DNA of 64,000 bases, taken from IMG/VR virus record IMGVR_UViG_3300025141_016157, positions 1 to 64,000 of that record; one strand, 5' to 3'. Source of the stretch: a virus. The translations under genes and the position numbers were made by a program. Of this stretch, positions 1 to 64,000 are shown one piece after another; the stretch's first letter is position 1; the number at the start of each line of letters is the position of its first letter. The notes beneath the pieces are model-generated. The model made no database searches, was not told where the DNA came from, and saw nothing but the letters and a program-made list of their open reading frames with translations.

Positions 1-1
1 G

Positions 2-133
2 GATAGACTAGGTCACGACTTTAGATATTCCATAGATAATAAAAAAATTAAATCTCTAGGCATAAGCCTGGATACAGACTTTAATAAAAACTTGCGAGAA
101 ACAGTTGAAAGTATGTTAGGAGCGTGCAAGTGA
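2..133 (+). CDS. rmlB: dTDP-glucose 4,6-dehydratase, C-terminal fragment (runs off the left edge; not in the ORF track)
   Basis: Frame 2 reads DRLGHDFRYSIDNKKIKSLG...ETVESMLGACK*, matching the RmlB C-terminal DRPGHDxRYAID motif; the stop overlaps the rmlA start. Confidence 0.85.
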   Translation, partial: DRLGHDFRYSIDNKKIKSLGISLDTDFNKNLRETVESMLGACK

Positions 134-1023
134 AGGGAATAATTCTTGCAGCTGGGCTTGGTACAAGATTGTATCCTATTACAAGCTGTATTTCAAAACA
201 GCTCCTGCCAATATACAATAAACCAATGATATACTACCCGTTGTCAATATTGATGCTAGGGGGAATAAAAGATATACTCATTATAACAAATCCCCACGAC
301 GCAGATAGTTTTAAAAAACTACTAGGTGACGGATCCTCACTTGGTTTAAAAATACAATATGATATTCAAAAAGAACCAAGAGGGATCGCAGATGCCCTTA
401 TAATAGGCGAATCATTTATTCAGTCTGATTCAGTATGTCTTCTTCTTGGAGATAATATATTCTATGGTCATGAAATGCCAGAATTGTTAAAAAATGTTGT
501 TAACAATGTTGAAACTGGAAAGTCAAGCGCAGTTGTATTTGGATATCCAGTAAAAAATCCAAGAAGATACGGTGTAGCAGTTTGTGATAAGTCTGGTTAT
601 GTTCTAGATATTCAAGAAAAGCCAGATAACCCAAAGTCTGACTGTGCTGTAACTGGTTTGTATATGTACGACAATACATGTGTTAGAAGGTCAAAAGAGC
701 TTGAACTATCCGGAAGAGGTGAATTAGAAATAACAGATTTAAACAAGCTATATTTAGAGGAAAAAATTTTAAATATAGAGATGTTAGGTCGAGGTCATGC
801 GTGGTTTGATACTGGGACATTTGAAAGCTTTTATGAAGCTAGTAATTTTGTTAGAAGTGTTGAAAATAGGCAAGGCCTTATGATATCAAATGTTCATGAA
901 ATAGCTTTTAGATGTGGATATATAACGCGAGATGAATTGTTAAGCTTTGTTGAAAAGTGTGGTGAAAATACATACAAGGAGTATCTTATAAAAGTCTTAA
1001 GCAAGAGTGATAAAGATGGATAA
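124..1023 (+). CDS. rmlA: glucose-1-phosphate thymidylyltransferase
   Basis: GIILAAGLGTRLYPIT, SKQLLPIYNKPMIYYPL, LGDNIFYG, EKP, RGELEITD, WFDTGT motifs. Confidence 0.95.
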   Translation: MQVKGIILAAGLGTRLYPITSCISKQLLPIYNKPMIYYPLSILMLGGIKDILIITNPHDADSFKKLLGDGSSLGLKIQYDIQKEPRGIADALIIGESFIQSDSVCLLLGDNIFYGHEMPELLKNVVNNVETGKSSAVVFGYPVKNPRRYGVAVCDKSGYVLDIQEKPDNPKSDCAVTGLYMYDNTCVRRSKELELSGRGELEITDLNKLYLEEKILNIEMLGRGHAWFDTGTFESFYEASNFVRSVENRQGLMISNVHEIAFRCGYITRDELLSFVEKCGENTYKEYLIKVLSKSDKDG

Positions 1024-2146
1024 AGATTACCAAAGATTTATATCTGACTTTGAAATTTCTAGCTTTACAGACTATATTTCTAAATCTAAAAAAAGTGAAG
1101 AGAGAACATTTCATACATCAAAAGGTCAAAAAAAATATGCTGACTCTAGCTTAATATTTGAAATAAAAGATGAGTGGATAAAAAAAGATATAAGTCCAAA
1201 ATTTTTATTTGCACACTTTCCACCTTTTAAAAATGAGCTAGAAGCTTTAGATTTTCCACTTTTTGTAAAGACAATTTTTCCTAATTCTATAGTAGATATA
1301 ACATATGATAAGGGAACAACTGACTTTTTATCATTTAGAATTTCTGATAATAAAATAATAAACCAGACTTCTAGTCTTGAGGGTGGATATGACTATGTGA
1401 TAGGTCGTTCTGGTGTTTTTTCTAATATGCTTCGCAGAGAATCTCATAGGGATATGTTAAAAAAATCAGGTCCAAAAATTCAAATAAAGCCAATGGGTCT
1501 TAAAAAAAATAGAGAGAATTGTGATATTTTATTTAATGATGATTTTCTTTTCTGCCCACCATCACCATATTTTAGAAATAGATGCAAAGACATATTAAAA
1601 GAAATTGATAAGAAAAACATAGCTATATTTTTAGGAAAAGTTGGAAGAGAAAAAAATCAACTTGACTATATTAGAAAGATAAAAAATGAAAATATAGGCG
1701 AATATTCAATAGTTTGTCTTGGAAATAATACAAGCGAACCAGTTTATGCAAATAGAATTAGAGAAGAATGTAGAAATAGAGGGCTCAATCTTTACATGAT
1801 CAATCAAGTTGATCACAACGTTGTTCCCGTTTTTACGTGTATAAGCAAGATTCATATTATAAATTGTGACCCAAGACCTTTTGGTCAACCATATGATCCC
1901 ATTCCAAGATGCATAGGGGAGTCTGCTATATCAAATTGTCATTCTCTTGTTTCAAAGACTACGCTTTACAATAGCGAAATGAGTCCATTTTTAACTGAGT
2001 ATGATCATGAATCTGAATCTTCCATTAATAGCAGATTTATATTATCAAAAAATATAAATACTGAAGAGTATTTTAAAAATCTTTTAACTATGGAAGAAAA
2101 GTGTATGATGATTATGAATAGGGTTCTTAGTTATGGCAAAGCATAA
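1007..2146 (+). CDS. divergent GT-B fold glycosyltransferase-like protein
   Basis: C-terminal half has IFLGKVGREKNQL and PRCIGESAISNC, resembling the GT4 nucleotide-sugar-binding segments; lies within a sugar cluster. The start may be ATG 1016. Confidence 0.5.
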   Translation: MIKMDKDYQRFISDFEISSFTDYISKSKKSEERTFHTSKGQKKYADSSLIFEIKDEWIKKDISPKFLFAHFPPFKNELEALDFPLFVKTIFPNSIVDITYDKGTTDFLSFRISDNKIINQTSSLEGGYDYVIGRSGVFSNMLRRESHRDMLKKSGPKIQIKPMGLKKNRENCDILFNDDFLFCPPSPYFRNRCKDILKEIDKKNIAIFLGKVGREKNQLDYIRKIKNENIGEYSIVCLGNNTSEPVYANRIREECRNRGLNLYMINQVDHNVVPVFTCISKIHIINCDPRPFGQPYDPIPRCIGESAISNCHSLVSKTTLYNSEMSPFLTEYDHESESSINSRFILSKNINTEEYFKNLLTMEEKCMMIMNRVLSYGKA

Positions 2147-2771
2147 AAAAGAAACTGTGCTGCTAATAGGTCCTCATCCTGATGATGTGTTTATATCATG
2201 TGCAGGATTCGTTATATCAGCTATTGACAAATATGAATTTATTATCTGCTGTATGACAACAATGGGTGAAGATGACTACAGGGAGCGGCTAGATGAAGAA
2301 AGTGCAGCGTGGTCCAGGGTTTCTAAGGATATAGATGTTATCTTTTTTAATTCTGGCACTGATACAGAGCTTGAAAGTAGTAAAAATATCATTATACCTT
2401 TCATAGAGAATATTTGTAATGAAAGAAATCCTTCAATGATTTTTATACCATACCACACTGATACACATCAAGACCATACAGCACTATCGAATGCATGCCT
2501 ATCAGCTTGTAGATATAGAAAAAATATTATATTCTATGAGACACCGTCAACATATAATTTTCAACCAACAGTGTTTTGTGAACTATCTGATGAAAACATC
2601 GATGCAAAGAAAGATATATCAAGAGAGTATAGATCACAAGTATTAGGTGATAAAAATTACAAGATTACACTTGCTGAGATAATAGAGTCAAAAGCTCTAT
2701 CTAATGGTGTGAAAACAAGGGCGTGTAAATATGCTGAGGGATATATGCCATTTAAATACTTTCTAAGGTAG
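2133..2771 (+). CDS. PIG-L/LmbE family N-acetyl-sugar deacetylase
   Basis: LIGPHPDD metal motif, RLDEE, DTHQDH (HxDH), YETPS and final AEGY motifs. Confidence 0.88.
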   Translation: MAKHKKETVLLIGPHPDDVFISCAGFVISAIDKYEFIICCMTTMGEDDYRERLDEESAAWSRVSKDIDVIFFNSGTDTELESSKNIIIPFIENICNERNPSMIFIPYHTDTHQDHTALSNACLSACRYRKNIIFYETPSTYNFQPTVFCELSDENIDAKKDISREYRSQVLGDKNYKITLAEIIESKALSNGVKTRACKYAEGYMPFKYFLR

Positions 2772-2775
2772 AAAC

Positions 2776-3375
2776 ATGAAAGATCTCATAGTAACAATAC
2801 ACCAGCCTGAACATTTTCCATATGAGGGTTTTTTTAAAAAAATGGAAATGAGTGATATTTTTGTAATATTAGATAGTGTAAAATTTAAAAAAAATAATTT
2901 TCAAAATAGAAATAGGCTTGTAAACAATCAGGGAAAAGAAGAGTGGTTTGGATTCCCAGTTCCAAAGAAAAGCAATAGCATGATTATCAATGAAGTAGTA
3001 GCATGCGACGAAAGTGTCAACCCGTGGAGAAAAAAACTTTTAAAAAATCTAAAATACAATCTCGACATAGAGGCTGATAGATTCTATAACCATGAAACAC
3101 TAATTGAAATAAACATGTCAGGAATTAACTGGGTAAGAGATCAGTTAAAAATTAACACTCCCATAGTATATTCATCTCAACTCGCTGCCGCTGGAGCAAA
3201 AACTGATTTATTAGTCGAGATATGTAAAGAGCTAGGGGCATCTGAATATATTTCAGGAAATGGCGGTAGAGAGTATTTAGATTTAGAAATGTTTAAATCT
3301 GAAGATATTAAGGTAAGCTTTTTTCAATCTAAAGTTTCCAACTACTACTCAATGCTATATAATTTATCAAAATAA
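2776..3375 (+). CDS. WbqC-like protein (putative aminoacyl/glycyl transferase for sugars)
   Basis: IHQPEHFPYEGFFKKM..SDIFVILDSV.F.K..FQNRN and LVEICKELGASEYISGNGGREYLD, typical of the WbqC family. Confidence 0.85.
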   Translation: MKDLIVTIHQPEHFPYEGFFKKMEMSDIFVILDSVKFKKNNFQNRNRLVNNQGKEEWFGFPVPKKSNSMIINEVVACDESVNPWRKKLLKNLKYNLDIEADRFYNHETLIEINMSGINWVRDQLKINTPIVYSSQLAAAGAKTDLLVEICKELGASEYISGNGGREYLDLEMFKSEDIKVSFFQSKVSNYYSMLYNLSK

Positions 3376-3392
3376 AAAAGGCTGGTTTTATA

Positions 3393-4235
3393 ATGAAAAT
3401 TGGAATAATAGGGCAGGGATTTGTTGGATCTGCAATCAAAGCAGGACTTGAAAAATTCTATACAGTTCTTACATACGATATCGATATCTCGAAATGTAAC
3501 AATAGCCACGAAGATGTATGCGAAAATTCAGATATTATTTTTGTATGTTTGCCCACACCCATGAGAAAGGATGGGTCTTGTGATACAAGAATACTAGAAG
3601 ATGAAATTAAAAAAATAGATACTGAGTGCTCAGGTAACAATAGAAATAAACCAATTCTTGTAGTTAAATCTACTGTGCCACCTGGTACAACAGAGTCTAT
3701 AAACAATAAGACTTTTCTTGATGTCTGTTTTAGTCCAGAATTTTTAACAGAGGCAAATTCATTTGATGATTTTAAAAATCAAACAAGAATAATAATAGGC
3801 GGACCAAGACCGGCAACGGGAAAGGTAAAGCGAATGTTCAGAAGAGCATTTCCAACAACACCTATAATAAAAACTGGTCATAGAACTGCAGAAATGGTAA
3901 AGTATTTTACAAACAGCTTCCTTGCTTCAAAAGTTATTTTTGCAAATGAGATGTATGATATATGCACATCTCTAGGAATAGATTATGATAAAGTGACTGA
4001 ATATTCTCTCTATGATAAGCGAATCGGAAGAAGTCACTTGATGGTTCCAGGGCCAGACGGAGATAGGGGATATGGCGGACACTGCTTTCCAAAAGATGTA
4101 GAGGCTATAATTAAATTTTCATCCGAGGCGGGCGTGGATGCTAGTCTTCTAAAGAAAGTTAATGATATAAACAATACCATACGATCAAATAGAGATTGGG
4201 AAAATATGAAAGGAAGAGCTGTAAGTGAAGACTAG
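3393..4235 (+). CDS. UDP-glucose/GDP-mannose dehydrogenase family protein (short form)
   Basis: GIIGQGFVG Rossmann motif, CLPTP, KSTVPPGTT, PEFL, AEMVKY, and catalytic GYGGHCFPKD. Confidence 0.9.
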   Translation: MKIGIIGQGFVGSAIKAGLEKFYTVLTYDIDISKCNNSHEDVCENSDIIFVCLPTPMRKDGSCDTRILEDEIKKIDTECSGNNRNKPILVVKSTVPPGTTESINNKTFLDVCFSPEFLTEANSFDDFKNQTRIIIGGPRPATGKVKRMFRRAFPTTPIIKTGHRTAEMVKYFTNSFLASKVIFANEMYDICTSLGIDYDKVTEYSLYDKRIGRSHLMVPGPDGDRGYGGHCFPKDVEAIIKFSSEAGVDASLLKKVNDINNTIRSNRDWENMKGRAVSED

Positions 4236-5115
4236 CCTAGTCACCGGTGGATGCGGCTTCATAGGAAGCCACATAGTCGACAGGCTTATAGAGCTAGGGC
4301 ACAACGTAAGAGTTATTGACGACTTATCCGCTCAGGAAAATGAGGAGTTTTATTATAATGATAAAGCAAAATATTGGAAAAAAGATATTTCTAAAGATGA
4401 CTGTTGCAATATTTTTGACAATGTTGATTACGTATTTCACCTTGCTGCCCGTAGTCGCATTCAGCCTACTATTAAAAATCCTGGCTCTTGCTTTGAGGTT
4501 AACGTAGTAGGTACACAGAGGGTTCTAGAATGGTCCAGGTTGAACTCTGTTGATAAAATTGTATATTCTAGTACGTCATCTTTATACGGACAACAGAATT
4601 CAATTCCGTTCCAGCCGAATATGCCTTCTTACTGTCTAAACCCATATTCAATGTCAAAATGGATGGGAGAGCAGGTTTGCAAGCTATACTTTCAGCTATA
4701 TGGAGTCAAAAGCATAGCGCTAAGATATTTTAATGTTTATGGACCTAGAGAGCCAATTAAAGGGCATTATGCTCCTGTTATTGGACTATTTAAGAGACAG
4801 TCATTAGAGGGTAGAAGAATGACTATTGTCGGAGACGGTCTACAGAAAAGAGATTTTACCTATATTGACGATGTTGTCTCTGCAAATATTTGTGCTATGT
4901 CATCAAGTATTAATCACAGTGTGTATAACGTGGGAACTGGTAAAAATTATGAAATTATTGAAGTTGGTGATATGATAAAAAATAATTCTGGGTTTGAGCA
5001 TATAGGCGAAAGGCCAGCTGAGGTAAGAGAGACCCTTGCAGATATTAGCAAGACTACATCTGAACTAGGGTGGAAACCTGTATGGTCACTTGAGGATAAA
5101 ATTAACGAGTATTGA
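4225..5115 (+). CDS. NAD-dependent nucleotide-sugar epimerase/dehydratase (extended SDR)
   Basis: VTGGCGFIGSH, HLAA, YSMSK (YxxxK), LRYFNVYGP, GDGLQKRDFTYIDD, YNVGTG. Confidence 0.92.
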   Translation: MKTSLVTGGCGFIGSHIVDRLIELGHNVRVIDDLSAQENEEFYYNDKAKYWKKDISKDDCCNIFDNVDYVFHLAARSRIQPTIKNPGSCFEVNVVGTQRVLEWSRLNSVDKIVYSSTSSLYGQQNSIPFQPNMPSYCLNPYSMSKWMGEQVCKLYFQLYGVKSIALRYFNVYGPREPIKGHYAPVIGLFKRQSLEGRRMTIVGDGLQKRDFTYIDDVVSANICAMSSSINHSVYNVGTGKNYEIIEVGDMIKNNSGFEHIGERPAEVRETLADISKTTSELGWKPVWSLEDKINEY

Positions 5116-5543
5116 TAATGACAAATAAAAAGAAAAGAAACTGGACAAAAAATAGAGATATTCTTAAGTCTATTTCGAATCCTTCAAAAGATTCCTATGA
5201 AATTAAGATGAAAATTCCAGAGCTTACATTTGAGGGAGTACGTGGCCAACCAGATTTTGCAAAGCTTTATATCACATTTTACCCTGGCGACAAAGTTATA
5301 GAGCTAAAATCTTTAAAGGAGTATTTCTTTGCATTTAGATCTCAGCTATATTCTTACGAAAGAATTATCAATGTTATCTATGATGATATGATGGCAGCCT
5401 ACGAACCCTCAAGACTTCGACTTGTTATGACTTGTAATCCAAGGGGTGGTATATCGTCTAAGCTTACTGTAGATTCTGATTGGGGAGTAAGGGGCGGAAA
5501 AGATATCTTTAAAGACTGGGTCGGTCAAACTGATGAGTGGTGA
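5112..5543 (+). CDS. QueF-like T-fold protein lacking the canonical catalytic Cys
   Basis: PELTFEGVRGQPDFA, QueF motif ELKSLKEY, YE, and PRGGI. The likely start is ATG 5118. Confidence 0.8.
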   Translation: MIMTNKKKRNWTKNRDILKSISNPSKDSYEIKMKIPELTFEGVRGQPDFAKLYITFYPGDKVIELKSLKEYFFAFRSQLYSYERIINVIYDDMMAAYEPSRLRLVMTCNPRGGISSKLTVDSDWGVRGGKDIFKDWVGQTDEW

Positions 5544-5739
5544 AATACATGAGTGGCTCGTCTATATAGTTGACAAGCATGGCTTCCCGGGAAGTGTTGC
5601 AAAAGAGTTTCAGGTGAAATCATATACGCTTCTTGGGGCAGCAATGAAAGCAGATAGGATAATTAAAAAAGAACATCCAGGCTGGAATATACAAAGGCTG
5701 TGGTGGCTTAATCCAAAGATGTCAAGAAGAACTGTATAG
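5533..5739 (+). CDS. small hypothetical protein
   Basis: ATG overlaps the end of the QueF-like gene and the ORF fills the gap before the next promoter-like region. Confidence 0.55.
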   Translation: MSGEIHEWLVYIVDKHGFPGSVAKEFQVKSYTLLGAAMKADRIIKKEHPGWNIQRLWWLNPKMSRRTV

Positions 5740-5753
5740 TTTTTATCCTATAT

Positions 5754-5783
5754 TGTGAAAAAATAAGGTTTTTTGTGTAAAAT
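5754..5783 (+). promoter_or_regulatory. candidate sigma70-like (early/middle) promoter
   Basis: TGTGAA-N18-TAAAAT upstream of the GGAG RBS and ATG 5800. Confidence 0.35.
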
Positions 5784-5799
5784 ATATGTAGGAGAAAAA

Positions 5800-6651
5800 A
5801 TGAAAGACACTACAAAGAATAGCTTTCCAACTGGAAAACCTCATATTTCTTTTTCTGAAATAAAGATATGGAAAGAGTGCTCATGGCGTCACAAGCTAAT
5901 ATACATTGATAAAATAGATATGTTTGAACCTTCACCCTATTTAGGATTTGGAACAGTCGTTCATGAGGGATGCGAGAATATTCTTGAAGGAAAAGATCCA
6001 GATAAGGAGATTCTATTAAATAATATTAGAGATGATTTTAAAACACACGGATTTGATGATCCCGAATGGGTTGAAAAACAGCCCGGATGGTATAAAAAAT
6101 CATCAAATGTCGGCGTAGAGAAGTGGTGTGAGTGGGCTGTGAATATGTGGACAGAAGTTCCAGACTTCCTAGATAAAACATTCCCGGGCTGGGAATGTTT
6201 TGATGCAGAAGAGTCACTTTATGAGTCAATATCGAAAAGAGATATATCCTTTAAAGGATATATTGATGGAATTATAAAAGTTCCAAAAAAGAGAGGGTCC
6301 GGGTTTAACTATTGGATTATAGACTGGAAAACTGCTGGTACATATGGCTGGAGAAGAGATAAAAAGCAAGACTTGGGAATGACTGCACAGCTAATTCTCT
6401 ACAAGCACTTCTGGGCAAGAAAACACGGTATTGATATAAAAGATGTTAGATGCGGATTTATTCTCTTAAAAAGAGGCGCCAAACCTGGAAAGATATGTGA
6501 GCTTGTGACAGTTTCTGTTGGTCCGAAATCTCTGGATAGAGGAAAAAAATTAATGAACAACATGATAGGTTCCGTTAAAAAAGGAATGTTTTTAAAAAAT
6601 AGAGATTCATGTACTTATTGCCCATATTATCTTACAGACCATTGTAAATAA
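5800..6651 (+). CDS. PD-(D/E)XK nuclease, Cas4/RecB-like, with putative Fe-S cysteines
   Basis: HISFSEI..WKECSW, FGTVVHE, FKGYIDG, IIDWKT, QL.LY, C-terminal CTYCPY...HC. GGAG RBS favours ATG 5800 over TTG 5773. Confidence 0.85.
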   Translation: MKDTTKNSFPTGKPHISFSEIKIWKECSWRHKLIYIDKIDMFEPSPYLGFGTVVHEGCENILEGKDPDKEILLNNIRDDFKTHGFDDPEWVEKQPGWYKKSSNVGVEKWCEWAVNMWTEVPDFLDKTFPGWECFDAEESLYESISKRDISFKGYIDGIIKVPKKRGSGFNYWIIDWKTAGTYGWRRDKKQDLGMTAQLILYKHFWARKHGIDIKDVRCGFILLKRGAKPGKICELVTVSVGPKSLDRGKKLMNNMIGSVKKGMFLKNRDSCTYCPYYLTDHCK

Positions 6652-6666
6652 TATTATGTTCAATCT

Positions 6667-6694
6667 TTAACAGATTTATTAATTTGTGTACTAT
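6667..6694 (+). promoter_or_regulatory. candidate sigma70-like promoter
   Basis: TTAACA-N16-TACTAT in the intergenic gap before the GT pair. Confidence 0.4.
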
Positions 6695-6719
6695 TTGTTA
6701 GACCGGAGTTCACTACAAA

Positions 6720-7961
6720 ATGAAGAAAAAAATATTAGTTTTATCTGATCATGCACTTTCAACATCTGGCGTGGGAGTTCAGACTAGACATTTAATTGAG
6801 GGTCTATTAAAGAAAAACAAGTACACTTTTAGACAGTTTGGTGCAGCACTAAAGCATGCAGACTACAGGACTGTTGTTGTAAATGATGACTTTATTATCA
6901 AGCCAATAGATGGATTTGGAGATAGAGAGACACTCAGGGTGACACTGGCAACAGAGAAACCAGATGCACTTTTAATATTTACTGATCCCAGATTTTTTAT
7001 CTGGCTTTTTGAAATGGAAGACGAAATACATCAAATATGTCCAATTATATGGTGGCATGTATGGGACAATACACCATATCCGAAGTTCAATGACCCGCTG
7101 TACAGAGCAACAGATTCAATTAACTGTCACAGTTATCATACTTACACACAGCTTAGTGAACACCATAGTGAAAAAACAAATTTTATCCCACACACAGTTC
7201 CAGAAGAGATATTTAAAAAACTTCCAGAAAATGAAAGAATTAACAGTAAGCGAGCTCTTCTTGGAAATAGCAAAGAGGATGACTTTGTAGGAATATGGAT
7301 TAATAGAAACGCAAAGAGAAAGAGATCGTCTGATGTATTAGAATCATGGAAAATTTTCCTAGAAGATCTTGAAAAAAATGAAGGTCATAGAAATGCAACT
7401 CTCATTATGCATTGCGACCCGCATGACCCAGAAGGTGCAAATTTATTAATAGTATCAGAAATGATGGGAATACAAGATAATGTACTATTCTCAAGGGATA
7501 GAATAGATTTTGATCAAATGAATATTCTTTATAATATATCTGATTTTTGTTTAAATATTAGCTTTGCAGAAGGCTTTGGACTATCAACTCTTGAGTCAAT
7601 GCAAGCTGGAACTCCAATAATTGCTGCAAAAACAGGAGGCTTAACACGACAGGTTGTTGATCATAGGGATGGAACTGAAAATGGCGTTGCGCTAGACATA
7701 GATTTCAAAACCCTTGTGGGATCGCAAGGTGTGCCGTACATACATGAAGACTATGTCTCTTCTGAGAATGTAGCAAAGGGAATTATGAAAATGTACAACA
7801 AGACTGATACTGAGAAATCTATGCTCTCAGATAAAGTTATGAGATACGTTAAAAATTCATTTTACTATGATGATATGATAGATTCCTGGGATAAAGAGTT
7901 GACAGCTACAATCCAAAATTGGAAAAATTCATATAAAAGATACAGCATTAAAACAATATAG
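6720..7961 (+). CDS. GT4-type (GT-B) glycosyltransferase
   Basis: SGVGVQTR N-terminal loop, NRNAKRKR, EGFGLSTLESMQAGTPII (Ex7E motif). Confidence 0.9.
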   Translation: MKKKILVLSDHALSTSGVGVQTRHLIEGLLKKNKYTFRQFGAALKHADYRTVVVNDDFIIKPIDGFGDRETLRVTLATEKPDALLIFTDPRFFIWLFEMEDEIHQICPIIWWHVWDNTPYPKFNDPLYRATDSINCHSYHTYTQLSEHHSEKTNFIPHTVPEEIFKKLPENERINSKRALLGNSKEDDFVGIWINRNAKRKRSSDVLESWKIFLEDLEKNEGHRNATLIMHCDPHDPEGANLLIVSEMMGIQDNVLFSRDRIDFDQMNILYNISDFCLNISFAEGFGLSTLESMQAGTPIIAAKTGGLTRQVVDHRDGTENGVALDIDFKTLVGSQGVPYIHEDYVSSENVAKGIMKMYNKTDTEKSMLSDKVMRYVKNSFYYDDMIDSWDKELTATIQNWKNSYKRYSIKTI

Positions 7962-7971
7962 GCAAGTTTAG

Positions 7972-9147
7972 ATGATTAGAGCAATTATTAGAGCACCAAT
8001 GTTATCCGTTAGCGGATACGGAGTTCACTCAAGACAGATATTTAGATACTTAGAGAATTCTAAGTTTAACTTTGATGTAGAGACTCAAATAGTAAGCTGG
8101 GGAAATACACCGTGGCTAATAAATCCTAGTTTTGAAAACGGTATAGTAGAAACTATAATGAGCAAAACTCAAGGCAAAGAGTCAATTGCTGATATATCCT
8201 TTCAGGTACAGTTACCTGATGAGTGGGATTCCAATCTTGCTCGTATCAATATAGGAATTTCTGCTGTTGTTGAAACTGATAGATGCAGACCTGAATGGGT
8301 TGATGCATGTAATAAAATGGATGCCATAATAGTTCCATCGAACCATGCAAAATCTTGCCTAGAGCTATCTGGAAATCTAAATGTAAAAGTCTATGTTGTA
8401 CCTGAATGGTTTTTTGAGCAAATCACGGAAGAAGATTTTTCAGAAAATGAATTTTCAAACAAAGACTTTGGAACAGACTTTAATTTTTTAATATTGTCCC
8501 AGCTAACTGGACAAACACCAGAGACTGATAGAAAAAATATATTTTTTACAATTAAATGGATTTGTGAGGAGTTTAAGGATGATCCGGATGTTGGAATTGT
8601 CCTTAAGACAAATCATGGAAGAGGAACAACGATTGATCGAGAACTAACTACAAACCTTTTGAGAAAGCTTGTAAGCGAAGTTAGAGAAGGTCCGTATCCT
8701 AAAATTCATCTTGTTCATGGAAATTTATACCCGGAGGAGATTTCCGGATTATACAGGAACGATAGTATAAAATCGCTCGTAAGCCTTACGAGAGGAGAAG
8801 GCTTTGGCTTGCCTCTATTGGAAGCTGCAGCATCTAACTTACCAGTAATCACAACAAACTGGTCAGCACATACAGAGTTTCTATCTCTTGGAAAATTTTT
8901 AAAAATAGACTATGATTTAATTAATATTCCGAAAGAAAAAGTTGATAATAGAATATTTGCTGATGGAGTCAAATGGGCAGATCCCCACGAAAAAGACTTC
9001 AAGAAAAAAATTAGAAAATTTAGAAAAAAATCAAATATTGCGAAAGAATGGTCAGGGTTACTTGGCGAGAGAATTAGGGCAGAATATTCAAAAGAAGAAG
9101 TTTGCAAAATATATGACAGAGTTTTGGGTGAGATACTAAAACAATGA
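7972..9147 (+). CDS. GT4-type (GT-B) glycosyltransferase
   Basis: SGYGVHSR, DRKNI, RGEGFGLPLLEAAASNLPVITTNWSAH (Ex7E motif). Confidence 0.9.
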   Translation: MIRAIIRAPMLSVSGYGVHSRQIFRYLENSKFNFDVETQIVSWGNTPWLINPSFENGIVETIMSKTQGKESIADISFQVQLPDEWDSNLARINIGISAVVETDRCRPEWVDACNKMDAIIVPSNHAKSCLELSGNLNVKVYVVPEWFFEQITEEDFSENEFSNKDFGTDFNFLILSQLTGQTPETDRKNIFFTIKWICEEFKDDPDVGIVLKTNHGRGTTIDRELTTNLLRKLVSEVREGPYPKIHLVHGNLYPEEISGLYRNDSIKSLVSLTRGEGFGLPLLEAAASNLPVITTNWSAHTEFLSLGKFLKIDYDLINIPKEKVDNRIFADGVKWADPHEKDFKKKIRKFRKKSNIAKEWSGLLGERIRAEYSKEEVCKIYDRVLGEILKQ

Positions 9148-9461
9148 CATCTTTGTATTTTTTTATATCTTTATCTTCACTGTTTTTTCTGCTTCTCTCT
9201 GCATCAATTTATCTTAATGTAAAAATGGGATTAACGATACTAAAAATTGAAGATTCCATAGAGGAGTCTCTTGACATAATTGATGAAAGATATGAATCGA
9301 TATCAAAAATACTTGAAATTCCTATTTTTTTTGACTCTATTGAAGTTAGACAGGTCGTAGAAGATATTAGGAGAACAAAAGTATCTCTTTTAAAGATTGC
9401 AAACTCACTTTCAAACGTTAATTATGAGAATGAAAAAATAGAAAATAGAGATGTAAAATGA
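9144..9461 (+). CDS. small membrane-anchored protein
   Basis: N-terminal hydrophobic helix (LYFFISLSSLFFLLLSASIYL) followed by a coiled-coil-like segment. Confidence 0.65.
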   Translation: MTSLYFFISLSSLFFLLLSASIYLNVKMGLTILKIEDSIEESLDIIDERYESISKILEIPIFFDSIEVRQVVEDIRRTKVSLLKIANSLSNVNYENEKIENRDVK

Positions 9462-10195
9462 TAAAAAGAAAAAGAACTATAAGAAGGGGAAAGAAAAAAA
9501 GTAAAAATAATTATTTTAGTCAAGATACTCATGACGCTATTAGGGTATATCAAAATACTGAAAAGCTTGCTGGTAAGCATGCAATATACATAAAGGATAT
9601 ACTTCCTGCGTTTAACAAACTTGCCGAGAATTTAATTTTTATACACAAGTTTGCAAAAAGCCCAGAAGCATTTGAGAGACTAAAGTGTGATTGTGTAACT
9701 TTTTTATATGAAACACTTCATAAGTTTGATCCAGATAGAGGAACAAAAGCATTCTCTTATTTTAACGTAGTTGCAAAAAATTGGCTTATTATCCAAAGTA
9801 AAAAAACAGCCAAGCAAAGAAAGAGAACTATAAGCATAAGCGATATTGAGGAGAGCACAGGCGCAGAAATAAGCTTTCACGAATCTTTTAAAGTTCAACC
9901 ATCACAAGAAAAAAATATAATTAGAAAGGAATCAAAGCAAGATCTTGATAATATCCTAGTACAGATAAAGTCAAATTTAAAAACAGAGAAAGAGCATGCA
10001 TGCATGGATGCAATAATATCTCTTTTTGACAGGGTTGATGATCTTGAATTATTAAACAAGAGAGCAGTTTTTGTATATTTAAGAGATATATCAAACTTAT
10101 CACCAAAGCAATTATCTGTAACGATGTCTAAAATAAGAAAGCATTATAGAGAAATTTCTGATAAGGGCGATTTCTTTTTATTTTTCGGTGAGTAA
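9458..10195 (+). CDS. phage late-transcription sigma factor (T4 gp55-like)
   Basis: NYFSQ..., DCVTFLYETLHKFDPDRGTKAFSYFNVVAKNWLI resembles sigma region 2 of gp55-like proteins; directly precedes the structural module. Confidence 0.65.
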   Translation: MIKRKRTIRRGKKKSKNNYFSQDTHDAIRVYQNTEKLAGKHAIYIKDILPAFNKLAENLIFIHKFAKSPEAFERLKCDCVTFLYETLHKFDPDRGTKAFSYFNVVAKNWLIIQSKKTAKQRKRTISISDIEESTGAEISFHESFKVQPSQEKNIIRKESKQDLDNILVQIKSNLKTEKEHACMDAIISLFDRVDDLELLNKRAVFVYLRDISNLSPKQLSVTMSKIRKHYREISDKGDFFLFFGE

Positions 10196-10559
10196 AATGG
10201 ATAAAAAAAATAAATCATTTATGCAAAAAGTTAAGGAAAAGGAAGCGAAAATATCTAAATTCTCAGAGCTTCTTGACTCCCTTGAGAACACGGAGGACAA
10301 GAAAAAACTTTTATGGCGTGAGATATATGAAAATGCACTTACTGACAGGGAGAATGCAAATATTCTACTTGTAGATCTGCTAATGCAAACAAAGGGAAGC
10401 CTTGCAAATCACGGATCATACGGGACAATACTATCAAAATATCTAGAAAGAATGTCAAAGTGCAATGATCAAATTTTAAGACTTGCAGAGATTATAGGCA
10501 AGGAGCAAGAAACATCCATTGATATAAACGATATTTACGGAAAGATCAATGAGTCTTAA
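10188..10559 (+). CDS. hypothetical helical protein
   Basis: Full ORF overlapping both neighbours. Confidence 0.7.
   Translation: MSKMDKKNKSFMQKVKEKEAKISKFSELLDSLENTEDKKKLLWREIYENALTDRENANILLVDLLMQTKGSLANHGSYGTILSKYLERMSKCNDQILRLAEIIGKEQETSIDINDIYGKINES
10531..10537 (+). promoter_or_regulatory. candidate late promoter ATATTTA
   Basis: Recurrent motif; 11 nt before ATG 10549. Confidence 0.45.
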
Positions 10560-11982
10560 AAGATTTAGAGATTCAACTTCGAATAGTACCAGTACAAATC
10601 CAAATGAAAGCCCTGGTCAGGGAAAAAGTGTTGGAAAACGAGGAAGGATTCTTTATGAGGCTGTTGTAACAAACTTTTTCTCAAATCCTTCATTTGATTT
10701 AGAGCAAAATCCTCCAAATGATCCTGATAAGACTTATGCAGAGTCAATGGAGAAGGGTGTAAATCAGGTAAAAAATACATCTTTTATTAGAAAAATGCCA
10801 AGATCATCTGTCTCTGCCATTGTTGTATCTGACAGGGAGGGTTGGAAAACTCAAAAATCTGAGATATTTTATCCACTCTTTCCCCATCTCACAATGCCAG
10901 TAAAGCCGGGTGAGAAAATATGGATTATATATGATACTATAAATAGAGAAAAATCAAGAAGGGGATACTGGATTGGAAGAATATCATCAAATATTAATAT
11001 AGATGATCAAAACTATACGCATTTAGATAGAGAATTTTTATATTCTAGTGTGGGTGTTTCAACTACAAGTGCCCTTGACGCAGCATCAGGAGGATCATCA
11101 TACGAAGATACTGATATCTATAGTTTTATAGCCGGTGCGGGAAATAGAAATAACAATACCCTTCCAGGATCTGCGCCGTATGACTCTATTGTTTCTAATT
11201 CTATGTCATATGTTGAACAATTTAACGGTGAGCCAGTCCCGAGATTTTCGCCTAGGGTTGGAGATTTTATACTTGAAGGATCAAATAACACTCTCATCTC
11301 ACTTGGCCAAGATAGACCATCTCTTACTGGACCAGTTGATGAATCGGGCATAAAGGGAATAGGGACGATTGACATAGTTGTAGGAAGAGGACAGTCAGAA
11401 TCAACAGCACCTGCAGGTGATCCGATTGAACTGGAGAAAAGAGGAGAGAATTTAGACCCATATAGCGAGACAAATAAATGGCCTCAATTTCAAGATACAC
11501 CTCCAAATGAAGGTGAGGGTAATCCAGATTTTGCAACTGACTTGTCGAGAGTATATGTCTCGATGAAAACAAACGGTGATGCAAATTTTGGGCTAGCATC
11601 TATTAACTCTCTAGGCTCTACGCCTGAAGTTAGTGAGGCACCATATATTATAGGAAAGTCAACAGAGATCAGGCTAGTCTCAAGAGATGGCGGAAGCATA
11701 AGGATGATAAAAGAGGGCGACGCCCAAGCAGAGATTTGCATCGCATCAGATGGAAAAATTGTTATCGAAGGTACAAATTCTGCAAGATCTGCACAAAAAG
11801 TTATACGAGGCGAAGATTTAGCAAAAGCTGTTTCTGACTTTAGCACTAATATTGCATCAGCTATGATAAAAACATTTGGAAATATGGGCGGAATGATAGT
11901 CGATGGCGGAATAGCATCGTCATGCTCAACACTAGCAGCAGATGTAGAGCTTGCACTAAGCTCAGAAGTATTTATTAAGTAG
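10549..11982 (+). CDS. baseplate hub/central spike protein (gp5-like)
   Basis: OB-fold-like YPLFPHLTMPVKPGEKIWII, GDFILEGSNNTLISLG, beta-rich C-terminus ending VIRGEDL...LSSEVFIK; lies upstream of gp25/gp6-like genes. Confidence 0.6.
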   Translation: MSLKRFRDSTSNSTSTNPNESPGQGKSVGKRGRILYEAVVTNFFSNPSFDLEQNPPNDPDKTYAESMEKGVNQVKNTSFIRKMPRSSVSAIVVSDREGWKTQKSEIFYPLFPHLTMPVKPGEKIWIIYDTINREKSRRGYWIGRISSNINIDDQNYTHLDREFLYSSVGVSTTSALDAASGGSSYEDTDIYSFIAGAGNRNNNTLPGSAPYDSIVSNSMSYVEQFNGEPVPRFSPRVGDFILEGSNNTLISLGQDRPSLTGPVDESGIKGIGTIDIVVGRGQSESTAPAGDPIELEKRGENLDPYSETNKWPQFQDTPPNEGEGNPDFATDLSRVYVSMKTNGDANFGLASINSLGSTPEVSEAPYIIGKSTEIRLVSRDGGSIRMIKEGDAQAEICIASDGKIVIEGTNSARSAQKVIRGEDLAKAVSDFSTNIASAMIKTFGNMGGMIVDGGIASSCSTLAADVELALSSEVFIK

Positions 11983-11988
11983 GAAATT

Positions 11989-12537
11989 ATGGGCATTACA
12001 TCACCAATGGCAGACTGCTTATCTGCTCCAGATGAGATATTTACAGCATATTTTGATCCAATAGTTGAAGCTATGATGATGTCTGTAACTCCTATAATAG
12101 AGCCTTTGTGCATAGCCTTGTGGAATAAACCAGACATAAAAATTGCGTTTGAGATCATTGCAGAGTTTGGATTAAAGCTTCCGGATATAGCATTAGATCC
12201 CCTTATACTATTTGAACTTGCAGGAATTGAGCTGCCTAGTATTTTATTAGGTTTTGATATAAGCATGGAAATAGCCATAGATATTGACTTGCCTACATTG
12301 CCAGCTTATAATATCGCTATTGGAATGCTACTTATACCAATTGACATAGTAATAGGCTGGATAGATAGCTTTCCAGTAATTGAGCTTCCAACAATAGATC
12401 TTATAATAGATCTTCTAATCGATCTAGGGTTTGATCCAAGCATAAATCTCGAATGTGTTGCACAAATTATTATGATACCTTTTGAAGTAATAGGCGAAGT
12501 TATGGCAGCTACAGACAAACCGTCTATATGTGAATAA
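11989..12537 (+). CDS. acidic, Ile/Leu/Pro-rich hypothetical protein
   Basis: AGGA RBS; 182 aa with no Arg or His and only 4 Lys. Confidence 0.7.
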   Translation: MGITSPMADCLSAPDEIFTAYFDPIVEAMMMSVTPIIEPLCIALWNKPDIKIAFEIIAEFGLKLPDIALDPLILFELAGIELPSILLGFDISMEIAIDIDLPTLPAYNIAIGMLLIPIDIVIGWIDSFPVIELPTIDLIIDLLIDLGFDPSINLECVAQIIMIPFEVIGEVMAATDKPSICE

Positions 12538-12814
12538 AATGAGTGTAAAAGATATAAAAGAGGGCTGGCTTAACTATATGAAAAGAGCCATAGGCAGAAG
12601 ATCGCTGGACGAAAAACTATCGCTAGAGGTTGAAAAAAGAGCTAAAATCTGCTCTGATTGCCCGTATTTAAAAGTAATTTCAAAAAGTAATAATAGAATT
12701 TTCTGGGGAATGTGCAAGAGATGTGGGTGTGTTTTTCCCGCTCTTGTCTATTCTCCTTCAAAATCTTGCCCTGAGAATAAATGGAATAGTATACCTGACG
12801 ATAAATTGAGTTAG
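12530..12814 (+). CDS. small Cys-rich (zinc-binding) protein
   Basis: CSDC...CKRCGC...CPENKW pattern. Confidence 0.7.
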   Translation: MNKMSVKDIKEGWLNYMKRAIGRRSLDEKLSLEVEKRAKICSDCPYLKVISKSNNRIFWGMCKRCGCVFPALVYSPSKSCPENKWNSIPDDKLS

Positions 12815-12819
12815 AATAC

Positions 12820-12839
12820 AATTGTGCATTTGCACAATT
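12820..12839. repeat. inverted repeat with perfect 9-bp arms (possible operator)
   Basis: AATTGTGCA-TT-TGCACAATT in an intergenic gap. Confidence 0.7.
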
Positions 12840-12850
12840 TCTAATATTAA
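12823..12850 (+). promoter_or_regulatory. candidate sigma70-like promoter
   Basis: TGTGCA-N16-TATTAA. Confidence 0.35.
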
Positions 12851-12859
12851 GGGGTAGAA

Positions 12860-13054
12860 ATGAAACAAGAAGAAGTAAAAAAGATAGCAGAGCTTAGAAA
12901 TTATATTATAGGATTCTATAAATCAATAGAGGGCACAGAGTCACCAGGATCTGCTGTGATGAAATCAGCAGATATTGCATATTTTTGCGAAAGTGTCATA
13001 AGGAGCGCTGATGATATATTAAAGCCGTATGTAAGCTTTAAAAATTCAAAATAG
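12860..13054 (+). CDS. small hypothetical protein
   Basis: AAGGGG RBS before the ATG; fills the gap. Confidence 0.65.
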   Translation: MKQEEVKKIAELRNYIIGFYKSIEGTESPGSAVMKSADIAYFCESVIRSADDILKPYVSFKNSK

Positions 13055-13097
13055 AAATAATAATTGATACTGCGTCTTTCTAAATTTTTTATTCAAT

Positions 13098-13104
13098 ATA
13101 TTTA
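13098..13104 (+). promoter_or_regulatory. candidate late promoter ATATTTA
   Basis: 16 nt before ATG 13121, with a GAGGT RBS between. Confidence 0.5.
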
Positions 13105-13120
13105 GATACTAGAGGTGTAA

Positions 13121-13609
13121 ATGGGTGCATACGAAGATGAATATGAATGGAAGTCATCTGGGACTATAACGGCAACAATGTCTGGGTCGGAGTTTACTCC
13201 TTCACCAGCGCCTGTCGGTGTTGTAATACCTCTTGCGCCGGGAACAGATCTTTCAGGAATATTTGAAATGACTTACAACGGTGCTAAGCAGATTGCCTAT
13301 AATTTTCAAAATCTTGTAAGCACGAATCACGGAGAAAGAGCAGGAAATCCGGGATATGGTGCAAATCTTAGGCCTCTTTGTGCAGAATATTCAAGACTTA
13401 GCTTGAGTGAGTTTGAATCTGAGGCAATGAGTAGAATTAAAATTGCTGTAGATAAATTTCTTCCTATAGTTGAGCTAGATAATTTCACAACAAGTTATAT
13501 TGAGGATGATGATCCTGCACTTCTTAGGATTGATATGAATATAAAATTTAACATACCAATGTTATTTTCAATGGGAAATAACATAAAGGTATCGTTTGCC
13601 CTACTTTAA
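13121..13609 (+). CDS. baseplate wedge subunit, gp25-like
   Basis: NLVSTNHGERAGNPGYGANLR matches the gp25 TxxGERxxxPxFGxxL motif. Confidence 0.85.
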   Translation: MGAYEDEYEWKSSGTITATMSGSEFTPSPAPVGVVIPLAPGTDLSGIFEMTYNGAKQIAYNFQNLVSTNHGERAGNPGYGANLRPLCAEYSRLSLSEFESEAMSRIKIAVDKFLPIVELDNFTTSYIEDDDPALLRIDMNIKFNIPMLFSMGNNIKVSFALL

Positions 13610-13621
13610 AAAAGAGATAAG

Positions 13622-15472
13622 ATGTCAAGTAAAAAAAATAAATTAAAAAGCATTAGAGAATCGCAGAGATCATATTTGAACAGGGATTTTAATTCCTTCA
13701 GGGCAAGTCTAACTCAATATGGAAGAACATTTTTCTCAGATAAGATTTCTGACTTCAGTGAAAACGGATTTGCCGGAATGATGATAGAGTTAAATGCATA
13801 TGTTGGTGATGTAATGTCATACTATATGGATCATCAATTTCAAGAACTTGATCTTAATCAGGCAACTGAGCCTAGAAATATTGAAAGATTAATAAGAAAT
13901 ACAGGCGTCAAAATAGAAGGGGCATCTCCAGCTGTTGTTGATATTGAGTTTTACATGGAGATTCCAGCAAAACTAGTATCAGGTGAATATATCCCAGATC
14001 CCTTTCTTCTGCCTATTATAAATGCAGGAACAAAGCTTTCTTCATCATCAGGTATAATTTTCTCTCTAACAGAGGATCTTGACATGGGTGAGAGAAAATT
14101 TTCTGGATCTCTGTATGCATCTTATGTTACAATGAAAACAGATGATAGTGGAAATCCTACATCATTCTCAGTAATGAGATCAGGAAAATGTGTATCTGCT
14201 ACTACTTCATCGGAGACATTTGCCATTCCAAATAGATTTAAACCGTTTAGGACTATCATTCTTAAGAAAGCAAATGTCAATGAAGTAATATCAATTATTG
14301 ATTCAGAGGGAAATGAATATTACGAAGTCGACTCTCTTTCTCAAGATACTGTCTACAAGAGGATATTAAATTTATCAAATGACAAAGATGACGTTTCAGA
14401 ATCAATAGAGCTAATACCTGCACCAAGAAGATTTATAACTGAAGCTTCTGTCGTAACAAGAAAGACAACAGTTAGATTCGGGGGAGGATCAGCTCTATCA
14501 ACAGATGATGATATAATGCCAGACCCGTCAGACCTCTCCCTGCCGCTTTATGGAAAGAGAAAGACATTGTCAAACTTTACAATTAATCCAAATAAGCTTC
14601 TCTCTACAACTACACTAGGTGTTGCACCTCAAAATACGACATTGACAGTTATATATAGACACGGAGGCGGTATATCACATAATGTAGGAGAGGGAGACAT
14701 AAGATCTGTAAACTCTCTTTCAACAAAGTTTAAAAAATCAACATCATCAGTAAATGTATCTTCAATTAGATCATCACTGGAGGTGATAAATAGATCTCGC
14801 GCCGCTGGCGGAGAGGATGCACCGAATATAAATGAAATGAGAGGAATAGCAATTTCTCAAAGAAATGCTCAAATGAGAATAGTAACAAGGGAAGATTTAA
14901 TAGCAAGAATATATTCTATGCCAAATAAGTTCGGAAGAGTATTTAGAGTGGGAATAAGATCAAATCCATATAATCCGCTAGCATCAATGATATCAATAGT
15001 TAGCAGAGATTCTTATGGAAATCTCTCGATATCCCCTGATACGCTAAAAGAAAATCTAAAAACTTTCTTAAATCAGTCACGATTAATTTCAGATGCAGCA
15101 GATATAGTAGACGCATCCATTATAAATCTGGGAATATCGTATGGTGTAACTGTTTCTACAAATGCAAATCCAGAATCAGTTATTCAAAAAATAAACAGTA
15201 ATTTAAAAAATTACTTTCAAATTGAAAATTTTCAAATTGGACAACCAATTGTAACAACAGATGTTGTAAATATTATTATTAATACTCAGGATGTAGTATC
15301 TCTAGTAGATTTAAAGTTTTCCAATAAGACTGGAGAAATAGGTGGAAATAACTATAGTGATGTTAGTATGTCTATTTCATCAAATACTTCTAGAGGAATT
15401 ATATCATGCCCGGGGGGTAGCATCTTTGAAGTTAAATTTCCAGATGACGATATAGTAGGAACACAGAGATAA
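13622..15472 (+). CDS. baseplate wedge subunit, gp6-like
   Basis: YLNRDFNSFRASL, AYVGDVMSYYMD, VRFGGG, AAGGEDAP, QMRIVTREDL. Confidence 0.85.
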   Translation: MSSKKNKLKSIRESQRSYLNRDFNSFRASLTQYGRTFFSDKISDFSENGFAGMMIELNAYVGDVMSYYMDHQFQELDLNQATEPRNIERLIRNTGVKIEGASPAVVDIEFYMEIPAKLVSGEYIPDPFLLPIINAGTKLSSSSGIIFSLTEDLDMGERKFSGSLYASYVTMKTDDSGNPTSFSVMRSGKCVSATTSSETFAIPNRFKPFRTIILKKANVNEVISIIDSEGNEYYEVDSLSQDTVYKRILNLSNDKDDVSESIELIPAPRRFITEASVVTRKTTVRFGGGSALSTDDDIMPDPSDLSLPLYGKRKTLSNFTINPNKLLSTTTLGVAPQNTTLTVIYRHGGGISHNVGEGDIRSVNSLSTKFKKSTSSVNVSSIRSSLEVINRSRAAGGEDAPNINEMRGIAISQRNAQMRIVTREDLIARIYSMPNKFGRVFRVGIRSNPYNPLASMISIVSRDSYGNLSISPDTLKENLKTFLNQSRLISDAADIVDASIINLGISYGVTVSTNANPESVIQKINSNLKNYFQIENFQIGQPIVTTDVVNIIINTQDVVSLVDLKFSNKTGEIGGNNYSDVSMSISSNTSRGIISCPGGSIFEVKFPDDDIVGTQR

Positions 15473-15473
15473 A

Positions 15474-17012
15474 ATGTATAGAATATTAACAGCAAGCAAA
15501 GACACTTATATTACAGACAAGATAATAAGCAATACATTTAGAGCAACTGATGCCAATGTTGGAAGGGCTTCTACTCTTGATATATTCAAACTATATGGCG
15601 AGTCATCGTCAGGATCAGCTGAGAATCCATACGAAATATCTCGTGCATTAGTAAAGTTTGATTTAACCCCGTTAAAAGAGCTAACATCTTCTCTGTTAGA
15701 TATTGGATCATCAACTTTTAAGGCATATCTTAGACTTTCAGATGTCTATGGTGGTCAAACCACGCCAGATAATTTTAAGCTAATAGTATTTCCACTATCA
15801 AAGTCATTTGACGAAGGCATGGGAAGAAACATAGTCGACTATTCAGATCTAGATTCTTGTAACTATGTTACAGCATCTGTTTCATCTGGTACACCAGATC
15901 TGTGGTTTACAAGCGGGGCAATGAAACAAGGGCTTTTAGGATCAGATGATATTGATATAATATCAAGTGGAAATCTAAATGACGGGGAGGGCCTAGTTTA
16001 TCTCTGGAAAGAACAAACATTCTCAACAGGAGAGGAAGATCTCAAAGTAGACGTAACAAATATAATATCTGGTACAATCGCTGGGCAAATACCAGATCAC
16101 GGATTTAGAATATCGTACTCTGGATCATTTGAAACTGATCAGAAGACCTATTTTGTAAAGAGATTCGCATCACTACAGACAGATAATTATATTAAAAAAC
16201 CATCTCTTATAGTTCACTATGACGATACTACACAGGATCATCACGGATCATTCTTCTTTGACATGACTGGAAGTCTATTTTTAAATAACTCTGCACGCGG
16301 AGCAAGAAGAAATTTAGTAACTGACAAAGGAGGCACATCTCTTACAGGTGAAAATTGCTTGCATTTAAAACTTATAAGCGGATCTTCTGAAGCTGGTACG
16401 CTTTTTGAAAAAACAATAGTGGGATCACAACACACTATTGGCGATAACAATATACCCGGAATATACTCTGCAACATTCTCAATAAGTGAATTTGAAGATT
16501 CTACTTTGACTTCTCACATAAGGAGAGCACATAGCGCAAGCTTTACTACAATATGGACACCTACAGACGAATCGTTTGCATTTCTTACTTCTTCTCTAGT
16601 TATAAATAGAACTACAAGAACATCATTTGACAATGATGCTGATAGAATTATAGTAAAAGTTACAAATATGAAATCAGTATATAAGAAAAACGATAAAGTT
16701 AGATTCAGGGTATTTGCAGAAGATATAGATAGAAAAATAGTTTTTAAAAAGTTGCCTCTTGAAACAAAAAGCCAGATTTTTACAAAAATGTATTACAGGA
16801 TTAGAGATTCAATATCACAAGAAATAATAATACCATTTGAAAAAAGCAGTAATTCGACCCTTTGTTCAACTGACAGTGATGGAATGTATTTTGATTTTTA
16901 TATGGACTCTCTTGCACCAGGAAGATTATATACAATAGAATTTCAAATAAACAAAAATGGTGAAGACTTACTCTTTGTAGATGCAGCGACAAAGTTTAGG
17001 CTAGAAGGTTGA
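15474..17012 (+). CDS. virion structural protein (DNRLRE-like beta domain plus C-terminal beta-rich domain)
   Basis: ASKDTYI...SRALVKFDL...KPSLIVHYDD pattern; located in the baseplate operon. Confidence 0.55.
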   Translation: MYRILTASKDTYITDKIISNTFRATDANVGRASTLDIFKLYGESSSGSAENPYEISRALVKFDLTPLKELTSSLLDIGSSTFKAYLRLSDVYGGQTTPDNFKLIVFPLSKSFDEGMGRNIVDYSDLDSCNYVTASVSSGTPDLWFTSGAMKQGLLGSDDIDIISSGNLNDGEGLVYLWKEQTFSTGEEDLKVDVTNIISGTIAGQIPDHGFRISYSGSFETDQKTYFVKRFASLQTDNYIKKPSLIVHYDDTTQDHHGSFFFDMTGSLFLNNSARGARRNLVTDKGGTSLTGENCLHLKLISGSSEAGTLFEKTIVGSQHTIGDNNIPGIYSATFSISEFEDSTLTSHIRRAHSASFTTIWTPTDESFAFLTSSLVINRTTRTSFDNDADRIIVKVTNMKSVYKKNDKVRFRVFAEDIDRKIVFKKLPLETKSQIFTKMYYRIRDSISQEIIIPFEKSSNSTLCSTDSDGMYFDFYMDSLAPGRLYTIEFQINKNGEDLLFVDAATKFRLEG

Positions 17013-17013
17013 T

Positions 17014-20000
17014 ATGTCTACAAGCAAGACTAAAAAAATAGTTTCAAAGAGACCCTTACTATTTTCAAAAGGTTCCTCTACAGATTCGTCTAGCAAAAAA
17101 GATATAATCTTAAAGCTATTAAAAGATACAAACTTTGGATCTACATCATCGTTTAGATGGGACGCTCCAGGTGTCGGAATTAAAAATACACAGCAAGTAA
17201 GCGTTGACTGGTCAAAGCTAGAGAATCATGTATTTTTTGATTCAGCACAGTCTAAGATAAATGTTGCATTTGATATTATAGTAAATAGCTTTCCCTTCGA
17301 TGGGTCTAAAAAAGAAGTTGAAGCATTCTTTGACAGTCTTACGGGATATGAAAACTATATTTTTTCGAGATTTCCAAAATATGTAGGATATCTATCGCTT
17401 TCTGGCGCACGCGGTGTAGCACCGGACACAGATGGAAACTGGATAGAAGTTTTTGACTCTACTGGCTATGTTTTTCCAAACTTTTCATCAAAAAGAGATG
17501 GATCTTCACCAATTGATTTTTCAATAAACCCTTTTACAATTGAATGTCAACTATATGTTCCAGATTTGGAAAATGATAATCAGATACTTTTTCAAAAGAG
17601 AGACTCGTTTAAAAATGGTGTAACTGTAGCTCTAAGCTCGTCAGCTTCAACTAGTGAGTGCGACATTGTTTTCTCTATATGTTCAGGATCATCTTTTCTT
17701 CTTGCATCAGCCTCTGTTGAAAAGGGTAGGTTCAATCATATTGCAAATATTTACGATAGAGATATAGACAATAAGGCAAAGATATACGTTAATTCTAAGC
17801 TTGTGATGACATCTTCAAAAGCAGAGATATTTAAATCTCTAAGTTTCAATAGGGCATCTTTCATGATAGGCTCTGGATCATCATTTGCCGTTGATAGTAG
17901 AATGTTGCCTGGCGGAGAAGTTGAATTTTCGCCAAGAGAGACAATGTCAGGATCCATAGATGAGCTTAGGGTTTTCCATAGCATAAGATCTAAATTATCA
18001 CAGGAAAAAAATTCACAAAGATCAATATACGCAACGCCTGATTTAAAGCTCTATTTTAAGTTTAATGAGGCTACTGGATCGTATAGGCCAGAAGGGGTCG
18101 TCCTGGATTCGTCAGGAAATTCATTGCATAGTATTATAAAGAATTTTAAAGAAAACCCATGCAGAGTCACAGGATCTGTAGAAAGCCCGATGGAGTATGA
18201 AAAAACTAGCCTTTCTCCAATACTCTTCCCAGATCATTATTTAGTGAGAAGACTAAATGAACAACTACTATACTCTGGCTCAAGATACGATAGGGTGAAC
18301 CCTAATATTATTACGAGACTTGTGCCACCACACTTGTTTCTCGAAGGTCAGAGTGAAGAGGGGTTTGAAACACTTCAGGGGCAATTATTCAATCCTATAA
18401 AAGGACAGTCAATTCCTGGGTCACTTGAAATGGGATCAGCTCAGCGGTTAACTGCTTTTCTTTTCATATACGCAAAAATGTTTGATGAAATCAAGATAGT
18501 TCTAGATACAATATCTAATTTTTTACATGTTAGTTATGATGAGTTTGATACTGTACCTGATCAATTAATACCTGCTGTTGCAAAATATTACGGAATAGAT
18601 TTACCAAGTCTGTTTTCAAATTCAACTATATTTGAGTTTATTGACGGGGAGGGCTTGGGTGATACATATGCATACAGTAGATCACTAAGAGATCTTCAAA
18701 ATCAACTCTGGAAAAGATTTTTAATAAATCTTCCGTATGTCCTTAAGTCAAAAGGAACGCTTCAAAGCGTTAAGTCTACAATTAGATCATTTGGAATAAA
18801 TCCAGATAGCCTTATGAACATAAGAGAGTTTGGGGGACCAACAAAAAAATCTCTTGAAAGTCTCCGACAAAATAGGATAAAGGATATTCCGCTTCTTGAT
18901 TTCTCATCAAGCATGGGAACAGTTCCGGGAACAGAAGACTATCAAGGGTTTGCCTCTAATATTCCACACATTGTGTCTCCGTTCTTAAGCGGATCAAGAA
19001 TAGAGCCTGGATACCCTAATATCCAGGGTGAGTTTGTTAATCGAACAGAGAAAATGAGGAATGGTATTTCAAATAACGCTGAAGATGGATTACACACGTC
19101 TGGGTCATTTACATATGAGGCATATTATAGATTTCTAAGGCCAACCAGGACGGGATATAAACATCAAGCTTCTCAAAGCCTAGCTAGGATTTGTGTTACT
19201 GGGTCAAGTATTGATAAAGGTGCAGTTCTTGCAAACCTTGTCGCATGCTCTGGATCGAACTCTTCTCTTAGGCTGTTTGTTAGATCTTCACTATTTCCAA
19301 CAACACCGGGAATAAAGCTAGAGCTGACTGGAACTTCAATTTTTAACGGAGACCCGTGGTATGTTTCTTTTGGAAGAACTAGAAGTGATGATATTATAAC
19401 ATCTCTTTCAAAAAGCTATTTATCGCCGATGATATCAACAAATGGATCTTCTTCATATTTTCTTAGATGCTCTAGGGTTGCAAATGGTAGAATTGTAGAA
19501 TCACATGAAACAAAATCTTTTCTAAAGGACTTTCTAACAACAACTGGATTTGAGAATATGCTTACATCTTATAATGTAAGCGGAACATTTATTGTAATAG
19601 GTTCTCAAAGTCTCGGTGATTACGGGGCAAGATTTCTAAATGATACGTCGCTTGGATCAGAAACAGGCTTTGACACAGAGGACAATATACCCGCCAAGGT
19701 AACAGATTTTTCCGGACAGGTTGGAAAAATAAGATTCTGGTCTACTGACCTAGGGAAAAGAGAGGCAAAAGATCATGCACTCAATCCTGCATCTATCGGT
19801 AGTAAAAATCCAAATATAAATTACAACTTTGTATCTCAGAATACAGGTTCTTTTCAAAGGGCAAGGCTGGATATTCAACTAGAGCAACCCGCAACATCGT
19901 CAGATAGTAGCGGTGAAATTTCATTAACAAACTTTACACAGACAGTAGGAAACTTTTCTGGACGTGCATTTGAACCAGACGTTGATGTTATAAAGCATGA

Positions 20001-20586
20001 AACAATGTTCTACTCTATGCTTTCACCAAAGTTTGATCTTTCTCAAACTGATGACAAGATAAGGGTAAGAAGTTATAATAACATTGAAAATATAGAAAAG
20101 AGTGATTATGCATCTTCTGCCCCTGTATACGAAGTTAGAAGGTCTGAGGAGCCAGACGACGACAATAGATTTGCCATAGAGTTTTCATCAGTAAAAGCTC
20201 TTGACGAAGATATAATGTCAATATTCTCTGATTTAATATTTTTTGACAACGCGATTGGAAAGCCGAGTTTGATATTCGATGAAATATATCCTGATCTTGA
20301 TCAGGCGAGAAAAGTTTATTTTAGAAGATTATTTTCAAAACCAGAGTTCCAGAATTACTTTTCTATGTTTAAGTGGTTTAATAATTCATTCGGTTATATT
20401 ATTGAACAGCTTATTCCAAGAAATACTAAGTTTTTAGGTATTGATTTCGTATATGAGTCACATCCTCTTGAAAGAAATAGATTTAGATATTTATTTGATG
20501 ATATATACCTTCTTTCAAATGAGAGATCATTTGATAGAGGCGACATTTTACTATCACAGTTTGTCGGTGATATCAAAAAATTCTAG
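17014..20586 (+). CDS. large baseplate wedge protein with LamG/concanavalin-like domains
   Basis: FTIECQL...FNHIA..YD...KIYVN...SGSIDELRVF LamG signature; NLPYVLKSKGTLQSVKSTIRSFG resembles P2 gpI/T4 gp7-type wedge motifs. Confidence 0.65.
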   Translation: MSTSKTKKIVSKRPLLFSKGSSTDSSSKKDIILKLLKDTNFGSTSSFRWDAPGVGIKNTQQVSVDWSKLENHVFFDSAQSKINVAFDIIVNSFPFDGSKKEVEAFFDSLTGYENYIFSRFPKYVGYLSLSGARGVAPDTDGNWIEVFDSTGYVFPNFSSKRDGSSPIDFSINPFTIECQLYVPDLENDNQILFQKRDSFKNGVTVALSSSASTSECDIVFSICSGSSFLLASASVEKGRFNHIANIYDRDIDNKAKIYVNSKLVMTSSKAEIFKSLSFNRASFMIGSGSSFAVDSRMLPGGEVEFSPRETMSGSIDELRVFHSIRSKLSQEKNSQRSIYATPDLKLYFKFNEATGSYRPEGVVLDSSGNSLHSIIKNFKENPCRVTGSVESPMEYEKTSLSPILFPDHYLVRRLNEQLLYSGSRYDRVNPNIITRLVPPHLFLEGQSEEGFETLQGQLFNPIKGQSIPGSLEMGSAQRLTAFLFIYAKMFDEIKIVLDTISNFLHVSYDEFDTVPDQLIPAVAKYYGIDLPSLFSNSTIFEFIDGEGLGDTYAYSRSLRDLQNQLWKRFLINLPYVLKSKGTLQSVKSTIRSFGINPDSLMNIREFGGPTKKSLESLRQNRIKDIPLLDFSSSMGTVPGTEDYQGFASNIPHIVSPFLSGSRIEPGYPNIQGEFVNRTEKMRNGISNNAEDGLHTSGSFTYEAYYRFLRPTRTGYKHQASQSLARICVTGSSIDKGAVLANLVACSGSNSSLRLFVRSSLFPTTPGIKLELTGTSIFNGDPWYVSFGRTRSDDIITSLSKSYLSPMISTNGSSSYFLRCSRVANGRIVESHETKSFLKDFLTTTGFENMLTSYNVSGTFIVIGSQSLGDYGARFLNDTSLGSETGFDTEDNIPAKVTDFSGQVGKIRFWSTDLGKREAKDHALNPASIGSKNPNINYNFVSQNTGSFQRARLDIQLEQPATSSDSSGEISLTNFTQTVGNFSGRAFEPDVDVIKHETMFYSMLSPKFDLSQTDDKIRVRSYNNIENIEKSDYASSAPVYEVRRSEEPDDDNRFAIEFSSVKALDEDIMSIFSDLIFFDNAIGKPSLIFDEIYPDLDQARKVYFRRLFSKPEFQNYFSMFKWFNNSFGYIIEQLIPRNTKFLGIDFVYESHPLERNRFRYLFDDIYLLSNERSFDRGDILLSQFVGDIKKF

Positions 20587-20597
20587 AGGTTTTTAAA

Positions 20598-21458
20598 GTG
20601 CCAATACAACCATTTATAGATAGACCAAAAATTGACTTAGATAGGGCATATTATATGCCAGAAGTTGTTACAGGAAGCCTAGCATCGGGTGATATTACAA
20701 AGTATAAACAGGGTGTAAGCATAAGATCTACGTCAGATGCTTTGAAAAAACTGACTCCAATGCTCAGCTCTATGGGCCTTCCTGAAAATGTTAGAAGTTC
20801 TATTGACTATAGCCTTGAGAAGACTACATATGGATATGTCCAGCTATTTATAGACTCTGACAATGAAATAGATGTTGCACCATATAATGATATAGCAACT
20901 TTAAATGATCCCGTTAAGTTTCTTCAAGATGATGGAATTACTGCTTATCCGCAAATAATGCTTAGCCCTAACTGGCTAGATCCCGGAATGATGAACGGTA
21001 TTATAGAACCTTTGCAAGTAAGAGGTACTCTTCCCGGTGCGTCTATTGAATCTCCATTCGTTGCACATACAATTAGATCGTCATTAATGTCTTCACCCGT
21101 CCAGTATGAAAGATATTTTAATCAAGATGGAGGAGATAAGTTTAATAATGCTGTTCCGTTTATAGATTCACAAGATTTGGCAATGACAGGGGATGGTCTT
21201 AAATTATCAACTGATGGAATTGGAGATTTTGGAACAAAACCAATAAGTCCATTTGATGATTATACTACAGTTATACACAACTCACTTAAGTCTCAAAGTG
21301 AGTCACTCTTTAACGATTTTATCGGAGTTGGAATAATTTCTAATAAAGTATCTTCAACTTTTAACTATGACTCGGAGAGGACAGTGATTATTGGCGAGAC
21401 AGGAATAAGAAATGTAACGGGTATTGACTCTATTGCATTCGGGGGCTTGATGAGATAA
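20598..21458 (+). CDS. hypothetical virion protein
   Basis: GAGG RBS before GTG; located in the structural operon. Confidence 0.6.
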   Translation: MPIQPFIDRPKIDLDRAYYMPEVVTGSLASGDITKYKQGVSIRSTSDALKKLTPMLSSMGLPENVRSSIDYSLEKTTYGYVQLFIDSDNEIDVAPYNDIATLNDPVKFLQDDGITAYPQIMLSPNWLDPGMMNGIIEPLQVRGTLPGASIESPFVAHTIRSSLMSSPVQYERYFNQDGGDKFNNAVPFIDSQDLAMTGDGLKLSTDGIGDFGTKPISPFDDYTTVIHNSLKSQSESLFNDFIGVGIISNKVSSTFNYDSERTVIIGETGIRNVTGIDSIAFGGLMR

Positions 21459-24400
21459 TGCCTGTTTACTTAAAAAAACGAGACTATACCCTAAAGAAAC
21501 ATTTTGTTGGTGGCGGTGGTGTCTATAATCTTCAAGATGCTAGAGATCTAGTGCTTTGGGCGCGATTAAAAGAATCCCCAGAAGACTCAAGCGTAAATAG
21601 TATTACTATATCTTATACGGGCTCACCAACTACTTCAAATCCATTAATTCCGAACAAATCGGTGTGTAGAATAGGAGAGCTTCCAGCAGCAGAATTTCCT
21701 TCATCATCTGAGTTTGCCGCAGTAGCTGCATCGTCTCACTTAGATTTTTCCGGAGAGGTGCCCTTTACTATATCAGGGTGGGTCAAGCTGGAGACATCTG
21801 GAACCAAGACTATTGTATCAATGCCCAATGTTGCAAATTCAGATGCAGGATGGTGGCTACTTATTAAAAATTCTTCACTACAACTTTCCCTCGGGGGTAC
21901 GGGCGGAGGTGCAATTATATCATCCCAGCTTCCCGGTGCAATTCCACCAGATGTGTGGAGTCACTTTGCAGCAACGTATGATGGAAGGGGTCACTATACG
22001 GGAATTAATCTTTACGTAAATGGTAGAAAAGCAATAACCAAGAACGACTCTGCAGGAACATTTACATCACTTGATGCTGATGGATCAAGATCATTAAAGA
22101 TAGGCATAGGGTGGAATTCTACTATCCACCCCCTACAAGATAGTCTATCCGAAGTTTCAATATGGAAAAAAGAGCTTTCTAAGTCTGCTGTAACAGCGCT
22201 TTATCATGCAACTGCCGGAAGGTATGTGGCAAAATCAGGAATAGTATCACTTCCGAATAGAGTAAGACTTAGAGATGTTGATAGCCTAACAGGTTCTTAC
22301 CCAACACATCTAAGAACAACTGGCTTTTCTGGAAGCCTCAAGGGAAACGGGAAGCAGATTTTTAACGATACAAAAACTCAAATATTTAAATCAATACCAG
22401 ATGCAATATTTCCTCTTGTAAATGATAAAGAAAATTTAGAAAATGCAAATTTAACAAACCTAATTGCGTCACCAAACCAAAATTCAAACTTAGTTGGGAA
22501 AGGAATTGCTGGTCCGTTTTTATCAACTCAAGGATTTAGAAGTCATATTGATTATGGAATGGAGAATCATGCATTTGATGAAACAAGAGTCTCACTTTTG
22601 CCAAAAGAAGTGCACTTTTATGCATCAGGAACATCTGGAAGTATCTATAGCGGATTTTCATCACCCCTAAGGGACAAGATAGCGATATCTATCCCGATAA
22701 ATAACTCTACTGAGAAGATGATTACTAGGTTTAATACAAAGGAGCTTCCGTGGTTCGACTCAGAGAACGAGGGTATCTATCCACCAGGTTTTCAATCAAC
22801 TGGATTTTACTATTATAACTTTTCAGGTTCAAGGTGGGAAGACAAGGGGTTTGAATACTCAAGCTTTAGCGGTGACGCTATAAACACTATGTTCTATTAT
22901 AGCGACACACCTATGGGATATAATACAATATATCTAGGTCGGCAAATTCCTCGATGGGATGGCACTCTTCTTCCAGCATTTGTTGGCGGGGGACCGAAAA
23001 TGGAAAAGTGGACAAAGATGCAACAATTTAAAATGTCTGATCATTCAGGAGTTGTTATTGATTCAAAAGCTGATCCCCAGCGATTCAAATCTGAAGATCC
23101 CTATGCTATCCTTACAGCATCTTTAGCATATGACAAGATAGGTGCACCAACAGTTACTGGATTGGCACCTGCAAATTCAAGATATCATGCTACTAGTAGT
23201 CAGCTAGTACCTCTTTCTGACTACATTGCAAGACCATTTCTTTTAGAAAAGGCTGTACTGGAAATACCTGTAATTGTTCAAAGACAAAGGGGCGACTACA
23301 AATATAACGATCCTAACACCCGATACTACGAATCTTCAAGGGATATCGATAATTATACGTTTTTCCTGTATAGGCAGCGCAGAGCTCCCGGCGCAGAAAG
23401 AGATGTGCATAGAGATGAAAATGGATCTACTAGAATGCTTGTTGCAAGTGGATGTGCATCTTTCTACAATAGCAATGCATTTTCCGGCAGGGTTCCAGAG
23501 ATGATTAAGTCACGAGGTCTCCCGCATGGGCCAGCATTTTCTCATGACTGGGATGTATCTGCCAATGTTGAATCAGGGCTTGCAGGAGCACCGCTTATAA
23601 CAGCATTTACAGGAACAATCAGGATAGAGATGGAAGCAGCTGTTGGAAATGGACAACCGCTAGGCAGCTCAAGATTTCCAATAATTTCTACATCTGTTGC
23701 TGCCCCATCAACATCATCGCTAGCAATGCCAAATGGGTTCAGAAGTGTATGTACACAAGATTTTTGGTGTGGCGGAGTCCAAAATTACTCTGGATCAACC
23801 CCATATAATAAATCAGTATCTTCTGACCAGGCAGTCTCTCTTCCAATTAATTCAAGTAACTTTATAGGTGATATCAAAAACACTGTTGTTGCAGCATTGT
23901 CACCGTACGGAATAGGTCAGACAAGCACTCCTTCAACATGCTCAATGGGTCCCAATAATTTTTCAATATTTAGAAGCGAAAGATCACTTCTTCCTCTTTC
24001 ACTAGGAACGTCATTGTGGAATGAACCAAGGAAAAGAGTTCACGGCGACACAAACACACAGCCAGCTCATGATGGAAAGCTAGCACCATACCCAAAAGAA
24101 TCACTTGGAATCATAGGATATACAAATATGTACTATCCGACTACTGCAGGAACTTTATTTAGAATCTATCCTACATTTTTTGGACCATATGCAGCTTCTC
24201 AAACATCCCCATTCCTATTTTTCCCTGGCGACGATCTTGTTCTCGGGATAGATGCAGGAATATCAATGCTCCAGGCATCAGGATCAAGTGCTAATTTAGA
24301 TTATATAGCTATAGGGGCTGATGCTGGATCTGACCTTGGCTTCTATTCTGCTAGCGCGGCAGATAGAGAGAACTTTGGATGTATGTCTGGCTCATTTATG

Positions 24401-25720
24401 AAAATACTTACAGGGGAAGCAAATATCACGTTGTTTGGATCTGAAGTAAAAGAAAATCATGAGATGCTTCTATCTACAAATCAAAATTTAACATCAAATG
24501 CAATTCACGAGGCAATTGGAACTGAAAGGGTTCTGGATCAGTTTGAAATAATGTCAAGACTTGATATGTCAGGATCATACCTTGACAGACATGTTGTAGG
24601 TGCAATGGTAAAAAGTATGAATACCTCTAATGCCCTGTCAATTGATGGCGGATTAAACTGGGCCGGTGATGGAATACAGTTCGACGATGCTGTAGCCACC
24701 GTCTCGCCTGCAAGAAGAGTTCTAGGATTGCATTCAAAAAGATATATCAAAGTACCATCTGCATATGGAGCAGCAGCGTCCAAGGATTCTCGCAAAATAT
24801 TTGGGATAACAGAGTTTCCCGTTTCTGATCCAGAAACAGGAACACCGCCCTGGATGAAGTGGCCAATCTCGGGGTGGGAGATCACTAGAGATCCTGGGTT
24901 TATAACACCCGGTCCCGCAACTGTTATAGGAGCACCAATAAACTCTCTTCAGAGATTTATCACTCTAAATACTGTGGATGAAATATTCTATGATAGTATG
25001 GAACCCTCTATTACAGATCTAGTATCACGATCAGAGGGAATGATATACATTCCAAACGGAGTTCATAATGCAACTGCTGCTGGAAAGATTCCAATGCTTG
25101 ATTTTTCTGCAACATCATCTGTTGACTATGTATATAGAACCAATCCACAGAGATATATGCAACAAAACTTTGTTCTTAGGTTGCATGCAACAAAAGAGGG
25201 GCACATCTCACCTTCTACTATTTATCTAGATTTTTATAATAAAAATAGTTTATCAGCGCAAAGAATAAGAAGGATTTCAGTTTTTAATCGTGGATTTTTT
25301 ATTGAAACTGGAAAAGCTCCGCTAACACCGACCTCGGTGGATAGAGAGTTTGATTACGGAAAAGTTCATGGCCAAGGAGCATACGGAACAAGATATGGAA
25401 TGATCTCACCGACAATTAAAAAATCAAAATCTATATTTAGAATGAACAGATACGGACAGTTTCGTGATATGCTTGAGCAAAGAAATGATACAAAATATTT
25501 TGGAATGCTTGACAATGAGACAAGAACACTAGTTGGAGACGGTCCAATACAAGTAAAATTTGTTAACCAGTCAGATGGTGTAACTCCTGTGGATCCATAT
25601 TCCACAGATTCATTTAACTTCTGGCCAGAATATTCATCTTCATGCCCATATAATGAAAGTGATCCCACCACAGTCGATAGTGATGCACACCTAGACTATA
25701 TACTGGAATTATTGAGCTAG
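21458..25720 (+). CDS. large virion protein with N-terminal LamG domain
   Basis: PFTISGWVK...WSHFAATYDG...LYVNG...LSEVSIWKKELS. Confidence 0.7.
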   Translation: MPVYLKKRDYTLKKHFVGGGGVYNLQDARDLVLWARLKESPEDSSVNSITISYTGSPTTSNPLIPNKSVCRIGELPAAEFPSSSEFAAVAASSHLDFSGEVPFTISGWVKLETSGTKTIVSMPNVANSDAGWWLLIKNSSLQLSLGGTGGGAIISSQLPGAIPPDVWSHFAATYDGRGHYTGINLYVNGRKAITKNDSAGTFTSLDADGSRSLKIGIGWNSTIHPLQDSLSEVSIWKKELSKSAVTALYHATAGRYVAKSGIVSLPNRVRLRDVDSLTGSYPTHLRTTGFSGSLKGNGKQIFNDTKTQIFKSIPDAIFPLVNDKENLENANLTNLIASPNQNSNLVGKGIAGPFLSTQGFRSHIDYGMENHAFDETRVSLLPKEVHFYASGTSGSIYSGFSSPLRDKIAISIPINNSTEKMITRFNTKELPWFDSENEGIYPPGFQSTGFYYYNFSGSRWEDKGFEYSSFSGDAINTMFYYSDTPMGYNTIYLGRQIPRWDGTLLPAFVGGGPKMEKWTKMQQFKMSDHSGVVIDSKADPQRFKSEDPYAILTASLAYDKIGAPTVTGLAPANSRYHATSSQLVPLSDYIARPFLLEKAVLEIPVIVQRQRGDYKYNDPNTRYYESSRDIDNYTFFLYRQRRAPGAERDVHRDENGSTRMLVASGCASFYNSNAFSGRVPEMIKSRGLPHGPAFSHDWDVSANVESGLAGAPLITAFTGTIRIEMEAAVGNGQPLGSSRFPIISTSVAAPSTSSLAMPNGFRSVCTQDFWCGGVQNYSGSTPYNKSVSSDQAVSLPINSSNFIGDIKNTVVAALSPYGIGQTSTPSTCSMGPNNFSIFRSERSLLPLSLGTSLWNEPRKRVHGDTNTQPAHDGKLAPYPKESLGIIGYTNMYYPTTAGTLFRIYPTFFGPYAASQTSPFLFFPGDDLVLGIDAGISMLQASGSSANLDYIAIGADAGSDLGFYSASAADRENFGCMSGSFMKILTGEANITLFGSEVKENHEMLLSTNQNLTSNAIHEAIGTERVLDQFEIMSRLDMSGSYLDRHVVGAMVKSMNTSNALSIDGGLNWAGDGIQFDDAVATVSPARRVLGLHSKRYIKVPSAYGAAASKDSRKIFGITEFPVSDPETGTPPWMKWPISGWEITRDPGFITPGPATVIGAPINSLQRFITLNTVDEIFYDSMEPSITDLVSRSEGMIYIPNGVHNATAAGKIPMLDFSATSSVDYVYRTNPQRYMQQNFVLRLHATKEGHISPSTIYLDFYNKNSLSAQRIRRISVFNRGFFIETGKAPLTPTSVDREFDYGKVHGQGAYGTRYGMISPTIKKSKSIFRMNRYGQFRDMLEQRNDTKYFGMLDNETRTLVGDGPIQVKFVNQSDGVTPVDPYSTDSFNFWPEYSSSCPYNESDPTTVDSDAHLDYILELLS

Positions 25721-25723
25721 AAA

Positions 25724-28144
25724 ATGGCAGTTAAGAAAAAAACTATTAAAAAAATTGAAAAGATAATACGAAGAAAGAAACCGTCTGGTGAGATTGAAAG
25801 TGTTAAATTTCCAAATCGAATAGAGATGGGTCTTGATGATGAAGAGTTTCAAACCGGTCTGCAAGTTTATGGAAATTTATCTATAACCGGATCAGTTATT
25901 ACCAAGGAGTACGTGAACTTTGGTGAATCTCCCGGAGAGGGTGGATATGGATTTAGAGATAGTGGAGGAACTATTCAGTTTAGAAATAAGCCTGGCCTAT
26001 CTCCTACATCTTGGACAAATCTAGGGCAAGGCGGCGGCGGATCTCCCGGAGGATCAAACACACAGGTTCAATTTAATGATAGTAGTGCTTTCGGCGGAGA
26101 TTCAAACTTTATATTTAATAAAACAAGCAATACTCTTACTGTCTCTAATATTTCTTCATCACTCACGAGGCTGTCATCTGGAGAATCATACATAGCTGGA
26201 GGAACAAATATAACTGTCGTCTCAAGCTCTGCAGGTCAAATAACAATTTCAGCATCAGATTTTGGTGCAAATATAGTTTCAGGATCTACTGAGATAGATG
26301 ATGTATCAAAGTTAAATGTAACAAATCTTGCCCTTATGAGTAATCTTGGTAGCGGAGTTGTTGCGCTTACTGGAACTATTGGAAATCCAGAGGACGGCTC
26401 TTACTCTGACGGTCTATTTACAGACTTCTTTGAAGGAACACCTGTTGGGACTGCAATTGATAGATTCAATGAGGTTCTAAAGGGCCTTGCACCTGCTGCT
26501 GCACCCTCTCTTGACGATATAGACTGTAATGACTCAGGGGCTAATGCAAAACTATCATTTGGGTCATCTCAGTCAATATCCGGATATACAAATGCACAGC
26601 CAAGCACATTGACACCTGCAAGCAGTCTTTCTGACGTTAACATAAATGGAGCATATAGCTCAGCAATCACTAGCAATGATGTTCGAGTTGCATGTTTTAG
26701 CGGAGCAACTGTTGTAGATGGAACTCTCAATGCAGATATAGCAGCTGATAGTCCAAACTATGCAGCAGACTCATTTGGAAATGGAAATCAGGGAACACTT
26801 AAACTATTTGTAAATAATAACACAACAGAAATTCACTCTGTAGACTTGAGCTCATTTGGATCTGGCAATTCTTTAAATGGTAATGGATCAGGTTTTAATC
26901 TAACGGCAACGACCCCGGGACATTTCTCTGACGGAAGTAATTTCGCAACGTTTCAGCACAGGCAGGGAACATATACAATAGCGACATCTGACCAAAGAAA
27001 CGGCTGGAACTATGCAAGGGTTGTACAAACTATAGGCGGGACAGACACAACATGTAACTATGTTGAATGGATCAATGATAGTGATAACAATGCACTGGCA
27101 GCAGCGGGTTCAGCTCTAGATACACTTTCAATGACAGGCCTTAAAACACTATCGGGTGTTAGGTACAATACAGGAGGAACTGCACAGTACCGCGTAAGAG
27201 TAACAAATGCATATAGGAACGTATACTCACAAAACAGTATAACATTTACTGATGCAAATTGCAGCGTTTCATCACAGTCATTTCCTTCTATAAATTATGC
27301 TGGGGGCGAAAATGAGCAAAAAATTCTTCATCTAACGGGATCTGCAACAATAAATGCTGATCCAATCTTAAATGAATCAATAACAGTAAGTGTCAATGTA
27401 CCACACCCACTAAAGTCCAATCTTTCCAATGCAGGATCTCAGTCAATTGCAGGAATATTACTTTATAATCTTTCAAATAATTCAACTGTAACATCAGAAA
27501 CTTTTAGAGCAGAGAATTATAGAAAGCTTTCTGGAAGCTATGGTTCACAGTCTGATATTACTAGCAACTCTAACAACTGGGTTTCTTCTTATCACATGAG
27601 TGGAACAAATACAGGATATCAAGACGGTCTTATGTTCTATGACAGCAGGCTTAGGGCACCAAGACAAGGAGCAAATAACGGAGACTTTAGAAACTCATCG
27701 GATGGTGGCTCTATTTCTAACGGTCCTGATGAGAATGTAAATTATAGCACAATAACTAGCGGAAAAAGAACATTCTATAGATACTTTCAAAACAATTCTG
27801 GCGGAGCAAAAACAGATTTTTCATTAACTATTAACGGATCGGGAACAATTGTCTCACAAGGAACATCCCTGGGAACCGGAAATATTTCAGCTCTTGTTAA
27901 GTTACCTACAACATCTGGGAATCAGTCAACAGGATGGATGGATCTTGCAGTTCCATTTTCTACAGGTGAGACTTCTGATGGTGATGGATGTCTCAATGGA
28001 TCGTTCGATAGCTCTCTCAATGCAACAAATAATGTAACATTTGGAACAGTGTTTGTTGATAGCAATGAATATATTATGTTAAAAATAGAAGCAGACGCAT
28101 CGTTTACAGGAAATATTAATACTATTTCTATTTCTTGGTCGTGA
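25724..28144 (+). CDS. tail fibre-like protein
   Basis: GSPGGSNTQVQFNDSSAFGGDSNFIFN fibre motif; S/G/N/T-rich; shares a module with the next ORF. Confidence 0.65.
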   Translation: MAVKKKTIKKIEKIIRRKKPSGEIESVKFPNRIEMGLDDEEFQTGLQVYGNLSITGSVITKEYVNFGESPGEGGYGFRDSGGTIQFRNKPGLSPTSWTNLGQGGGGSPGGSNTQVQFNDSSAFGGDSNFIFNKTSNTLTVSNISSSLTRLSSGESYIAGGTNITVVSSSAGQITISASDFGANIVSGSTEIDDVSKLNVTNLALMSNLGSGVVALTGTIGNPEDGSYSDGLFTDFFEGTPVGTAIDRFNEVLKGLAPAAAPSLDDIDCNDSGANAKLSFGSSQSISGYTNAQPSTLTPASSLSDVNINGAYSSAITSNDVRVACFSGATVVDGTLNADIAADSPNYAADSFGNGNQGTLKLFVNNNTTEIHSVDLSSFGSGNSLNGNGSGFNLTATTPGHFSDGSNFATFQHRQGTYTIATSDQRNGWNYARVVQTIGGTDTTCNYVEWINDSDNNALAAAGSALDTLSMTGLKTLSGVRYNTGGTAQYRVRVTNAYRNVYSQNSITFTDANCSVSSQSFPSINYAGGENEQKILHLTGSATINADPILNESITVSVNVPHPLKSNLSNAGSQSIAGILLYNLSNNSTVTSETFRAENYRKLSGSYGSQSDITSNSNNWVSSYHMSGTNTGYQDGLMFYDSRLRAPRQGANNGDFRNSSDGGSISNGPDENVNYSTITSGKRTFYRYFQNNSGGAKTDFSLTINGSGTIVSQGTSLGTGNISALVKLPTTSGNQSTGWMDLAVPFSTGETSDGDGCLNGSFDSSLNATNNVTFGTVFVDSNEYIMLKIEADASFTGNINTISISWS

Positions 28145-28151
28145 GGATTTA

Positions 28152-29801
28152 ATGGCTCTTTCAGATACCAGTAAAATTAACATATCAATAAAGAAGCTAA
28201 GTGGAAAAGCACAAACTTCAAATGATAAAGACCTGGCAAATGAGGGATTACCTACTGGTCTTACTCTTTCAGCAGAAACAATATTTGGAGATTCAATACC
28301 TACTTCTCCTACAAAGGGCTCACTTTACGATACTACAGCAGGTACTGTTGAATACCTAAGGCTTTCTGCATCATTCATTGCAGGTACTGATACTTCGAGT
28401 GGAAGGCATGCATTTGCACTTAAGCTTCCTGATAACTATGAATCAAATTCATCAAATAGTAAAGCTGGAACATATCCGTTTATAAATAGTCAAGTTATAT
28501 ACATCACAAGCGGAGCACTTCAACTAGTCCCTACTTCGTTTTCAACAAACTATGAGGCAGTTCCTTACCACACTGGAAGTGGTGAAACTTCTATACCTGT
28601 TCTTGATGCAAGAGATTGGAATTTAGATTATTTCAACGGTATATTTTTTCAACAAGACCCACCAGCAACGGGCGATAGTAATCAAAACCCTAGATATGTT
28701 GATGCATTTCTATATATCGGATCTTCAGTAAAGGATAGGACTGCTAGTGGTAATGGAGATCCAAACGCTCAATATCTTGTTTTATCTGCAACAGGGTCAC
28801 TGCCGAATGAAAGAGTTTTTACTCCAGGATTGGGAATAGATGGTGTCGATGCAGGTGTGGGATCTTCATATACACTAAAAATAAAAGATTCAATTGTTGC
28901 AACATTAACAGGATCTCAGTTTTCTGGAAATGTAGGTATAACAGGATCATTTGGAGTTACATCAACATCAATATTTGGAAATGGCAGTAGTTTATCTGGA
29001 GCAGATAATAACTTTTTTGTGTCTGGTGCTATAGGTTCTAGGGGCACCACAATAAAAGGTACCTCCGTTTTCGGCGGGGATGTTGTAATATCTGGATCAC
29101 TCTATGGCGGAAGCCCTCTCACTATTGGTGACGGAATCTTTGTAACGGGATCTTCTGAATTTTCATCAGGTTTATCAGGTTCATTAACTAAGCTAACTGA
29201 TGGGACTTCATACTTAATAGCTGGATCTGGAATCAGTATTGCTTCAGCATCAGGAGGTCCGGTAACAATTACTGGAACAGCAGTCAGTGCTGAATGGACT
29301 GATGAAGGAGATATTCTAAGACCCAATGATGGTGTTGGTGAGCAGGCAGGATTCGGCTCAACTGGTAATAACCCGGCTTCATATCATACACTGATAGGAT
29401 CGGGAAGCATCAAGACTATTGGATTTGTCACTGCATCGATGGGATTCTCAGGCTCTCTTACAAGACTTCCAGATGGCTCCAGTTATCTTGTAGCAGGAAA
29501 CAGTATAAGTATATCAAGTGCTTCAAACGGAAGCATTACAGTAGGGTTTATCAGCCCAGAAAGAGTAAAATCTGATAGACTTCTTGACTCTGTAATCTTT
29601 GCAGGCCAAGATTGTGATATTTCTGCAAACTTTAGCTCTGCAAACTATAGCTTTAATAAAGTTGATATATTTGTAAATGGACAGTTGATGATAAGTGGAT
29701 CTTCAAGAGATTATATGCTAAATACTAGCAAAACAGGAAGTATACGCTTTAATTTTGACCTACTTAAAAATGATATAGTAGTCTCAGTTGTGAATACTTA
29801 A
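28152..29801 (+). CDS. tail fibre-like protein with repeated modules
   Basis: Two SGSLT(K/R)L.DG.SYL.AG..ISI.SAS.G..T modules; C-terminal VFVNGQL-type domain (here IFVNGQL). Confidence 0.65.
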   Translation: MALSDTSKINISIKKLSGKAQTSNDKDLANEGLPTGLTLSAETIFGDSIPTSPTKGSLYDTTAGTVEYLRLSASFIAGTDTSSGRHAFALKLPDNYESNSSNSKAGTYPFINSQVIYITSGALQLVPTSFSTNYEAVPYHTGSGETSIPVLDARDWNLDYFNGIFFQQDPPATGDSNQNPRYVDAFLYIGSSVKDRTASGNGDPNAQYLVLSATGSLPNERVFTPGLGIDGVDAGVGSSYTLKIKDSIVATLTGSQFSGNVGITGSFGVTSTSIFGNGSSLSGADNNFFVSGAIGSRGTTIKGTSVFGGDVVISGSLYGGSPLTIGDGIFVTGSSEFSSGLSGSLTKLTDGTSYLIAGSGISIASASGGPVTITGTAVSAEWTDEGDILRPNDGVGEQAGFGSTGNNPASYHTLIGSGSIKTIGFVTASMGFSGSLTRLPDGSSYLVAGNSISISSASNGSITVGFISPERVKSDRLLDSVIFAGQDCDISANFSSANYSFNKVDIFVNGQLMISGSSRDYMLNTSKTGSIRFNFDLLKNDIVVSVVNT

Positions 29802-29808
29802 GAATTGG

Positions 29809-30042
29809 ATGGTTTTAAACGTGATAAAAAAATATACAACATCTGACATTGGGCTTGCATCATATATTCTTTTAAGCGGAGGTAAATTACTTTCAGTTGC
29901 AAAAGGTAGATCTGGATATGAGATATCATTTGACGACTCAGATGACAAATGTTTAAACTTCTCTGTACAGTATTTAAATTCAGAATTTACAAAATATGAC
30001 ATGTACTCAAAAAACTTAAGACTTTTATTAAAGAATTGTTGA
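29809..30042 (+). CDS. small DUF5659-like protein
   Basis: YTTSDIGLASYILLSGGKLL N-terminus resembles DUF5659; preceded by ATACTTA at 29794-29800. Confidence 0.5.
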   Translation: MVLNVIKKYTTSDIGLASYILLSGGKLLSVAKGRSGYEISFDDSDDKCLNFSVQYLNSEFTKYDMYSKNLRLLLKNC

Positions 30043-30154
30043 AAAGTTAAAATTATAGAATATATAGGATTGTTCGTTCTCTTATTTGATTGTTTGCTTA
30101 CATAAAGTTTAGTTGTTTTCCTAATAAAGCTATTAACAAACAAGGAGAACAAAA

Positions 30155-32797
30155 ATGGCTACATTTTCACAATTAAGGCTCGAACAAGTTACGGGATCTA
30201 TTAAAGATCTTACATATTCCGGGTCCAACTCTTCCGCAGCACAGGCTGAAACGCTCGTCGATGCTGACTTAGGCGCAGTCCTTGGACAATTTGCCGGTGC
30301 AATCGGAAGAATTACAGGAAAGACAGGTACTGGTGTTACCTCTTTCACAAACCAGGCTGCGGGTATTTTTTCTACCAACCCAAGCCCTGATTCTGACGGT
30401 GGTCGCAATCTTGGTAGTTCCGGTGCTGAATGGGGAGAATTGCACGTTAACCAAATTGATTCTGCTGCTGCTCTTGACATTAATGTCACGACTGGTCTTA
30501 CAGTAGACGCGACAACAATATCAGTTGATGGTACGGATGATTCAAACATCACAGTTACGGGAGCTGCAAAAGATTTGATTCTTGCAGTTGCCGGTGGTAA
30601 TGCACAAAAACTACAGCTTGATTCTGCTGGTACAGGTACTGATGCTATCGACATTTCGGCTTCTGCTGGTGGTGTTGATGTTGACGCAGCTGGTAAGCTA
30701 GCACTTGACGGTGCTGGTGGTATTGATATTGGTGTCGCAGCTGATGTTGCTATTGATATTGATGCTTCAACTTTCGATCTAGACGCTTCTGGCGCAGTTA
30801 CTGTTGATGGTGCTGGTATTGCCTTAGCTGGTGGTGCTAACGCTTCTAGCTTTAATGTTGCAACTGGCGGTGGTGATGCAAAAGACTTGACAATCTCTGT
30901 CACAGGCGGTGGTGACTCCAGTCTACTTCTCAGCTCTGCTGGTACTGGAGCAGATGCAGTTAGCATTGATGCTTCTGCTGGTTCTGTAGTTATTGCACCA
31001 TCCCTTGCTGATGAGCAAACTTTGAAGCTTGGTAAGGTCGGCGCAGCACAGATGGTATTTACGCCTTCTGCTACTCCTGCAAATGAGAAGATATCACTCA
31101 TCAATACAGCTGGTACAGCTGATGATGCGATCTTAATTGATTCAGTAGCTGGTGGTTTGAAATTATCAGCTGGAGATGATTCACTTCATATTGATGCTGA
31201 CGGTACTGATGCTGATGCATTGAATATAGATTCTGCAGGTGGTATCGATATTGATGCTGCTGGAGCAATTGATATTCTTGGTGGCAGTACACTATCTATA
31301 GACGCTGTTGATGATTCAAATCTTACTGTTACAGGAAATGGCAAAGATTTAACTATTGCAGTTGCCGGTGGTGGCACGCAGCAGCTTATTCTTACATCAG
31401 CTGGTACAGCAGGAGATTCTATAGAAATTGAATCATCAGCTGGCGGTATTGAGATTGAATCAGCTACAACTCTAGACGTTGATGCTGCAGGTCTTGTATC
31501 CATTGATTCAACAGCAGGATCTATGACAGTTGGTGCAGTATTGGCTGATGCTCAAACTCTGAAGCTTGGTAAAAATGGCGCCGTTGAGATGATATTTACA
31601 CCTCACGGTACACCTGCAGATGAGAAGATATCACTCATCAACACGTCCGGTACGGCTGATGAAGCGATCTTAATTGACTCTGTTGCTGGTGGTCTGAAAC
31701 TGGCGGCTGGAGATGATTCACTTCATCTTGATGCAGCTGGTACTGATGCTGATGCATTGAATGTAGACTCTGCTGGTGGTATCGATATCGATGCTGCTGC
31801 TGCTATTGATATTCTCGCTGGCACTACTGTTTCTGTAAAGGGTGCAACATCAGCTACTTTCGGTGATGATACCGGTGTCCTAGTCTTTGACGGATCTGGT
31901 AATGTTTCTGATACTGGAATTGTTAACTTTTCAGTTATAGCGGGCGGAACGATGACAGCAACAGGTGCTGGACTCTCTATGTTCGGTGATGATACTGCAA
32001 CACTTGAGTTCGATGGATCTGGTGCAGTTTCAACAGTTGGTATGACAACACTTGACCTAGACGGATCAGGTGCACTTCAGATCAACTCATCTGGTGGTGC
32101 TATTAGTATTGGTAATGATAATGTTGCACAAAACATAAGTGTCGGTACTGCTGGCGCAAGAACTTTAATCGCACTTGGTAGCTCTGCAGCTACTGAGACT
32201 CAGATTGAAGGAGCTCTTGTAGATGTCAACTGGGGTAACTCAGGGGGACTCTTTGCCGGTGCAGGTCCAGGTGTTCTTGATTCAACATCTTCTGCTGTTA
32301 TCCTATCGGGAGCGCTAGGTGTTGCGCTTTCAGGATCTGGCGGAGTTTCATTCTCATCTGACGGCGGTATGACTTCTGGTCCTACTACAGAGATGAAATT
32401 TGCAACATGGGGCGAGTTTAGCACGTTTAGAAGTAAATCTCTATTTGATGCTAGCACAACAGTTGTGGGAGCCCTAAATGCTCTTGCAGGTGCAGCTTCA
32501 GGCGGTGTAAAAGGACTCGCAGTTCTATCTGGTACAACTGTAGCAACAGCAGCATTCACGCTGAATGATGCACAGCTAACTGATAGGGTTGGTTATGACA
32601 CTGACGGAATTAGCCTTGTAGAGGCATCAGTTTCAAACACTGAAGTCTATGTCAATGGTCAACTTCTAGTATCAGGATCATCAACACTAAATGGTGACTA
32701 CTTTGTCTCATCGGCAGCAAATCCAGGCGTACTTAAGTTTGCCTTCGACTTGCTTCCTAATGATGTAGTTCTAGTAAAGACAACTGCTGATCAATAA
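30155..32797 (+). CDS. Ala/Gly/Asp-rich repetitive fibre-like virion protein
   Basis: Strong AAGGAG RBS, internal beta-repeat units, biased GCT/GGT/GAT codon use, its own terminator. Confidence 0.75.
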   Translation: MATFSQLRLEQVTGSIKDLTYSGSNSSAAQAETLVDADLGAVLGQFAGAIGRITGKTGTGVTSFTNQAAGIFSTNPSPDSDGGRNLGSSGAEWGELHVNQIDSAAALDINVTTGLTVDATTISVDGTDDSNITVTGAAKDLILAVAGGNAQKLQLDSAGTGTDAIDISASAGGVDVDAAGKLALDGAGGIDIGVAADVAIDIDASTFDLDASGAVTVDGAGIALAGGANASSFNVATGGGDAKDLTISVTGGGDSSLLLSSAGTGADAVSIDASAGSVVIAPSLADEQTLKLGKVGAAQMVFTPSATPANEKISLINTAGTADDAILIDSVAGGLKLSAGDDSLHIDADGTDADALNIDSAGGIDIDAAGAIDILGGSTLSIDAVDDSNLTVTGNGKDLTIAVAGGGTQQLILTSAGTAGDSIEIESSAGGIEIESATTLDVDAAGLVSIDSTAGSMTVGAVLADAQTLKLGKNGAVEMIFTPHGTPADEKISLINTSGTADEAILIDSVAGGLKLAAGDDSLHLDAAGTDADALNVDSAGGIDIDAAAAIDILAGTTVSVKGATSATFGDDTGVLVFDGSGNVSDTGIVNFSVIAGGTMTATGAGLSMFGDDTATLEFDGSGAVSTVGMTTLDLDGSGALQINSSGGAISIGNDNVAQNISVGTAGARTLIALGSSAATETQIEGALVDVNWGNSGGLFAGAGPGVLDSTSSAVILSGALGVALSGSGGVSFSSDGGMTSGPTTEMKFATWGEFSTFRSKSLFDASTTVVGALNALAGAASGGVKGLAVLSGTTVATAAFTLNDAQLTDRVGYDTDGISLVEASVSNTEVYVNGQLLVSGSSTLNGDYFVSSAANPGVLKFAFDLLPNDVVLVKTTADQ
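30959..31822 (+). repeat. intragenic direct repeat of about 330 nt, copies offset by 537 nt
   Basis: About 30959-31285 vs 31496-31822; GAGAAGATATCACTCATCAA occurs at both 31085 and 31622. Confidence 0.85.
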
Positions 32798-32826
32798 TAA
32801 ATAAATTTGGAAGTCTAAAGATTTCC

Positions 32827-32861
32827 ACGGGCTCCGATTTACATCGGAGCCCGTTTTTTTT
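32827..32861 (+). terminator. rho-independent terminator
   Basis: 12-bp perfect stem ACGGGCTCCGAT-TTAC-ATCGGAGCCCGT followed by a T-run. Confidence 0.92.
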
Positions 32862-32889
32862 ATAATAGCTGTGTTCAATGGAGTAGAAA

Positions 32890-33324
32890 TTGAGTTTTTT
32901 ATTAAAAATAGATTCTAGAATTAAAGATTTGGAAAATGAGCTTGCGAAAACTAGAAATGCAAGAATTGACAAGTCTTTTCATATCAATTTTGTTTCACAG
33001 AAATTAAACGATCTAATAAGAGATCTGGCAAAGAACAATCCCGAAAATCCTGCACAAACACTGGGTGAAGCACTGACAAAAGTTTCAGATATTATAGGTG
33101 ATTCATTTGATCACATAGAGAGAGTAGAGTCAAATATTTTTGTAACAATTAACGCATACAATAGAATTAAAGATGATTTTATTGCATACGAAAATAAAGA
33201 AAAGCAGTCTGCTCAGCAACCTGATCAAAAAAATAGAGAAATAAGATCAGTGGGAACTAGGCCTGAAAATAAGCTAAAAGAAAGAAAGAAAAAAATAAAA
33301 AAGAAAAGTAAAAAACGTGATTAA
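32890..33324 (+). CDS. hypothetical coiled-coil protein with basic tail
   Basis: GGAG RBS before TTG; Lys-rich C-terminus. Confidence 0.6.
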   Translation: MSFLLKIDSRIKDLENELAKTRNARIDKSFHINFVSQKLNDLIRDLAKNNPENPAQTLGEALTKVSDIIGDSFDHIERVESNIFVTINAYNRIKDDFIAYENKEKQSAQQPDQKNREIRSVGTRPENKLKERKKKIKKKSKKRD

Positions 33325-34171
33325 TTTTAAAAAAACTTTACAAGAGCATAGTGATAAACTAGACAGAAAATTTGTTTTTTTACAAATTGGGTGCAATGAT
33401 GGCAAGATGGCAGACCCTATCTCTGATTTGATTATTGATAATGGTTGGTCTGGCCTTATGGTAGACGCTAATTCATATTATCTTGAGCTTGCTTACAGAC
33501 ACCACAAAGATAAAAATATAATAAATTTTAAAAATAAAGAAATAATGTTTCTAAATACAGGAGTTATACCAATAAGTGATAATAGTGAAGCTCAGTATGT
33601 GGTAAAAAAGTTTTATTCAATAAATCCAAAATCAATTAGACCGGAAATTCATACTAGAAATGGGCAACCATACTTTGTATATGGCGATATAGCTATGGCT
33701 GTAGAGTCATCAAATAATTGTGCTTTCAATGAAAGTGATAACCCGCTAGACTATCTTTGTGGAATAAATAGCTTTGATTATAACACTGTTCTAAGTCATA
33801 TAGAGATTGCATGTAAGAAAGATGATGTCTCTGGTCAAATAGCCAGGCAAATATTTTCTAATGATAAAGATATTTGGCCATCTTTCATAAATATAGACTA
33901 TGTAAGATCAACTGATATAAATAATCTGTTTTTAGCTTTAGAAAGCTCAATTAATAATTCAAGTATTGATCTTTTACAGACTGATCTGGAGTTTTGGGAT
34001 GTGAAAATAATGAATGAAATTGAACAATTTGAAAAAAAGCCAAAATTTATTCATTTTGAAGCGCCGGGTGGGATGGATTCCTCTCTTAGGGATAAGTTTG
34101 ATAGATGCGGATACGACATATTTGTTCCTGAAGATACAGGTGATCAATTTGCAATTCTAAGAAACCCTTAA
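33317..34171 (+). CDS. FkbM-family SAM-dependent methyltransferase (divergent)
   Basis: FLQIGCNDG..DPI......WSGLMVDAN and IDLLQTDLEFWD...KPKFIHFE. Confidence 0.75.
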   Translation: MINFKKTLQEHSDKLDRKFVFLQIGCNDGKMADPISDLIIDNGWSGLMVDANSYYLELAYRHHKDKNIINFKNKEIMFLNTGVIPISDNSEAQYVVKKFYSINPKSIRPEIHTRNGQPYFVYGDIAMAVESSNNCAFNESDNPLDYLCGINSFDYNTVLSHIEIACKKDDVSGQIARQIFSNDKDIWPSFINIDYVRSTDINNLFLALESSINNSSIDLLQTDLEFWDVKIMNEIEQFEKKPKFIHFEAPGGMDSSLRDKFDRCGYDIFVPEDTGDQFAILRNP

Positions 34172-34223
34172 TAAAATATAAGATTAAAAGTTTCAAAGAA
34201 TAAATCGCAATATCTATTTTTAG

Positions 34224-34230
34224 ATATTTA
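34224..34230 (+). promoter_or_regulatory. candidate late promoter ATATTTA
   Basis: 14 nt before ATG 34245. Confidence 0.5.
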
Positions 34231-34244
34231 TCTACAGGGTACAA

Positions 34245-34922
34245 ATGTCATCTCGTAGAAAAAGAGAGATTAAAAGAAAGCTAAGAGTACTAAGGTCAGA
34301 GCATAAGTATTTTAGAACGGCCCTGAGAGATATAAAAGACGATTTTGAGCTATATAAGTCTGAGTGGAATACTGACTTTAACACTCTAGTAAATAAATTT
34401 CAAAAAAGTGACAATTCATGCACTAAAACAGAAAAAATAATCTCACAGATAGACGAAAAACAAGGTGATAATTGTTATAATAGAGATGAAAACAAGGAAA
34501 AAATAAATAAAAACAATGCACCAAAATGGGCAAAGTCTCTTTACAAGAAAATTGCTAGAAAGACTCACCCAGACGTTGCAAGAGAGATCGATGATATTAA
34601 AAGAATGTCCTCTATTTTTCAAGATGCAGCAAAAATTATTGAATCAGCAGATTATGAAAAACTTTTTGATATTGCAATTGATCTTGGTATATCTGTAGAT
34701 TTAAACGAAGAAGAGCTTGTAGTTAGAATGAAAAAAATAGTTGCAATGTTAAGGGAGGAAATATCTAAAATAGAGGATAGCCCTGCATGGGTCTGGGGTG
34801 AATCTTTTGGAATGGATGACATAAGATTAAAAGTTGCAAAGATTTCGCTAGAGTCTATAAGCATATCAGTTGAAGATAAAAAACTTTTAGCATCTATAAA
34901 GGAAATAGAGAGCAATATATAG
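34245..34922 (+). CDS. J-domain-like (HPD) co-chaperone
   Basis: KSLYKKIARKTHPD corresponds to J-domain helix II plus HPD; flanked by coiled coils. Confidence 0.65.
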   Translation: MSSRRKREIKRKLRVLRSEHKYFRTALRDIKDDFELYKSEWNTDFNTLVNKFQKSDNSCTKTEKIISQIDEKQGDNCYNRDENKEKINKNNAPKWAKSLYKKIARKTHPDVAREIDDIKRMSSIFQDAAKIIESADYEKLFDIAIDLGISVDLNEEELVVRMKKIVAMLREEISKIEDSPAWVWGESFGMDDIRLKVAKISLESISISVEDKKLLASIKEIESNI

Positions 34923-34973
34923 CATTTGAAAAAAATGATTAAATGTTTGTTTTAAAGTAATTTTTATATTAGT

Positions 34974-34980
34974 ATAATTA
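34974..34980 (+). promoter_or_regulatory. candidate late promoter ATAATTA
   Basis: 21 nt before GTG 35002, with a GAGG RBS between. Confidence 0.45.
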
Positions 34981-35001
34981 TAATCACACAAGAGGACTAA
35001 A

Positions 35002-36162
35002 GTGTCAGGTATTCTCGATTCAAAGACTAGAATTTTAGATGCAGTAATAACCCAAGAGGGAAAGCGCCAGATAGCAAATGGTGGACTAAGGGCAGTTTAT
35101 GCAACTGTTTCTGATAAGTCATCTTATTATGAATTTAGTGAAGCTAGTGGTTCATCAGATGCATCTAAAAGGATATATTTTGAATCACCAATAGAAGATA
35201 TAAACGATTCAATAATTATGGAATCTGATGATTCAGGAAAGCTACTTGGATATCCTGTGCAGGGCTCAGAGTTTTATAGCACTGACGGGGTTGTAACTGG
35301 AAGATCATCTGTAAGCGGAACACTAACTTATGCTACAACGGGTTCAGTTTCTGGATTTAATAGTCTTGCAGACGGCATAGTAAGCTCATCTATTGAAAGA
35401 TTTAAAAATTTATATACAATAGGGACAAGAGATGCAGGAGAGCCAGATAGCCTGCAGATGAAAATCTATCCATCGTCGTATAGCTTTACAATGAATAACA
35501 AGTATCCTTTTACAAAAGGTCCAACATCAGCAACAAGCAATGTTGACTTTATTGATCCTTTATTTTTTGATGATATGTTAGCAAATGTTGAGAATTTTAA
35601 ATATCTCCCTCCCTTAAAAAACCCGCCAGCGGAAACATCTGGAGATGATACAGATCAGCCAAGAAGCAATATGTTAGGATTGTATACAAAGTTTCAGAGA
35701 CCCGAACCCCTAGATTTACAAAAGATATTAAATCATATGAATATCTTTACAGATCTTTCAGGAAGCACTGCGATGGAAGGAGATCCAGATGCAGTTTATG
35801 ATACAAGCGAAACATCAGATGACAATCCGTATACAAATGAAAATACATCTGGTGACTACGGTGTAAGAGAGTCAGAAAGAGACGGATCTTCTCTAAATCT
35901 ATCTCTAGATCAGCTTCCAAGAGAGAGAGTTTCTGTTTTTTTTGAAACAACATCTAGAACTAACAATCTTATGATGCAAATGTTTGAGCTTGATTCAAGC
36001 TCTTCGAAGTTAAAAAAGCTAGACGTAATAGATTTTGGAAGTGTTTATGATGAAAACGACTCTATCCATCCTGAAAAACAGATATTTTTTGCAGGTAAGA
36101 TATTTATAAACTCAATCGGCTTACCTGCATTTGTCAAATTATTTACAATTATAATGGATTAA
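35002..36162 (+). CDS. virion protein, N-terminally paralogous to 45307
   Basis: MSGILDSKTRILDAVITQEGKRQIANG vs MGFLDHSTNNIILDAVLTDKGRQLLANG. Confidence 0.65.
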   Translation: MSGILDSKTRILDAVITQEGKRQIANGGLRAVYATVSDKSSYYEFSEASGSSDASKRIYFESPIEDINDSIIMESDDSGKLLGYPVQGSEFYSTDGVVTGRSSVSGTLTYATTGSVSGFNSLADGIVSSSIERFKNLYTIGTRDAGEPDSLQMKIYPSSYSFTMNNKYPFTKGPTSATSNVDFIDPLFFDDMLANVENFKYLPPLKNPPAETSGDDTDQPRSNMLGLYTKFQRPEPLDLQKILNHMNIFTDLSGSTAMEGDPDAVYDTSETSDDNPYTNENTSGDYGVRESERDGSSLNLSLDQLPRERVSVFFETTSRTNNLMMQMFELDSSSSKLKKLDVIDFGSVYDENDSIHPEKQIFFAGKIFINSIGLPAFVKLFTIIMD

Positions 36163-36163
36163 A

Positions 36164-38914
36164 ATGGCTCTTAAAATTAAAAAGAAAAATACTAGAATCA
36201 TGTCTGTGTACCATGGCCAGAATTCATTTATATCAAAAATAGGGAAAGAAAGGTTCTACAAGATTAAAAAAAATGACATGGGTGAAGATTATCCATCCGC
36301 AATAGAAAGGGATGTAACTGAGTATAATATATTTTTCAATATTGACATGAGAAAATTGCTCGGGTCTAAAGTTCAATCACTTGATTTTTCAATTCTTAAA
36401 TCCTCTACATTAAAATCTCTGGGAATGTTTGATCTAGCTGGAAACCTAGATCAGGAAAATATTGCAGCATCTCTATACTCATCAACATCAGAAGCTAGAA
36501 GAAGAATTTACCAAGATATTCAAGAAAAAACTATACATACAGGAAAGATAGATCTTACGAAAAAAATAAATGGGGTAAAATTTTCAAAAGATTTTAAAAA
36601 TAGAACAGATGATGAGCTTTTTGGAAAAATAAAAAGAATAAAACTAGTTGATCCAAAATCTTTAGGCAAAAAAGGTCTCAATAAAATAAGACTTGCGCAG
36701 GCAGATACTTCAACATTTGATATAGACAGTATCGACAGTCAAACATCTTTTTCATCTGTATATAAAGATGCAATATGTAACAATATGGATCCTGGTAGTG
36801 CATTTTTTCCTGTAGAGAGCACAATTAGCCTTTTGCCAAAAATAGGCCATACAAATATTGGAAAATTATCAAATTTTTATACAAATAGAAATATAAAAAA
36901 TATTAATACTCTTAGAAGTAAGTTTGAAAATGCATACACGGGTTTAAATACTTCTATTGGTGATGTGATAGAGGGAAAGCCTAAAAGGGTGGGAATAGTT
37001 GTAGAAGAACCGCATAGAATTCAAACAATTAATCACATATTTAAAGTTGATTCTTCTATTATTGATCCTCATGATTCATTTGTAGTTCTAGTTTCTGCTA
37101 GAGATCAATCAACTGGGCTTATAAGTGAAGCATTTGAATTTAGAGTAGCTCATAAAATCAATATTGAAAACTACTATATTCCCGAAGTTTTACCAAATTT
37201 ATCTATAATTAGAGATAAACCACAAAAGGGATATTCAAATATTAACGGAATAATTGATTACGTAGATAGTAAAATAAAAGGTATTGAGATATCTACAAGG
37301 ACTGTAGACGATGATTTTAGTATATCTAATTCATCATTTTCTGATATTACAAGCCTTGAAAGTATTAATGAAATAAAGAATCAAGATTGTTATAAAATTT
37401 CAAATATATCTAGTATAAACATGAGCCAGATGGGGATTGTAAGAATTATTCCTACAACTGTAGCAGATTTAAAAATATTAAATTTTAGCAGTGACTCTGT
37501 TCGAGGGGAAAATTTTAAATATATCAACTCTGGCCTCTATACATCTAACATGAGAGATGGCATTTGCGTAAGATATTTCGTAGATTCAACAAAAGTTTCA
37601 GGTATTGGCATATACAGAAAGCTAAAGCACGAAAAAGAATATTCTCCAATTAGATATGGGACAGAGTCTTCATGGGGACCAGGAGGCTTTAGTGATGCTA
37701 TATACATAGGGAGCCCACCGATTTCTCAAAATGCTAGAAAAGTAGGCAGTCTAAATGTTGTTGACACAATTCCTAGGGCTAATGATGTAATTGACTATAG
37801 ATTAAGACTTTTCCTTAAAAACGGAGGCGACGAATATTCAAAGGCAATATCTACAATTAAGAGAATTGAGCCAGCCAATATTGTAAACGTAAAGCTATCA
37901 GAGCCACAATCCTCTGCTGATATGGATTCTAGATTTATAGTCTCAAAGTTTAATATTGATTTTGAAATGGTTGAGACAAGCGGTGATAAGATATTAAAAA
38001 TACTTAGGGAAATAGGCAATGAAGACATATTTGAGTCTGAAATTGAAATAACTAAATCTTCACTTTCTGATATGTGTGTATTCGCTGTAAGAAGAATAAA
38101 TCTTTTAAATTCTGAATCAACATTTTTAGGATATCATCCGGCAGGAGATTTTGTAGATCGGGGTCCTCTCATTAGCGGCAATGTGTATACTTATTATGTT
38201 ACAGCGCACCTAACAAATGCAGATCAAGTTCAAAAAAGCTTCAATCTTTCAAAGCTTACTAGTAAGAATATAATATCTACAACAAAAGATATAAGATCTC
38301 CAAGCACAATCTCTAGAATTCAAAGCGCACAGTCTGTAGCAGTTCCACCAGATGATCGTGCAATATCAGCTGTAACAGGATTGACTAGCGCCGAAGAGCT
38401 TTCTGAGCTTGAGAAAAGATATGAACTTATAAAGGAAGAAAAGTCATTTTCATATAGATCTTTAATTAGCGGGATGATTTTTTCATCCAATAGAACTTCA
38501 CAGCTATACGATTTCAATAAATACAACACAGGAGATCATGCGTCTGTATCATTGAGGATTGTAAAATCTTCATACAATATTACAGGCAAGAGTGGTGTAA
38601 CACTGACAAGGTCTAATATGGGTGCCCCGGTTATCAGATTTTCAGTTTCACCTGTGGGAAATTCTAGAATGAAAACGCTAGACTGTGTTGTCATTACCTG
38701 CGTTAGAAACGGAAAAGAAATTATTTGCGGTGCATGTCACAATGATGGAACTGGAGATTTTGTATTTATAGATTACGGAAGTAAAAACTATCAAGGTAGT
38801 ATTCAATATTTTGCAACTACTGTGACAACTTCTGGCGTTCTTGGAAATAAAAAAATGATTGCTTCAAATGTTCTTTTAGAGCTTAGACCGAGTAATATAA
38901 AGGTTGGAAATTAA
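36164..38914 (+). CDS. large hypothetical (probably virion) protein
   Basis: 916-aa ORF in the structural operon with FN3-like strand patterns (GIGIYRK; FVD...YTYYVTA). Confidence 0.6.
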   Translation: MALKIKKKNTRIMSVYHGQNSFISKIGKERFYKIKKNDMGEDYPSAIERDVTEYNIFFNIDMRKLLGSKVQSLDFSILKSSTLKSLGMFDLAGNLDQENIAASLYSSTSEARRRIYQDIQEKTIHTGKIDLTKKINGVKFSKDFKNRTDDELFGKIKRIKLVDPKSLGKKGLNKIRLAQADTSTFDIDSIDSQTSFSSVYKDAICNNMDPGSAFFPVESTISLLPKIGHTNIGKLSNFYTNRNIKNINTLRSKFENAYTGLNTSIGDVIEGKPKRVGIVVEEPHRIQTINHIFKVDSSIIDPHDSFVVLVSARDQSTGLISEAFEFRVAHKINIENYYIPEVLPNLSIIRDKPQKGYSNINGIIDYVDSKIKGIEISTRTVDDDFSISNSSFSDITSLESINEIKNQDCYKISNISSINMSQMGIVRIIPTTVADLKILNFSSDSVRGENFKYINSGLYTSNMRDGICVRYFVDSTKVSGIGIYRKLKHEKEYSPIRYGTESSWGPGGFSDAIYIGSPPISQNARKVGSLNVVDTIPRANDVIDYRLRLFLKNGGDEYSKAISTIKRIEPANIVNVKLSEPQSSADMDSRFIVSKFNIDFEMVETSGDKILKILREIGNEDIFESEIEITKSSLSDMCVFAVRRINLLNSESTFLGYHPAGDFVDRGPLISGNVYTYYVTAHLTNADQVQKSFNLSKLTSKNIISTTKDIRSPSTISRIQSAQSVAVPPDDRAISAVTGLTSAEELSELEKRYELIKEEKSFSYRSLISGMIFSSNRTSQLYDFNKYNTGDHASVSLRIVKSSYNITGKSGVTLTRSNMGAPVIRFSVSPVGNSRMKTLDCVVITCVRNGKEIICGACHNDGTGDFVFIDYGSKNYQGSIQYFATTVTTSGVLGNKKMIASNVLLELRPSNIKVGN

Positions 38915-38916
38915 AA

Positions 38917-41900
38917 ATGAAACTACCTACTAACTTATCAATAAATCCCGTAAGGGACTATGCAATCGAAGCACCAAATGTTTCAAATACTTCACTTGAC
39001 AATGTTTTAAAATCAGAGCATACGTCTATGGCTTCAAGCGCTGTAGCAATTGATCAAAACTATGACAGCTTTTACTTAAATCCAAGCTTAGAATCGCTTC
39101 TAAACAAAAGAGGATTTTCAACACAAAGAGCAGAAATACTTGGAATGTTCAACTATGACCCACCATTGGCAAAATCTGAATCCGGATCATCATCAACAGA
39201 TTCATCGTTGATCATAACATCATTTGGTGAGCTATATGATTATCAGTGCCAACTTAAGCAAATGAGATACAGCGATGCATTATCATTTTTTGACCAGGTT
39301 GTTGGCTTTAATATTAGAGAATCATCAGATGGAACTAGATCCCTCTACGTCCCAGCATTTCAAAACACAAACGGAGAATCTATAGATACGCTATCTAGCC
39401 TAGAGGAGAATTATGAAAATCAAATGGAAATAGCAGATAAGGTTTTAAACTATCTTGCTGAGATATACAATGCTATTTCTGGATTCATTGATGCGCAAAA
39501 TATTTCAGATGCATATAGTACCTATATGACACTTTTAGATATAGCTGAGGTTGCATTTAAAGTTCCTGAAAATATTACACTAAGGAATCCTGTTACTAAT
39601 TCATGGAATAATATTGCAGGAATTCTGCCAGCAGGAGATATAAATGTTAGCGCACTTCCATTTCTGGATAATGAGCAGAGACTTACTGTAGGGCAATTTC
39701 TAAGAGGTGTGTTAAAAATACAAGATGATTCTGATACGTATTCTGCTCTACTTAGAGGCTCAGGAACATGCGATATGCTTAACTTGTTGCATATTATGGC
39801 AGCTGGTGCACTTGGGATAGAGGCATATGTAGGATTAAAAGAAAACGATACTGATTTTGAAACAATAAATACAAGTTATACTACTGGAAAGCTAATTGGT
39901 ACCAATGCTTATACGCCAGACTCATATCCAGATATTTTAACAAATTCAATCACTGGTGACATAGTAGAGTGGAAAGATGGAGTTGACTTTGATGTAGGTA
40001 GCTTTTTTGGTGCAGGTGTAGGTGATGCAACAGCAGATGCTACAGCTGATCCTTTTCAAGATCTAATACTAAAGAATGCTACAGGTGAAACACTTGACAT
40101 AGAGACTATTTCAATAAAACAATCTATGAATCATAACGGTACTGCTACTGATAACGGGTACTTATCAGATCTTATTCATTATGTTGGCCTTGATGAAATG
40201 CAAGTATCTGTCTTAAAGGGATCTAGCAATATCGGGGGCGTTTCAACATCATCAGTTTCGTCTATTGAAGACCTTGTAGAAAAAACAATGGGCAGGAACA
40301 TAAGTGAATCATATGATTCAATACTTGACAATCTACCTGAATCAGAAGATTGTATTACAAGGCATGTTATTACAAAAAATAGAGATACAACAACATCTGA
40401 TAGTAGGGATGCTGTAGAATCGCTGACATCTACAAACTATCAACTAGCTGGAACACTAAGTGATGTTCGATCTGGTAGATCATACTATTGTGATGAAATA
40501 CCAACAATAGAGTTTGATGAATCAATTGAAAGATTGCGCGACTTTAGAAACTCTTCTGCTAGCTTGCTATCATCAGTAAAAGATTATGCAAAGCTATCTA
40601 CATTTAAATATAGAGAATCTTATCTCAAGGATTCAAATTTTCAGTGGGGATACCTTGGAAAAGAAAGCACACTTGAAATAGTCCCAAGCACGTTTTTTCA
40701 CTATATACTGAAATCAATGAGAGATTCAATTGACACTTACATACAAGAAGATCAAGCTCATGTTGGATATGGTAATCCTACTCATGATTACAATAATTCA
40801 CTTACGTTTGTAGCAGCAGCTCTATCTACATATGATGAGGCTATAGCATATCGTGTTGCAGCACTAAATCTTTCATATGCAGATTTTGTTGACGGAAAGA
40901 TAAGCCAGTCTCAGTGGAATAGTAGAGCTAAATCTTTTGAGATTTCAGTTATCAAAAGACTAATTGAGGGACACTCTAGTGCGTGGAATGGCGGCGGCGC
41001 TTCTGGCTACGGGCACCTTATAACATATGGTAAATGCGCTGTCTCTGACGAAAAAGTCAAGCATAATGTTATATATGATCACGTGGTTGGCAACGCTAAA
41101 CTAAATAGTGATTATATTTTTAGACCATGGGACTCAGCAGGGCTTTATATTGACTCAAATGCATCAATGGCCTCAATTTTAGATACTTTCTGGAGTATGG
41201 GAGCGTCTCATGATAAAATAGAAGACATTTGGAATGTGCTTGGCGGTGCATGTAAAAATTTTGGATGGGACTCTAAATATACTAGTGATGCTCCAAGAAA
41301 TATTTTATTATCACCGTATCATGCAATGAGAAAATTTCGAGAAGATACGCGCTTAGCAAACGGAGCTGACGCACCATCCCCAGGAGATAGCGGAGCTTCG
41401 AATTCTCTAAGGTCAATCTCAGATACAAATAAGATAGTTGCATCATTTTTAGTTCAGAAAAAATTATGGAAGATAGGTCTTAAGTGTGGTCTATATATTC
41501 AAAATGAAGGACTTTTCGATATGACTAATTATTCATCTGATACAAGTGGTAGAGGAAGAATACTATATTGTTTAAACAAGAGGGGAATGACCTCATTTGT
41601 AAATGCAGTTGATTTATTTCAAAATAATCAACCCTTGGGAATGACTTTGAATGGAAAATTTTTCGCAACTAATGACGATAGTGCATATTTCGATCCAGAT
41701 ACATTACTAAACAGGAAGGGGGATTCAATAATTGATGATGATCACTATGGTAAATTTACTGCAGCTTCACCTTATGATGGGTATGGATCACCTTACTGGT
41801 CAATGGGATATGGACCGCAAATTGCAGAGATGATTGGTGTATTTAAAAATATGTTAACACCTTCAATCTGTAGAGAAAGGACTTGCCAGCTATCAATGCT

Positions 41901-43221
41901 ACTTATCGGTAGAATAATTGATCAAATAGATGGAGCATCTATTAACCTTCTAAGTGCAATAGTATCATCTGATACTCAGGAGCAGGAATATAATAATGCA
42001 CTATCTCTTGTAAAGTCAGATCCTGATTTTCAATCTTCAGCACTTCTTGGGATAACGAGAGATCAACTTACTCTTAACCGCGCAATTAAAGATTCATTTT
42101 CATCTCCAAATAGAGAGTATCCGTATCTCCCGGCATCAAAAGCTATCTTAACAAATCAGTCAAAAAATCTAACTGGATTTTTAAGTCTCGATGAAATGCT
42201 TGGAAGCAATACAGCTGGAAGAAAATTTATAGCTCCAATAGGAATACCTGCTGGGCTCGTAGAGTCACTAAGAAATAGAATGATGGATGAAACAGGCTCC
42301 ACAAAGTATAGAACTCAAGGAAACCTAGTTGAGATATCAATATGGAAAAGAGATCTCTTGCACGAAAGAACACTCTATAGTCCAAAAAAGTATGTATTTG
42401 ATATGACAAAATTTATAATAACGGGAAGGTCAGATCCAACTGCTGAGGGGGCAAATCTACTGGACGCTGCGGCAGATCCGCCAAACTCACAAGATTTTAA
42501 TACTGTAATGAGAAATGTAGTAAGTAGAAAATACTCGCCTGATGGCAATATTTCTACGACTATTGGAAAGCTTGCATATAATAATTGGGATTCAAATGAA
42601 ACTAGTTTGACATCTGAGGAAGTGTTTAAAAATCATATAGTTGATAATTATTTAAAAACATTTATGAAATTGACTTCTGGGTTTGATGTATCTGAGGATG
42701 TTTTTCCCTTTCTCGAGGGAAATGTATTTTTTGAAGGCTCAGACCCTGATCAGCAGGACCTTCTAGAATCTCTTTCAAAAACGGCAGAAGAGCTGTTTGT
42801 TGATAGAGACGCAGAGACAGCATTAAACTACAAGCGATTAATTGGAGAGATTACAAGATCAGTATATCTAAGTCCAGAAAAATATAGAAATAGAATAATA
42901 TACCCTAAGATATTTGATAGAGTTTTTTGTATAATGATCGACCCAGACGACTTTGAAATTTCAGATTCTATGTTTGATGGCGGGCCAGCTGACAGGGGTC
43001 CTGATCTTGGTTTTTTAGAATTTTCAGGTAATACAGATGAATATACACAATACTACTGCACAATTTCGATTTTGCCACCCTTGACTTGGGAGGACTATAC
43101 CTTTCGTGATTCTGGAACAGGTGAGGTTGAATCATCAGCACCTGTAGAAATGAGAGAAGTTGAAATTGATGTAAGTGATGCTGTATTGGGTGCAGATAAT
43201 ATAAAAGATAAGTTTCTATAA
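38917..43221 (+). CDS. large acidic hypothetical (probably virion) protein
   Basis: 1434-aa uninterrupted ORF with no recognisable catalytic motif. Confidence 0.6.
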   Translation: MKLPTNLSINPVRDYAIEAPNVSNTSLDNVLKSEHTSMASSAVAIDQNYDSFYLNPSLESLLNKRGFSTQRAEILGMFNYDPPLAKSESGSSSTDSSLIITSFGELYDYQCQLKQMRYSDALSFFDQVVGFNIRESSDGTRSLYVPAFQNTNGESIDTLSSLEENYENQMEIADKVLNYLAEIYNAISGFIDAQNISDAYSTYMTLLDIAEVAFKVPENITLRNPVTNSWNNIAGILPAGDINVSALPFLDNEQRLTVGQFLRGVLKIQDDSDTYSALLRGSGTCDMLNLLHIMAAGALGIEAYVGLKENDTDFETINTSYTTGKLIGTNAYTPDSYPDILTNSITGDIVEWKDGVDFDVGSFFGAGVGDATADATADPFQDLILKNATGETLDIETISIKQSMNHNGTATDNGYLSDLIHYVGLDEMQVSVLKGSSNIGGVSTSSVSSIEDLVEKTMGRNISESYDSILDNLPESEDCITRHVITKNRDTTTSDSRDAVESLTSTNYQLAGTLSDVRSGRSYYCDEIPTIEFDESIERLRDFRNSSASLLSSVKDYAKLSTFKYRESYLKDSNFQWGYLGKESTLEIVPSTFFHYILKSMRDSIDTYIQEDQAHVGYGNPTHDYNNSLTFVAAALSTYDEAIAYRVAALNLSYADFVDGKISQSQWNSRAKSFEISVIKRLIEGHSSAWNGGGASGYGHLITYGKCAVSDEKVKHNVIYDHVVGNAKLNSDYIFRPWDSAGLYIDSNASMASILDTFWSMGASHDKIEDIWNVLGGACKNFGWDSKYTSDAPRNILLSPYHAMRKFREDTRLANGADAPSPGDSGASNSLRSISDTNKIVASFLVQKKLWKIGLKCGLYIQNEGLFDMTNYSSDTSGRGRILYCLNKRGMTSFVNAVDLFQNNQPLGMTLNGKFFATNDDSAYFDPDTLLNRKGDSIIDDDHYGKFTAASPYDGYGSPYWSMGYGPQIAEMIGVFKNMLTPSICRERTCQLSMLLIGRIIDQIDGASINLLSAIVSSDTQEQEYNNALSLVKSDPDFQSSALLGITRDQLTLNRAIKDSFSSPNREYPYLPASKAILTNQSKNLTGFLSLDEMLGSNTAGRKFIAPIGIPAGLVESLRNRMMDETGSTKYRTQGNLVEISIWKRDLLHERTLYSPKKYVFDMTKFIITGRSDPTAEGANLLDAAADPPNSQDFNTVMRNVVSRKYSPDGNISTTIGKLAYNNWDSNETSLTSEEVFKNHIVDNYLKTFMKLTSGFDVSEDVFPFLEGNVFFEGSDPDQQDLLESLSKTAEELFVDRDAETALNYKRLIGEITRSVYLSPEKYRNRIIYPKIFDRVFCIMIDPDDFEISDSMFDGGPADRGPDLGFLEFSGNTDEYTQYYCTISILPPLTWEDYTFRDSGTGEVESSAPVEMREVEIDVSDAVLGADNIKDKFL

Positions 43222-43242
43222 GATTTTCGCAAGAGGGAAAAA

Positions 43243-45243
43243 ATGTCAGCAGTAATAAATACAAACCTAGAAGATAAAACAAAAATAGCATCTGATGATA
43301 GTGTTGAAACTTTTGCAGAAATGCTTGCTACTGAGCTAGGCTACGCAGGTTCATCTACTTACGTTTCTACGCCTGTGACATTTATCGATCTTGATGAAGT
43401 CAATAGCATTACATCAGAGTTTTTCTATAATTACTACACAAAAGATGAAAGAACAGTATCAACTGGAAAGTCGACAATTATAGATATAAGCTCAAATGAT
43501 CAAGATGTTGAATTTATAAAAAATCAGAGTAGAATGCCAAGGTCAGTTCTTTTAAAAATTAAATCACGAGAAAAACAAGCTTTTGGAGAAACAAGCTATC
43601 TTGGTAATTTTGCAAATTCCAATATAAACGGTAGATTTATCTCTAATAATATAGATAAGATAGTTTTTGAAGGTGCAGTTGCAAATTCACGATTTTCAAC
43701 TGTAATATTAAAAGATAATCAGATTGATGAAACTTTCTATAATCAGATAACGGGATCAATAGCATTTGATGATTCTTTTTCAAAAACTGATACTAATAGT
43801 CAATTTGTAAATGATTTGTGCGAAAAATATTTCTCACCAACTGCAGAAGCAACCCAGTCTCCCTCAACAATAAGACGAGCATTTTCAAATTTACAACCAG
43901 CTGGTGTTGCATATGCACCAACTGATGCAAGGCTTGAAAGTATAACAGAGGCAATGAGAGATGTTCGGTTTGTAGAAATAGGATTTTCAATTAATCACGC
44001 AGTTATAAACAACATGATATTAGGAAGCGTCGAAGATATGGGAAATATTTATCAGGATGAGCTTTTATCCCTAGCGGATAATGCAAAAGCAATTCAACAA
44101 AAATATGTTTCAGAAATGTCTCCATCTGTCATAGATTCTGCTGATTTTGAAATGGAAATGGCACCTATATACACTGTTACAGTAGATCAGGCTGAATCTC
44201 AAGGTCTAAATGTTAATGAATCTTCTTACCCGATAGGATTTTATATTGAAAAGGTTGAGTTTTTTACAGATGAAAACGGAATAATGACTTCAAGAAATAT
44301 GGATCCAATAGTGGTAGATTCATATGGAAGCTTTACAATTCTTGATTCTGACATAAAATATGGAGCAACATATGTCTATAATACGAAGATAATATATCTA
44401 ACAGCATATGAGGCAACAGCAATAGATCCATCTGGCGATTCGCCAGATGAAGTAGTCTTTGCCATAAGCATGGTTGCATCTGAAGGTAAAAAGACTCAAG
44501 TTGCCTGCTTAGAAAATATTCCTCCAAATCCACCCCAAAATTTAAGATTTAACTATAACTTTATGTCTAATTGTCTTGATATATTCTGGGAAGAGCCGGT
44601 AAATCCGCAAAGAGATGTTGTTAGATATCAGATATTTAGAAGAAAAAATACAAGCCAGTCGTTTGTATTGCTTTGTGAATTAGATTTTGATAATTCAACA
44701 TCAAGGGTTGTACCGCTAGAGACTGCGCCAGAAGATAAAATAATTAGAGTAACAGGTCCAAGAAAGCTTTTCAGAGATAAATCATTTGAAAAAGATTCAG
44801 ACTACATATATGCTCTTGCGTGTGTAGATGCAAGAGGGCTAACCTCATCTTACTCTGAGCAAGTAAAAGTAAGGTTTAATAGATTCAAAAATAAAATAGA
44901 AAGACAAAGGATATCTGCGCCAGGTGCTCCCAAACCATATCCCAATCTATATTTAAAAAGAGATCTGTTCGTCGATAGCATGAATTCTTCAGGTGCTAGA
45001 AGAATGAGAGTTTTCTTTGACCCTGAGTATGCTGATCTTGTTAGAACTGTTATACAGGATGCAGGAGACGGATCACAAAACAATGTAGATTCATCTCTTG
45101 ATCTAATATCAAATAATTATAAAATTCAAATGATAAATTTAGATCTTCAGAATTCACAAGTGTTCAATATAGATATAATAGATAATACAGGGCCAGCATT
45201 AGAGGTTCCTGTAACATCTGCAACAATTAAAAGCATACTGTAA
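43243..45243 (+). CDS. fibronectin type III domain virion protein
   Basis: PPNPPQNL...IFWEEP...VVRYQIFRR...YIYALACVDARGLTSSYS. Confidence 0.7.
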   Translation: MSAVINTNLEDKTKIASDDSVETFAEMLATELGYAGSSTYVSTPVTFIDLDEVNSITSEFFYNYYTKDERTVSTGKSTIIDISSNDQDVEFIKNQSRMPRSVLLKIKSREKQAFGETSYLGNFANSNINGRFISNNIDKIVFEGAVANSRFSTVILKDNQIDETFYNQITGSIAFDDSFSKTDTNSQFVNDLCEKYFSPTAEATQSPSTIRRAFSNLQPAGVAYAPTDARLESITEAMRDVRFVEIGFSINHAVINNMILGSVEDMGNIYQDELLSLADNAKAIQQKYVSEMSPSVIDSADFEMEMAPIYTVTVDQAESQGLNVNESSYPIGFYIEKVEFFTDENGIMTSRNMDPIVVDSYGSFTILDSDIKYGATYVYNTKIIYLTAYEATAIDPSGDSPDEVVFAISMVASEGKKTQVACLENIPPNPPQNLRFNYNFMSNCLDIFWEEPVNPQRDVVRYQIFRRKNTSQSFVLLCELDFDNSTSRVVPLETAPEDKIIRVTGPRKLFRDKSFEKDSDYIYALACVDARGLTSSYSEQVKVRFNRFKNKIERQRISAPGAPKPYPNLYLKRDLFVDSMNSSGARRMRVFFDPEYADLVRTVIQDAGDGSQNNVDSSLDLISNNYKIQMINLDLQNSQVFNIDIIDNTGPALEVPVTSATIKSIL

Positions 45244-45306
45244 GTTAATGATTAGATTTACAGAAGTTATTTATCGTAATATATAATGATGTAAGGAGTT
45301 TATAAA

Positions 45307-46014
45307 GTGGGATTTTTAGATCATTCAACAAACAACATAATTCTTGATGCTGTGCTAACTGACAAAGGTCGTCAGCTATTGGCTAACGGTGTCGGAAATT
45401 TTTCAATAGCAAAATTTGCGCTAGCAGACGATGAAGTTGACTATAACATTATAGAGCAGTTTGGAAGAACTGTGGGAAAAGAAAAGATTGAGAAGAATAC
45501 ACCTGTTTTAGAAGCGTGTACTACTGGATATCTTGGAGTAAAATACAGAAACCTAAGTCTTAATAATAATAGTCTTTCTGTTCTTCCCACACTAACACTG
45601 GAAACTACTCTTAAAGATGGTGCAATTACAGTATACAGGGGATCAATAGGGGGTGCCGGAGTATCATCCGTAACCCTAAAACAGACAGCGCCAAATGGTG
45701 TAACAATAGATAGTGATAATACAGATTATTCATTCAGAGTAACAGTTGATAATCTATTTCTTGCAATACAGGGTTACGTCCCTGAAACTGTTGACAACTA
45801 CAACATTGCAACATATACTATTCCAGCAAATGCTGCAATAGATTCAGCAAATTTATCACAGGTAACATTTTCAATTATTGCTAAAAGCGTATCTCAGGAT
45901 GTTTTTGATACATATTCGTATACATCTGCACAGGCTTCAACAGTCTCAAGAGTTGTAACAGTCTCTGGGTATAATTCAGGACAGTTTGCAAGCTTTAATG
46001 TTGATGTTAATTAA
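45307..46014 (+). CDS. baseplate/tail-collar-associated protein
   Basis: AAGGAG RBS; VLTDKGRQLLA...IAKFALADDEVDY resembles the N-terminal part of tail-collar (DUF3751-like) domains. Confidence 0.6.
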   Translation: MGFLDHSTNNIILDAVLTDKGRQLLANGVGNFSIAKFALADDEVDYNIIEQFGRTVGKEKIEKNTPVLEACTTGYLGVKYRNLSLNNNSLSVLPTLTLETTLKDGAITVYRGSIGGAGVSSVTLKQTAPNGVTIDSDNTDYSFRVTVDNLFLAIQGYVPETVDNYNIATYTIPANAAIDSANLSQVTFSIIAKSVSQDVFDTYSYTSAQASTVSRVVTVSGYNSGQFASFNVDVN

Positions 46015-46029
46015 GAGGAAAAGAAGTAA

Positions 46030-47286
46030 GTGAGTACATTTAAACAGTTAAACGCAGCAACAGATATAAAGTCTTCAAGATCAGTTCTTAACCAGCTTGT
46101 TGATATAATTGAAGAAAATATTTCAGGAAGCTTTTATAGAAAAAAATATGAAGTATTTGTAACAGGGGGCGTTGGACCAGGTGTGACATCGTCACTCTTT
46201 CAAACATGCTTTGATCAAGACTATACATTGCAAACTGCAAACGCATTTATGGATATGTCAGTTGGATTATTTTCAGGATCAGACCTTGTATTTAGTGCAT
46301 CTACCGGTATAGACACAAGCGGAAAAGTTTTGTTTCAATCTACATCTATAATGATGAGAGAGAAGGTATCCGGATATAAGCAATTTGCACAATTACTTCT
46401 AGGGAATGCAGAAAGTAGGTTTACAGCACCGTTTGCAGGAACAACTCTTGAAGAGGATAATATTGATGAAGCTCTATTTTTAAACTTTAAGAGATTATTT
46501 TCAAGAGATAAGATAAAGAGAGATTCTTTTGCAATGAGATTTTATAGGTCTGCATCTCACAGCCTTGATATCCATAAGCCAAATTTATGGGAAACATCGG
46601 AAAGTGGATCAGAGATTTTCTCAGATGTAGGATCTTCTGCAAATGTCCAGTCTAGCTTTGGCGGCGAGGTTGGAAATATTGTCAATGCATCTAATACTGG
46701 TGAAACTGTAGGATTGCTTTTTTATCAAAAGGGTATTGCAGTTCTAGATGTCAAGAAGATAATATCGGGATCAGAACACGTATCGGGAACTATATCTGCT
46801 GTAACTAATGCTACTCTTCCGTCAGGATTGGGCAAAGTTTGCCTTGGATACGGGCGCACTACAGCTACGGTCCCAAGCGACGAAATACCTGGCACAAATG
46901 CATATGCCAGGTTCATACCAGATCTTCTCACCTCAGCATCAGTTGATGATATAGTTGATCATTTTGCATCTTGCAGGATGTCATCTGGGTCAAACACAGC
47001 AATTACATTTCAAAACTTAACTAATATTAACTCTACTCTTGTTTTTTGCAGAGCAACGGCAGATGAATTCAACTATTCATCAAATCCAACTTATGTCAAT
47101 CCAGCTACTAATAAGATTAGAGTTATAGAATCAGGAAACGAGTCTACCCAGCATGCATTCTCATATATTACTACTGTTGGTCTCTACGACGAAAATGATA
47201 ATTTAATAGCAGTTGCAAAGACGTCTAGACCGATAGAGAAGAACGATGAGAAGGATATAACTATTAGGGTAAGGCTTGACTTCTAG
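46030..47286 (+). CDS. baseplate/tail-collar-associated protein
   Basis: C-terminal FNYSSNPTY...YITTVGLYDENDNLIAVAK...IRVRLDF. Confidence 0.65.
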   Translation: MSTFKQLNAATDIKSSRSVLNQLVDIIEENISGSFYRKKYEVFVTGGVGPGVTSSLFQTCFDQDYTLQTANAFMDMSVGLFSGSDLVFSASTGIDTSGKVLFQSTSIMMREKVSGYKQFAQLLLGNAESRFTAPFAGTTLEEDNIDEALFLNFKRLFSRDKIKRDSFAMRFYRSASHSLDIHKPNLWETSESGSEIFSDVGSSANVQSSFGGEVGNIVNASNTGETVGLLFYQKGIAVLDVKKIISGSEHVSGTISAVTNATLPSGLGKVCLGYGRTTATVPSDEIPGTNAYARFIPDLLTSASVDDIVDHFASCRMSSGSNTAITFQNLTNINSTLVFCRATADEFNYSSNPTYVNPATNKIRVIESGNESTQHAFSYITTVGLYDENDNLIAVAKTSRPIEKNDEKDITIRVRLDF

Positions 47287-47295
47287 AGTCTTGTC

Positions 47296-49788
47296 ATGTC
47301 AATTGTTAAAATACCACCAGAGAGAATTGAAAGATTTTCACTTACACTTCACCCAGAAATAGATTATCTAAGTTCTAGCATAGTTATAAGTTCGCTAGGC
47401 GTAAGACCGGGAACATCAGGATCAATTCCGCTTAGAGCTAGACCAAGCCCGCTTATAAAAGAGCTTGTTGCACCAGGTGTTGGTAGACAGGTAGGAAATG
47501 ACATTAATGCTGGGCCGTCTGCAAGACCATTTAACTCACTAGACTTTGCATCTCTAATAAGCCTTAAATACGCAGTTGATAAAACAGCTGAAGCCAACTT
47601 AGAAAACACAACTGTTGATGTAAAAAGCTATGTTGAAAATTATATGTCAGGTGTTAATCATTCGCCTCAGCCAATTTCAAGCACAAAGAAGATGTATATT
47701 ACAAGGTTCGACCCTCCGTTTTCTTTAAATGATGTAGCTGTAGAAAAGGCAGTAATAAGAAATAATCTAATGACATTTTATGAATCAAGGTATGATTTAT
47801 GCGAAATGTCTTACACAAATTATCATAATTTAAACTTTATGTCTGCCCCGAATGCACCTGGATCTCCTGAAGTTGGGTCTGTCGGTGCAATACCAAATGA
47901 CTCTGCTATAATATATCAAAACTTTGCAACTGGCTCTGGAATGCTTAGACCGTACTCACCAAGCGGATCATTCTCATTTGATTTTTATATAAATCCAAAA
48001 TATCATAATGAGCATCCTGATCTCGAATTCAAAGCTGGTACAATACTACACCTCTCTTCTACGTTTTGTGTATCCCTAGTCTCAGGAACAAGTAGAGATT
48101 CAAGCGGTCTTTTAGACGGCTATAGGTTGATGCTACAGCTTAGTCATAGTGCTGATATATCACCAAGCACTGTTGGGTATGGGTCAACATCTGTTTACCC
48201 AAGAGATTTAATTTTTCTTTCTGATGACAATTCTTTAAGTAGAAATAAGTGGCACCACTGCACAATTCGGTGGGGAACAGATATGCTAAACAATGGAACG
48301 GGAAGCATTATTATTGATAAAAAACCTCATGATTTTGCATGTCCTTCTGCATCCATTATGCCCCCTCCACATGTATCAAATGCTGCTCTTATGGTTGGAA
48401 ATTACTATGAAGGGTCAGATAATGAAGCAAAATTCTTTAACAAGTCTACTCTTTCAGAGGGTGTGTATCCAACATTAGATTTTGGAACTGGATTCAACGT
48501 TGATCCTGAGTGTATCCTTCGACACCCGCTAAATGCAGAAATACATGAAATAAAAATGTTCCAAAGATTTGTATCACTTAGTGAAATAGAATCATTTTCA
48601 AAAACATCACCCACTAATATGAATGATTTATCATTCTATGTACCACCAATGTTTCTCCCAGATACTAGAAAAAGAGAAATGCTTATAACACCTTTCCAGC
48701 AACAAGATACAAAATCAACTAAACCGTTCAATGAAATATTTTCGTTTGGTGTAGGCGGATTTATTATGAATCTTGAAAATCATGTTAAAGATTTTGCAAC
48801 AAGTAATAGGCCAAGATGTTTAAATTTAACAGCTTCTACGATAGATACAACAGTCCAGGATATTACTGCTACTGAATACTGTTATCATACAGGATCTATA
48901 AAAAAGAGAAATTTGACAATTTTACCATGCGATAATGGATATTTTAAACCAAATTATTCAATAATTGCAACTTCGTCAGATAATTCTCCATCAAGATCTA
49001 GAAAGCATGGGGGTTCAGATCTAAGTGTTATATCTTTGGAAAATATGGTTCCAGAGGGCAAGATTTTTAAAGGGCTTCCAACCACTACAGTTAGTGATAT
49101 GAATGCAGTTCTTGACGATGATGCATCAACACTTCCAGATGATCTAAGCGCAACATCAATAGCAGGTCTTGTTGCAGGTGTAACACCCGAGAGTATGGGT
49201 GGTGATTCTGGTCCAATACTTACAATTGCTCAGAGAACTAGAGATTTGTCATCAAATGAAATTTGCTTCTTTGACATTTCTAATATTTACTATGGCGATC
49301 AAATTCTAGAGGATACGCTTTATGTATCTGACCCGTCTTTAACTGGGTCAGACGGAAAAATAAAAATGACCCTTAGGGATAACGGAAGAGGGGGCATGTA
49401 CAGATGCGATTCAGATGGCCCTCACCCCAAGTGGTCAAATGTGGGAAATGCTCTTTACAAAGAAGGTGTTGCAATAATTAAATCTCCACCGCTTACTTTT
49501 TTTGGAAAAGATTGCTTTGAGATAAAAATGAAAGGAGAGCAGAATGTTCATGTTTCAATAGTAAATGTTCCTCTCGCGTCTGGAATGTTCAACTCTTCTA
49601 GCAATCCGTCATTTAAGATACTTTCAGCATCTGGATCCCCCTCTGATACAGGAAAATCTTTCGTGTATATTGATTCTTTAAATATTCACGATGAAAATCT
49701 GAATGTAATTGCAAGAACATCATTTGCGCAACCGATAAAGAAAAGAGTTGAAGATAACATGCTTATTAGATTTAAAATGGATTTCTAA
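47296..49788 (+). CDS. LamG-like virion protein, C-terminally paralogous to 46030
   Basis: KWHHCTIRW...EIHEIKMF; C-terminal FNSSSNPSF...YIDSLNIHDENLNVIAR...IRFKMDF. Confidence 0.65.
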   Translation: MSIVKIPPERIERFSLTLHPEIDYLSSSIVISSLGVRPGTSGSIPLRARPSPLIKELVAPGVGRQVGNDINAGPSARPFNSLDFASLISLKYAVDKTAEANLENTTVDVKSYVENYMSGVNHSPQPISSTKKMYITRFDPPFSLNDVAVEKAVIRNNLMTFYESRYDLCEMSYTNYHNLNFMSAPNAPGSPEVGSVGAIPNDSAIIYQNFATGSGMLRPYSPSGSFSFDFYINPKYHNEHPDLEFKAGTILHLSSTFCVSLVSGTSRDSSGLLDGYRLMLQLSHSADISPSTVGYGSTSVYPRDLIFLSDDNSLSRNKWHHCTIRWGTDMLNNGTGSIIIDKKPHDFACPSASIMPPPHVSNAALMVGNYYEGSDNEAKFFNKSTLSEGVYPTLDFGTGFNVDPECILRHPLNAEIHEIKMFQRFVSLSEIESFSKTSPTNMNDLSFYVPPMFLPDTRKREMLITPFQQQDTKSTKPFNEIFSFGVGGFIMNLENHVKDFATSNRPRCLNLTASTIDTTVQDITATEYCYHTGSIKKRNLTILPCDNGYFKPNYSIIATSSDNSPSRSRKHGGSDLSVISLENMVPEGKIFKGLPTTTVSDMNAVLDDDASTLPDDLSATSIAGLVAGVTPESMGGDSGPILTIAQRTRDLSSNEICFFDISNIYYGDQILEDTLYVSDPSLTGSDGKIKMTLRDNGRGGMYRCDSDGPHPKWSNVGNALYKEGVAIIKSPPLTFFGKDCFEIKMKGEQNVHVSIVNVPLASGMFNSSSNPSFKILSASGSPSDTGKSFVYIDSLNIHDENLNVIARTSFAQPIKKRVEDNMLIRFKMDF

Positions 49789-50333
49789 TGGTATCTCTTG
49801 GTCTTGATATTTCTACTTCTTGCACAGGGTGGTGCATACTTGACAAAGATGGTATAATCTTAGAGATAGGCTATATAGACTTGTCAAAAAAACAGGGCCT
49901 GTTTGAAAAAGCAAAGCATGTAAAGCGAAAAATATCCGAGATACACATTAATCATTGCGTTGAAAATATTTTTATTGAAGAAAATCTTCAGTCATTTAGA
50001 AGTGGATTTTCCTCTGCTAAGACAATATCAACTCTTGCAAAGTTCAATGGAATAGTTTCATTTATATGTTTTGAAGAATTTTCAACTACACCCATCTTCT
50101 TTAATGTAAATAGTGCTAGAAAGTCTCTCGGAATATCTATAAAGAGAAAAAAAGATGGGGGACTGCCTGTTAAAGAGCAGCTTTTAGAGTGGGCTCTAAA
50201 GAATGTAGAATATTCATGGCCTAGAAAAATATTAAAATCTGGGCCTAGAAAAGGCCAGAACGTTCCAGACCCTAGATCATATGATATGATTGATGCCTAT
50301 ATAGTCGCAAAAGCCGGCGCAGCAAATTTGTAA
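49788..50333 (+). CDS. RuvC-like Holliday junction resolvase
   Basis: LGLDISTSCTGW, IFIEE, DMIDAYIVA acidic motifs. Confidence 0.85.
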   Translation: MVSLGLDISTSCTGWCILDKDGIILEIGYIDLSKKQGLFEKAKHVKRKISEIHINHCVENIFIEENLQSFRSGFSSAKTISTLAKFNGIVSFICFEEFSTTPIFFNVNSARKSLGISIKRKKDGGLPVKEQLLEWALKNVEYSWPRKILKSGPRKGQNVPDPRSYDMIDAYIVAKAGAANL

Positions 50334-50356
50334 ATAACTTGGGAATAGTATATTAT
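50329..50356 (+). promoter_or_regulatory. candidate sigma70-like promoter
   Basis: TGTAAA-N16-TATTAT before the primase gene. Confidence 0.45.
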
Positions 50357-50372
50357 TACACTAAGAGTTATT

Positions 50373-51326
50373 TTGAAATCAAATTTAGAAAAAATTCAAT
50401 TTATAAGAAGTGTTCTTGGTACAACAAAGGTTGCTCGTGACGGAGTTAATGTAGCAGTTAAGTGCCCAAGTTGCAATGAGAAGAAAGGTAAATTTTCTAT
50501 AAATATAGAAAACTGGATGTGTCATTGTTGGATATGTGGAACTAAGAGCAAAAGTTTATATTTTATACTAAAGAAGCATTGTAAAGATGATTCTTCGTTT
50601 AAATTTTTAAAAAATTTTGGACCACCAAAAGGCATAAAAAAAGAAGAAAAAAATATAGAAAGGTTTGTTGAAATACCTGACGGATTTATACTTCTTTCAA
50701 GGTACAGCGGAAAAGATCCCGATATCAGATCAGTAATTCAATATTGCAAAAAAAGAGGAATATCAGATCGAGACTTATGGTATTTTAGAATTGGAGCATC
50801 AAGTGATAAAATGCTGAGAAGAAGAGTTATTATTCCATCATTTGATAAAAAGGGAGATATCAATTATTTTGTATCAAGAACGATAGACTACAATGGATTT
50901 CCAAAGTATTCAAACTCTAAGGCGAAAAAGACAGAGATTATTTTTAATGAAATGAATATAGACTGGAAGCGAGAGGTTACTGTTGTTGAGGGACCGTTTG
51001 ATCTAATGAAAGTTAATGATAACTCAACATGTCTTCTAGGTTCAAAACTACCAAAATCTGGAAAACTTTTTGCAAAAATAGTTGAAAATAAGACACCTAT
51101 TCTTCTAGCGCTTGACAATGATATGTCGCATGAGTCTCATAGAATAGCAAAGCTTTTAAACTCTTATGGTGTAACAGTTAGAATTTTTAAAAATACTTCA
51201 AATACAGATGTTGGAGGAATGAGTAAGAAAATATTTAAAAATATGTCAATTTCATCACCTATCTGGTCTGAGGCTTCAATTTTAAAATTTAAAATAAATT
51301 CAATAAAGTCAGGATCTATTTTTTAG
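50373..51326 (+). CDS. DNA primase (zinc finger plus TOPRIM)
   Basis: CPSC...HCWIC zinc finger, RVIIPS, YFVSR, VVEGPFD, LALDND, DVG. Confidence 0.9.
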   Translation: MKSNLEKIQFIRSVLGTTKVARDGVNVAVKCPSCNEKKGKFSINIENWMCHCWICGTKSKSLYFILKKHCKDDSSFKFLKNFGPPKGIKKEEKNIERFVEIPDGFILLSRYSGKDPDIRSVIQYCKKRGISDRDLWYFRIGASSDKMLRRRVIIPSFDKKGDINYFVSRTIDYNGFPKYSNSKAKKTEIIFNEMNIDWKREVTVVEGPFDLMKVNDNSTCLLGSKLPKSGKLFAKIVENKTPILLALDNDMSHESHRIAKLLNSYGVTVRIFKNTSNTDVGGMSKKIFKNMSISSPIWSEASILKFKINSIKSGSIF

Positions 51327-51328
51327 TA

Positions 51329-51335
51329 ATATTTA
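51329..51335 (+). promoter_or_regulatory. candidate late promoter ATATTTA
   Basis: 21 nt before ATG 51357. Confidence 0.5.
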
Positions 51336-51356
51336 TACTATGCAAGGGGTTTTGAA

Positions 51357-51713
51357 ATGAACAGAGAAGCGTTTAGAAAGATTATTCATGAAGAAATTAA
51401 GTCTGTTTTGCAAGATGATGCATTGTTTAAAAATAGGGATATTCCTGGAATTCTTGACGCTTACGAAACTTTTGACGACTCTGGTGATGGAAGAAATTTA
51501 AGCTACGGTAGCAATAAGTCAACAGATCATGAGGGAAGTATGACAAAGGGTGAGCTATATGACATATTTACAAAATCACAAAGCCTGTACGACATGTTAG
51601 AAGATAACGATGATCTACCTGAATGGGTTCAAAGTAAAGTTTCAAAAGCTTCAGATAGAATAGAGTCAGTTTACAGTTATCTTAAGAGAAAAATAAAGAC
51701 ACATGATTATTAA
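51357..51713 (+). CDS. small hypothetical (possibly head-associated) protein
   Basis: N-terminal FRKIIHEEI motif shared with 60687 and 61161; DLPEWVQSKV segment. Confidence 0.7.
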   Translation: MNREAFRKIIHEEIKSVLQDDALFKNRDIPGILDAYETFDDSGDGRNLSYGSNKSTDHEGSMTKGELYDIFTKSQSLYDMLEDNDDLPEWVQSKVSKASDRIESVYSYLKRKIKTHDY

Positions 51714-51717
51714 CACA

Positions 51718-51745
51718 TGTACACTCTTCATGAATGTGTAATAAT
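51718..51745 (+). promoter_or_regulatory. candidate sigma70-like promoter
   Basis: TGTACA-N16-AATAAT before the Mre11-Rad50 gene. Confidence 0.4.
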
Positions 51746-51772
51746 TTATACAATAATGTGCAAAAGTAAGTT

Positions 51773-54700
51773 ATGAAAATAGTCCATATAGCAGATGTTC
51801 ACTGGAGAGGTCTCTCTCGACATGAAGAATATACTGCATCATTTATTGAGTTTTTTAACCAGTGTAAAAATATTAATCCTGATGTCATATACGTCGGAGG
51901 CGATATAGTTCACTCTAAGACCCAGGGTATATCCCCTGAGTTAATTGATAGACTTAGCTGGTGGTTTACAAAGATGGCTGAGATATGTCCAACACATGTA
52001 ATTCTCGGTAATCACGATGGATTAATGAATAATAAAGATAGACAAGATGCAATTTCGCCAATTATTTCAGCGCTTGATAATCCCAATATATATCTATATA
52101 AAAAATCTGGCGTATATCCAACAGGTTTTGACGGATTTAACTGGTGTGTATTTTCATGCTTCGACGAAGAGGGTTGGCAAAGAGTTAGGCCAGTCCCTGG
52201 TGAGATAAATATAGCACTTTTTCATGGCGCTGTGTGGGGATCAAAGACTGATATAGACTGGGAGATTGAGGGTGAAGTTACAGTAGACTTATTCGACAAC
52301 TTTGAATTTGGAATGCTTGGTGATATTCATAGAAGACAATTTCTAAATAGTAAAAAATCAATAGCATACTGCGGAAGTACAATACAACAAAACTACGGTG
52401 AGGATAGCGGAAAAGGATTTCTTTTATGGGACATTAAGGATAAAGATGACTTCACTGTTAGCTTTCATGAAATACAGCATTGCTCTCCATTTGTAACAAT
52501 TGACTGGGGGGGATCTGTAAAAGATACGCTTTTAATAGCAAAGAAAGAAAAACCAGGGAGCAGGTTTAGAATAAAGTCAAAATCTCAAATAACCCAGGCG
52601 CATGCACAGGAAATATCAGCTAGACTTAGAGATAGCATGAATGCAGCTGAGACAGTTTTCAAAAGTGAGAATCAATTTGATACATCAGAATTTTTAACTA
52701 GAAATGATTCAAAGGGTTCAAATCTAAGAGAGGTAACGACTCACTATGATTTGTTTGGAGAATATTTAAAAAATTATAATTTAACGCAAGAGGAAAAAGA
52801 TGACATAAAAGATCTAATTGATAAATATTTTTTCTCTGCAACTTCTAGTGAAGAGGTTTTAAGAAACTCTCGATGGGAAATTGAGAAAATGAATTTTGAT
52901 AATGTTTTTTCCTATGATCAGGAAAACGTCATAGATTTTACAAAAAATACAGGAATTACCGGAATATTTGGAAAAAATACAAAGGGAAAATCATCTATTA
53001 TTGGTGCTTTAATGTACTGTCTTTTTAACACGACTGATAGAGGCCCTATAAAAAATCTTCATATTATCAATAGCAGAAAGAATTTTTGCAAATCATCTGT
53101 TGATATTAAGCTAAATGGTGAAATCTTTAGAGTTACAAGAGGAACAGTAAAACATACTACGAGAAAGGGTGAGACTTATGCATCTACATCCTTAGATCTT
53201 GAGAAAGTATCTAAAGATGGAACAGTTGAAAATCTAGCAGAGGAGCAAAGAAGAGAGACAGAAAAAGTCTTAAGAAGTCTAATTGGAACATCAGAAGACT
53301 TTCTAATGACTTCTCTTGCAAGTCAGGGTGGAATGAATAGATTTATAGGAGAAGGCTCAACATCTAGAAAGACTATACTGACAAAATTTTTAGATCTTGA
53401 AGTATTTGAAAAAATGAGTGATCTTTGTAAGCAAGACTATTCAGACCTTAGGGCAATTTCAAAATCAATAAAACAAGAAGACTGGGATAAAAAAATAGAT
53501 GAAGAAAATGAATGTCTAAAGGTTTCAAATGAATTATTGAATAGCGTAAAGTCAAAAATAAAGTCAGATAGAAAGCTTCTTCACAAGCTTATACAGAGAA
53601 AGAATAAGCTCGGGTACTCTATTGAAGATTCATATACACAAGGCCAAATAGAAGAAAAAAGATCAGAAGTTTCCCTTCTAAAGGAAGATCTATCAGGGAA
53701 AGAAAGTGAAATTGAAAAATTAAAAAAAGAAACATCAGAGAAAATCTCAAAGCTAGAAAAGATAAAAGACGTATGTGATAGCACATCAATTGATTCATTA
53801 AGGGAGCAAAGAGATACAAAAATAGCTTTGGAGAAAAATTTAATAAAGCTAAAAGCAATCCACGAGAAATCACTTATCAGGCTAGAAAAACTAAAAGAGT
53901 CTGCAGATATGTTAAATAAAGTTCCATGTGGAAGCTCTTATCCTGCATGTATGTTTATAAAATCATCTCACGAAGATAGAACTATGATAGATGATCAGGC
54001 TGAAATAGTCAATGCTTCTTACGAAAATCTAAGTTCATGTAATAAAAGTCTTGAAATTATCAAGAAGATAGACCCAGCTTCTAAAATTAAAAAATACGAT
54101 ATTCTATTTTTAAAATTAAAAGATCTTGAAGGTAAAATTAATATATCTAAAGAAAGATTTATCAATCTTGAAAATGGAAGGCTGTCACTTACATCATCAA
54201 TAGAGAAAGAATCTGCAGAGCTAAGGCGGATGGTGGTCCTATCAGAAGGCAACAGTAATTCTTCAGCATTAGACGTACAAGAAAAAATAAACAATATTCA
54301 AAAAGAAATAGAGGCACTAGAGAGGAATCAGTCAGAGATTATTGGAAACATTGCTGCAAGCAAGATTAACGTAGAAAGCCTTGTTGCTGATAGAGAAAAT
54401 CATGATTCAATAAAGCAACAAATGAGATCATATGATTTTTTTATTCAAGCAGTATCGAGAAAAGGAATACCATCAAGAATTATGATGTCAAAGCTGCCAG
54501 CAATAAATAATGAAATATTAAATATACTACAAGGTGTTGTTGACTTTACTGTATCCCTAGAAACTGATACAACAACTAGTGCTATGGATATCTATATTGA
54601 TTATGGTGATAGCAAGAGAATTATTGAGCTTGCTTCTGGTATGGAAAAAATGATTGCATCTTTAGCAATTAGAGTTGCTTTGATCAATACATCATCACTT

Positions 54701-54907
54701 ACAAAAACAAATATGATGATAATAGATGAAGGTTTTGGATCTCTTGATGCAACAAATCTTGAAGCTTGCACAAGATTGCTGGAATCTTTAAAAAAATGGT
54801 TTAGAAATATAATAGTTATATCACATGTAGACGCAGTAAAAGACTGCGTAGATAACTCTGTAGAGATAATAAAGAAAGGTAAGGATTCTCATGTCATGTT
54901 TACATAA
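51773..54907 (+). CDS. fused Mre11/SbcD nuclease and Rad50/SbcC ATPase (gp47-gp46-like)
   Basis: HIADVH, GGDIVH, GNHD, LGDIH nuclease motifs; Walker A GKNTKGKSS, coiled coil, ASGME signature, Walker B IIDEGFGSLD, VISH. Confidence 0.92.
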   Translation: MKIVHIADVHWRGLSRHEEYTASFIEFFNQCKNINPDVIYVGGDIVHSKTQGISPELIDRLSWWFTKMAEICPTHVILGNHDGLMNNKDRQDAISPIISALDNPNIYLYKKSGVYPTGFDGFNWCVFSCFDEEGWQRVRPVPGEINIALFHGAVWGSKTDIDWEIEGEVTVDLFDNFEFGMLGDIHRRQFLNSKKSIAYCGSTIQQNYGEDSGKGFLLWDIKDKDDFTVSFHEIQHCSPFVTIDWGGSVKDTLLIAKKEKPGSRFRIKSKSQITQAHAQEISARLRDSMNAAETVFKSENQFDTSEFLTRNDSKGSNLREVTTHYDLFGEYLKNYNLTQEEKDDIKDLIDKYFFSATSSEEVLRNSRWEIEKMNFDNVFSYDQENVIDFTKNTGITGIFGKNTKGKSSIIGALMYCLFNTTDRGPIKNLHIINSRKNFCKSSVDIKLNGEIFRVTRGTVKHTTRKGETYASTSLDLEKVSKDGTVENLAEEQRRETEKVLRSLIGTSEDFLMTSLASQGGMNRFIGEGSTSRKTILTKFLDLEVFEKMSDLCKQDYSDLRAISKSIKQEDWDKKIDEENECLKVSNELLNSVKSKIKSDRKLLHKLIQRKNKLGYSIEDSYTQGQIEEKRSEVSLLKEDLSGKESEIEKLKKETSEKISKLEKIKDVCDSTSIDSLREQRDTKIALEKNLIKLKAIHEKSLIRLEKLKESADMLNKVPCGSSYPACMFIKSSHEDRTMIDDQAEIVNASYENLSSCNKSLEIIKKIDPASKIKKYDILFLKLKDLEGKINISKERFINLENGRLSLTSSIEKESAELRRMVVLSEGNSNSSALDVQEKINNIQKEIEALERNQSEIIGNIAASKINVESLVADRENHDSIKQQMRSYDFFIQAVSRKGIPSRIMMSKLPAINNEILNILQGVVDFTVSLETDTTTSAMDIYIDYGDSKRIIELASGMEKMIASLAIRVALINTSSLTKTNMMIIDEGFGSLDATNLEACTRLLESLKKWFRNIIVISHVDAVKDCVDNSVEIIKKGKDSHVMFT

Positions 54908-55139
54908 CACAAAGGGATTTTTTTGCGAAGTATGCGGATATCTCTCTTTGACATCAATGGATCACAGGTCAAAAATTTCAATAGGTGCTTGCAGGGGATG
55001 TGAGCTAAAGTTTTTTGAGCCAAATGTGGAAAAATGGAAAAACGGATGGCGACCAAAAAAGAGAGAGATAAACTCTTTTAATAAAGAGAATCAAAAAAGT
55101 GTCTATTCGATTTTGTCGGAAATAAATAATTACATCTAA
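54891..55139 (+). CDS. small zinc-finger protein
   Basis: CEVC...CRGC. Confidence 0.65.
   Translation: MSCLHNTKGFFCEVCGYLSLTSMDHRSKISIGACRGCELKFFEPNVEKWKNGWRPKKREINSFNKENQKSVYSILSEINNYI
55126..55132 (+). promoter_or_regulatory. candidate late promoter ATAATTA
   Basis: 19 nt before ATG 55152. Confidence 0.45.
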
Positions 55140-55151
55140 AGGATTACAAAT

Positions 55152-55538
55152 ATGCTTACATCACAAGAAATTGACTGTCTGGGACAATTAACAAATAATA
55201 CATGGGGCTATCCCGGAGGAATGAATAGCAAAGTACCAACTGCTGCTATAAATGTATCTCTTCAGGGAGATATAATGATCTGTACATATAGTACAATTGT
55301 AAATCTCATGAGTGATAGAAATCTAAGGGATCAGTCAAAAGGTTTTGAAGAAGAATCTGTTAAAATAGTTGCAGAATATATAAAAGAGCTAAAGAAAGGA
55401 TTTAAGAAAAAATCAGAAAGATCTTTAAAGCTAAAAGAAACAGACACTAGAGATTCAATAGAAATTATTACAGCATCTCCTTTCTCTCCTAAGAGAACTG
55501 CATACTATAGGAGATTTACAACATTTAAAGTTGATTAA
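55152..55538 (+). CDS. hypothetical protein upstream of terminase
   Basis: AAGGA RBS; full ORF. Confidence 0.7.
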   Translation: MLTSQEIDCLGQLTNNTWGYPGGMNSKVPTAAINVSLQGDIMICTYSTIVNLMSDRNLRDQSKGFEEESVKIVAEYIKELKKGFKKKSERSLKLKETDTRDSIEIITASPFSPKRTAYYRRFTTFKVD

Positions 55539-55539
55539 T

Positions 55540-57168
55540 ATGGCACCACCTAAAAAAAGTAGACAGGTACAAGAAATAATCAAGTGTGGAAAAGATCCTT
55601 CATATTTCTTTAACAATTACGTAAAAATTCAACACCCTGTTCGCGGATTAATAAAGTTTGATACATTTGAGTTTCAAGATAGCTGTGTTGAAACATTTTC
55701 TGAAGAAAGATTTTCAATAGTTTTAAAATCAAGACAGCTAGGCCTCTCTACACTTGTTGCAGCCTATTCCCTGTGGATGGCTCTATATCAGAGAGATAAA
55801 AATATTCTTGTAATTGCTACAAAGCTTACTGTTGCACAAAATTTTATTACAAAAGTAAAGACTATGCTGAGATCTCTTCCGCCATGGGTTGTCTTGCCTG
55901 AGCTTGTTGCAAACAATAAGCAATTATTGCAATTTAGTAATGGATCAACAGTAAAGGCAATTCCGACTTCTGATGATGCTGGAAGATCAGAGGCACTTAG
56001 CCTGCTTATCGTTGACGAAGCAGCGTTTGTTAAGAACTTTGACTCATTGTGGATGGGACTATATCCTACAATTTCAACTGGGGGAAGGGTTATAATACTT
56101 TCAACACCAAACGGTGTAGGTGGGCAATACCACAAGCTCTATACAGATGCAGAAGCAGGTTTAAATGAGTTTAAATCAATAAAGCTTCCATGGGATGTTC
56201 ACCCAGAAAGAGATGATGAGTGGTTTGAAGAAACTACAAAGAATCTATCAGATAGACAAATTGCCCAGGAGTATCTCTGTGACTTCTCTGCCTCTGGCGA
56301 AACCTTTCTATCAAAGAACGACCTAGAGTATATCAGACAGTCTGCCAGAGCTCCTATTGAAAGGTCTGGACCATCATCGTGTGTATGGACTTGGAAATAC
56401 CCACTTTCTGAGCATGAGTATATTATTTCTGCAGATGTTTCAAGGGGAGATTCTCGAGATTATTCAACATTTCATGTCATAGACATTAATGAGAGTGAGT
56501 GTGTTGCAGAATACAAGGGGAAGATACCCCCTGATAGATTTGGTGAGTTATTAGCAGAATATGGAAAAAAATATAATAACGCATTAGTCTGCCCGGAAAA
56601 TAATTCATACGGGTATGCGACAATTTTAAAATTAAAGGAAATTCAATATCCCAATTTGTATTTTAAGAGAAGAAAGGCTGTTTTTATAGGCGATTATATT
56701 CCTGACTCAAACCCAGATCTAGCTGGATTTACAACTAGCGGAAGAACAAGATCACTAATTTTAACAAAGCTTGAAGAAGTTTTAAGAAATAAAATGGTAA
56801 AAATCTATAGCACGAGATTTTACGAAGAGTTAAAAACTTTTATATGGATAGGTAGCAAAGCACAGGGAATGAAAGGTCACAATGATGATCTTGTCATGAG
56901 TATGGCAATTGGTGTCTGGCTTTTTGATGCTGCTGACGGATATAGTAAATCAAGTAGAGATGTAAACAATGCAATGCTAAAAGCAATGTCAGTTACGAGA
57001 AATCCATACGAAGATTTGCCAGACGCAATACTTGAAGGAAGACCTCATAACAACCCAGGAAGTGAAAGAAAAAATGTAGATCCGTCAAATCCTGTAAAAA
57101 GAGGTATTCACAGTTCGGATATAAAGAATAAAATAAAGATACTTAATGACTGGAAATGGATTTTATAG
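55540..57168 (+). CDS. terminase large subunit (T4 gp17-like)
   Basis: KSRQLGLST Walker A, LLIVDEAAF Walker B, STPNG, AQEYLCDF, nuclease ADVSRG..DYS, PENN, HNDDLVMS. ATG 55540 is preferred over TTG 55531. Confidence 0.95.
   Translation: MAPPKKSRQVQEIIKCGKDPSYFFNNYVKIQHPVRGLIKFDTFEFQDSCVETFSEERFSIVLKSRQLGLSTLVAAYSLWMALYQRDKNILVIATKLTVAQNFITKVKTMLRSLPPWVVLPELVANNKQLLQFSNGSTVKAIPTSDDAGRSEALSLLIVDEAAFVKNFDSLWMGLYPTISTGGRVIILSTPNGVGGQYHKLYTDAEAGLNEFKSIKLPWDVHPERDDEWFEETTKNLSDRQIAQEYLCDFSASGETFLSKNDLEYIRQSARAPIERSGPSSCVWTWKYPLSEHEYIISADVSRGDSRDYSTFHVIDINESECVAEYKGKIPPDRFGELLAEYGKKYNNALVCPENNSYGYATILKLKEIQYPNLYFKRRKAVFIGDYIPDSNPDLAGFTTSGRTRSLILTKLEEVLRNKMVKIYSTRFYEELKTFIWIGSKAQGMKGHNDDLVMSMAIGVWLFDAADGYSKSSRDVNNAMLKAMSVTRNPYEDLPDAILEGRPHNNPGSERKNVDPSNPVKRGIHSSDIKNKIKILNDWKWIL
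57139..57145 (+). promoter_or_regulatory. candidate late promoter ATACTTA
   Basis: Inside the terminase 3' end, 34 nt before the portal ATG. Confidence 0.35.
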
Positions 57169-57179
57169 GTTAGAAAATT

Positions 57180-59222
57180 ATGGCAGAAGAACCAGCAACA
57201 TCACTGTTTAGAAGACTTACAACACTTTTTAGAAGTGGGCCAGTAATCAAGAGAAAGGTTAGGAACCTTGATTCTTCGATGAAAACATCGTCTGCATTTG
57301 AACTCTTTAGAAAAAACCAGAGTCACGTCTACAGTAGTGCAATGAGTGCGTATGGCACATACGATAGAATGGCAAGGTATTCAGATTTTAGTGAGATGGA
57401 GTATACACCTGAAATTTCAAGTGCACTAGATATATACTCTGAGGAAACAGTTGCAGCAGATGAGCACGGAAGGGTTCTACACGTATATTCTGAAAATCAC
57501 ACGATTGAAAAACTTTTAAATGATTTATTTTATGATACTCTTAATGTTGAGTTTAATTTAACTGCATGGGCAAGAAACTTATGCAAATATGGAGACTTTT
57601 TTCTTTTTAATGATGTATCTCCTGAGCATGGAGTTATCAGTGCATTTCCTATACCTGTTAATGAAATAGAGCGTGAAGAGGGCTATGATCCAGAAGATCC
57701 CATGGCTGTAAGGTTTAGATGGGTTACACAGGGTAATCAAGTTCTTGAAAATTGGCAAATTGCACACATGAGAGTTTTGGGAAATGATGCATTTTTGCCG
57801 TATGGGTCTTCTGTTCTAGAGGCAGCAAGAAGAATTTGGAGACAGCTTATCCTTGTTGAGGACGCAATGCTTGTATATAGAATAGTAAGGTCTCCTGAAA
57901 GAAGGGTATTTTATATAGACGTTGGAAATGTCCCCCCGGAAGACATTCCAAATTATATGGAGCAGGTTCAATCAACTTTGAAAAAAGCACAAGTTGTCGA
58001 TAAGACAACAGGAAGAGTTGACTTAAGATATAATCCGCTATCTGTAGACGAAGATTACTACCTTCCTGTTCGAGGAAGTGATTCAGGAACGAAAATAGAC
58101 ACACTTGCCGGTGGACAAAATGCAACAGCAATTGAAGATGTCGAATATATACAGAAAAAATTATTTGCTGCTTTAAAAATTCCAAAAGCATACCTCGGAT
58201 ATGACGAAGGTCTTGGGGCAAAGGCAACACTATCTCAGGAAGATATTAGATTTTCTAGAACAATTGCTAGAATACAGCGAACTGTAATTGCTGAATTAAA
58301 TAAAATGGCAATTATTCATCTTTATTGTAATGGTTTCGAGGGTGAAGATTTACTTGATTTTGATCTAAAGCTATCCAATCCGTCTACAATTGCACAGCAG
58401 CAAAAGCTTGAACTATATAGAACAAGATTTGATGTTGCCACAACAGCAAACAATATAGAAGGTCTCGTAAGTAGGGACTGGGTGAGAAAAAGAATATTCA
58501 ACATGACAGATGATCAAATAGACGATCTTAAGATCCAAAGAGAGACAGATAAGCTAGATGATCTTAGAATAGAATCTGTTACACTGCCGCAGACTGAAGG
58601 GGCCGGTGAAGAACCTGAAGTAGATACTTCACTGCCCGGTGGTCCACCAGGAGGGGTAGAAATTGAGGATCTTGCAGACTCTGACAATAACAAGACTCTT
58701 CCGATTCTAGCGGAACCATCGTTCGTTGCAATGAGCATGAACGATGATAACTCTCCTATCAAGGCTCAGGAAAAAGTTGACAATATTTCGAAAATTTTAA
58801 ATTCAACCTTGTCAGAAGAAACATCGATTGTAGAAAAAGCAAATGATAAAGGTTATGACAATAGAAAAAGAAGAAAGAGAAATTCTCTAAATACAAATCA
58901 TGCAGCTATGACAATGCACGACCATGACGATACCGATGATTCACTTTCAGGAGATCCAGTAAAAGATATGAGGGAAAAAGAAGCTTCAAAGAGAAAGGAA
59001 GATGCAAATCCTGCAAGTCTTATAAATAGAGAGCTAAAAAATGCATCTAGCCTCCCTTCTGTATTTGAATCAGATTCAGCTTATATGTCAGCTTATTTTA
59101 ATGATAAGGTAAATGTTCAAAATAGAATGTCAGATAGATTAAGATCTACATTAAAATCCCTTGAGAGAAACATACATATTAAAAAGAAAAAGACATTATT
59201 GTCTGAAGAAAATGAGGTGTAA
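57180..59222 (+). CDS. portal protein (T4 gp20-like)
   Basis: EDAMLVYRIVRSPERRVFYIDVGN, EDYYLPVRG, IDTLAGG, DVEYIQKKLFAALKIP, EDIRF. Confidence 0.95.
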   Translation: MAEEPATSLFRRLTTLFRSGPVIKRKVRNLDSSMKTSSAFELFRKNQSHVYSSAMSAYGTYDRMARYSDFSEMEYTPEISSALDIYSEETVAADEHGRVLHVYSENHTIEKLLNDLFYDTLNVEFNLTAWARNLCKYGDFFLFNDVSPEHGVISAFPIPVNEIEREEGYDPEDPMAVRFRWVTQGNQVLENWQIAHMRVLGNDAFLPYGSSVLEAARRIWRQLILVEDAMLVYRIVRSPERRVFYIDVGNVPPEDIPNYMEQVQSTLKKAQVVDKTTGRVDLRYNPLSVDEDYYLPVRGSDSGTKIDTLAGGQNATAIEDVEYIQKKLFAALKIPKAYLGYDEGLGAKATLSQEDIRFSRTIARIQRTVIAELNKMAIIHLYCNGFEGEDLLDFDLKLSNPSTIAQQQKLELYRTRFDVATTANNIEGLVSRDWVRKRIFNMTDDQIDDLKIQRETDKLDDLRIESVTLPQTEGAGEEPEVDTSLPGGPPGGVEIEDLADSDNNKTLPILAEPSFVAMSMNDDNSPIKAQEKVDNISKILNSTLSEETSIVEKANDKGYDNRKRRKRNSLNTNHAAMTMHDHDDTDDSLSGDPVKDMREKEASKRKEDANPASLINRELKNASSLPSVFESDSAYMSAYFNDKVNVQNRMSDRLRSTLKSLERNIHIKKKKTLLSEENEV

Positions 59223-59225
59223 CTC

Positions 59226-60080
59226 GTGACAAAATCTCACAACAAGAAAAGAAATGTAGGTGTGGTATACGAGCTTCTTTTAAGAAGGGTCTCTGAGTGC
59301 TTAGTAAGTGAAAATAAAAAAGAAGCACAAGAGACTTTAGATATTCTTTCAAGGAAGTTTAAAAAAGGGACAAATCTTTACAAAGAGTTTAGGCTTTTCA
59401 GAGCACTCGCAAAATCACAAGTATCTGATAGTGAAACTGCAAGGGCAATATTAAGAGAAGCAAAGGGTGCAGCAATAAGAACTGACCTAAAATCTCTTGA
59501 AAAAGAAAAGTCTTCTTTAATTAGAGAGATGAATTATAAATTAAAAGATTCAAATCTATATAGAAGGTATGTTCCAGATTATAAGACGCTTGCAACGATT
59601 CAGACACTGCTAAATGACTGGCGAGACCAAGATGACACAAATATAGAAAGAATAGCACTTTATGAATCAAAAGTAGTAGATCATCTTTTGAAAGAAAAAG
59701 ATAGTCTTGACATTGAAAATCAAACAAATCCTGATATTGATAGTCTTGTTGTAAAGATAATGACAGAGAAAATTAATAAGAAGTATGATAAACAATTCAA
59801 CTCTGACCAAAGAGAGATTTTAAAGCTTTATGCATTTTCCGGTACAGATGACGACACGTCAAATAAAAAATTATCTACATGTCTTGAAGAGATTTCTAAA
59901 AAATCGCTTAGAGATATTGTAAGGCTTAAAAAGAGCACATCAAATGAAACAATTATAGAAAAGATATCAAGTGTTAAGAATCAAATACTCTTAGAATCAA
60001 AAAGAGACATAGATGATAAAAAAATAGTTAGATTTTTAACGCTAATAGATCTTTGCAAAGAAATAAGGGAGTCTGTATAA
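59226..60080 (+). CDS. hypothetical head-module protein
   Basis: GAGGTG RBS; HNKKRNVGVVYELL N-terminus; lies between portal and protease. Confidence 0.7.
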   Translation: MTKSHNKKRNVGVVYELLLRRVSECLVSENKKEAQETLDILSRKFKKGTNLYKEFRLFRALAKSQVSDSETARAILREAKGAAIRTDLKSLEKEKSSLIREMNYKLKDSNLYRRYVPDYKTLATIQTLLNDWRDQDDTNIERIALYESKVVDHLLKEKDSLDIENQTNPDIDSLVVKIMTEKINKKYDKQFNSDQREILKLYAFSGTDDDTSNKKLSTCLEEISKKSLRDIVRLKKSTSNETIIEKISSVKNQILLESKRDIDDKKIVRFLTLIDLCKEIRESV

Positions 60081-60694
60081 TGTCTAATTCAATGAAACTT
60101 TTAACAGAGTGGATGCCTTTAAAGGTTGATAAGAGTATTATCTCTGAATCAAAGAGGGAGCACGGCGGAAAATTATTCTTAAAGGGAGTTTTGCAAAGAT
60201 GTGATACTCTAAACCAGAATGGAAGAATTTATCCAAAGTCTGTTCTTGAAAGAGAAATGATAAACTATCAAAAGTTTATAAAAGAAAACAGAGCGCTTGG
60301 TGAGTGTGACCATCCAGATACAAGCGTAATTGAATTGAAAAATGTCTCACACATTGTCCGAGAGGCACATCTTAATGGTGACGATGTTGTTGGAACTATA
60401 GAGCTTTTGGACACACCTGCAGGAAAAATATTACAAAGTCTAGTTGAATCTGGTGTTACCCTGGGGATAAGCTCACGAGGCGTAGGATCTACTATAAATG
60501 AAAGCGGAAATCAGATCGTTCAAGACGACTTTCAGCTAATTTGCTTTGATATGGTGTCAGAACCCTCTACACCCGGAGCATTCATGCTTAACGAGGGGAA
60601 AAACATATCCAGGAAAGATCTAGACAAACACTTTAACTCTTCTGACAAAATAGATAGAATTTTTAATGAAATATTGATGTGGGAAAATGAGTAG
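60080..60694 (+). CDS. prohead core protease (T4 gp21-like)
   Basis: NQNGRIYP, ALGECDHP, VSH, GISSRGVGS, FDMVSEPSTPGA. ATG 60080 overlaps the upstream TAA. Confidence 0.93.
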   Translation: MSNSMKLLTEWMPLKVDKSIISESKREHGGKLFLKGVLQRCDTLNQNGRIYPKSVLEREMINYQKFIKENRALGECDHPDTSVIELKNVSHIVREAHLNGDDVVGTIELLDTPAGKILQSLVESGVTLGISSRGVGSTINESGNQIVQDDFQLICFDMVSEPSTPGAFMLNEGKNISRKDLDKHFNSSDKIDRIFNEILMWENE

Positions 60695-61094
60695 CAAATT
60701 ATCTAAATCAGATCTTAAAGCGATAGTCAAAGAATGTCTTGTAGAAATTTTAAAAGAAGGCATTATGAGCCCGTCATCTACTTCTAGCTCACTAAATGAA
60801 AATAAAAGATCTAGAAGGTCATCTTTTGACCATGTATCATGGGCAAAAGAATCACACCCAGAAGAAAAAATTGATTATAATGAACATGCAAGAAGTTTAA
60901 CTGATAATTCAATTCTTGCTGAAGTGCTTGCTGATAGTCAAAATACAATGATAAACCAGATAAACGCTGAAAAGATGGGAAAGTCAGCAATGTCAGGTGA
61001 CTTTGCTGAAAGAAAGGTTGCGTCATCTGATCCGGCTGATCTTTTTGGCGATGCAGCTGGAAACTGGGCAGCACTAGCATTTGGAAATAAGTGA
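60687..61094 (+). CDS. hypothetical head-module protein
   Basis: LKAIVKECL N-terminal motif; ends WAALAF. Confidence 0.7.
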   Translation: MSSKLSKSDLKAIVKECLVEILKEGIMSPSSTSSSLNENKRSRRSSFDHVSWAKESHPEEKIDYNEHARSLTDNSILAEVLADSQNTMINQINAEKMGKSAMSGDFAERKVASSDPADLFGDAAGNWAALAFGNK

Positions 61095-61139
61095 CATCCA
61101 CTTTTTTTACTTTTTGCTGATAATAATTGATCCATTAGC

Positions 61140-61146
61140 ATATTTA
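61140..61146 (+). promoter_or_regulatory. candidate late promoter ATATTTA
   Basis: Followed by an AGGAGG RBS and start at 61161/61164. Confidence 0.5.
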
Positions 61147-61160
61147 ACATCAGGAGGAAT

Positions 61161-61406
61161 GTGATGTCTTCACTTACTGTAAGTAAATTAAAGCAAATTA
61201 TAAAAGAGGAAAAGAAAGCACTTAAAGATGCGGGGCTTATATCTTCTGAAACAGTTGATGGCGCATGGTCTGGGGGCGATAACCTTGTTCACAAAATTGA
61301 TTATGTTAAAAAGCTTGGAATCAAAGAGAGAAAGCTAAGAAAAAAAGCAGAAATCTATAGACAGCTTAGAGAAAAACTTGAAAGATCAATAAAGAGGAGT
61401 AAGTAA
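61161..61406 (+). CDS. small basic head-module protein
   Basis: AGGAGG RBS; LKQIIKEE motif. Confidence 0.75.
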   Translation: MMSSLTVSKLKQIIKEEKKALKDAGLISSETVDGAWSGGDNLVHKIDYVKKLGIKERKLRKKAEIYRQLREKLERSIKRSK

Positions 61407-62005
61407 TGCCCACACAGTCACAAATACTCATAGACGGAAATTCAAAAGCAATAAGCCCTAAAAGAACATATGGTGATAGAAATCAAGCTTCTCTTGACCT
61501 TATGTTCCCAGGATCGCCAGTTTACACAAACCTGCTTACTGATGATGGTCTCAAGGAGACCTATGACCAGATTATTAATGGAAAACCAACTGATGCACTT
61601 CAGTCAGGTACTGGTCTTACATATGGTGGCGGATCAGGCTTTGGGCTAGCTTCCTTTGATACAAATTATATATCTAATGGCGCACCAGATATTGGAGCAA
61701 ATGCTGCTACTAAAGATGGCAAGCAATTTGGAAAAGGCGAGGGTGCACCTACAACGCCATATGTTCCACCTCTTACTTCACCTGGTGTAGGAAGCGTTGC
61801 CGCAGCAGACCAGCCACCTTATGACATCAAAGCCGGACCTCTTCTTGGGTATGATTCAGACGGAAAGCTTGAAGCACAGAATGAGTTTGGATCCGGCTAT
61901 GGATCAACTGCAAACCCAGCTGTAACAAGTGATGAGATAGACAACCAGTCTCTTGGAACTCTAATCTCAGGAAGATCGTATACAAATTCAGATACCCTTG
62001 GATAG
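61406..62005 (+). CDS. Gly/Pro/Ser-rich hypothetical virion protein
   Basis: GAGGAG RBS; TAATG stop/start overlap. Confidence 0.7.
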   Translation: MPTQSQILIDGNSKAISPKRTYGDRNQASLDLMFPGSPVYTNLLTDDGLKETYDQIINGKPTDALQSGTGLTYGGGSGFGLASFDTNYISNGAPDIGANAATKDGKQFGKGEGAPTTPYVPPLTSPGVGSVAAADQPPYDIKAGPLLGYDSDGKLEAQNEFGSGYGSTANPAVTSDEIDNQSLGTLISGRSYTNSDTLG

Positions 62006-62010
62006 CCAAG

Positions 62011-62643
62011 TTGTCTAGATACTACTATAACCCATCATCCGCCAACAGTGATGGCCGGACAGGCATGGGTTATGGAAAGTCTCAAAAAATACCTTCAGCA
62101 AATACAGGTCTAGGATCAACATGGGCAATGGGTTGGGAAACTGGAATATATCCGCCTGAACCTCCAGATGATGAAGATGTTGAGTTGCCATTTGATGATG
62201 AAGATGACTTCGTTGAATTTCTATCCAAGATTAACTTGGGTTATCAATCTGCAGATTCTGTAAGGCCACGTGCTGATTTCTCTTCCTATGCCAGTACTAG
62301 TAATAGATTTTCAACTGTTGGTCTTGCAGAACAAAATATTGCAACTATGAAAGGAATGGTTCCCATAACAAGGAAGGTAAAGTATCCAAGCGGCCTTGGC
62401 ATGGCTACTGGCGGCTCTTCAAGTGAGTTTGGATCTACAAGAACTGCTCCGGGAAAGGTCGGAGGAGACGGTACACAGTTTGGTTTTGCTAGAAGAACTC
62501 TTGACCTAGACGGTCAAGGCGACATGGAAATAATGTCACTTTTGGATATACTTGGTATGTCTGATGATGAGAGAAATTTTCTAAGACAGCAGAAAAAAAT
62601 TAAAGATACGCTAATGGTAGTTGAATCTTTACTTAATAAATGA
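62011..62643 (+). CDS. hypothetical protein
   Basis: TTG start; fills the gap in the head module. Confidence 0.6.
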   Translation: MSRYYYNPSSANSDGRTGMGYGKSQKIPSANTGLGSTWAMGWETGIYPPEPPDDEDVELPFDDEDDFVEFLSKINLGYQSADSVRPRADFSSYASTSNRFSTVGLAEQNIATMKGMVPITRKVKYPSGLGMATGGSSSEFGSTRTAPGKVGGDGTQFGFARRTLDLDGQGDMEIMSLLDILGMSDDERNFLRQQKKIKDTLMVVESLLNK

Positions 62644-62675
62644 TAAATATTGATATAAGTTTTGTCTTTTAAGAC

Positions 62676-62682
62676 ATATTTA
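62676..62682 (+). promoter_or_regulatory. candidate late promoter ATATTTA
   Basis: 22 nt before ATG 62705, with a GAGGAG RBS between. Confidence 0.5.
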
Positions 62683-62704
62683 ACTTTCGAGGAGTCATAG
62701 CAGA

Positions 62705-64000
62705 ATGTCATCTAAAATTTATGAAGAAGCATTAGCAGAAGCAAAGCAGCTTAGAGAGATAGCTGAGCAAAATGCTAAGAACGCTATCGTAGAGGCCGTA
62801 ACGCCAAAAATAAGAGAGTTTATTGATAATCAATTAATGGGAGAATCTGGCAATAGATCCAATAGTGATTCTAGTGTTGATGAAATCATATCAGAGTCTC
62901 TCGGTTTTGATTCAAGTAGCGAAGATGTCATCTTGGATGACAGTGCTATGCAATCTCTTGCCGGACTACTTGGTTCAGCAGGATCAAATAAAGAAGTTTT
63001 AACAATGCTAGCTGAGTCAATTAATGAGCTAGAACCAACACAAGCTGATCTTGTTTTATCTGCAGCTAAAAAATTAGATTCAACAGGTAATAGTTTCGAC
63101 TCAGACAAAAAAAATAAAAAAGTAGAAAATCTACAGGAGAATAACCAAATGGCATCAAACGAAAGAATTTATGAAGTTGACCTCGGCCTGTTAAAGGAAG
63201 AGCTGTCAAGAGGATCACTATATGAGGTTGGCGATGAAGAGCCAGAAGAACCAGATAGTGATGAAACTGATCAGTCAGAAGAAAAACAGCTTAAGGAAAT
63301 GTTAAGAAGTCTTGGACTACTTAACGAAGACAAGATAGAGATTGATCTTGGAGAAGATGTTGAGCTTCCAGAAGATGTTCAAATAGTTGCAAGACTTCTT
63401 CAAGATGAAGATGAAGATCTTGAAGCTGATCTTGAACTCGATGATGAGGTTATGGATGTAGAATTAGACGATGATGAGGTTGTCGAAGATGACCTTGACG
63501 TATCTCTTGACGAAACATTTGAAATTAACGCAACAGTTCTTAAAGAAGAGCTTCTCAGGATGAAGCGATTGGTAAGAGAGGCTAAAAGCCTTGCAGATGC
63601 CAAGGGCGGAACAGATTCCAAAGAAGACTCCTGGGGCGGAAAAGGAAATGCAAAGGCAGGTCTTAAGCATGCTTATGGCGGCAAAGGCTCTGGCAAAGGA
63701 AATGCATTTGGCGGCGGAACTGAAAAAGGTGACGTCTATAAGGTTAAACTCAATGCCCTCAAGGAGACATTGAGAAAAGAGTTGCGCAAGAATCGCACTC
63801 TAGAGACGAGGCTCGATGAATACAGAAGTGCAGTTGAAACACTTCGTGAGCAATTAACAGATCTCAATCTGTTCAACGCAAAACTACTCTACGTAAATAA
63901 ACTCTTCCAGGATAAGTCAGTTACTCCTACACGACGCAGGTCGATGATGGAATCAATTGATGGAGCAAAGAGTTTGAGAGAGGTCAAGCTAATTTATAAG
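62705..64000 (+). CDS. prohead scaffolding/core protein (gp22-like), 5' part (runs off the right edge; not in the ORF track)
   Basis: Open from ATG 62705: MSSKIYEEALAEAKQLREIAEQNAKNAIVEAVTPKIREF..., acidic middle, coiled coil ending DLNLFNAKLLYVNKLF; position after the protease. Confidence 0.8.
   Translation, partial: MSSKIYEEALAEAKQLREIAEQNAKNAIVEAVTPKIREFIDNQLMGESGNRSNSDSSVDEIISESLGFDSSSEDVILDDSAMQSLAGLLGSAGSNKEVLTMLAESINELEPTQADLVLSAAKKLDSTGNSFDSDKKNKKVENLQENNQMASNERIYEVDLGLLKEELSRGSLYEVGDEEPEEPDSDETDQSEEKQLKEMLRSLGLLNEDKIEIDLGEDVELPEDVQIVARLLQDEDEDLEADLELDDEVMDVELDDDEVVEDDLDVSLDETFEINATVLKEELLRMKRLVREAKSLADAKGGTDSKEDSWGGKGNAKAGLKHAYGGKGSGKGNAFGGGTEKGDVYKVKLNALKETLRKELRKNRTLETRLDEYRSAVETLREQLTDLNLFNAKLLYVNKLFQDKSVTPTRRRSMMESIDGAKSLREVKLIYK

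What the first reader, a model, noticed from the sequence alone, without database searches (positions are those of the whole stretch)
15474..49788. [S/T]-G-S tripeptide is common in tail, baseplate and fibre proteins: candidate sequon for phage-encoded virion O-glycosylation
Seen (hand counts of [ST]GS): 15474 has 4, 17014 has 11, 21458 has 9, 25724 has 4, 28152 has 11, 30155 has 4, 35002 has 3, 46030 has 5 and 47296 has 7. That is about 58 sites in about 7000 aa, plus many [ST]AS, SGT and SGA variants. Mre11-Rad50 (1044 aa), terminase and portal contain none. As an internal control, GS dipeptides are preceded by S/T in 11/22 (17014), 9/14 (21458), 11/22 (28152), 5/6 (46030) and 7/12 (47296) cases, versus 0/8 in Mre11-Rad50. 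The motif is spread through unrelated folds (LamG, wedge, fibre), so it is not a single repeat. Established: some phages O-glycosylate virion proteins using their own glycosyltransferases. Inference: this is a short acceptor sequon on exposed virion proteins, read by the GTs at 1007, 6720 and 7972 and fed by the 2-5115 sugar pathway. The result would be a glycan-coated tail apparatus (shielding, stability or adhesion).
Basis: partly seen in the sequence, partly recalled or inferred. Interest (0 to 1): 0.85.

Follow-up and report, generated by a model that had tools for sequence, protein, structure and literature searches.

The report
Ser/Thr-Gly-Ser tag on phage tail proteins
The outer tail, baseplate, fibre and sheath proteins of this large uncultured marine phage and its relatives carry Ser/Thr-Gly-Ser three to six times more often than chance, and because one relative has lost both this excess and one of two paired phage sugar-transferase genes, the tag is probably a sugar-attachment site, though no chemistry shows it.

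Summary
Every hand count was reproduced. In the virion block of the 160-kb record, SGS (52 vs 16.8 expected) and TGS (37 vs 11.1) rank first and second of all 8000 tripeptides. The rest of the genome shows no excess.

- The signal is at the protein level: codons vary freely at conserved sites.
- It is not the general Gly-turn class: DGS, NGS, SGD and SGN are not enriched.
- It is kept in orthologues of nine metagenomic relatives, in two families of 120 homologues each, and in the cultured relatives RM378, immuto and Mel-JY01.
- T4 lacks it; a T4-like cyanophage and a Ralstonia jumbo phage show only a weak, generic excess.
- Portal, terminase, tail tube and inner wedge have none.

All enriched phages whose sequence covers the region carry the adjacent GT4 pair (6720 and 7972). 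LR756508, nested inside the clade, keeps only the first enzyme and has lost the enrichment. In Mel-JY01 a 7972-like domain is fused to a true TibC homologue; TibC glycosylates Ser in S-G-x loops.

I put the sequon reading at about 45%. The link to the 2-5115 sugar genes and to ORF 1007 is not supported. The scan found the same motif and GT pair earlier on other DNA (e1-5362810).

The parts
6720..7961 (+). GT4a: family-4 (GT-B) glycosyltransferase, first of the conserved adjacent pair
   Evidence: Pfam Glycos_transf_1 scores 42.6 bits against a cut-off of 26.4. The EX7E motif E284/E292 is invariant in 10 lineage members. It is 62-77% identical in 7 relatives. It is present in immuto, Mel-JY01, RM378, G012 and also LR756508.
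7972..9147 (+). GT4b: second family-4 glycosyltransferase; candidate enzyme that reads the motif
   Evidence: Pfam Glycos_transf_1 scores 32.6 bits against a cut-off of 26.4. EX7E motif at E276/E284. Present in every enriched genome whose sequence covers the region. Absent from LR756508 by profile HMM and six-frame search. It is the one strongly conserved immuto protein shared with Mel-JY01 and this genome's own group of metagenomic relatives (including this record) but missing in LR756508. A GT4b-like domain is fused to a TibC homologue in Mel-JY01.
15474..17012 (+). Peripheral baseplate protein (CBM-like jelly roll plus Ig/FN3-like domains), 4 [ST]GS
   Evidence: 4 vs 0.85 expected. Orthologues carry 4-9. 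A family of 120 homologues averages 6.1 vs 0.94. AF2 model has pLDDT 81; Foldseek finds CBMs 8wab and 7vbo.
17014..20586 (+). 1190-aa LamG-domain baseplate/fibre protein, 11 [ST]GS
   Evidence: 11 vs 1.9 expected, z 6.6. Pfam Laminin_G_3. Orthologues carry 7-18.
21458..25720 (+). 1420-aa LamG-domain protein, 9 [ST]GS
   Evidence: 9 vs 2.5 expected. Pfam Laminin_G_3.
25724..28144 (+). 806-aa fibre-like protein; 4 sites, not enriched in this genome
   Evidence: 4 vs 3.1 expected, p 0.39. Best matches in relatives are enriched, for example 37 vs 8.5, 18 vs 5.8 and 14 vs 4.8.
28152..29801 (+). 549-aa fibre protein, 11 [ST]GS, often as hydrophobic-x-hydrophobic-[ST]GS-hydrophobic
   Evidence: 11 vs 2.7 expected. 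Sequence contexts.
30155..32797 (+). 880-aa Gly-rich fibre protein; 4 sites, not enriched
   Evidence: 4 vs 2.75 expected, p 0.30.
35002..36162 (+). 386-aa virion-block protein, weak enrichment
   Evidence: 3 vs 0.74 expected, p 0.04.
46030..47286 (+). 418-aa tail protein of a very large marine family, 5 [ST]GS, 4 of them held in place
   Evidence: 5 vs 0.77 expected. 120 homologues average 4.9 vs 0.77, and four sites are kept in 103-112 of 120. In the AF2 model (pLDDT 67.5) the sites lie in loops beside secondary-structure elements.
47296..49788 (+). 830-aa tail protein, 7 [ST]GS
   Evidence: 7 vs 1.2 expected. Orthologues carry 5-10, with several columns conserved and S/T exchanged.
13622..15472 (+). 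gp6-like inner baseplate wedge: internal control without enrichment
   Evidence: PHROG baseplate wedge. 1 vs 1.0 expected; orthologues carry 0-1.
55531..59222 (+). Large terminase and portal: controls with no site
   Evidence: PHROGs terminase and portal. 0 sites here and almost none in nine relatives.
124..5115 (+). Nucleotide-sugar genes (RmlA, PIG-L deacetylase, WbqC-like, truncated NDP-sugar dehydrogenase, SDR epimerase); link to the motif not shown
   Evidence: Pfam and NCBIfam. Only 3393 and 4225 recur in relatives; 124, 2133 have no match and 1007, 2776 only weak ones.

Best explanation
[S/T]-G-S, usually preceded by a hydrophobic residue, is a short motif under selection on the outward-facing virion proteins of one phage lineage. 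These proteins are the peripheral baseplate proteins, fibres, the extra sheath domains, the extension of the head protein and the neck adaptor. The lineage is the RM378 / immuto / Mel-JY01 / marine jumbo 'far-T4' clade.

The most likely mechanism is this. In the infected cell's cytoplasm a phage-encoded retaining GT4 enzyme, GT4b (7972), recognises the tripeptide at strand ends and loops of virion proteins. GT4b probably works with its conserved neighbour GT4a (6720). It puts a sugar on a Ser/Thr hydroxyl, so the tail and fibres end up glycan-coated.

Shown: the enrichment, its specificity, its conservation, its turnover, its phyletic link to GT4b, and that both enzymes keep catalytic motifs.

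Inferred: that the motif is modified at all, which residue is the acceptor, which sugar is used, and what the coat does (shielding, stability or adhesion).
For: 1. Strength and specificity. SGS and TGS rank first and second of 8000 tripeptides in the virion block, with no excess in the other 34,499 aa. DGS, NGS, SGD and SGN are not enriched, whereas a T4-like cyanophage and a Ralstonia jumbo phage show only an even 1.7x excess of the whole [DNST]G[DNST] class.

2. Protein-level selection. GGATC lies in frame 0 in 102 of 119 cases. At 13 conserved sites all Gly codons occur, and both Ser codon families occur at 9 of 13.

3. Conserved, yet turning over. Within the group of metagenomic relatives closest to this genome, sites are held in place with S/T exchange. 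Between subclades most sites differ while density is kept. This is what selection for the tag itself would give, not a fixed fold element.

4. Varied structural setting. In the 15474 model (pLDDT 81) the family's sites lie in flexible loops, at strand ends and even inside strands, so they are not one turn type.

5. Peripheral versus internal proteins. Peripheral proteins have 83 vs 22.0 expected. Wedge, tube, hub, portal, terminase, protease and scaffold-like protein together have 2 vs 2.1.

6. Lineage pattern (whole genomes, observed/expected): T4 19/27.7, S-MbCM100 79/57, RsoM2USA 105/71.6, LR756508 118/85.3; Mel-JY01 134/55, immuto 117/47.6, RM378 52/19.

7. Co-variation with GT4b. LR756508 is sister to Mel-JY01 plus immuto inside the clade (support 100/99). 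It has GT4a but no GT4b, and the enrichment is gone: sheath 0, 15474-like 0. GT4b is the one strongly conserved gene with this pattern that this genome also carries. The complete relative G012 has the pair and a 4.4x enrichment.

8. Link to protein glycosylation. Mel-JY01 encodes a GT4b-like domain fused to a true TibC homologue (E 1e-69 to PDB 4rap), just after a collagen-like ORF and a structural protein with 13 [ST]GS. TibC heptosylates Ser in N-S-G-G and V-S-G-T of TibA (PMC4358343).

9. A T4-style DNA target cannot explain the whole lineage. The ThyA family is absent from Mel-JY01 and RM378. This genome's candidate cytosine-modifying ORF has no homologue in Mel-JY01, immuto, RM378 or LR756508.
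Against: - No glycan has been observed on any of these phages, and no paper on it was found.
- The co-variation rests on one gain and one loss. LR756508 is a 484-kb phage that differs in many other ways.
- The GT pair always follows a nuclease gene, and in RM378 it sits among replication genes.
- GT4-like enzymes with the same closest PDB relatives (BshA, MshA, sucrose-phosphate synthase) glycosylate 5-hydroxycytosine in phage DNA (PMC13326640).
- The TibC fusion occurs only in Mel-JY01 among the genomes sampled. Its target may be the neighbouring collagen-like fibre, not the scattered sites.
- The extension-versus-core split in sheath and head protein is not significant once composition is allowed for (P 0.22).
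- 25724 and 30155 are fibre proteins without enrichment in this genome.
Confidence: 0.45

Rival explanations
1. The motif is a lineage-specific structural habit with no modification: a favoured way to cap beta-strands and make tight loops in these Ser-rich beta-sandwich and fibre proteins. The GT4 pair then does something unrelated, such as glycosylating phage DNA or a host envelope glycan.
For: The motif follows a hydrophobic residue in 57% of cases against a 32% background, and a hydrophobic residue often follows it. About three quarters of the 15474-family sites are at strand/loop junctions or in loops, and all five 46030 sites are in loops next to secondary-structure elements. Many sites sit among conserved neighbours. 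The GT pair is next to a nuclease, and in RM378 next to replication genes. GT4-like DNA glycosyltransferases exist (PMC13326640). The window's dehydrogenase plus SDR genes, and a second epimerase beside the candidate cytosine-modifying ORF, resemble a UDP-pentose route.
Against: A general structural need should show up in T4, whose baseplate, sheath and fibres have 9 sites against 12-15 expected. It should also enrich DGS and NGS, which it does not. Sites arise at new positions in each subclade while density is kept. Gly at these columns is often replaced by A or S in relatives, so a Gly-only backbone geometry is not required. The enrichment vanished in LR756508 although the folds are kept. 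ThyA-family enzymes are absent from Mel-JY01 and RM378, which keep the GT pair.
Confidence: 0.33
2. The motif is read by something other than GT4b. Candidates are another post-translational modification (phosphorylation, or another transferase encoded in the missing 42% of the genome), an assembly chaperone, or a TibC-type enzyme that only some members carry.
For: Selection acts on the tripeptide itself. The record is only 58% complete. Mel-JY01 shows that more than one protein glycosyltransferase type exists in the lineage.
Against: No kinase or other candidate reader shares the phyletic pattern. Among immuto proteins shared with Mel-JY01 and this genome's own group of metagenomic relatives but absent from LR756508, the only other well-conserved protein (228 aa) has no homologue in this genome or its closest relative. 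TibC homologues are absent from immuto, RM378, G012 and all sampled relatives.
Confidence: 0.12
3. The excess is a by-product of DNA-level or compositional bias, for example selection for GGATC/GATC or local Ser/Gly-rich stretches, with no meaning at the protein level.
For: GS is encoded GGA-TCN more often than codon usage predicts, and GATC is 1.5x over-represented genome-wide.
Against: GGATC is almost confined to frame 0. About 45% of sites use other codon pairs. Codons vary freely at conserved sites, including TCN/AGY switches. Shuffles within 40-residue blocks and a Markov-1 model leave the excess intact.
Confidence: 0.03

Closest known systems
Bacterial autotransporter heptosyltransferases (BAHT: TibC-TibA, Aah-AIDA-I)
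   Same: They glycosylate many Ser residues in the cytoplasm on a beta-rich surface protein. The mapped TibA sites are N-S-G-G and V-S-G-T, that is Ser-Gly after a strand (PMC4358343). The enzyme gene lies next to its substrate gene. A true TibC homologue fused to a GT4b-like domain occurs in the relative Mel-JY01, beside SGS-rich virion genes.
   Different: This window and most of the lineage have no TibC/GT9 homologue. The candidate enzymes are GT4 (retaining, EX7E) and lack the iron finger. The targets are many unrelated virion proteins, not one beta-helix. Thr is accepted at position 1 of the motif, whereas TibC modified only Ser.
Mycobacteriophage virion glycosylation (Freeman et al. 2023, as described in PMC12619734)
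   Same: Phage-encoded glycosyltransferases modify the phage's own structural proteins, giving a glycan-coated virion.
   Different: There the glycans sit at the C-termini of capsid and tail-tube subunits. Here the candidate sites are dispersed internal tripeptides on baseplate, fibre and sheath proteins, and the tail tube has none. Hosts and enzymes are unrelated. The modification has been shown there and not here.
GtfA-GtfB O-GlcNAc transferase of serine-rich-repeat adhesins (from my own knowledge, not tested here)
   Same: A pair of adjacent GT-B proteins, one of them GT4, that glycosylates Ser in the cytoplasm.
   Different: The substrates are long low-complexity Ser-rich repeats. No sequence relation to 6720 or 7972 was seen. 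Whether GT4a and GT4b bind each other was not tested.
Phage DNA glycosyltransferases (T4 alpha/beta-gt; RB69 and DLP3 5-hydroxycytosine arabinosyltransferases, PMC13326640)
   Same: GT-B/GT4-like phage enzymes whose nearest solved relatives are BshA, MshA and sucrose-phosphate synthase, as for 6720. They come with phage-encoded NDP-sugar genes.
   Different: They need a hydroxylated pyrimidine made by a ThyA homologue encoded close by. Mel-JY01 and RM378 have no ThyA-family gene yet keep the pair. In this genome the candidate base-modifying ORF lies 112 kb away. This system would not explain the motif.

Membership tests
Glycosyltransferase family 4 (Pfam Glycos_transf_1, GT-B, retaining) | Match to the family profile above the curated threshold | tested here: met
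   6720 scores 42.6 bits and 7972 scores 32.6 bits against a cut-off of 26.4. ORF 1007 has no match in Pfam, NCBIfam or PDB sequences.
Glycosyltransferase family 4 (Pfam Glycos_transf_1, GT-B, retaining) | EX7E motif in the C-terminal Rossmann domain | tested here: met
   6720 has AEGFGLSTLES with E284 and E292, both invariant in 10 sequences. 7972 has GEGFGLPLLEA with E276 and E284; E276 is invariant.
BAHT (TibC/Aah) protein O-heptosyltransferases | TibC-type N-terminal barrel, GT9-like catalytic domain and four-Cys iron finger | tested here: not met
   No PF01075 or TibC-like match in this record, in immuto, RM378, LR756508 or 15 relatives. Met only by the C-terminal third of Mel-JY01 4750-8430 (E 1e-69 to 4rap).
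BAHT (TibC/Aah) protein O-heptosyltransferases | Acceptor Ser followed by Gly at the end of a short strand in a beta-rich substrate | tested here: inconclusive
   The motif has the form hydrophobic-[ST]-G-S, and the mapped TibA sites are NSGG and VSGT (PMC4358343). In the one good model, however, sites lie in loops, at junctions and inside strands. Exposure was not computable.
Phage virion glycosylation systems (mycobacteriophage type) | Glycan shown on virion proteins | not testable with these tools
   Needs glycoproteomics or glycostaining. No report was found for this lineage.
Phage virion glycosylation systems (mycobacteriophage type) | Sites at the C-termini of capsid and tail-tube subunits | tested here: not met
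   The tail tube has 0 sites. The head-protein sites are at residues 160, 211 and 372 of 670. Sites in tail proteins are dispersed.
Phage DNA hypermodification by glycosylation | ThyA-family hydroxymethylase or hydroxylase that makes the acceptor base | tested here: not met
   PF00303 is absent from this record, Mel-JY01 and RM378, while the same search found td and gene 42 in T4. The candidate ORF at 120585-121493 of the record (beyond the window) gave no Pfam or PDB sequence match and has no homologue in the cultured relatives. Its fold was not tested here.
Acceptor sequon in general | Enrichment on accessible proteins, depletion on buried ones, and co-variation with the enzyme | tested here: met
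   Peripheral proteins 83 vs 22.0; internal proteins 2 vs 2.1. Enrichment and GT4b were lost together in LR756508. This rests on one loss event only.

The most novel reading that the evidence does not exclude
GT4b, working with GT4a, founds a new family of cytoplasmic protein Ser/Thr O-glycosyltransferases. It reads the minimal tag [S/T]-G-S on folded virion proteins. An abundant, worldwide lineage of marine and freshwater far-T4 phages, with thousands of homologues in metagenomes, would then carry glycan-coated tails, sheaths and fibres. Site density would be kept by selection while positions turn over, as in the glycan shields of animal viruses.
Probability: 0.35. Interest if true: 0.8.

Novelty: new variant of a known kind. 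Interest (0 to 1): 0.6.

Why it matters
If the tag is a glycosylation site, self-glycosylation of virions would not be limited to a few actinobacteriophages. It would be a core trait of one of the most abundant groups of large aquatic phages. It would use a three-residue sequon and a GT4 enzyme pair not yet linked to protein modification.

A sugar coat on sheath, baseplate and fibres would bear on adsorption, stability, grazing and sinking of marine virus particles. A minimal sequon and its enzyme would also be useful tools for glyco-engineering.

The claim can be tested directly, because three clade members are in culture: Flavobacterium phage immuto, Rhodothermus phage RM378 and Microcystis phage Mel-JY01. 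If the sites prove unmodified, a strongly selected, lineage-specific tripeptide on phage surfaces still needs an explanation.

Tried and rejected
1. DNA-level motif (GGATC/GATC): rejected. The motif is frame-0 only and codons vary at conserved sites.
2. Local composition or dipeptide effects: rejected by block shuffles and a Markov-1 expectation.
3. One repeated paralogous domain: rejected. BLAST finds only the sheath pair and two short shared C-termini.
4. Generic Gly-turn class: rejected by the xGy table.
5. Megablast of the tail block against cultured phages: no match.
6. PHROGs and Pfam on most tail proteins: almost nothing.
7. AF2 model of 46030 was mediocre (pLDDT 67.5), and Foldseek against PDB gave no match.
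8. Extension versus core of sheath and head protein: 16 vs 1 sites, but not significant after composition (P 0.22).
9. GT presence in G002, G005, G009 and in 16 of the 18 LR756508-like contigs: uninformative, because the records are fragments.
10. Streptomyces phage Beuffert, which has a distantly similar GT pair: no clear enrichment (20 vs 11.3). It is too distant to count either way.
11. The kinase/mini-thymidylate-synthase note for the record's ORF 120585-121493: not reproducible by Pfam or PDB sequence search.
12. Neighbourhoods of TibC homologues in huge phages: one SG-rich neighbour in LR756501 and none in LR756504.
13. No complex prediction was run for GT4a with GT4b or for enzyme with substrate. 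A pass would not separate a protein target from a DNA target.

Full report
**What the window is.** The window is the first 64 kb of a 160,346-bp IMG/VR virus record that CheckV rates 58% complete, so the phage is a jumbo phage of roughly 275 kb. It encodes:
- a nucleotide-sugar block: RmlA, a PIG-L deacetylase, a WbqC-like protein, a truncated NDP-sugar dehydrogenase, an SDR epimerase and a QueF-like protein;
- a PD-(D/E)XK nuclease followed by two adjacent family-4 glycosyltransferases, 6720 (GT4a) and 7972 (GT4b);
- a gp6-like baseplate wedge and a long run of tail, baseplate and fibre genes with almost no database annotation;
- primase, an Mre11-Rad50 fusion, terminase and portal.

Just beyond the window lie the major head protein, a head-tail adaptor, two sheath paralogues of more than 1000 aa, the tail tube and a baseplate hub.

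The nearest cultured relatives are Microcystis phage Mel-JY01, Flavobacterium phage immuto and Rhodothermus phage RM378. The uncultured 484-kb phage LR756508 is about as close.

**The observation.**
- Against 2000 composition-preserving shuffles per protein, five proteins are strongly enriched: 17014, 21458, 28152, 46030 and 47296 (p <= 0.001).
- 15474 and 35002 are weakly enriched. 25724 and 30155 are not enriched in this genome.
- To guard against post-hoc choice I scanned all tripeptides over the virion block of the whole record (16,407 aa). SGS (52 vs 16.8) and TGS (37 vs 11.1) rank first and second, and first and third when shuffling is confined to 40-residue blocks.
- In the remaining 34,499 aa, SGS is 14 vs 16.8.
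- A first-order Markov expectation built from the SG/TG and GS dipeptides gives 49.7 against 89 observed.

**It is a protein-level signal.**
- GGATC, the commonest coding of Gly-Ser, lies in frame 0 in 102 of 119 cases.
- At 13 sites conserved among orthologues, all Gly codons occur. Both Ser codon families (TCN and AGY) occur at 9 of the 13.
- BLAST finds no paralogy that could spread one repeat. The only links are the two sheaths and two short shared C-termini.

**It is specific.**
- The residue before the motif is hydrophobic in 57% of cases, against 32% background, and is rarely charged.
- Among x-G-y tripeptides only SGS and TGS stand out, with weaker SGT, SGA and AGT. DGS, NGS, SGD and SGN are at expectation.
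- T4 structural proteins show no excess (9 vs 12.1 by composition, 15.4 by Markov). A T4-like cyanophage and a Ralstonia jumbo phage show an even 1.7x excess of the whole [DNST]G[DNST] class, as expected for ordinary turns.

**It is conserved, and it turns over.**
- Orthologues in nine metagenomic relatives (portal identity 57-80% in those records) keep the excess protein by protein. Their portal, terminase, Mre11-Rad50, wedge and tube orthologues stay at background.
- The 46030 family (120 homologues) averages 4.9 sites vs 0.77 expected, with four sites kept in 103-112 members. The 15474 family averages 6.1 vs 0.94.
- Within this group of relatives the sites are held in place, with S/T exchange at the first position.
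- Between subclades (this genome's group, Mel-JY01, immuto) most sites are at different aligned positions, yet the density is kept.
- At many columns SGS alternates with SAS, SSS or TSS, so a Gly-only backbone is not required.

**Where the sites are.**
- Peripheral proteins carry 83 sites vs 22.0 expected. These are the baseplate periphery, fibres, sheaths, head protein, adaptor and a small protein beside the head gene.
- Wedge, tube, hub, portal, terminase, protease and scaffold-like protein together carry 2 vs 2.1.
- In the sheaths and the head protein, 16 of 17 sites lie outside the conserved core. Composition alone predicts much of that split (P 0.22).
- The AlphaFold model of 15474 is good (pLDDT 81; CBM-like and Ig/FN3-like beta-sandwiches). 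Mapped on it, the family's sites lie in flexible loops, at strand/loop junctions and inside strands, close to the background mix with some excess in loops. So the sites are not one turn type.
- Solvent exposure could not be computed, because the tools do not return coordinates.

**The lineage pattern and the glycosyltransferases.** Whole-genome observed/expected values are:

| Phage | Observed / expected |
|---|---|
| T4 | 19 / 27.7 |
| S-MbCM100 | 79 / 57 |
| RsoM2USA | 105 / 71.6 |
| LR756508 | 118 / 85.3 (no single protein significant) |
| Mel-JY01 | 134 / 55 (37 of these in a collagen-like ORF) |
| immuto | 117 / 47.6 |
| RM378 | 52 / 19 |

- GT4a and GT4b are adjacent in this genome and in the relatives that cover the region: six of the nine fetched in full, while for G010 only GT4a was searched. 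They are also adjacent in immuto, Mel-JY01, RM378 (p013 and p014) and the complete 181-kb relative G012.
- Both keep the EX7E motif.
- LR756508 has GT4a (profile E 3e-93) but no GT4b, either among its ORFs or in six frames.
- A maximum-likelihood tree of terminase, portal and protease (1197 columns) places LR756508 as sister of Mel-JY01 plus immuto with 100/99 support. That is inside the clade bounded by RM378 and this genome's group. GT4b and the enrichment therefore seem to have been lost on the same branch.
- Of the 181 immuto proteins, six are shared with Mel-JY01 and this genome's group but missing from LR756508. Only two of these are well conserved: GT4b and a 228-aa protein that this genome itself lacks.
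- This amounts to one gain and one loss, so it is suggestive and not a statistical proof.

**A link to protein glycosylation.** Mel-JY01 gene 4750-8430 is annotated as a methyltransferase. It has three parts:
- an N-terminal GT4b-like domain (profile E 9e-29; BLAST E 7e-10 to 7972);
- a middle part;
- a C-terminal true TibC homologue (E 1e-69 to PDB 4rap, with the iron-finger cysteines aligned).

It directly follows a collagen-like ORF and a 'structural protein' with 13 [ST]GS in contexts such as YISGSII and FVSGSVN. TibC is a cytoplasmic protein O-heptosyltransferase. Its mapped sites in TibA are the serines of N-S-G-G and V-S-G-T (PMC4358343). This shows that Ser-Gly sites on virion-type proteins are glycosylated, or at least targeted, within the lineage, and that a GT4b-type domain works in that setting.

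The TibC part is found in Mel-JY01 only, and its target may be the collagen-like fibre. It therefore supports the idea without proving it for this genome.

**The main rival for the enzymes.**
- Phage GT4-like enzymes also glycosylate DNA. The 5-hydroxycytosine arabinosyltransferases of RB69 and DLP3 have the same nearest solved relatives as 6720: BshA, MshA and sucrose-phosphate synthase (PMC13326640).
- The GT pair here follows a nuclease, and in RM378 it lies among replication genes.
I could not confirm it by Pfam or PDB sequence search.
- That ORF has no homologue in Mel-JY01, immuto, RM378 or LR756508. ThyA-family genes are absent from Mel-JY01 and RM378, while the same search found T4's td and gene 42. 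A DNA target of that kind therefore cannot explain why the pair is conserved across the lineage. It remains possible in this genome.

- ORF 1007 shows no glycosyltransferase signature.
- Of the sugar genes, only 3393 and 4225 recur in relatives.
- The pathway at 124-3375 is therefore an accessory of this genome and not part of the conserved system.

**Verdict.**
A selected, lineage-specific surface tag that co-varies with GT4b is best explained as an O-glycosylation sequon (about 45%).
- The rivals are a structural habit with unrelated enzymes (about 33%), another reader or modification (about 12%) and artefact (about 3%).
- I found no paper that describes it.
- Earlier agents of this scan reached similar readings on other genomes. 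One found the same [S/T]-G-S motif with a shared pair of transferase genes in a marine T4-like phage (e1-5362810). These are AI notes and not independent evidence.
- It would be a new variant of a known kind: phage virion glycosylation, and BAHT-like Ser-Gly acceptor sites.

Noticed in passing
same record beyond the window: 70929-74153 and 74188-77313 (L231:8930-15314): Two tandem tail-sheath paralogues of 1074 and 1041 aa, 31% identical. Each has about 700 extra residues before the conserved sheath core. Both are kept in the seven relatives (of nine) whose sequence covers that region.
   Followed up: partly
same record beyond the window: 64199-66211 (L231:2200-4212): The major head protein has a 400-aa N-terminal extension before the HK97-like part. 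All three of its [ST]GS sites lie in the extension.
   Followed up: partly
L153:4747-8430 (Microcystis phage Mel-JY01, PP395634): A gene annotated 'methyltransferase FkbM' is a three-part enzyme: a GT4b-like domain, a middle part, and a true TibC homologue (E 1e-69 to PDB 4rap). The collagen-like ORF upstream (635-3052, + strand; Pfam Collagen 1e-53) is annotated in GenBank on the opposite strand.
   Followed up: partly
L334:13230-21203 (uncultured huge phage LR756501): A TibC homologue inside a 738-aa protein lies 4 kb from a 695-aa protein with SG[GSTA] 23 vs 5.7 expected. This may be another phage enzyme-substrate pair. The homologue in LR756504 has no such neighbour.
   Followed up: no
window 5112-5543: A QueF-like protein (Pfam QueF, 76 bits) sits inside the sugar operon. 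No other 7-deazaguanine pathway gene was seen in the window. It has an 85% identical orthologue in only one relative.
   Followed up: no
window 3393-4235: The nucleotide-sugar dehydrogenase begins at profile position 68 and lacks the C-terminal domain (280 aa instead of about 410). Orthologues in five relatives have the same length, so it may be a trimmed or split form.
   Followed up: no
whole record: Gly-Ser is encoded GGA-TCN more often than codon usage predicts, and GATC is about 1.5x over-represented genome-wide. This is the opposite of the GATC avoidance common in phages.
   Followed up: partly
same record beyond the window: 120585-125499 (L237:6586-11500): A cluster of an unannotated 302-aa P-loop ORF, an SDR epimerase paralogue of 4225, thymidine kinase, a DHH phosphoesterase, a Sulfotransfer_2 protein and dCMP deaminase.
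   Followed up: partly
same record beyond the window: 66398-66883 (L231:4399-4884): A 161-aa protein between the head and adaptor genes has 4 [ST]GS (0.5 expected) and no orthologue in nine relatives. It may be a strain-specific head decoration protein.
   Followed up: no
window 13000-49800 and record 64000-77400: The tripeptide AGT is also about three-fold enriched in the virion block (23 vs 6.2-7.6 expected), and SGA 2.4-fold. The tag may tolerate small residues.
   Followed up: no
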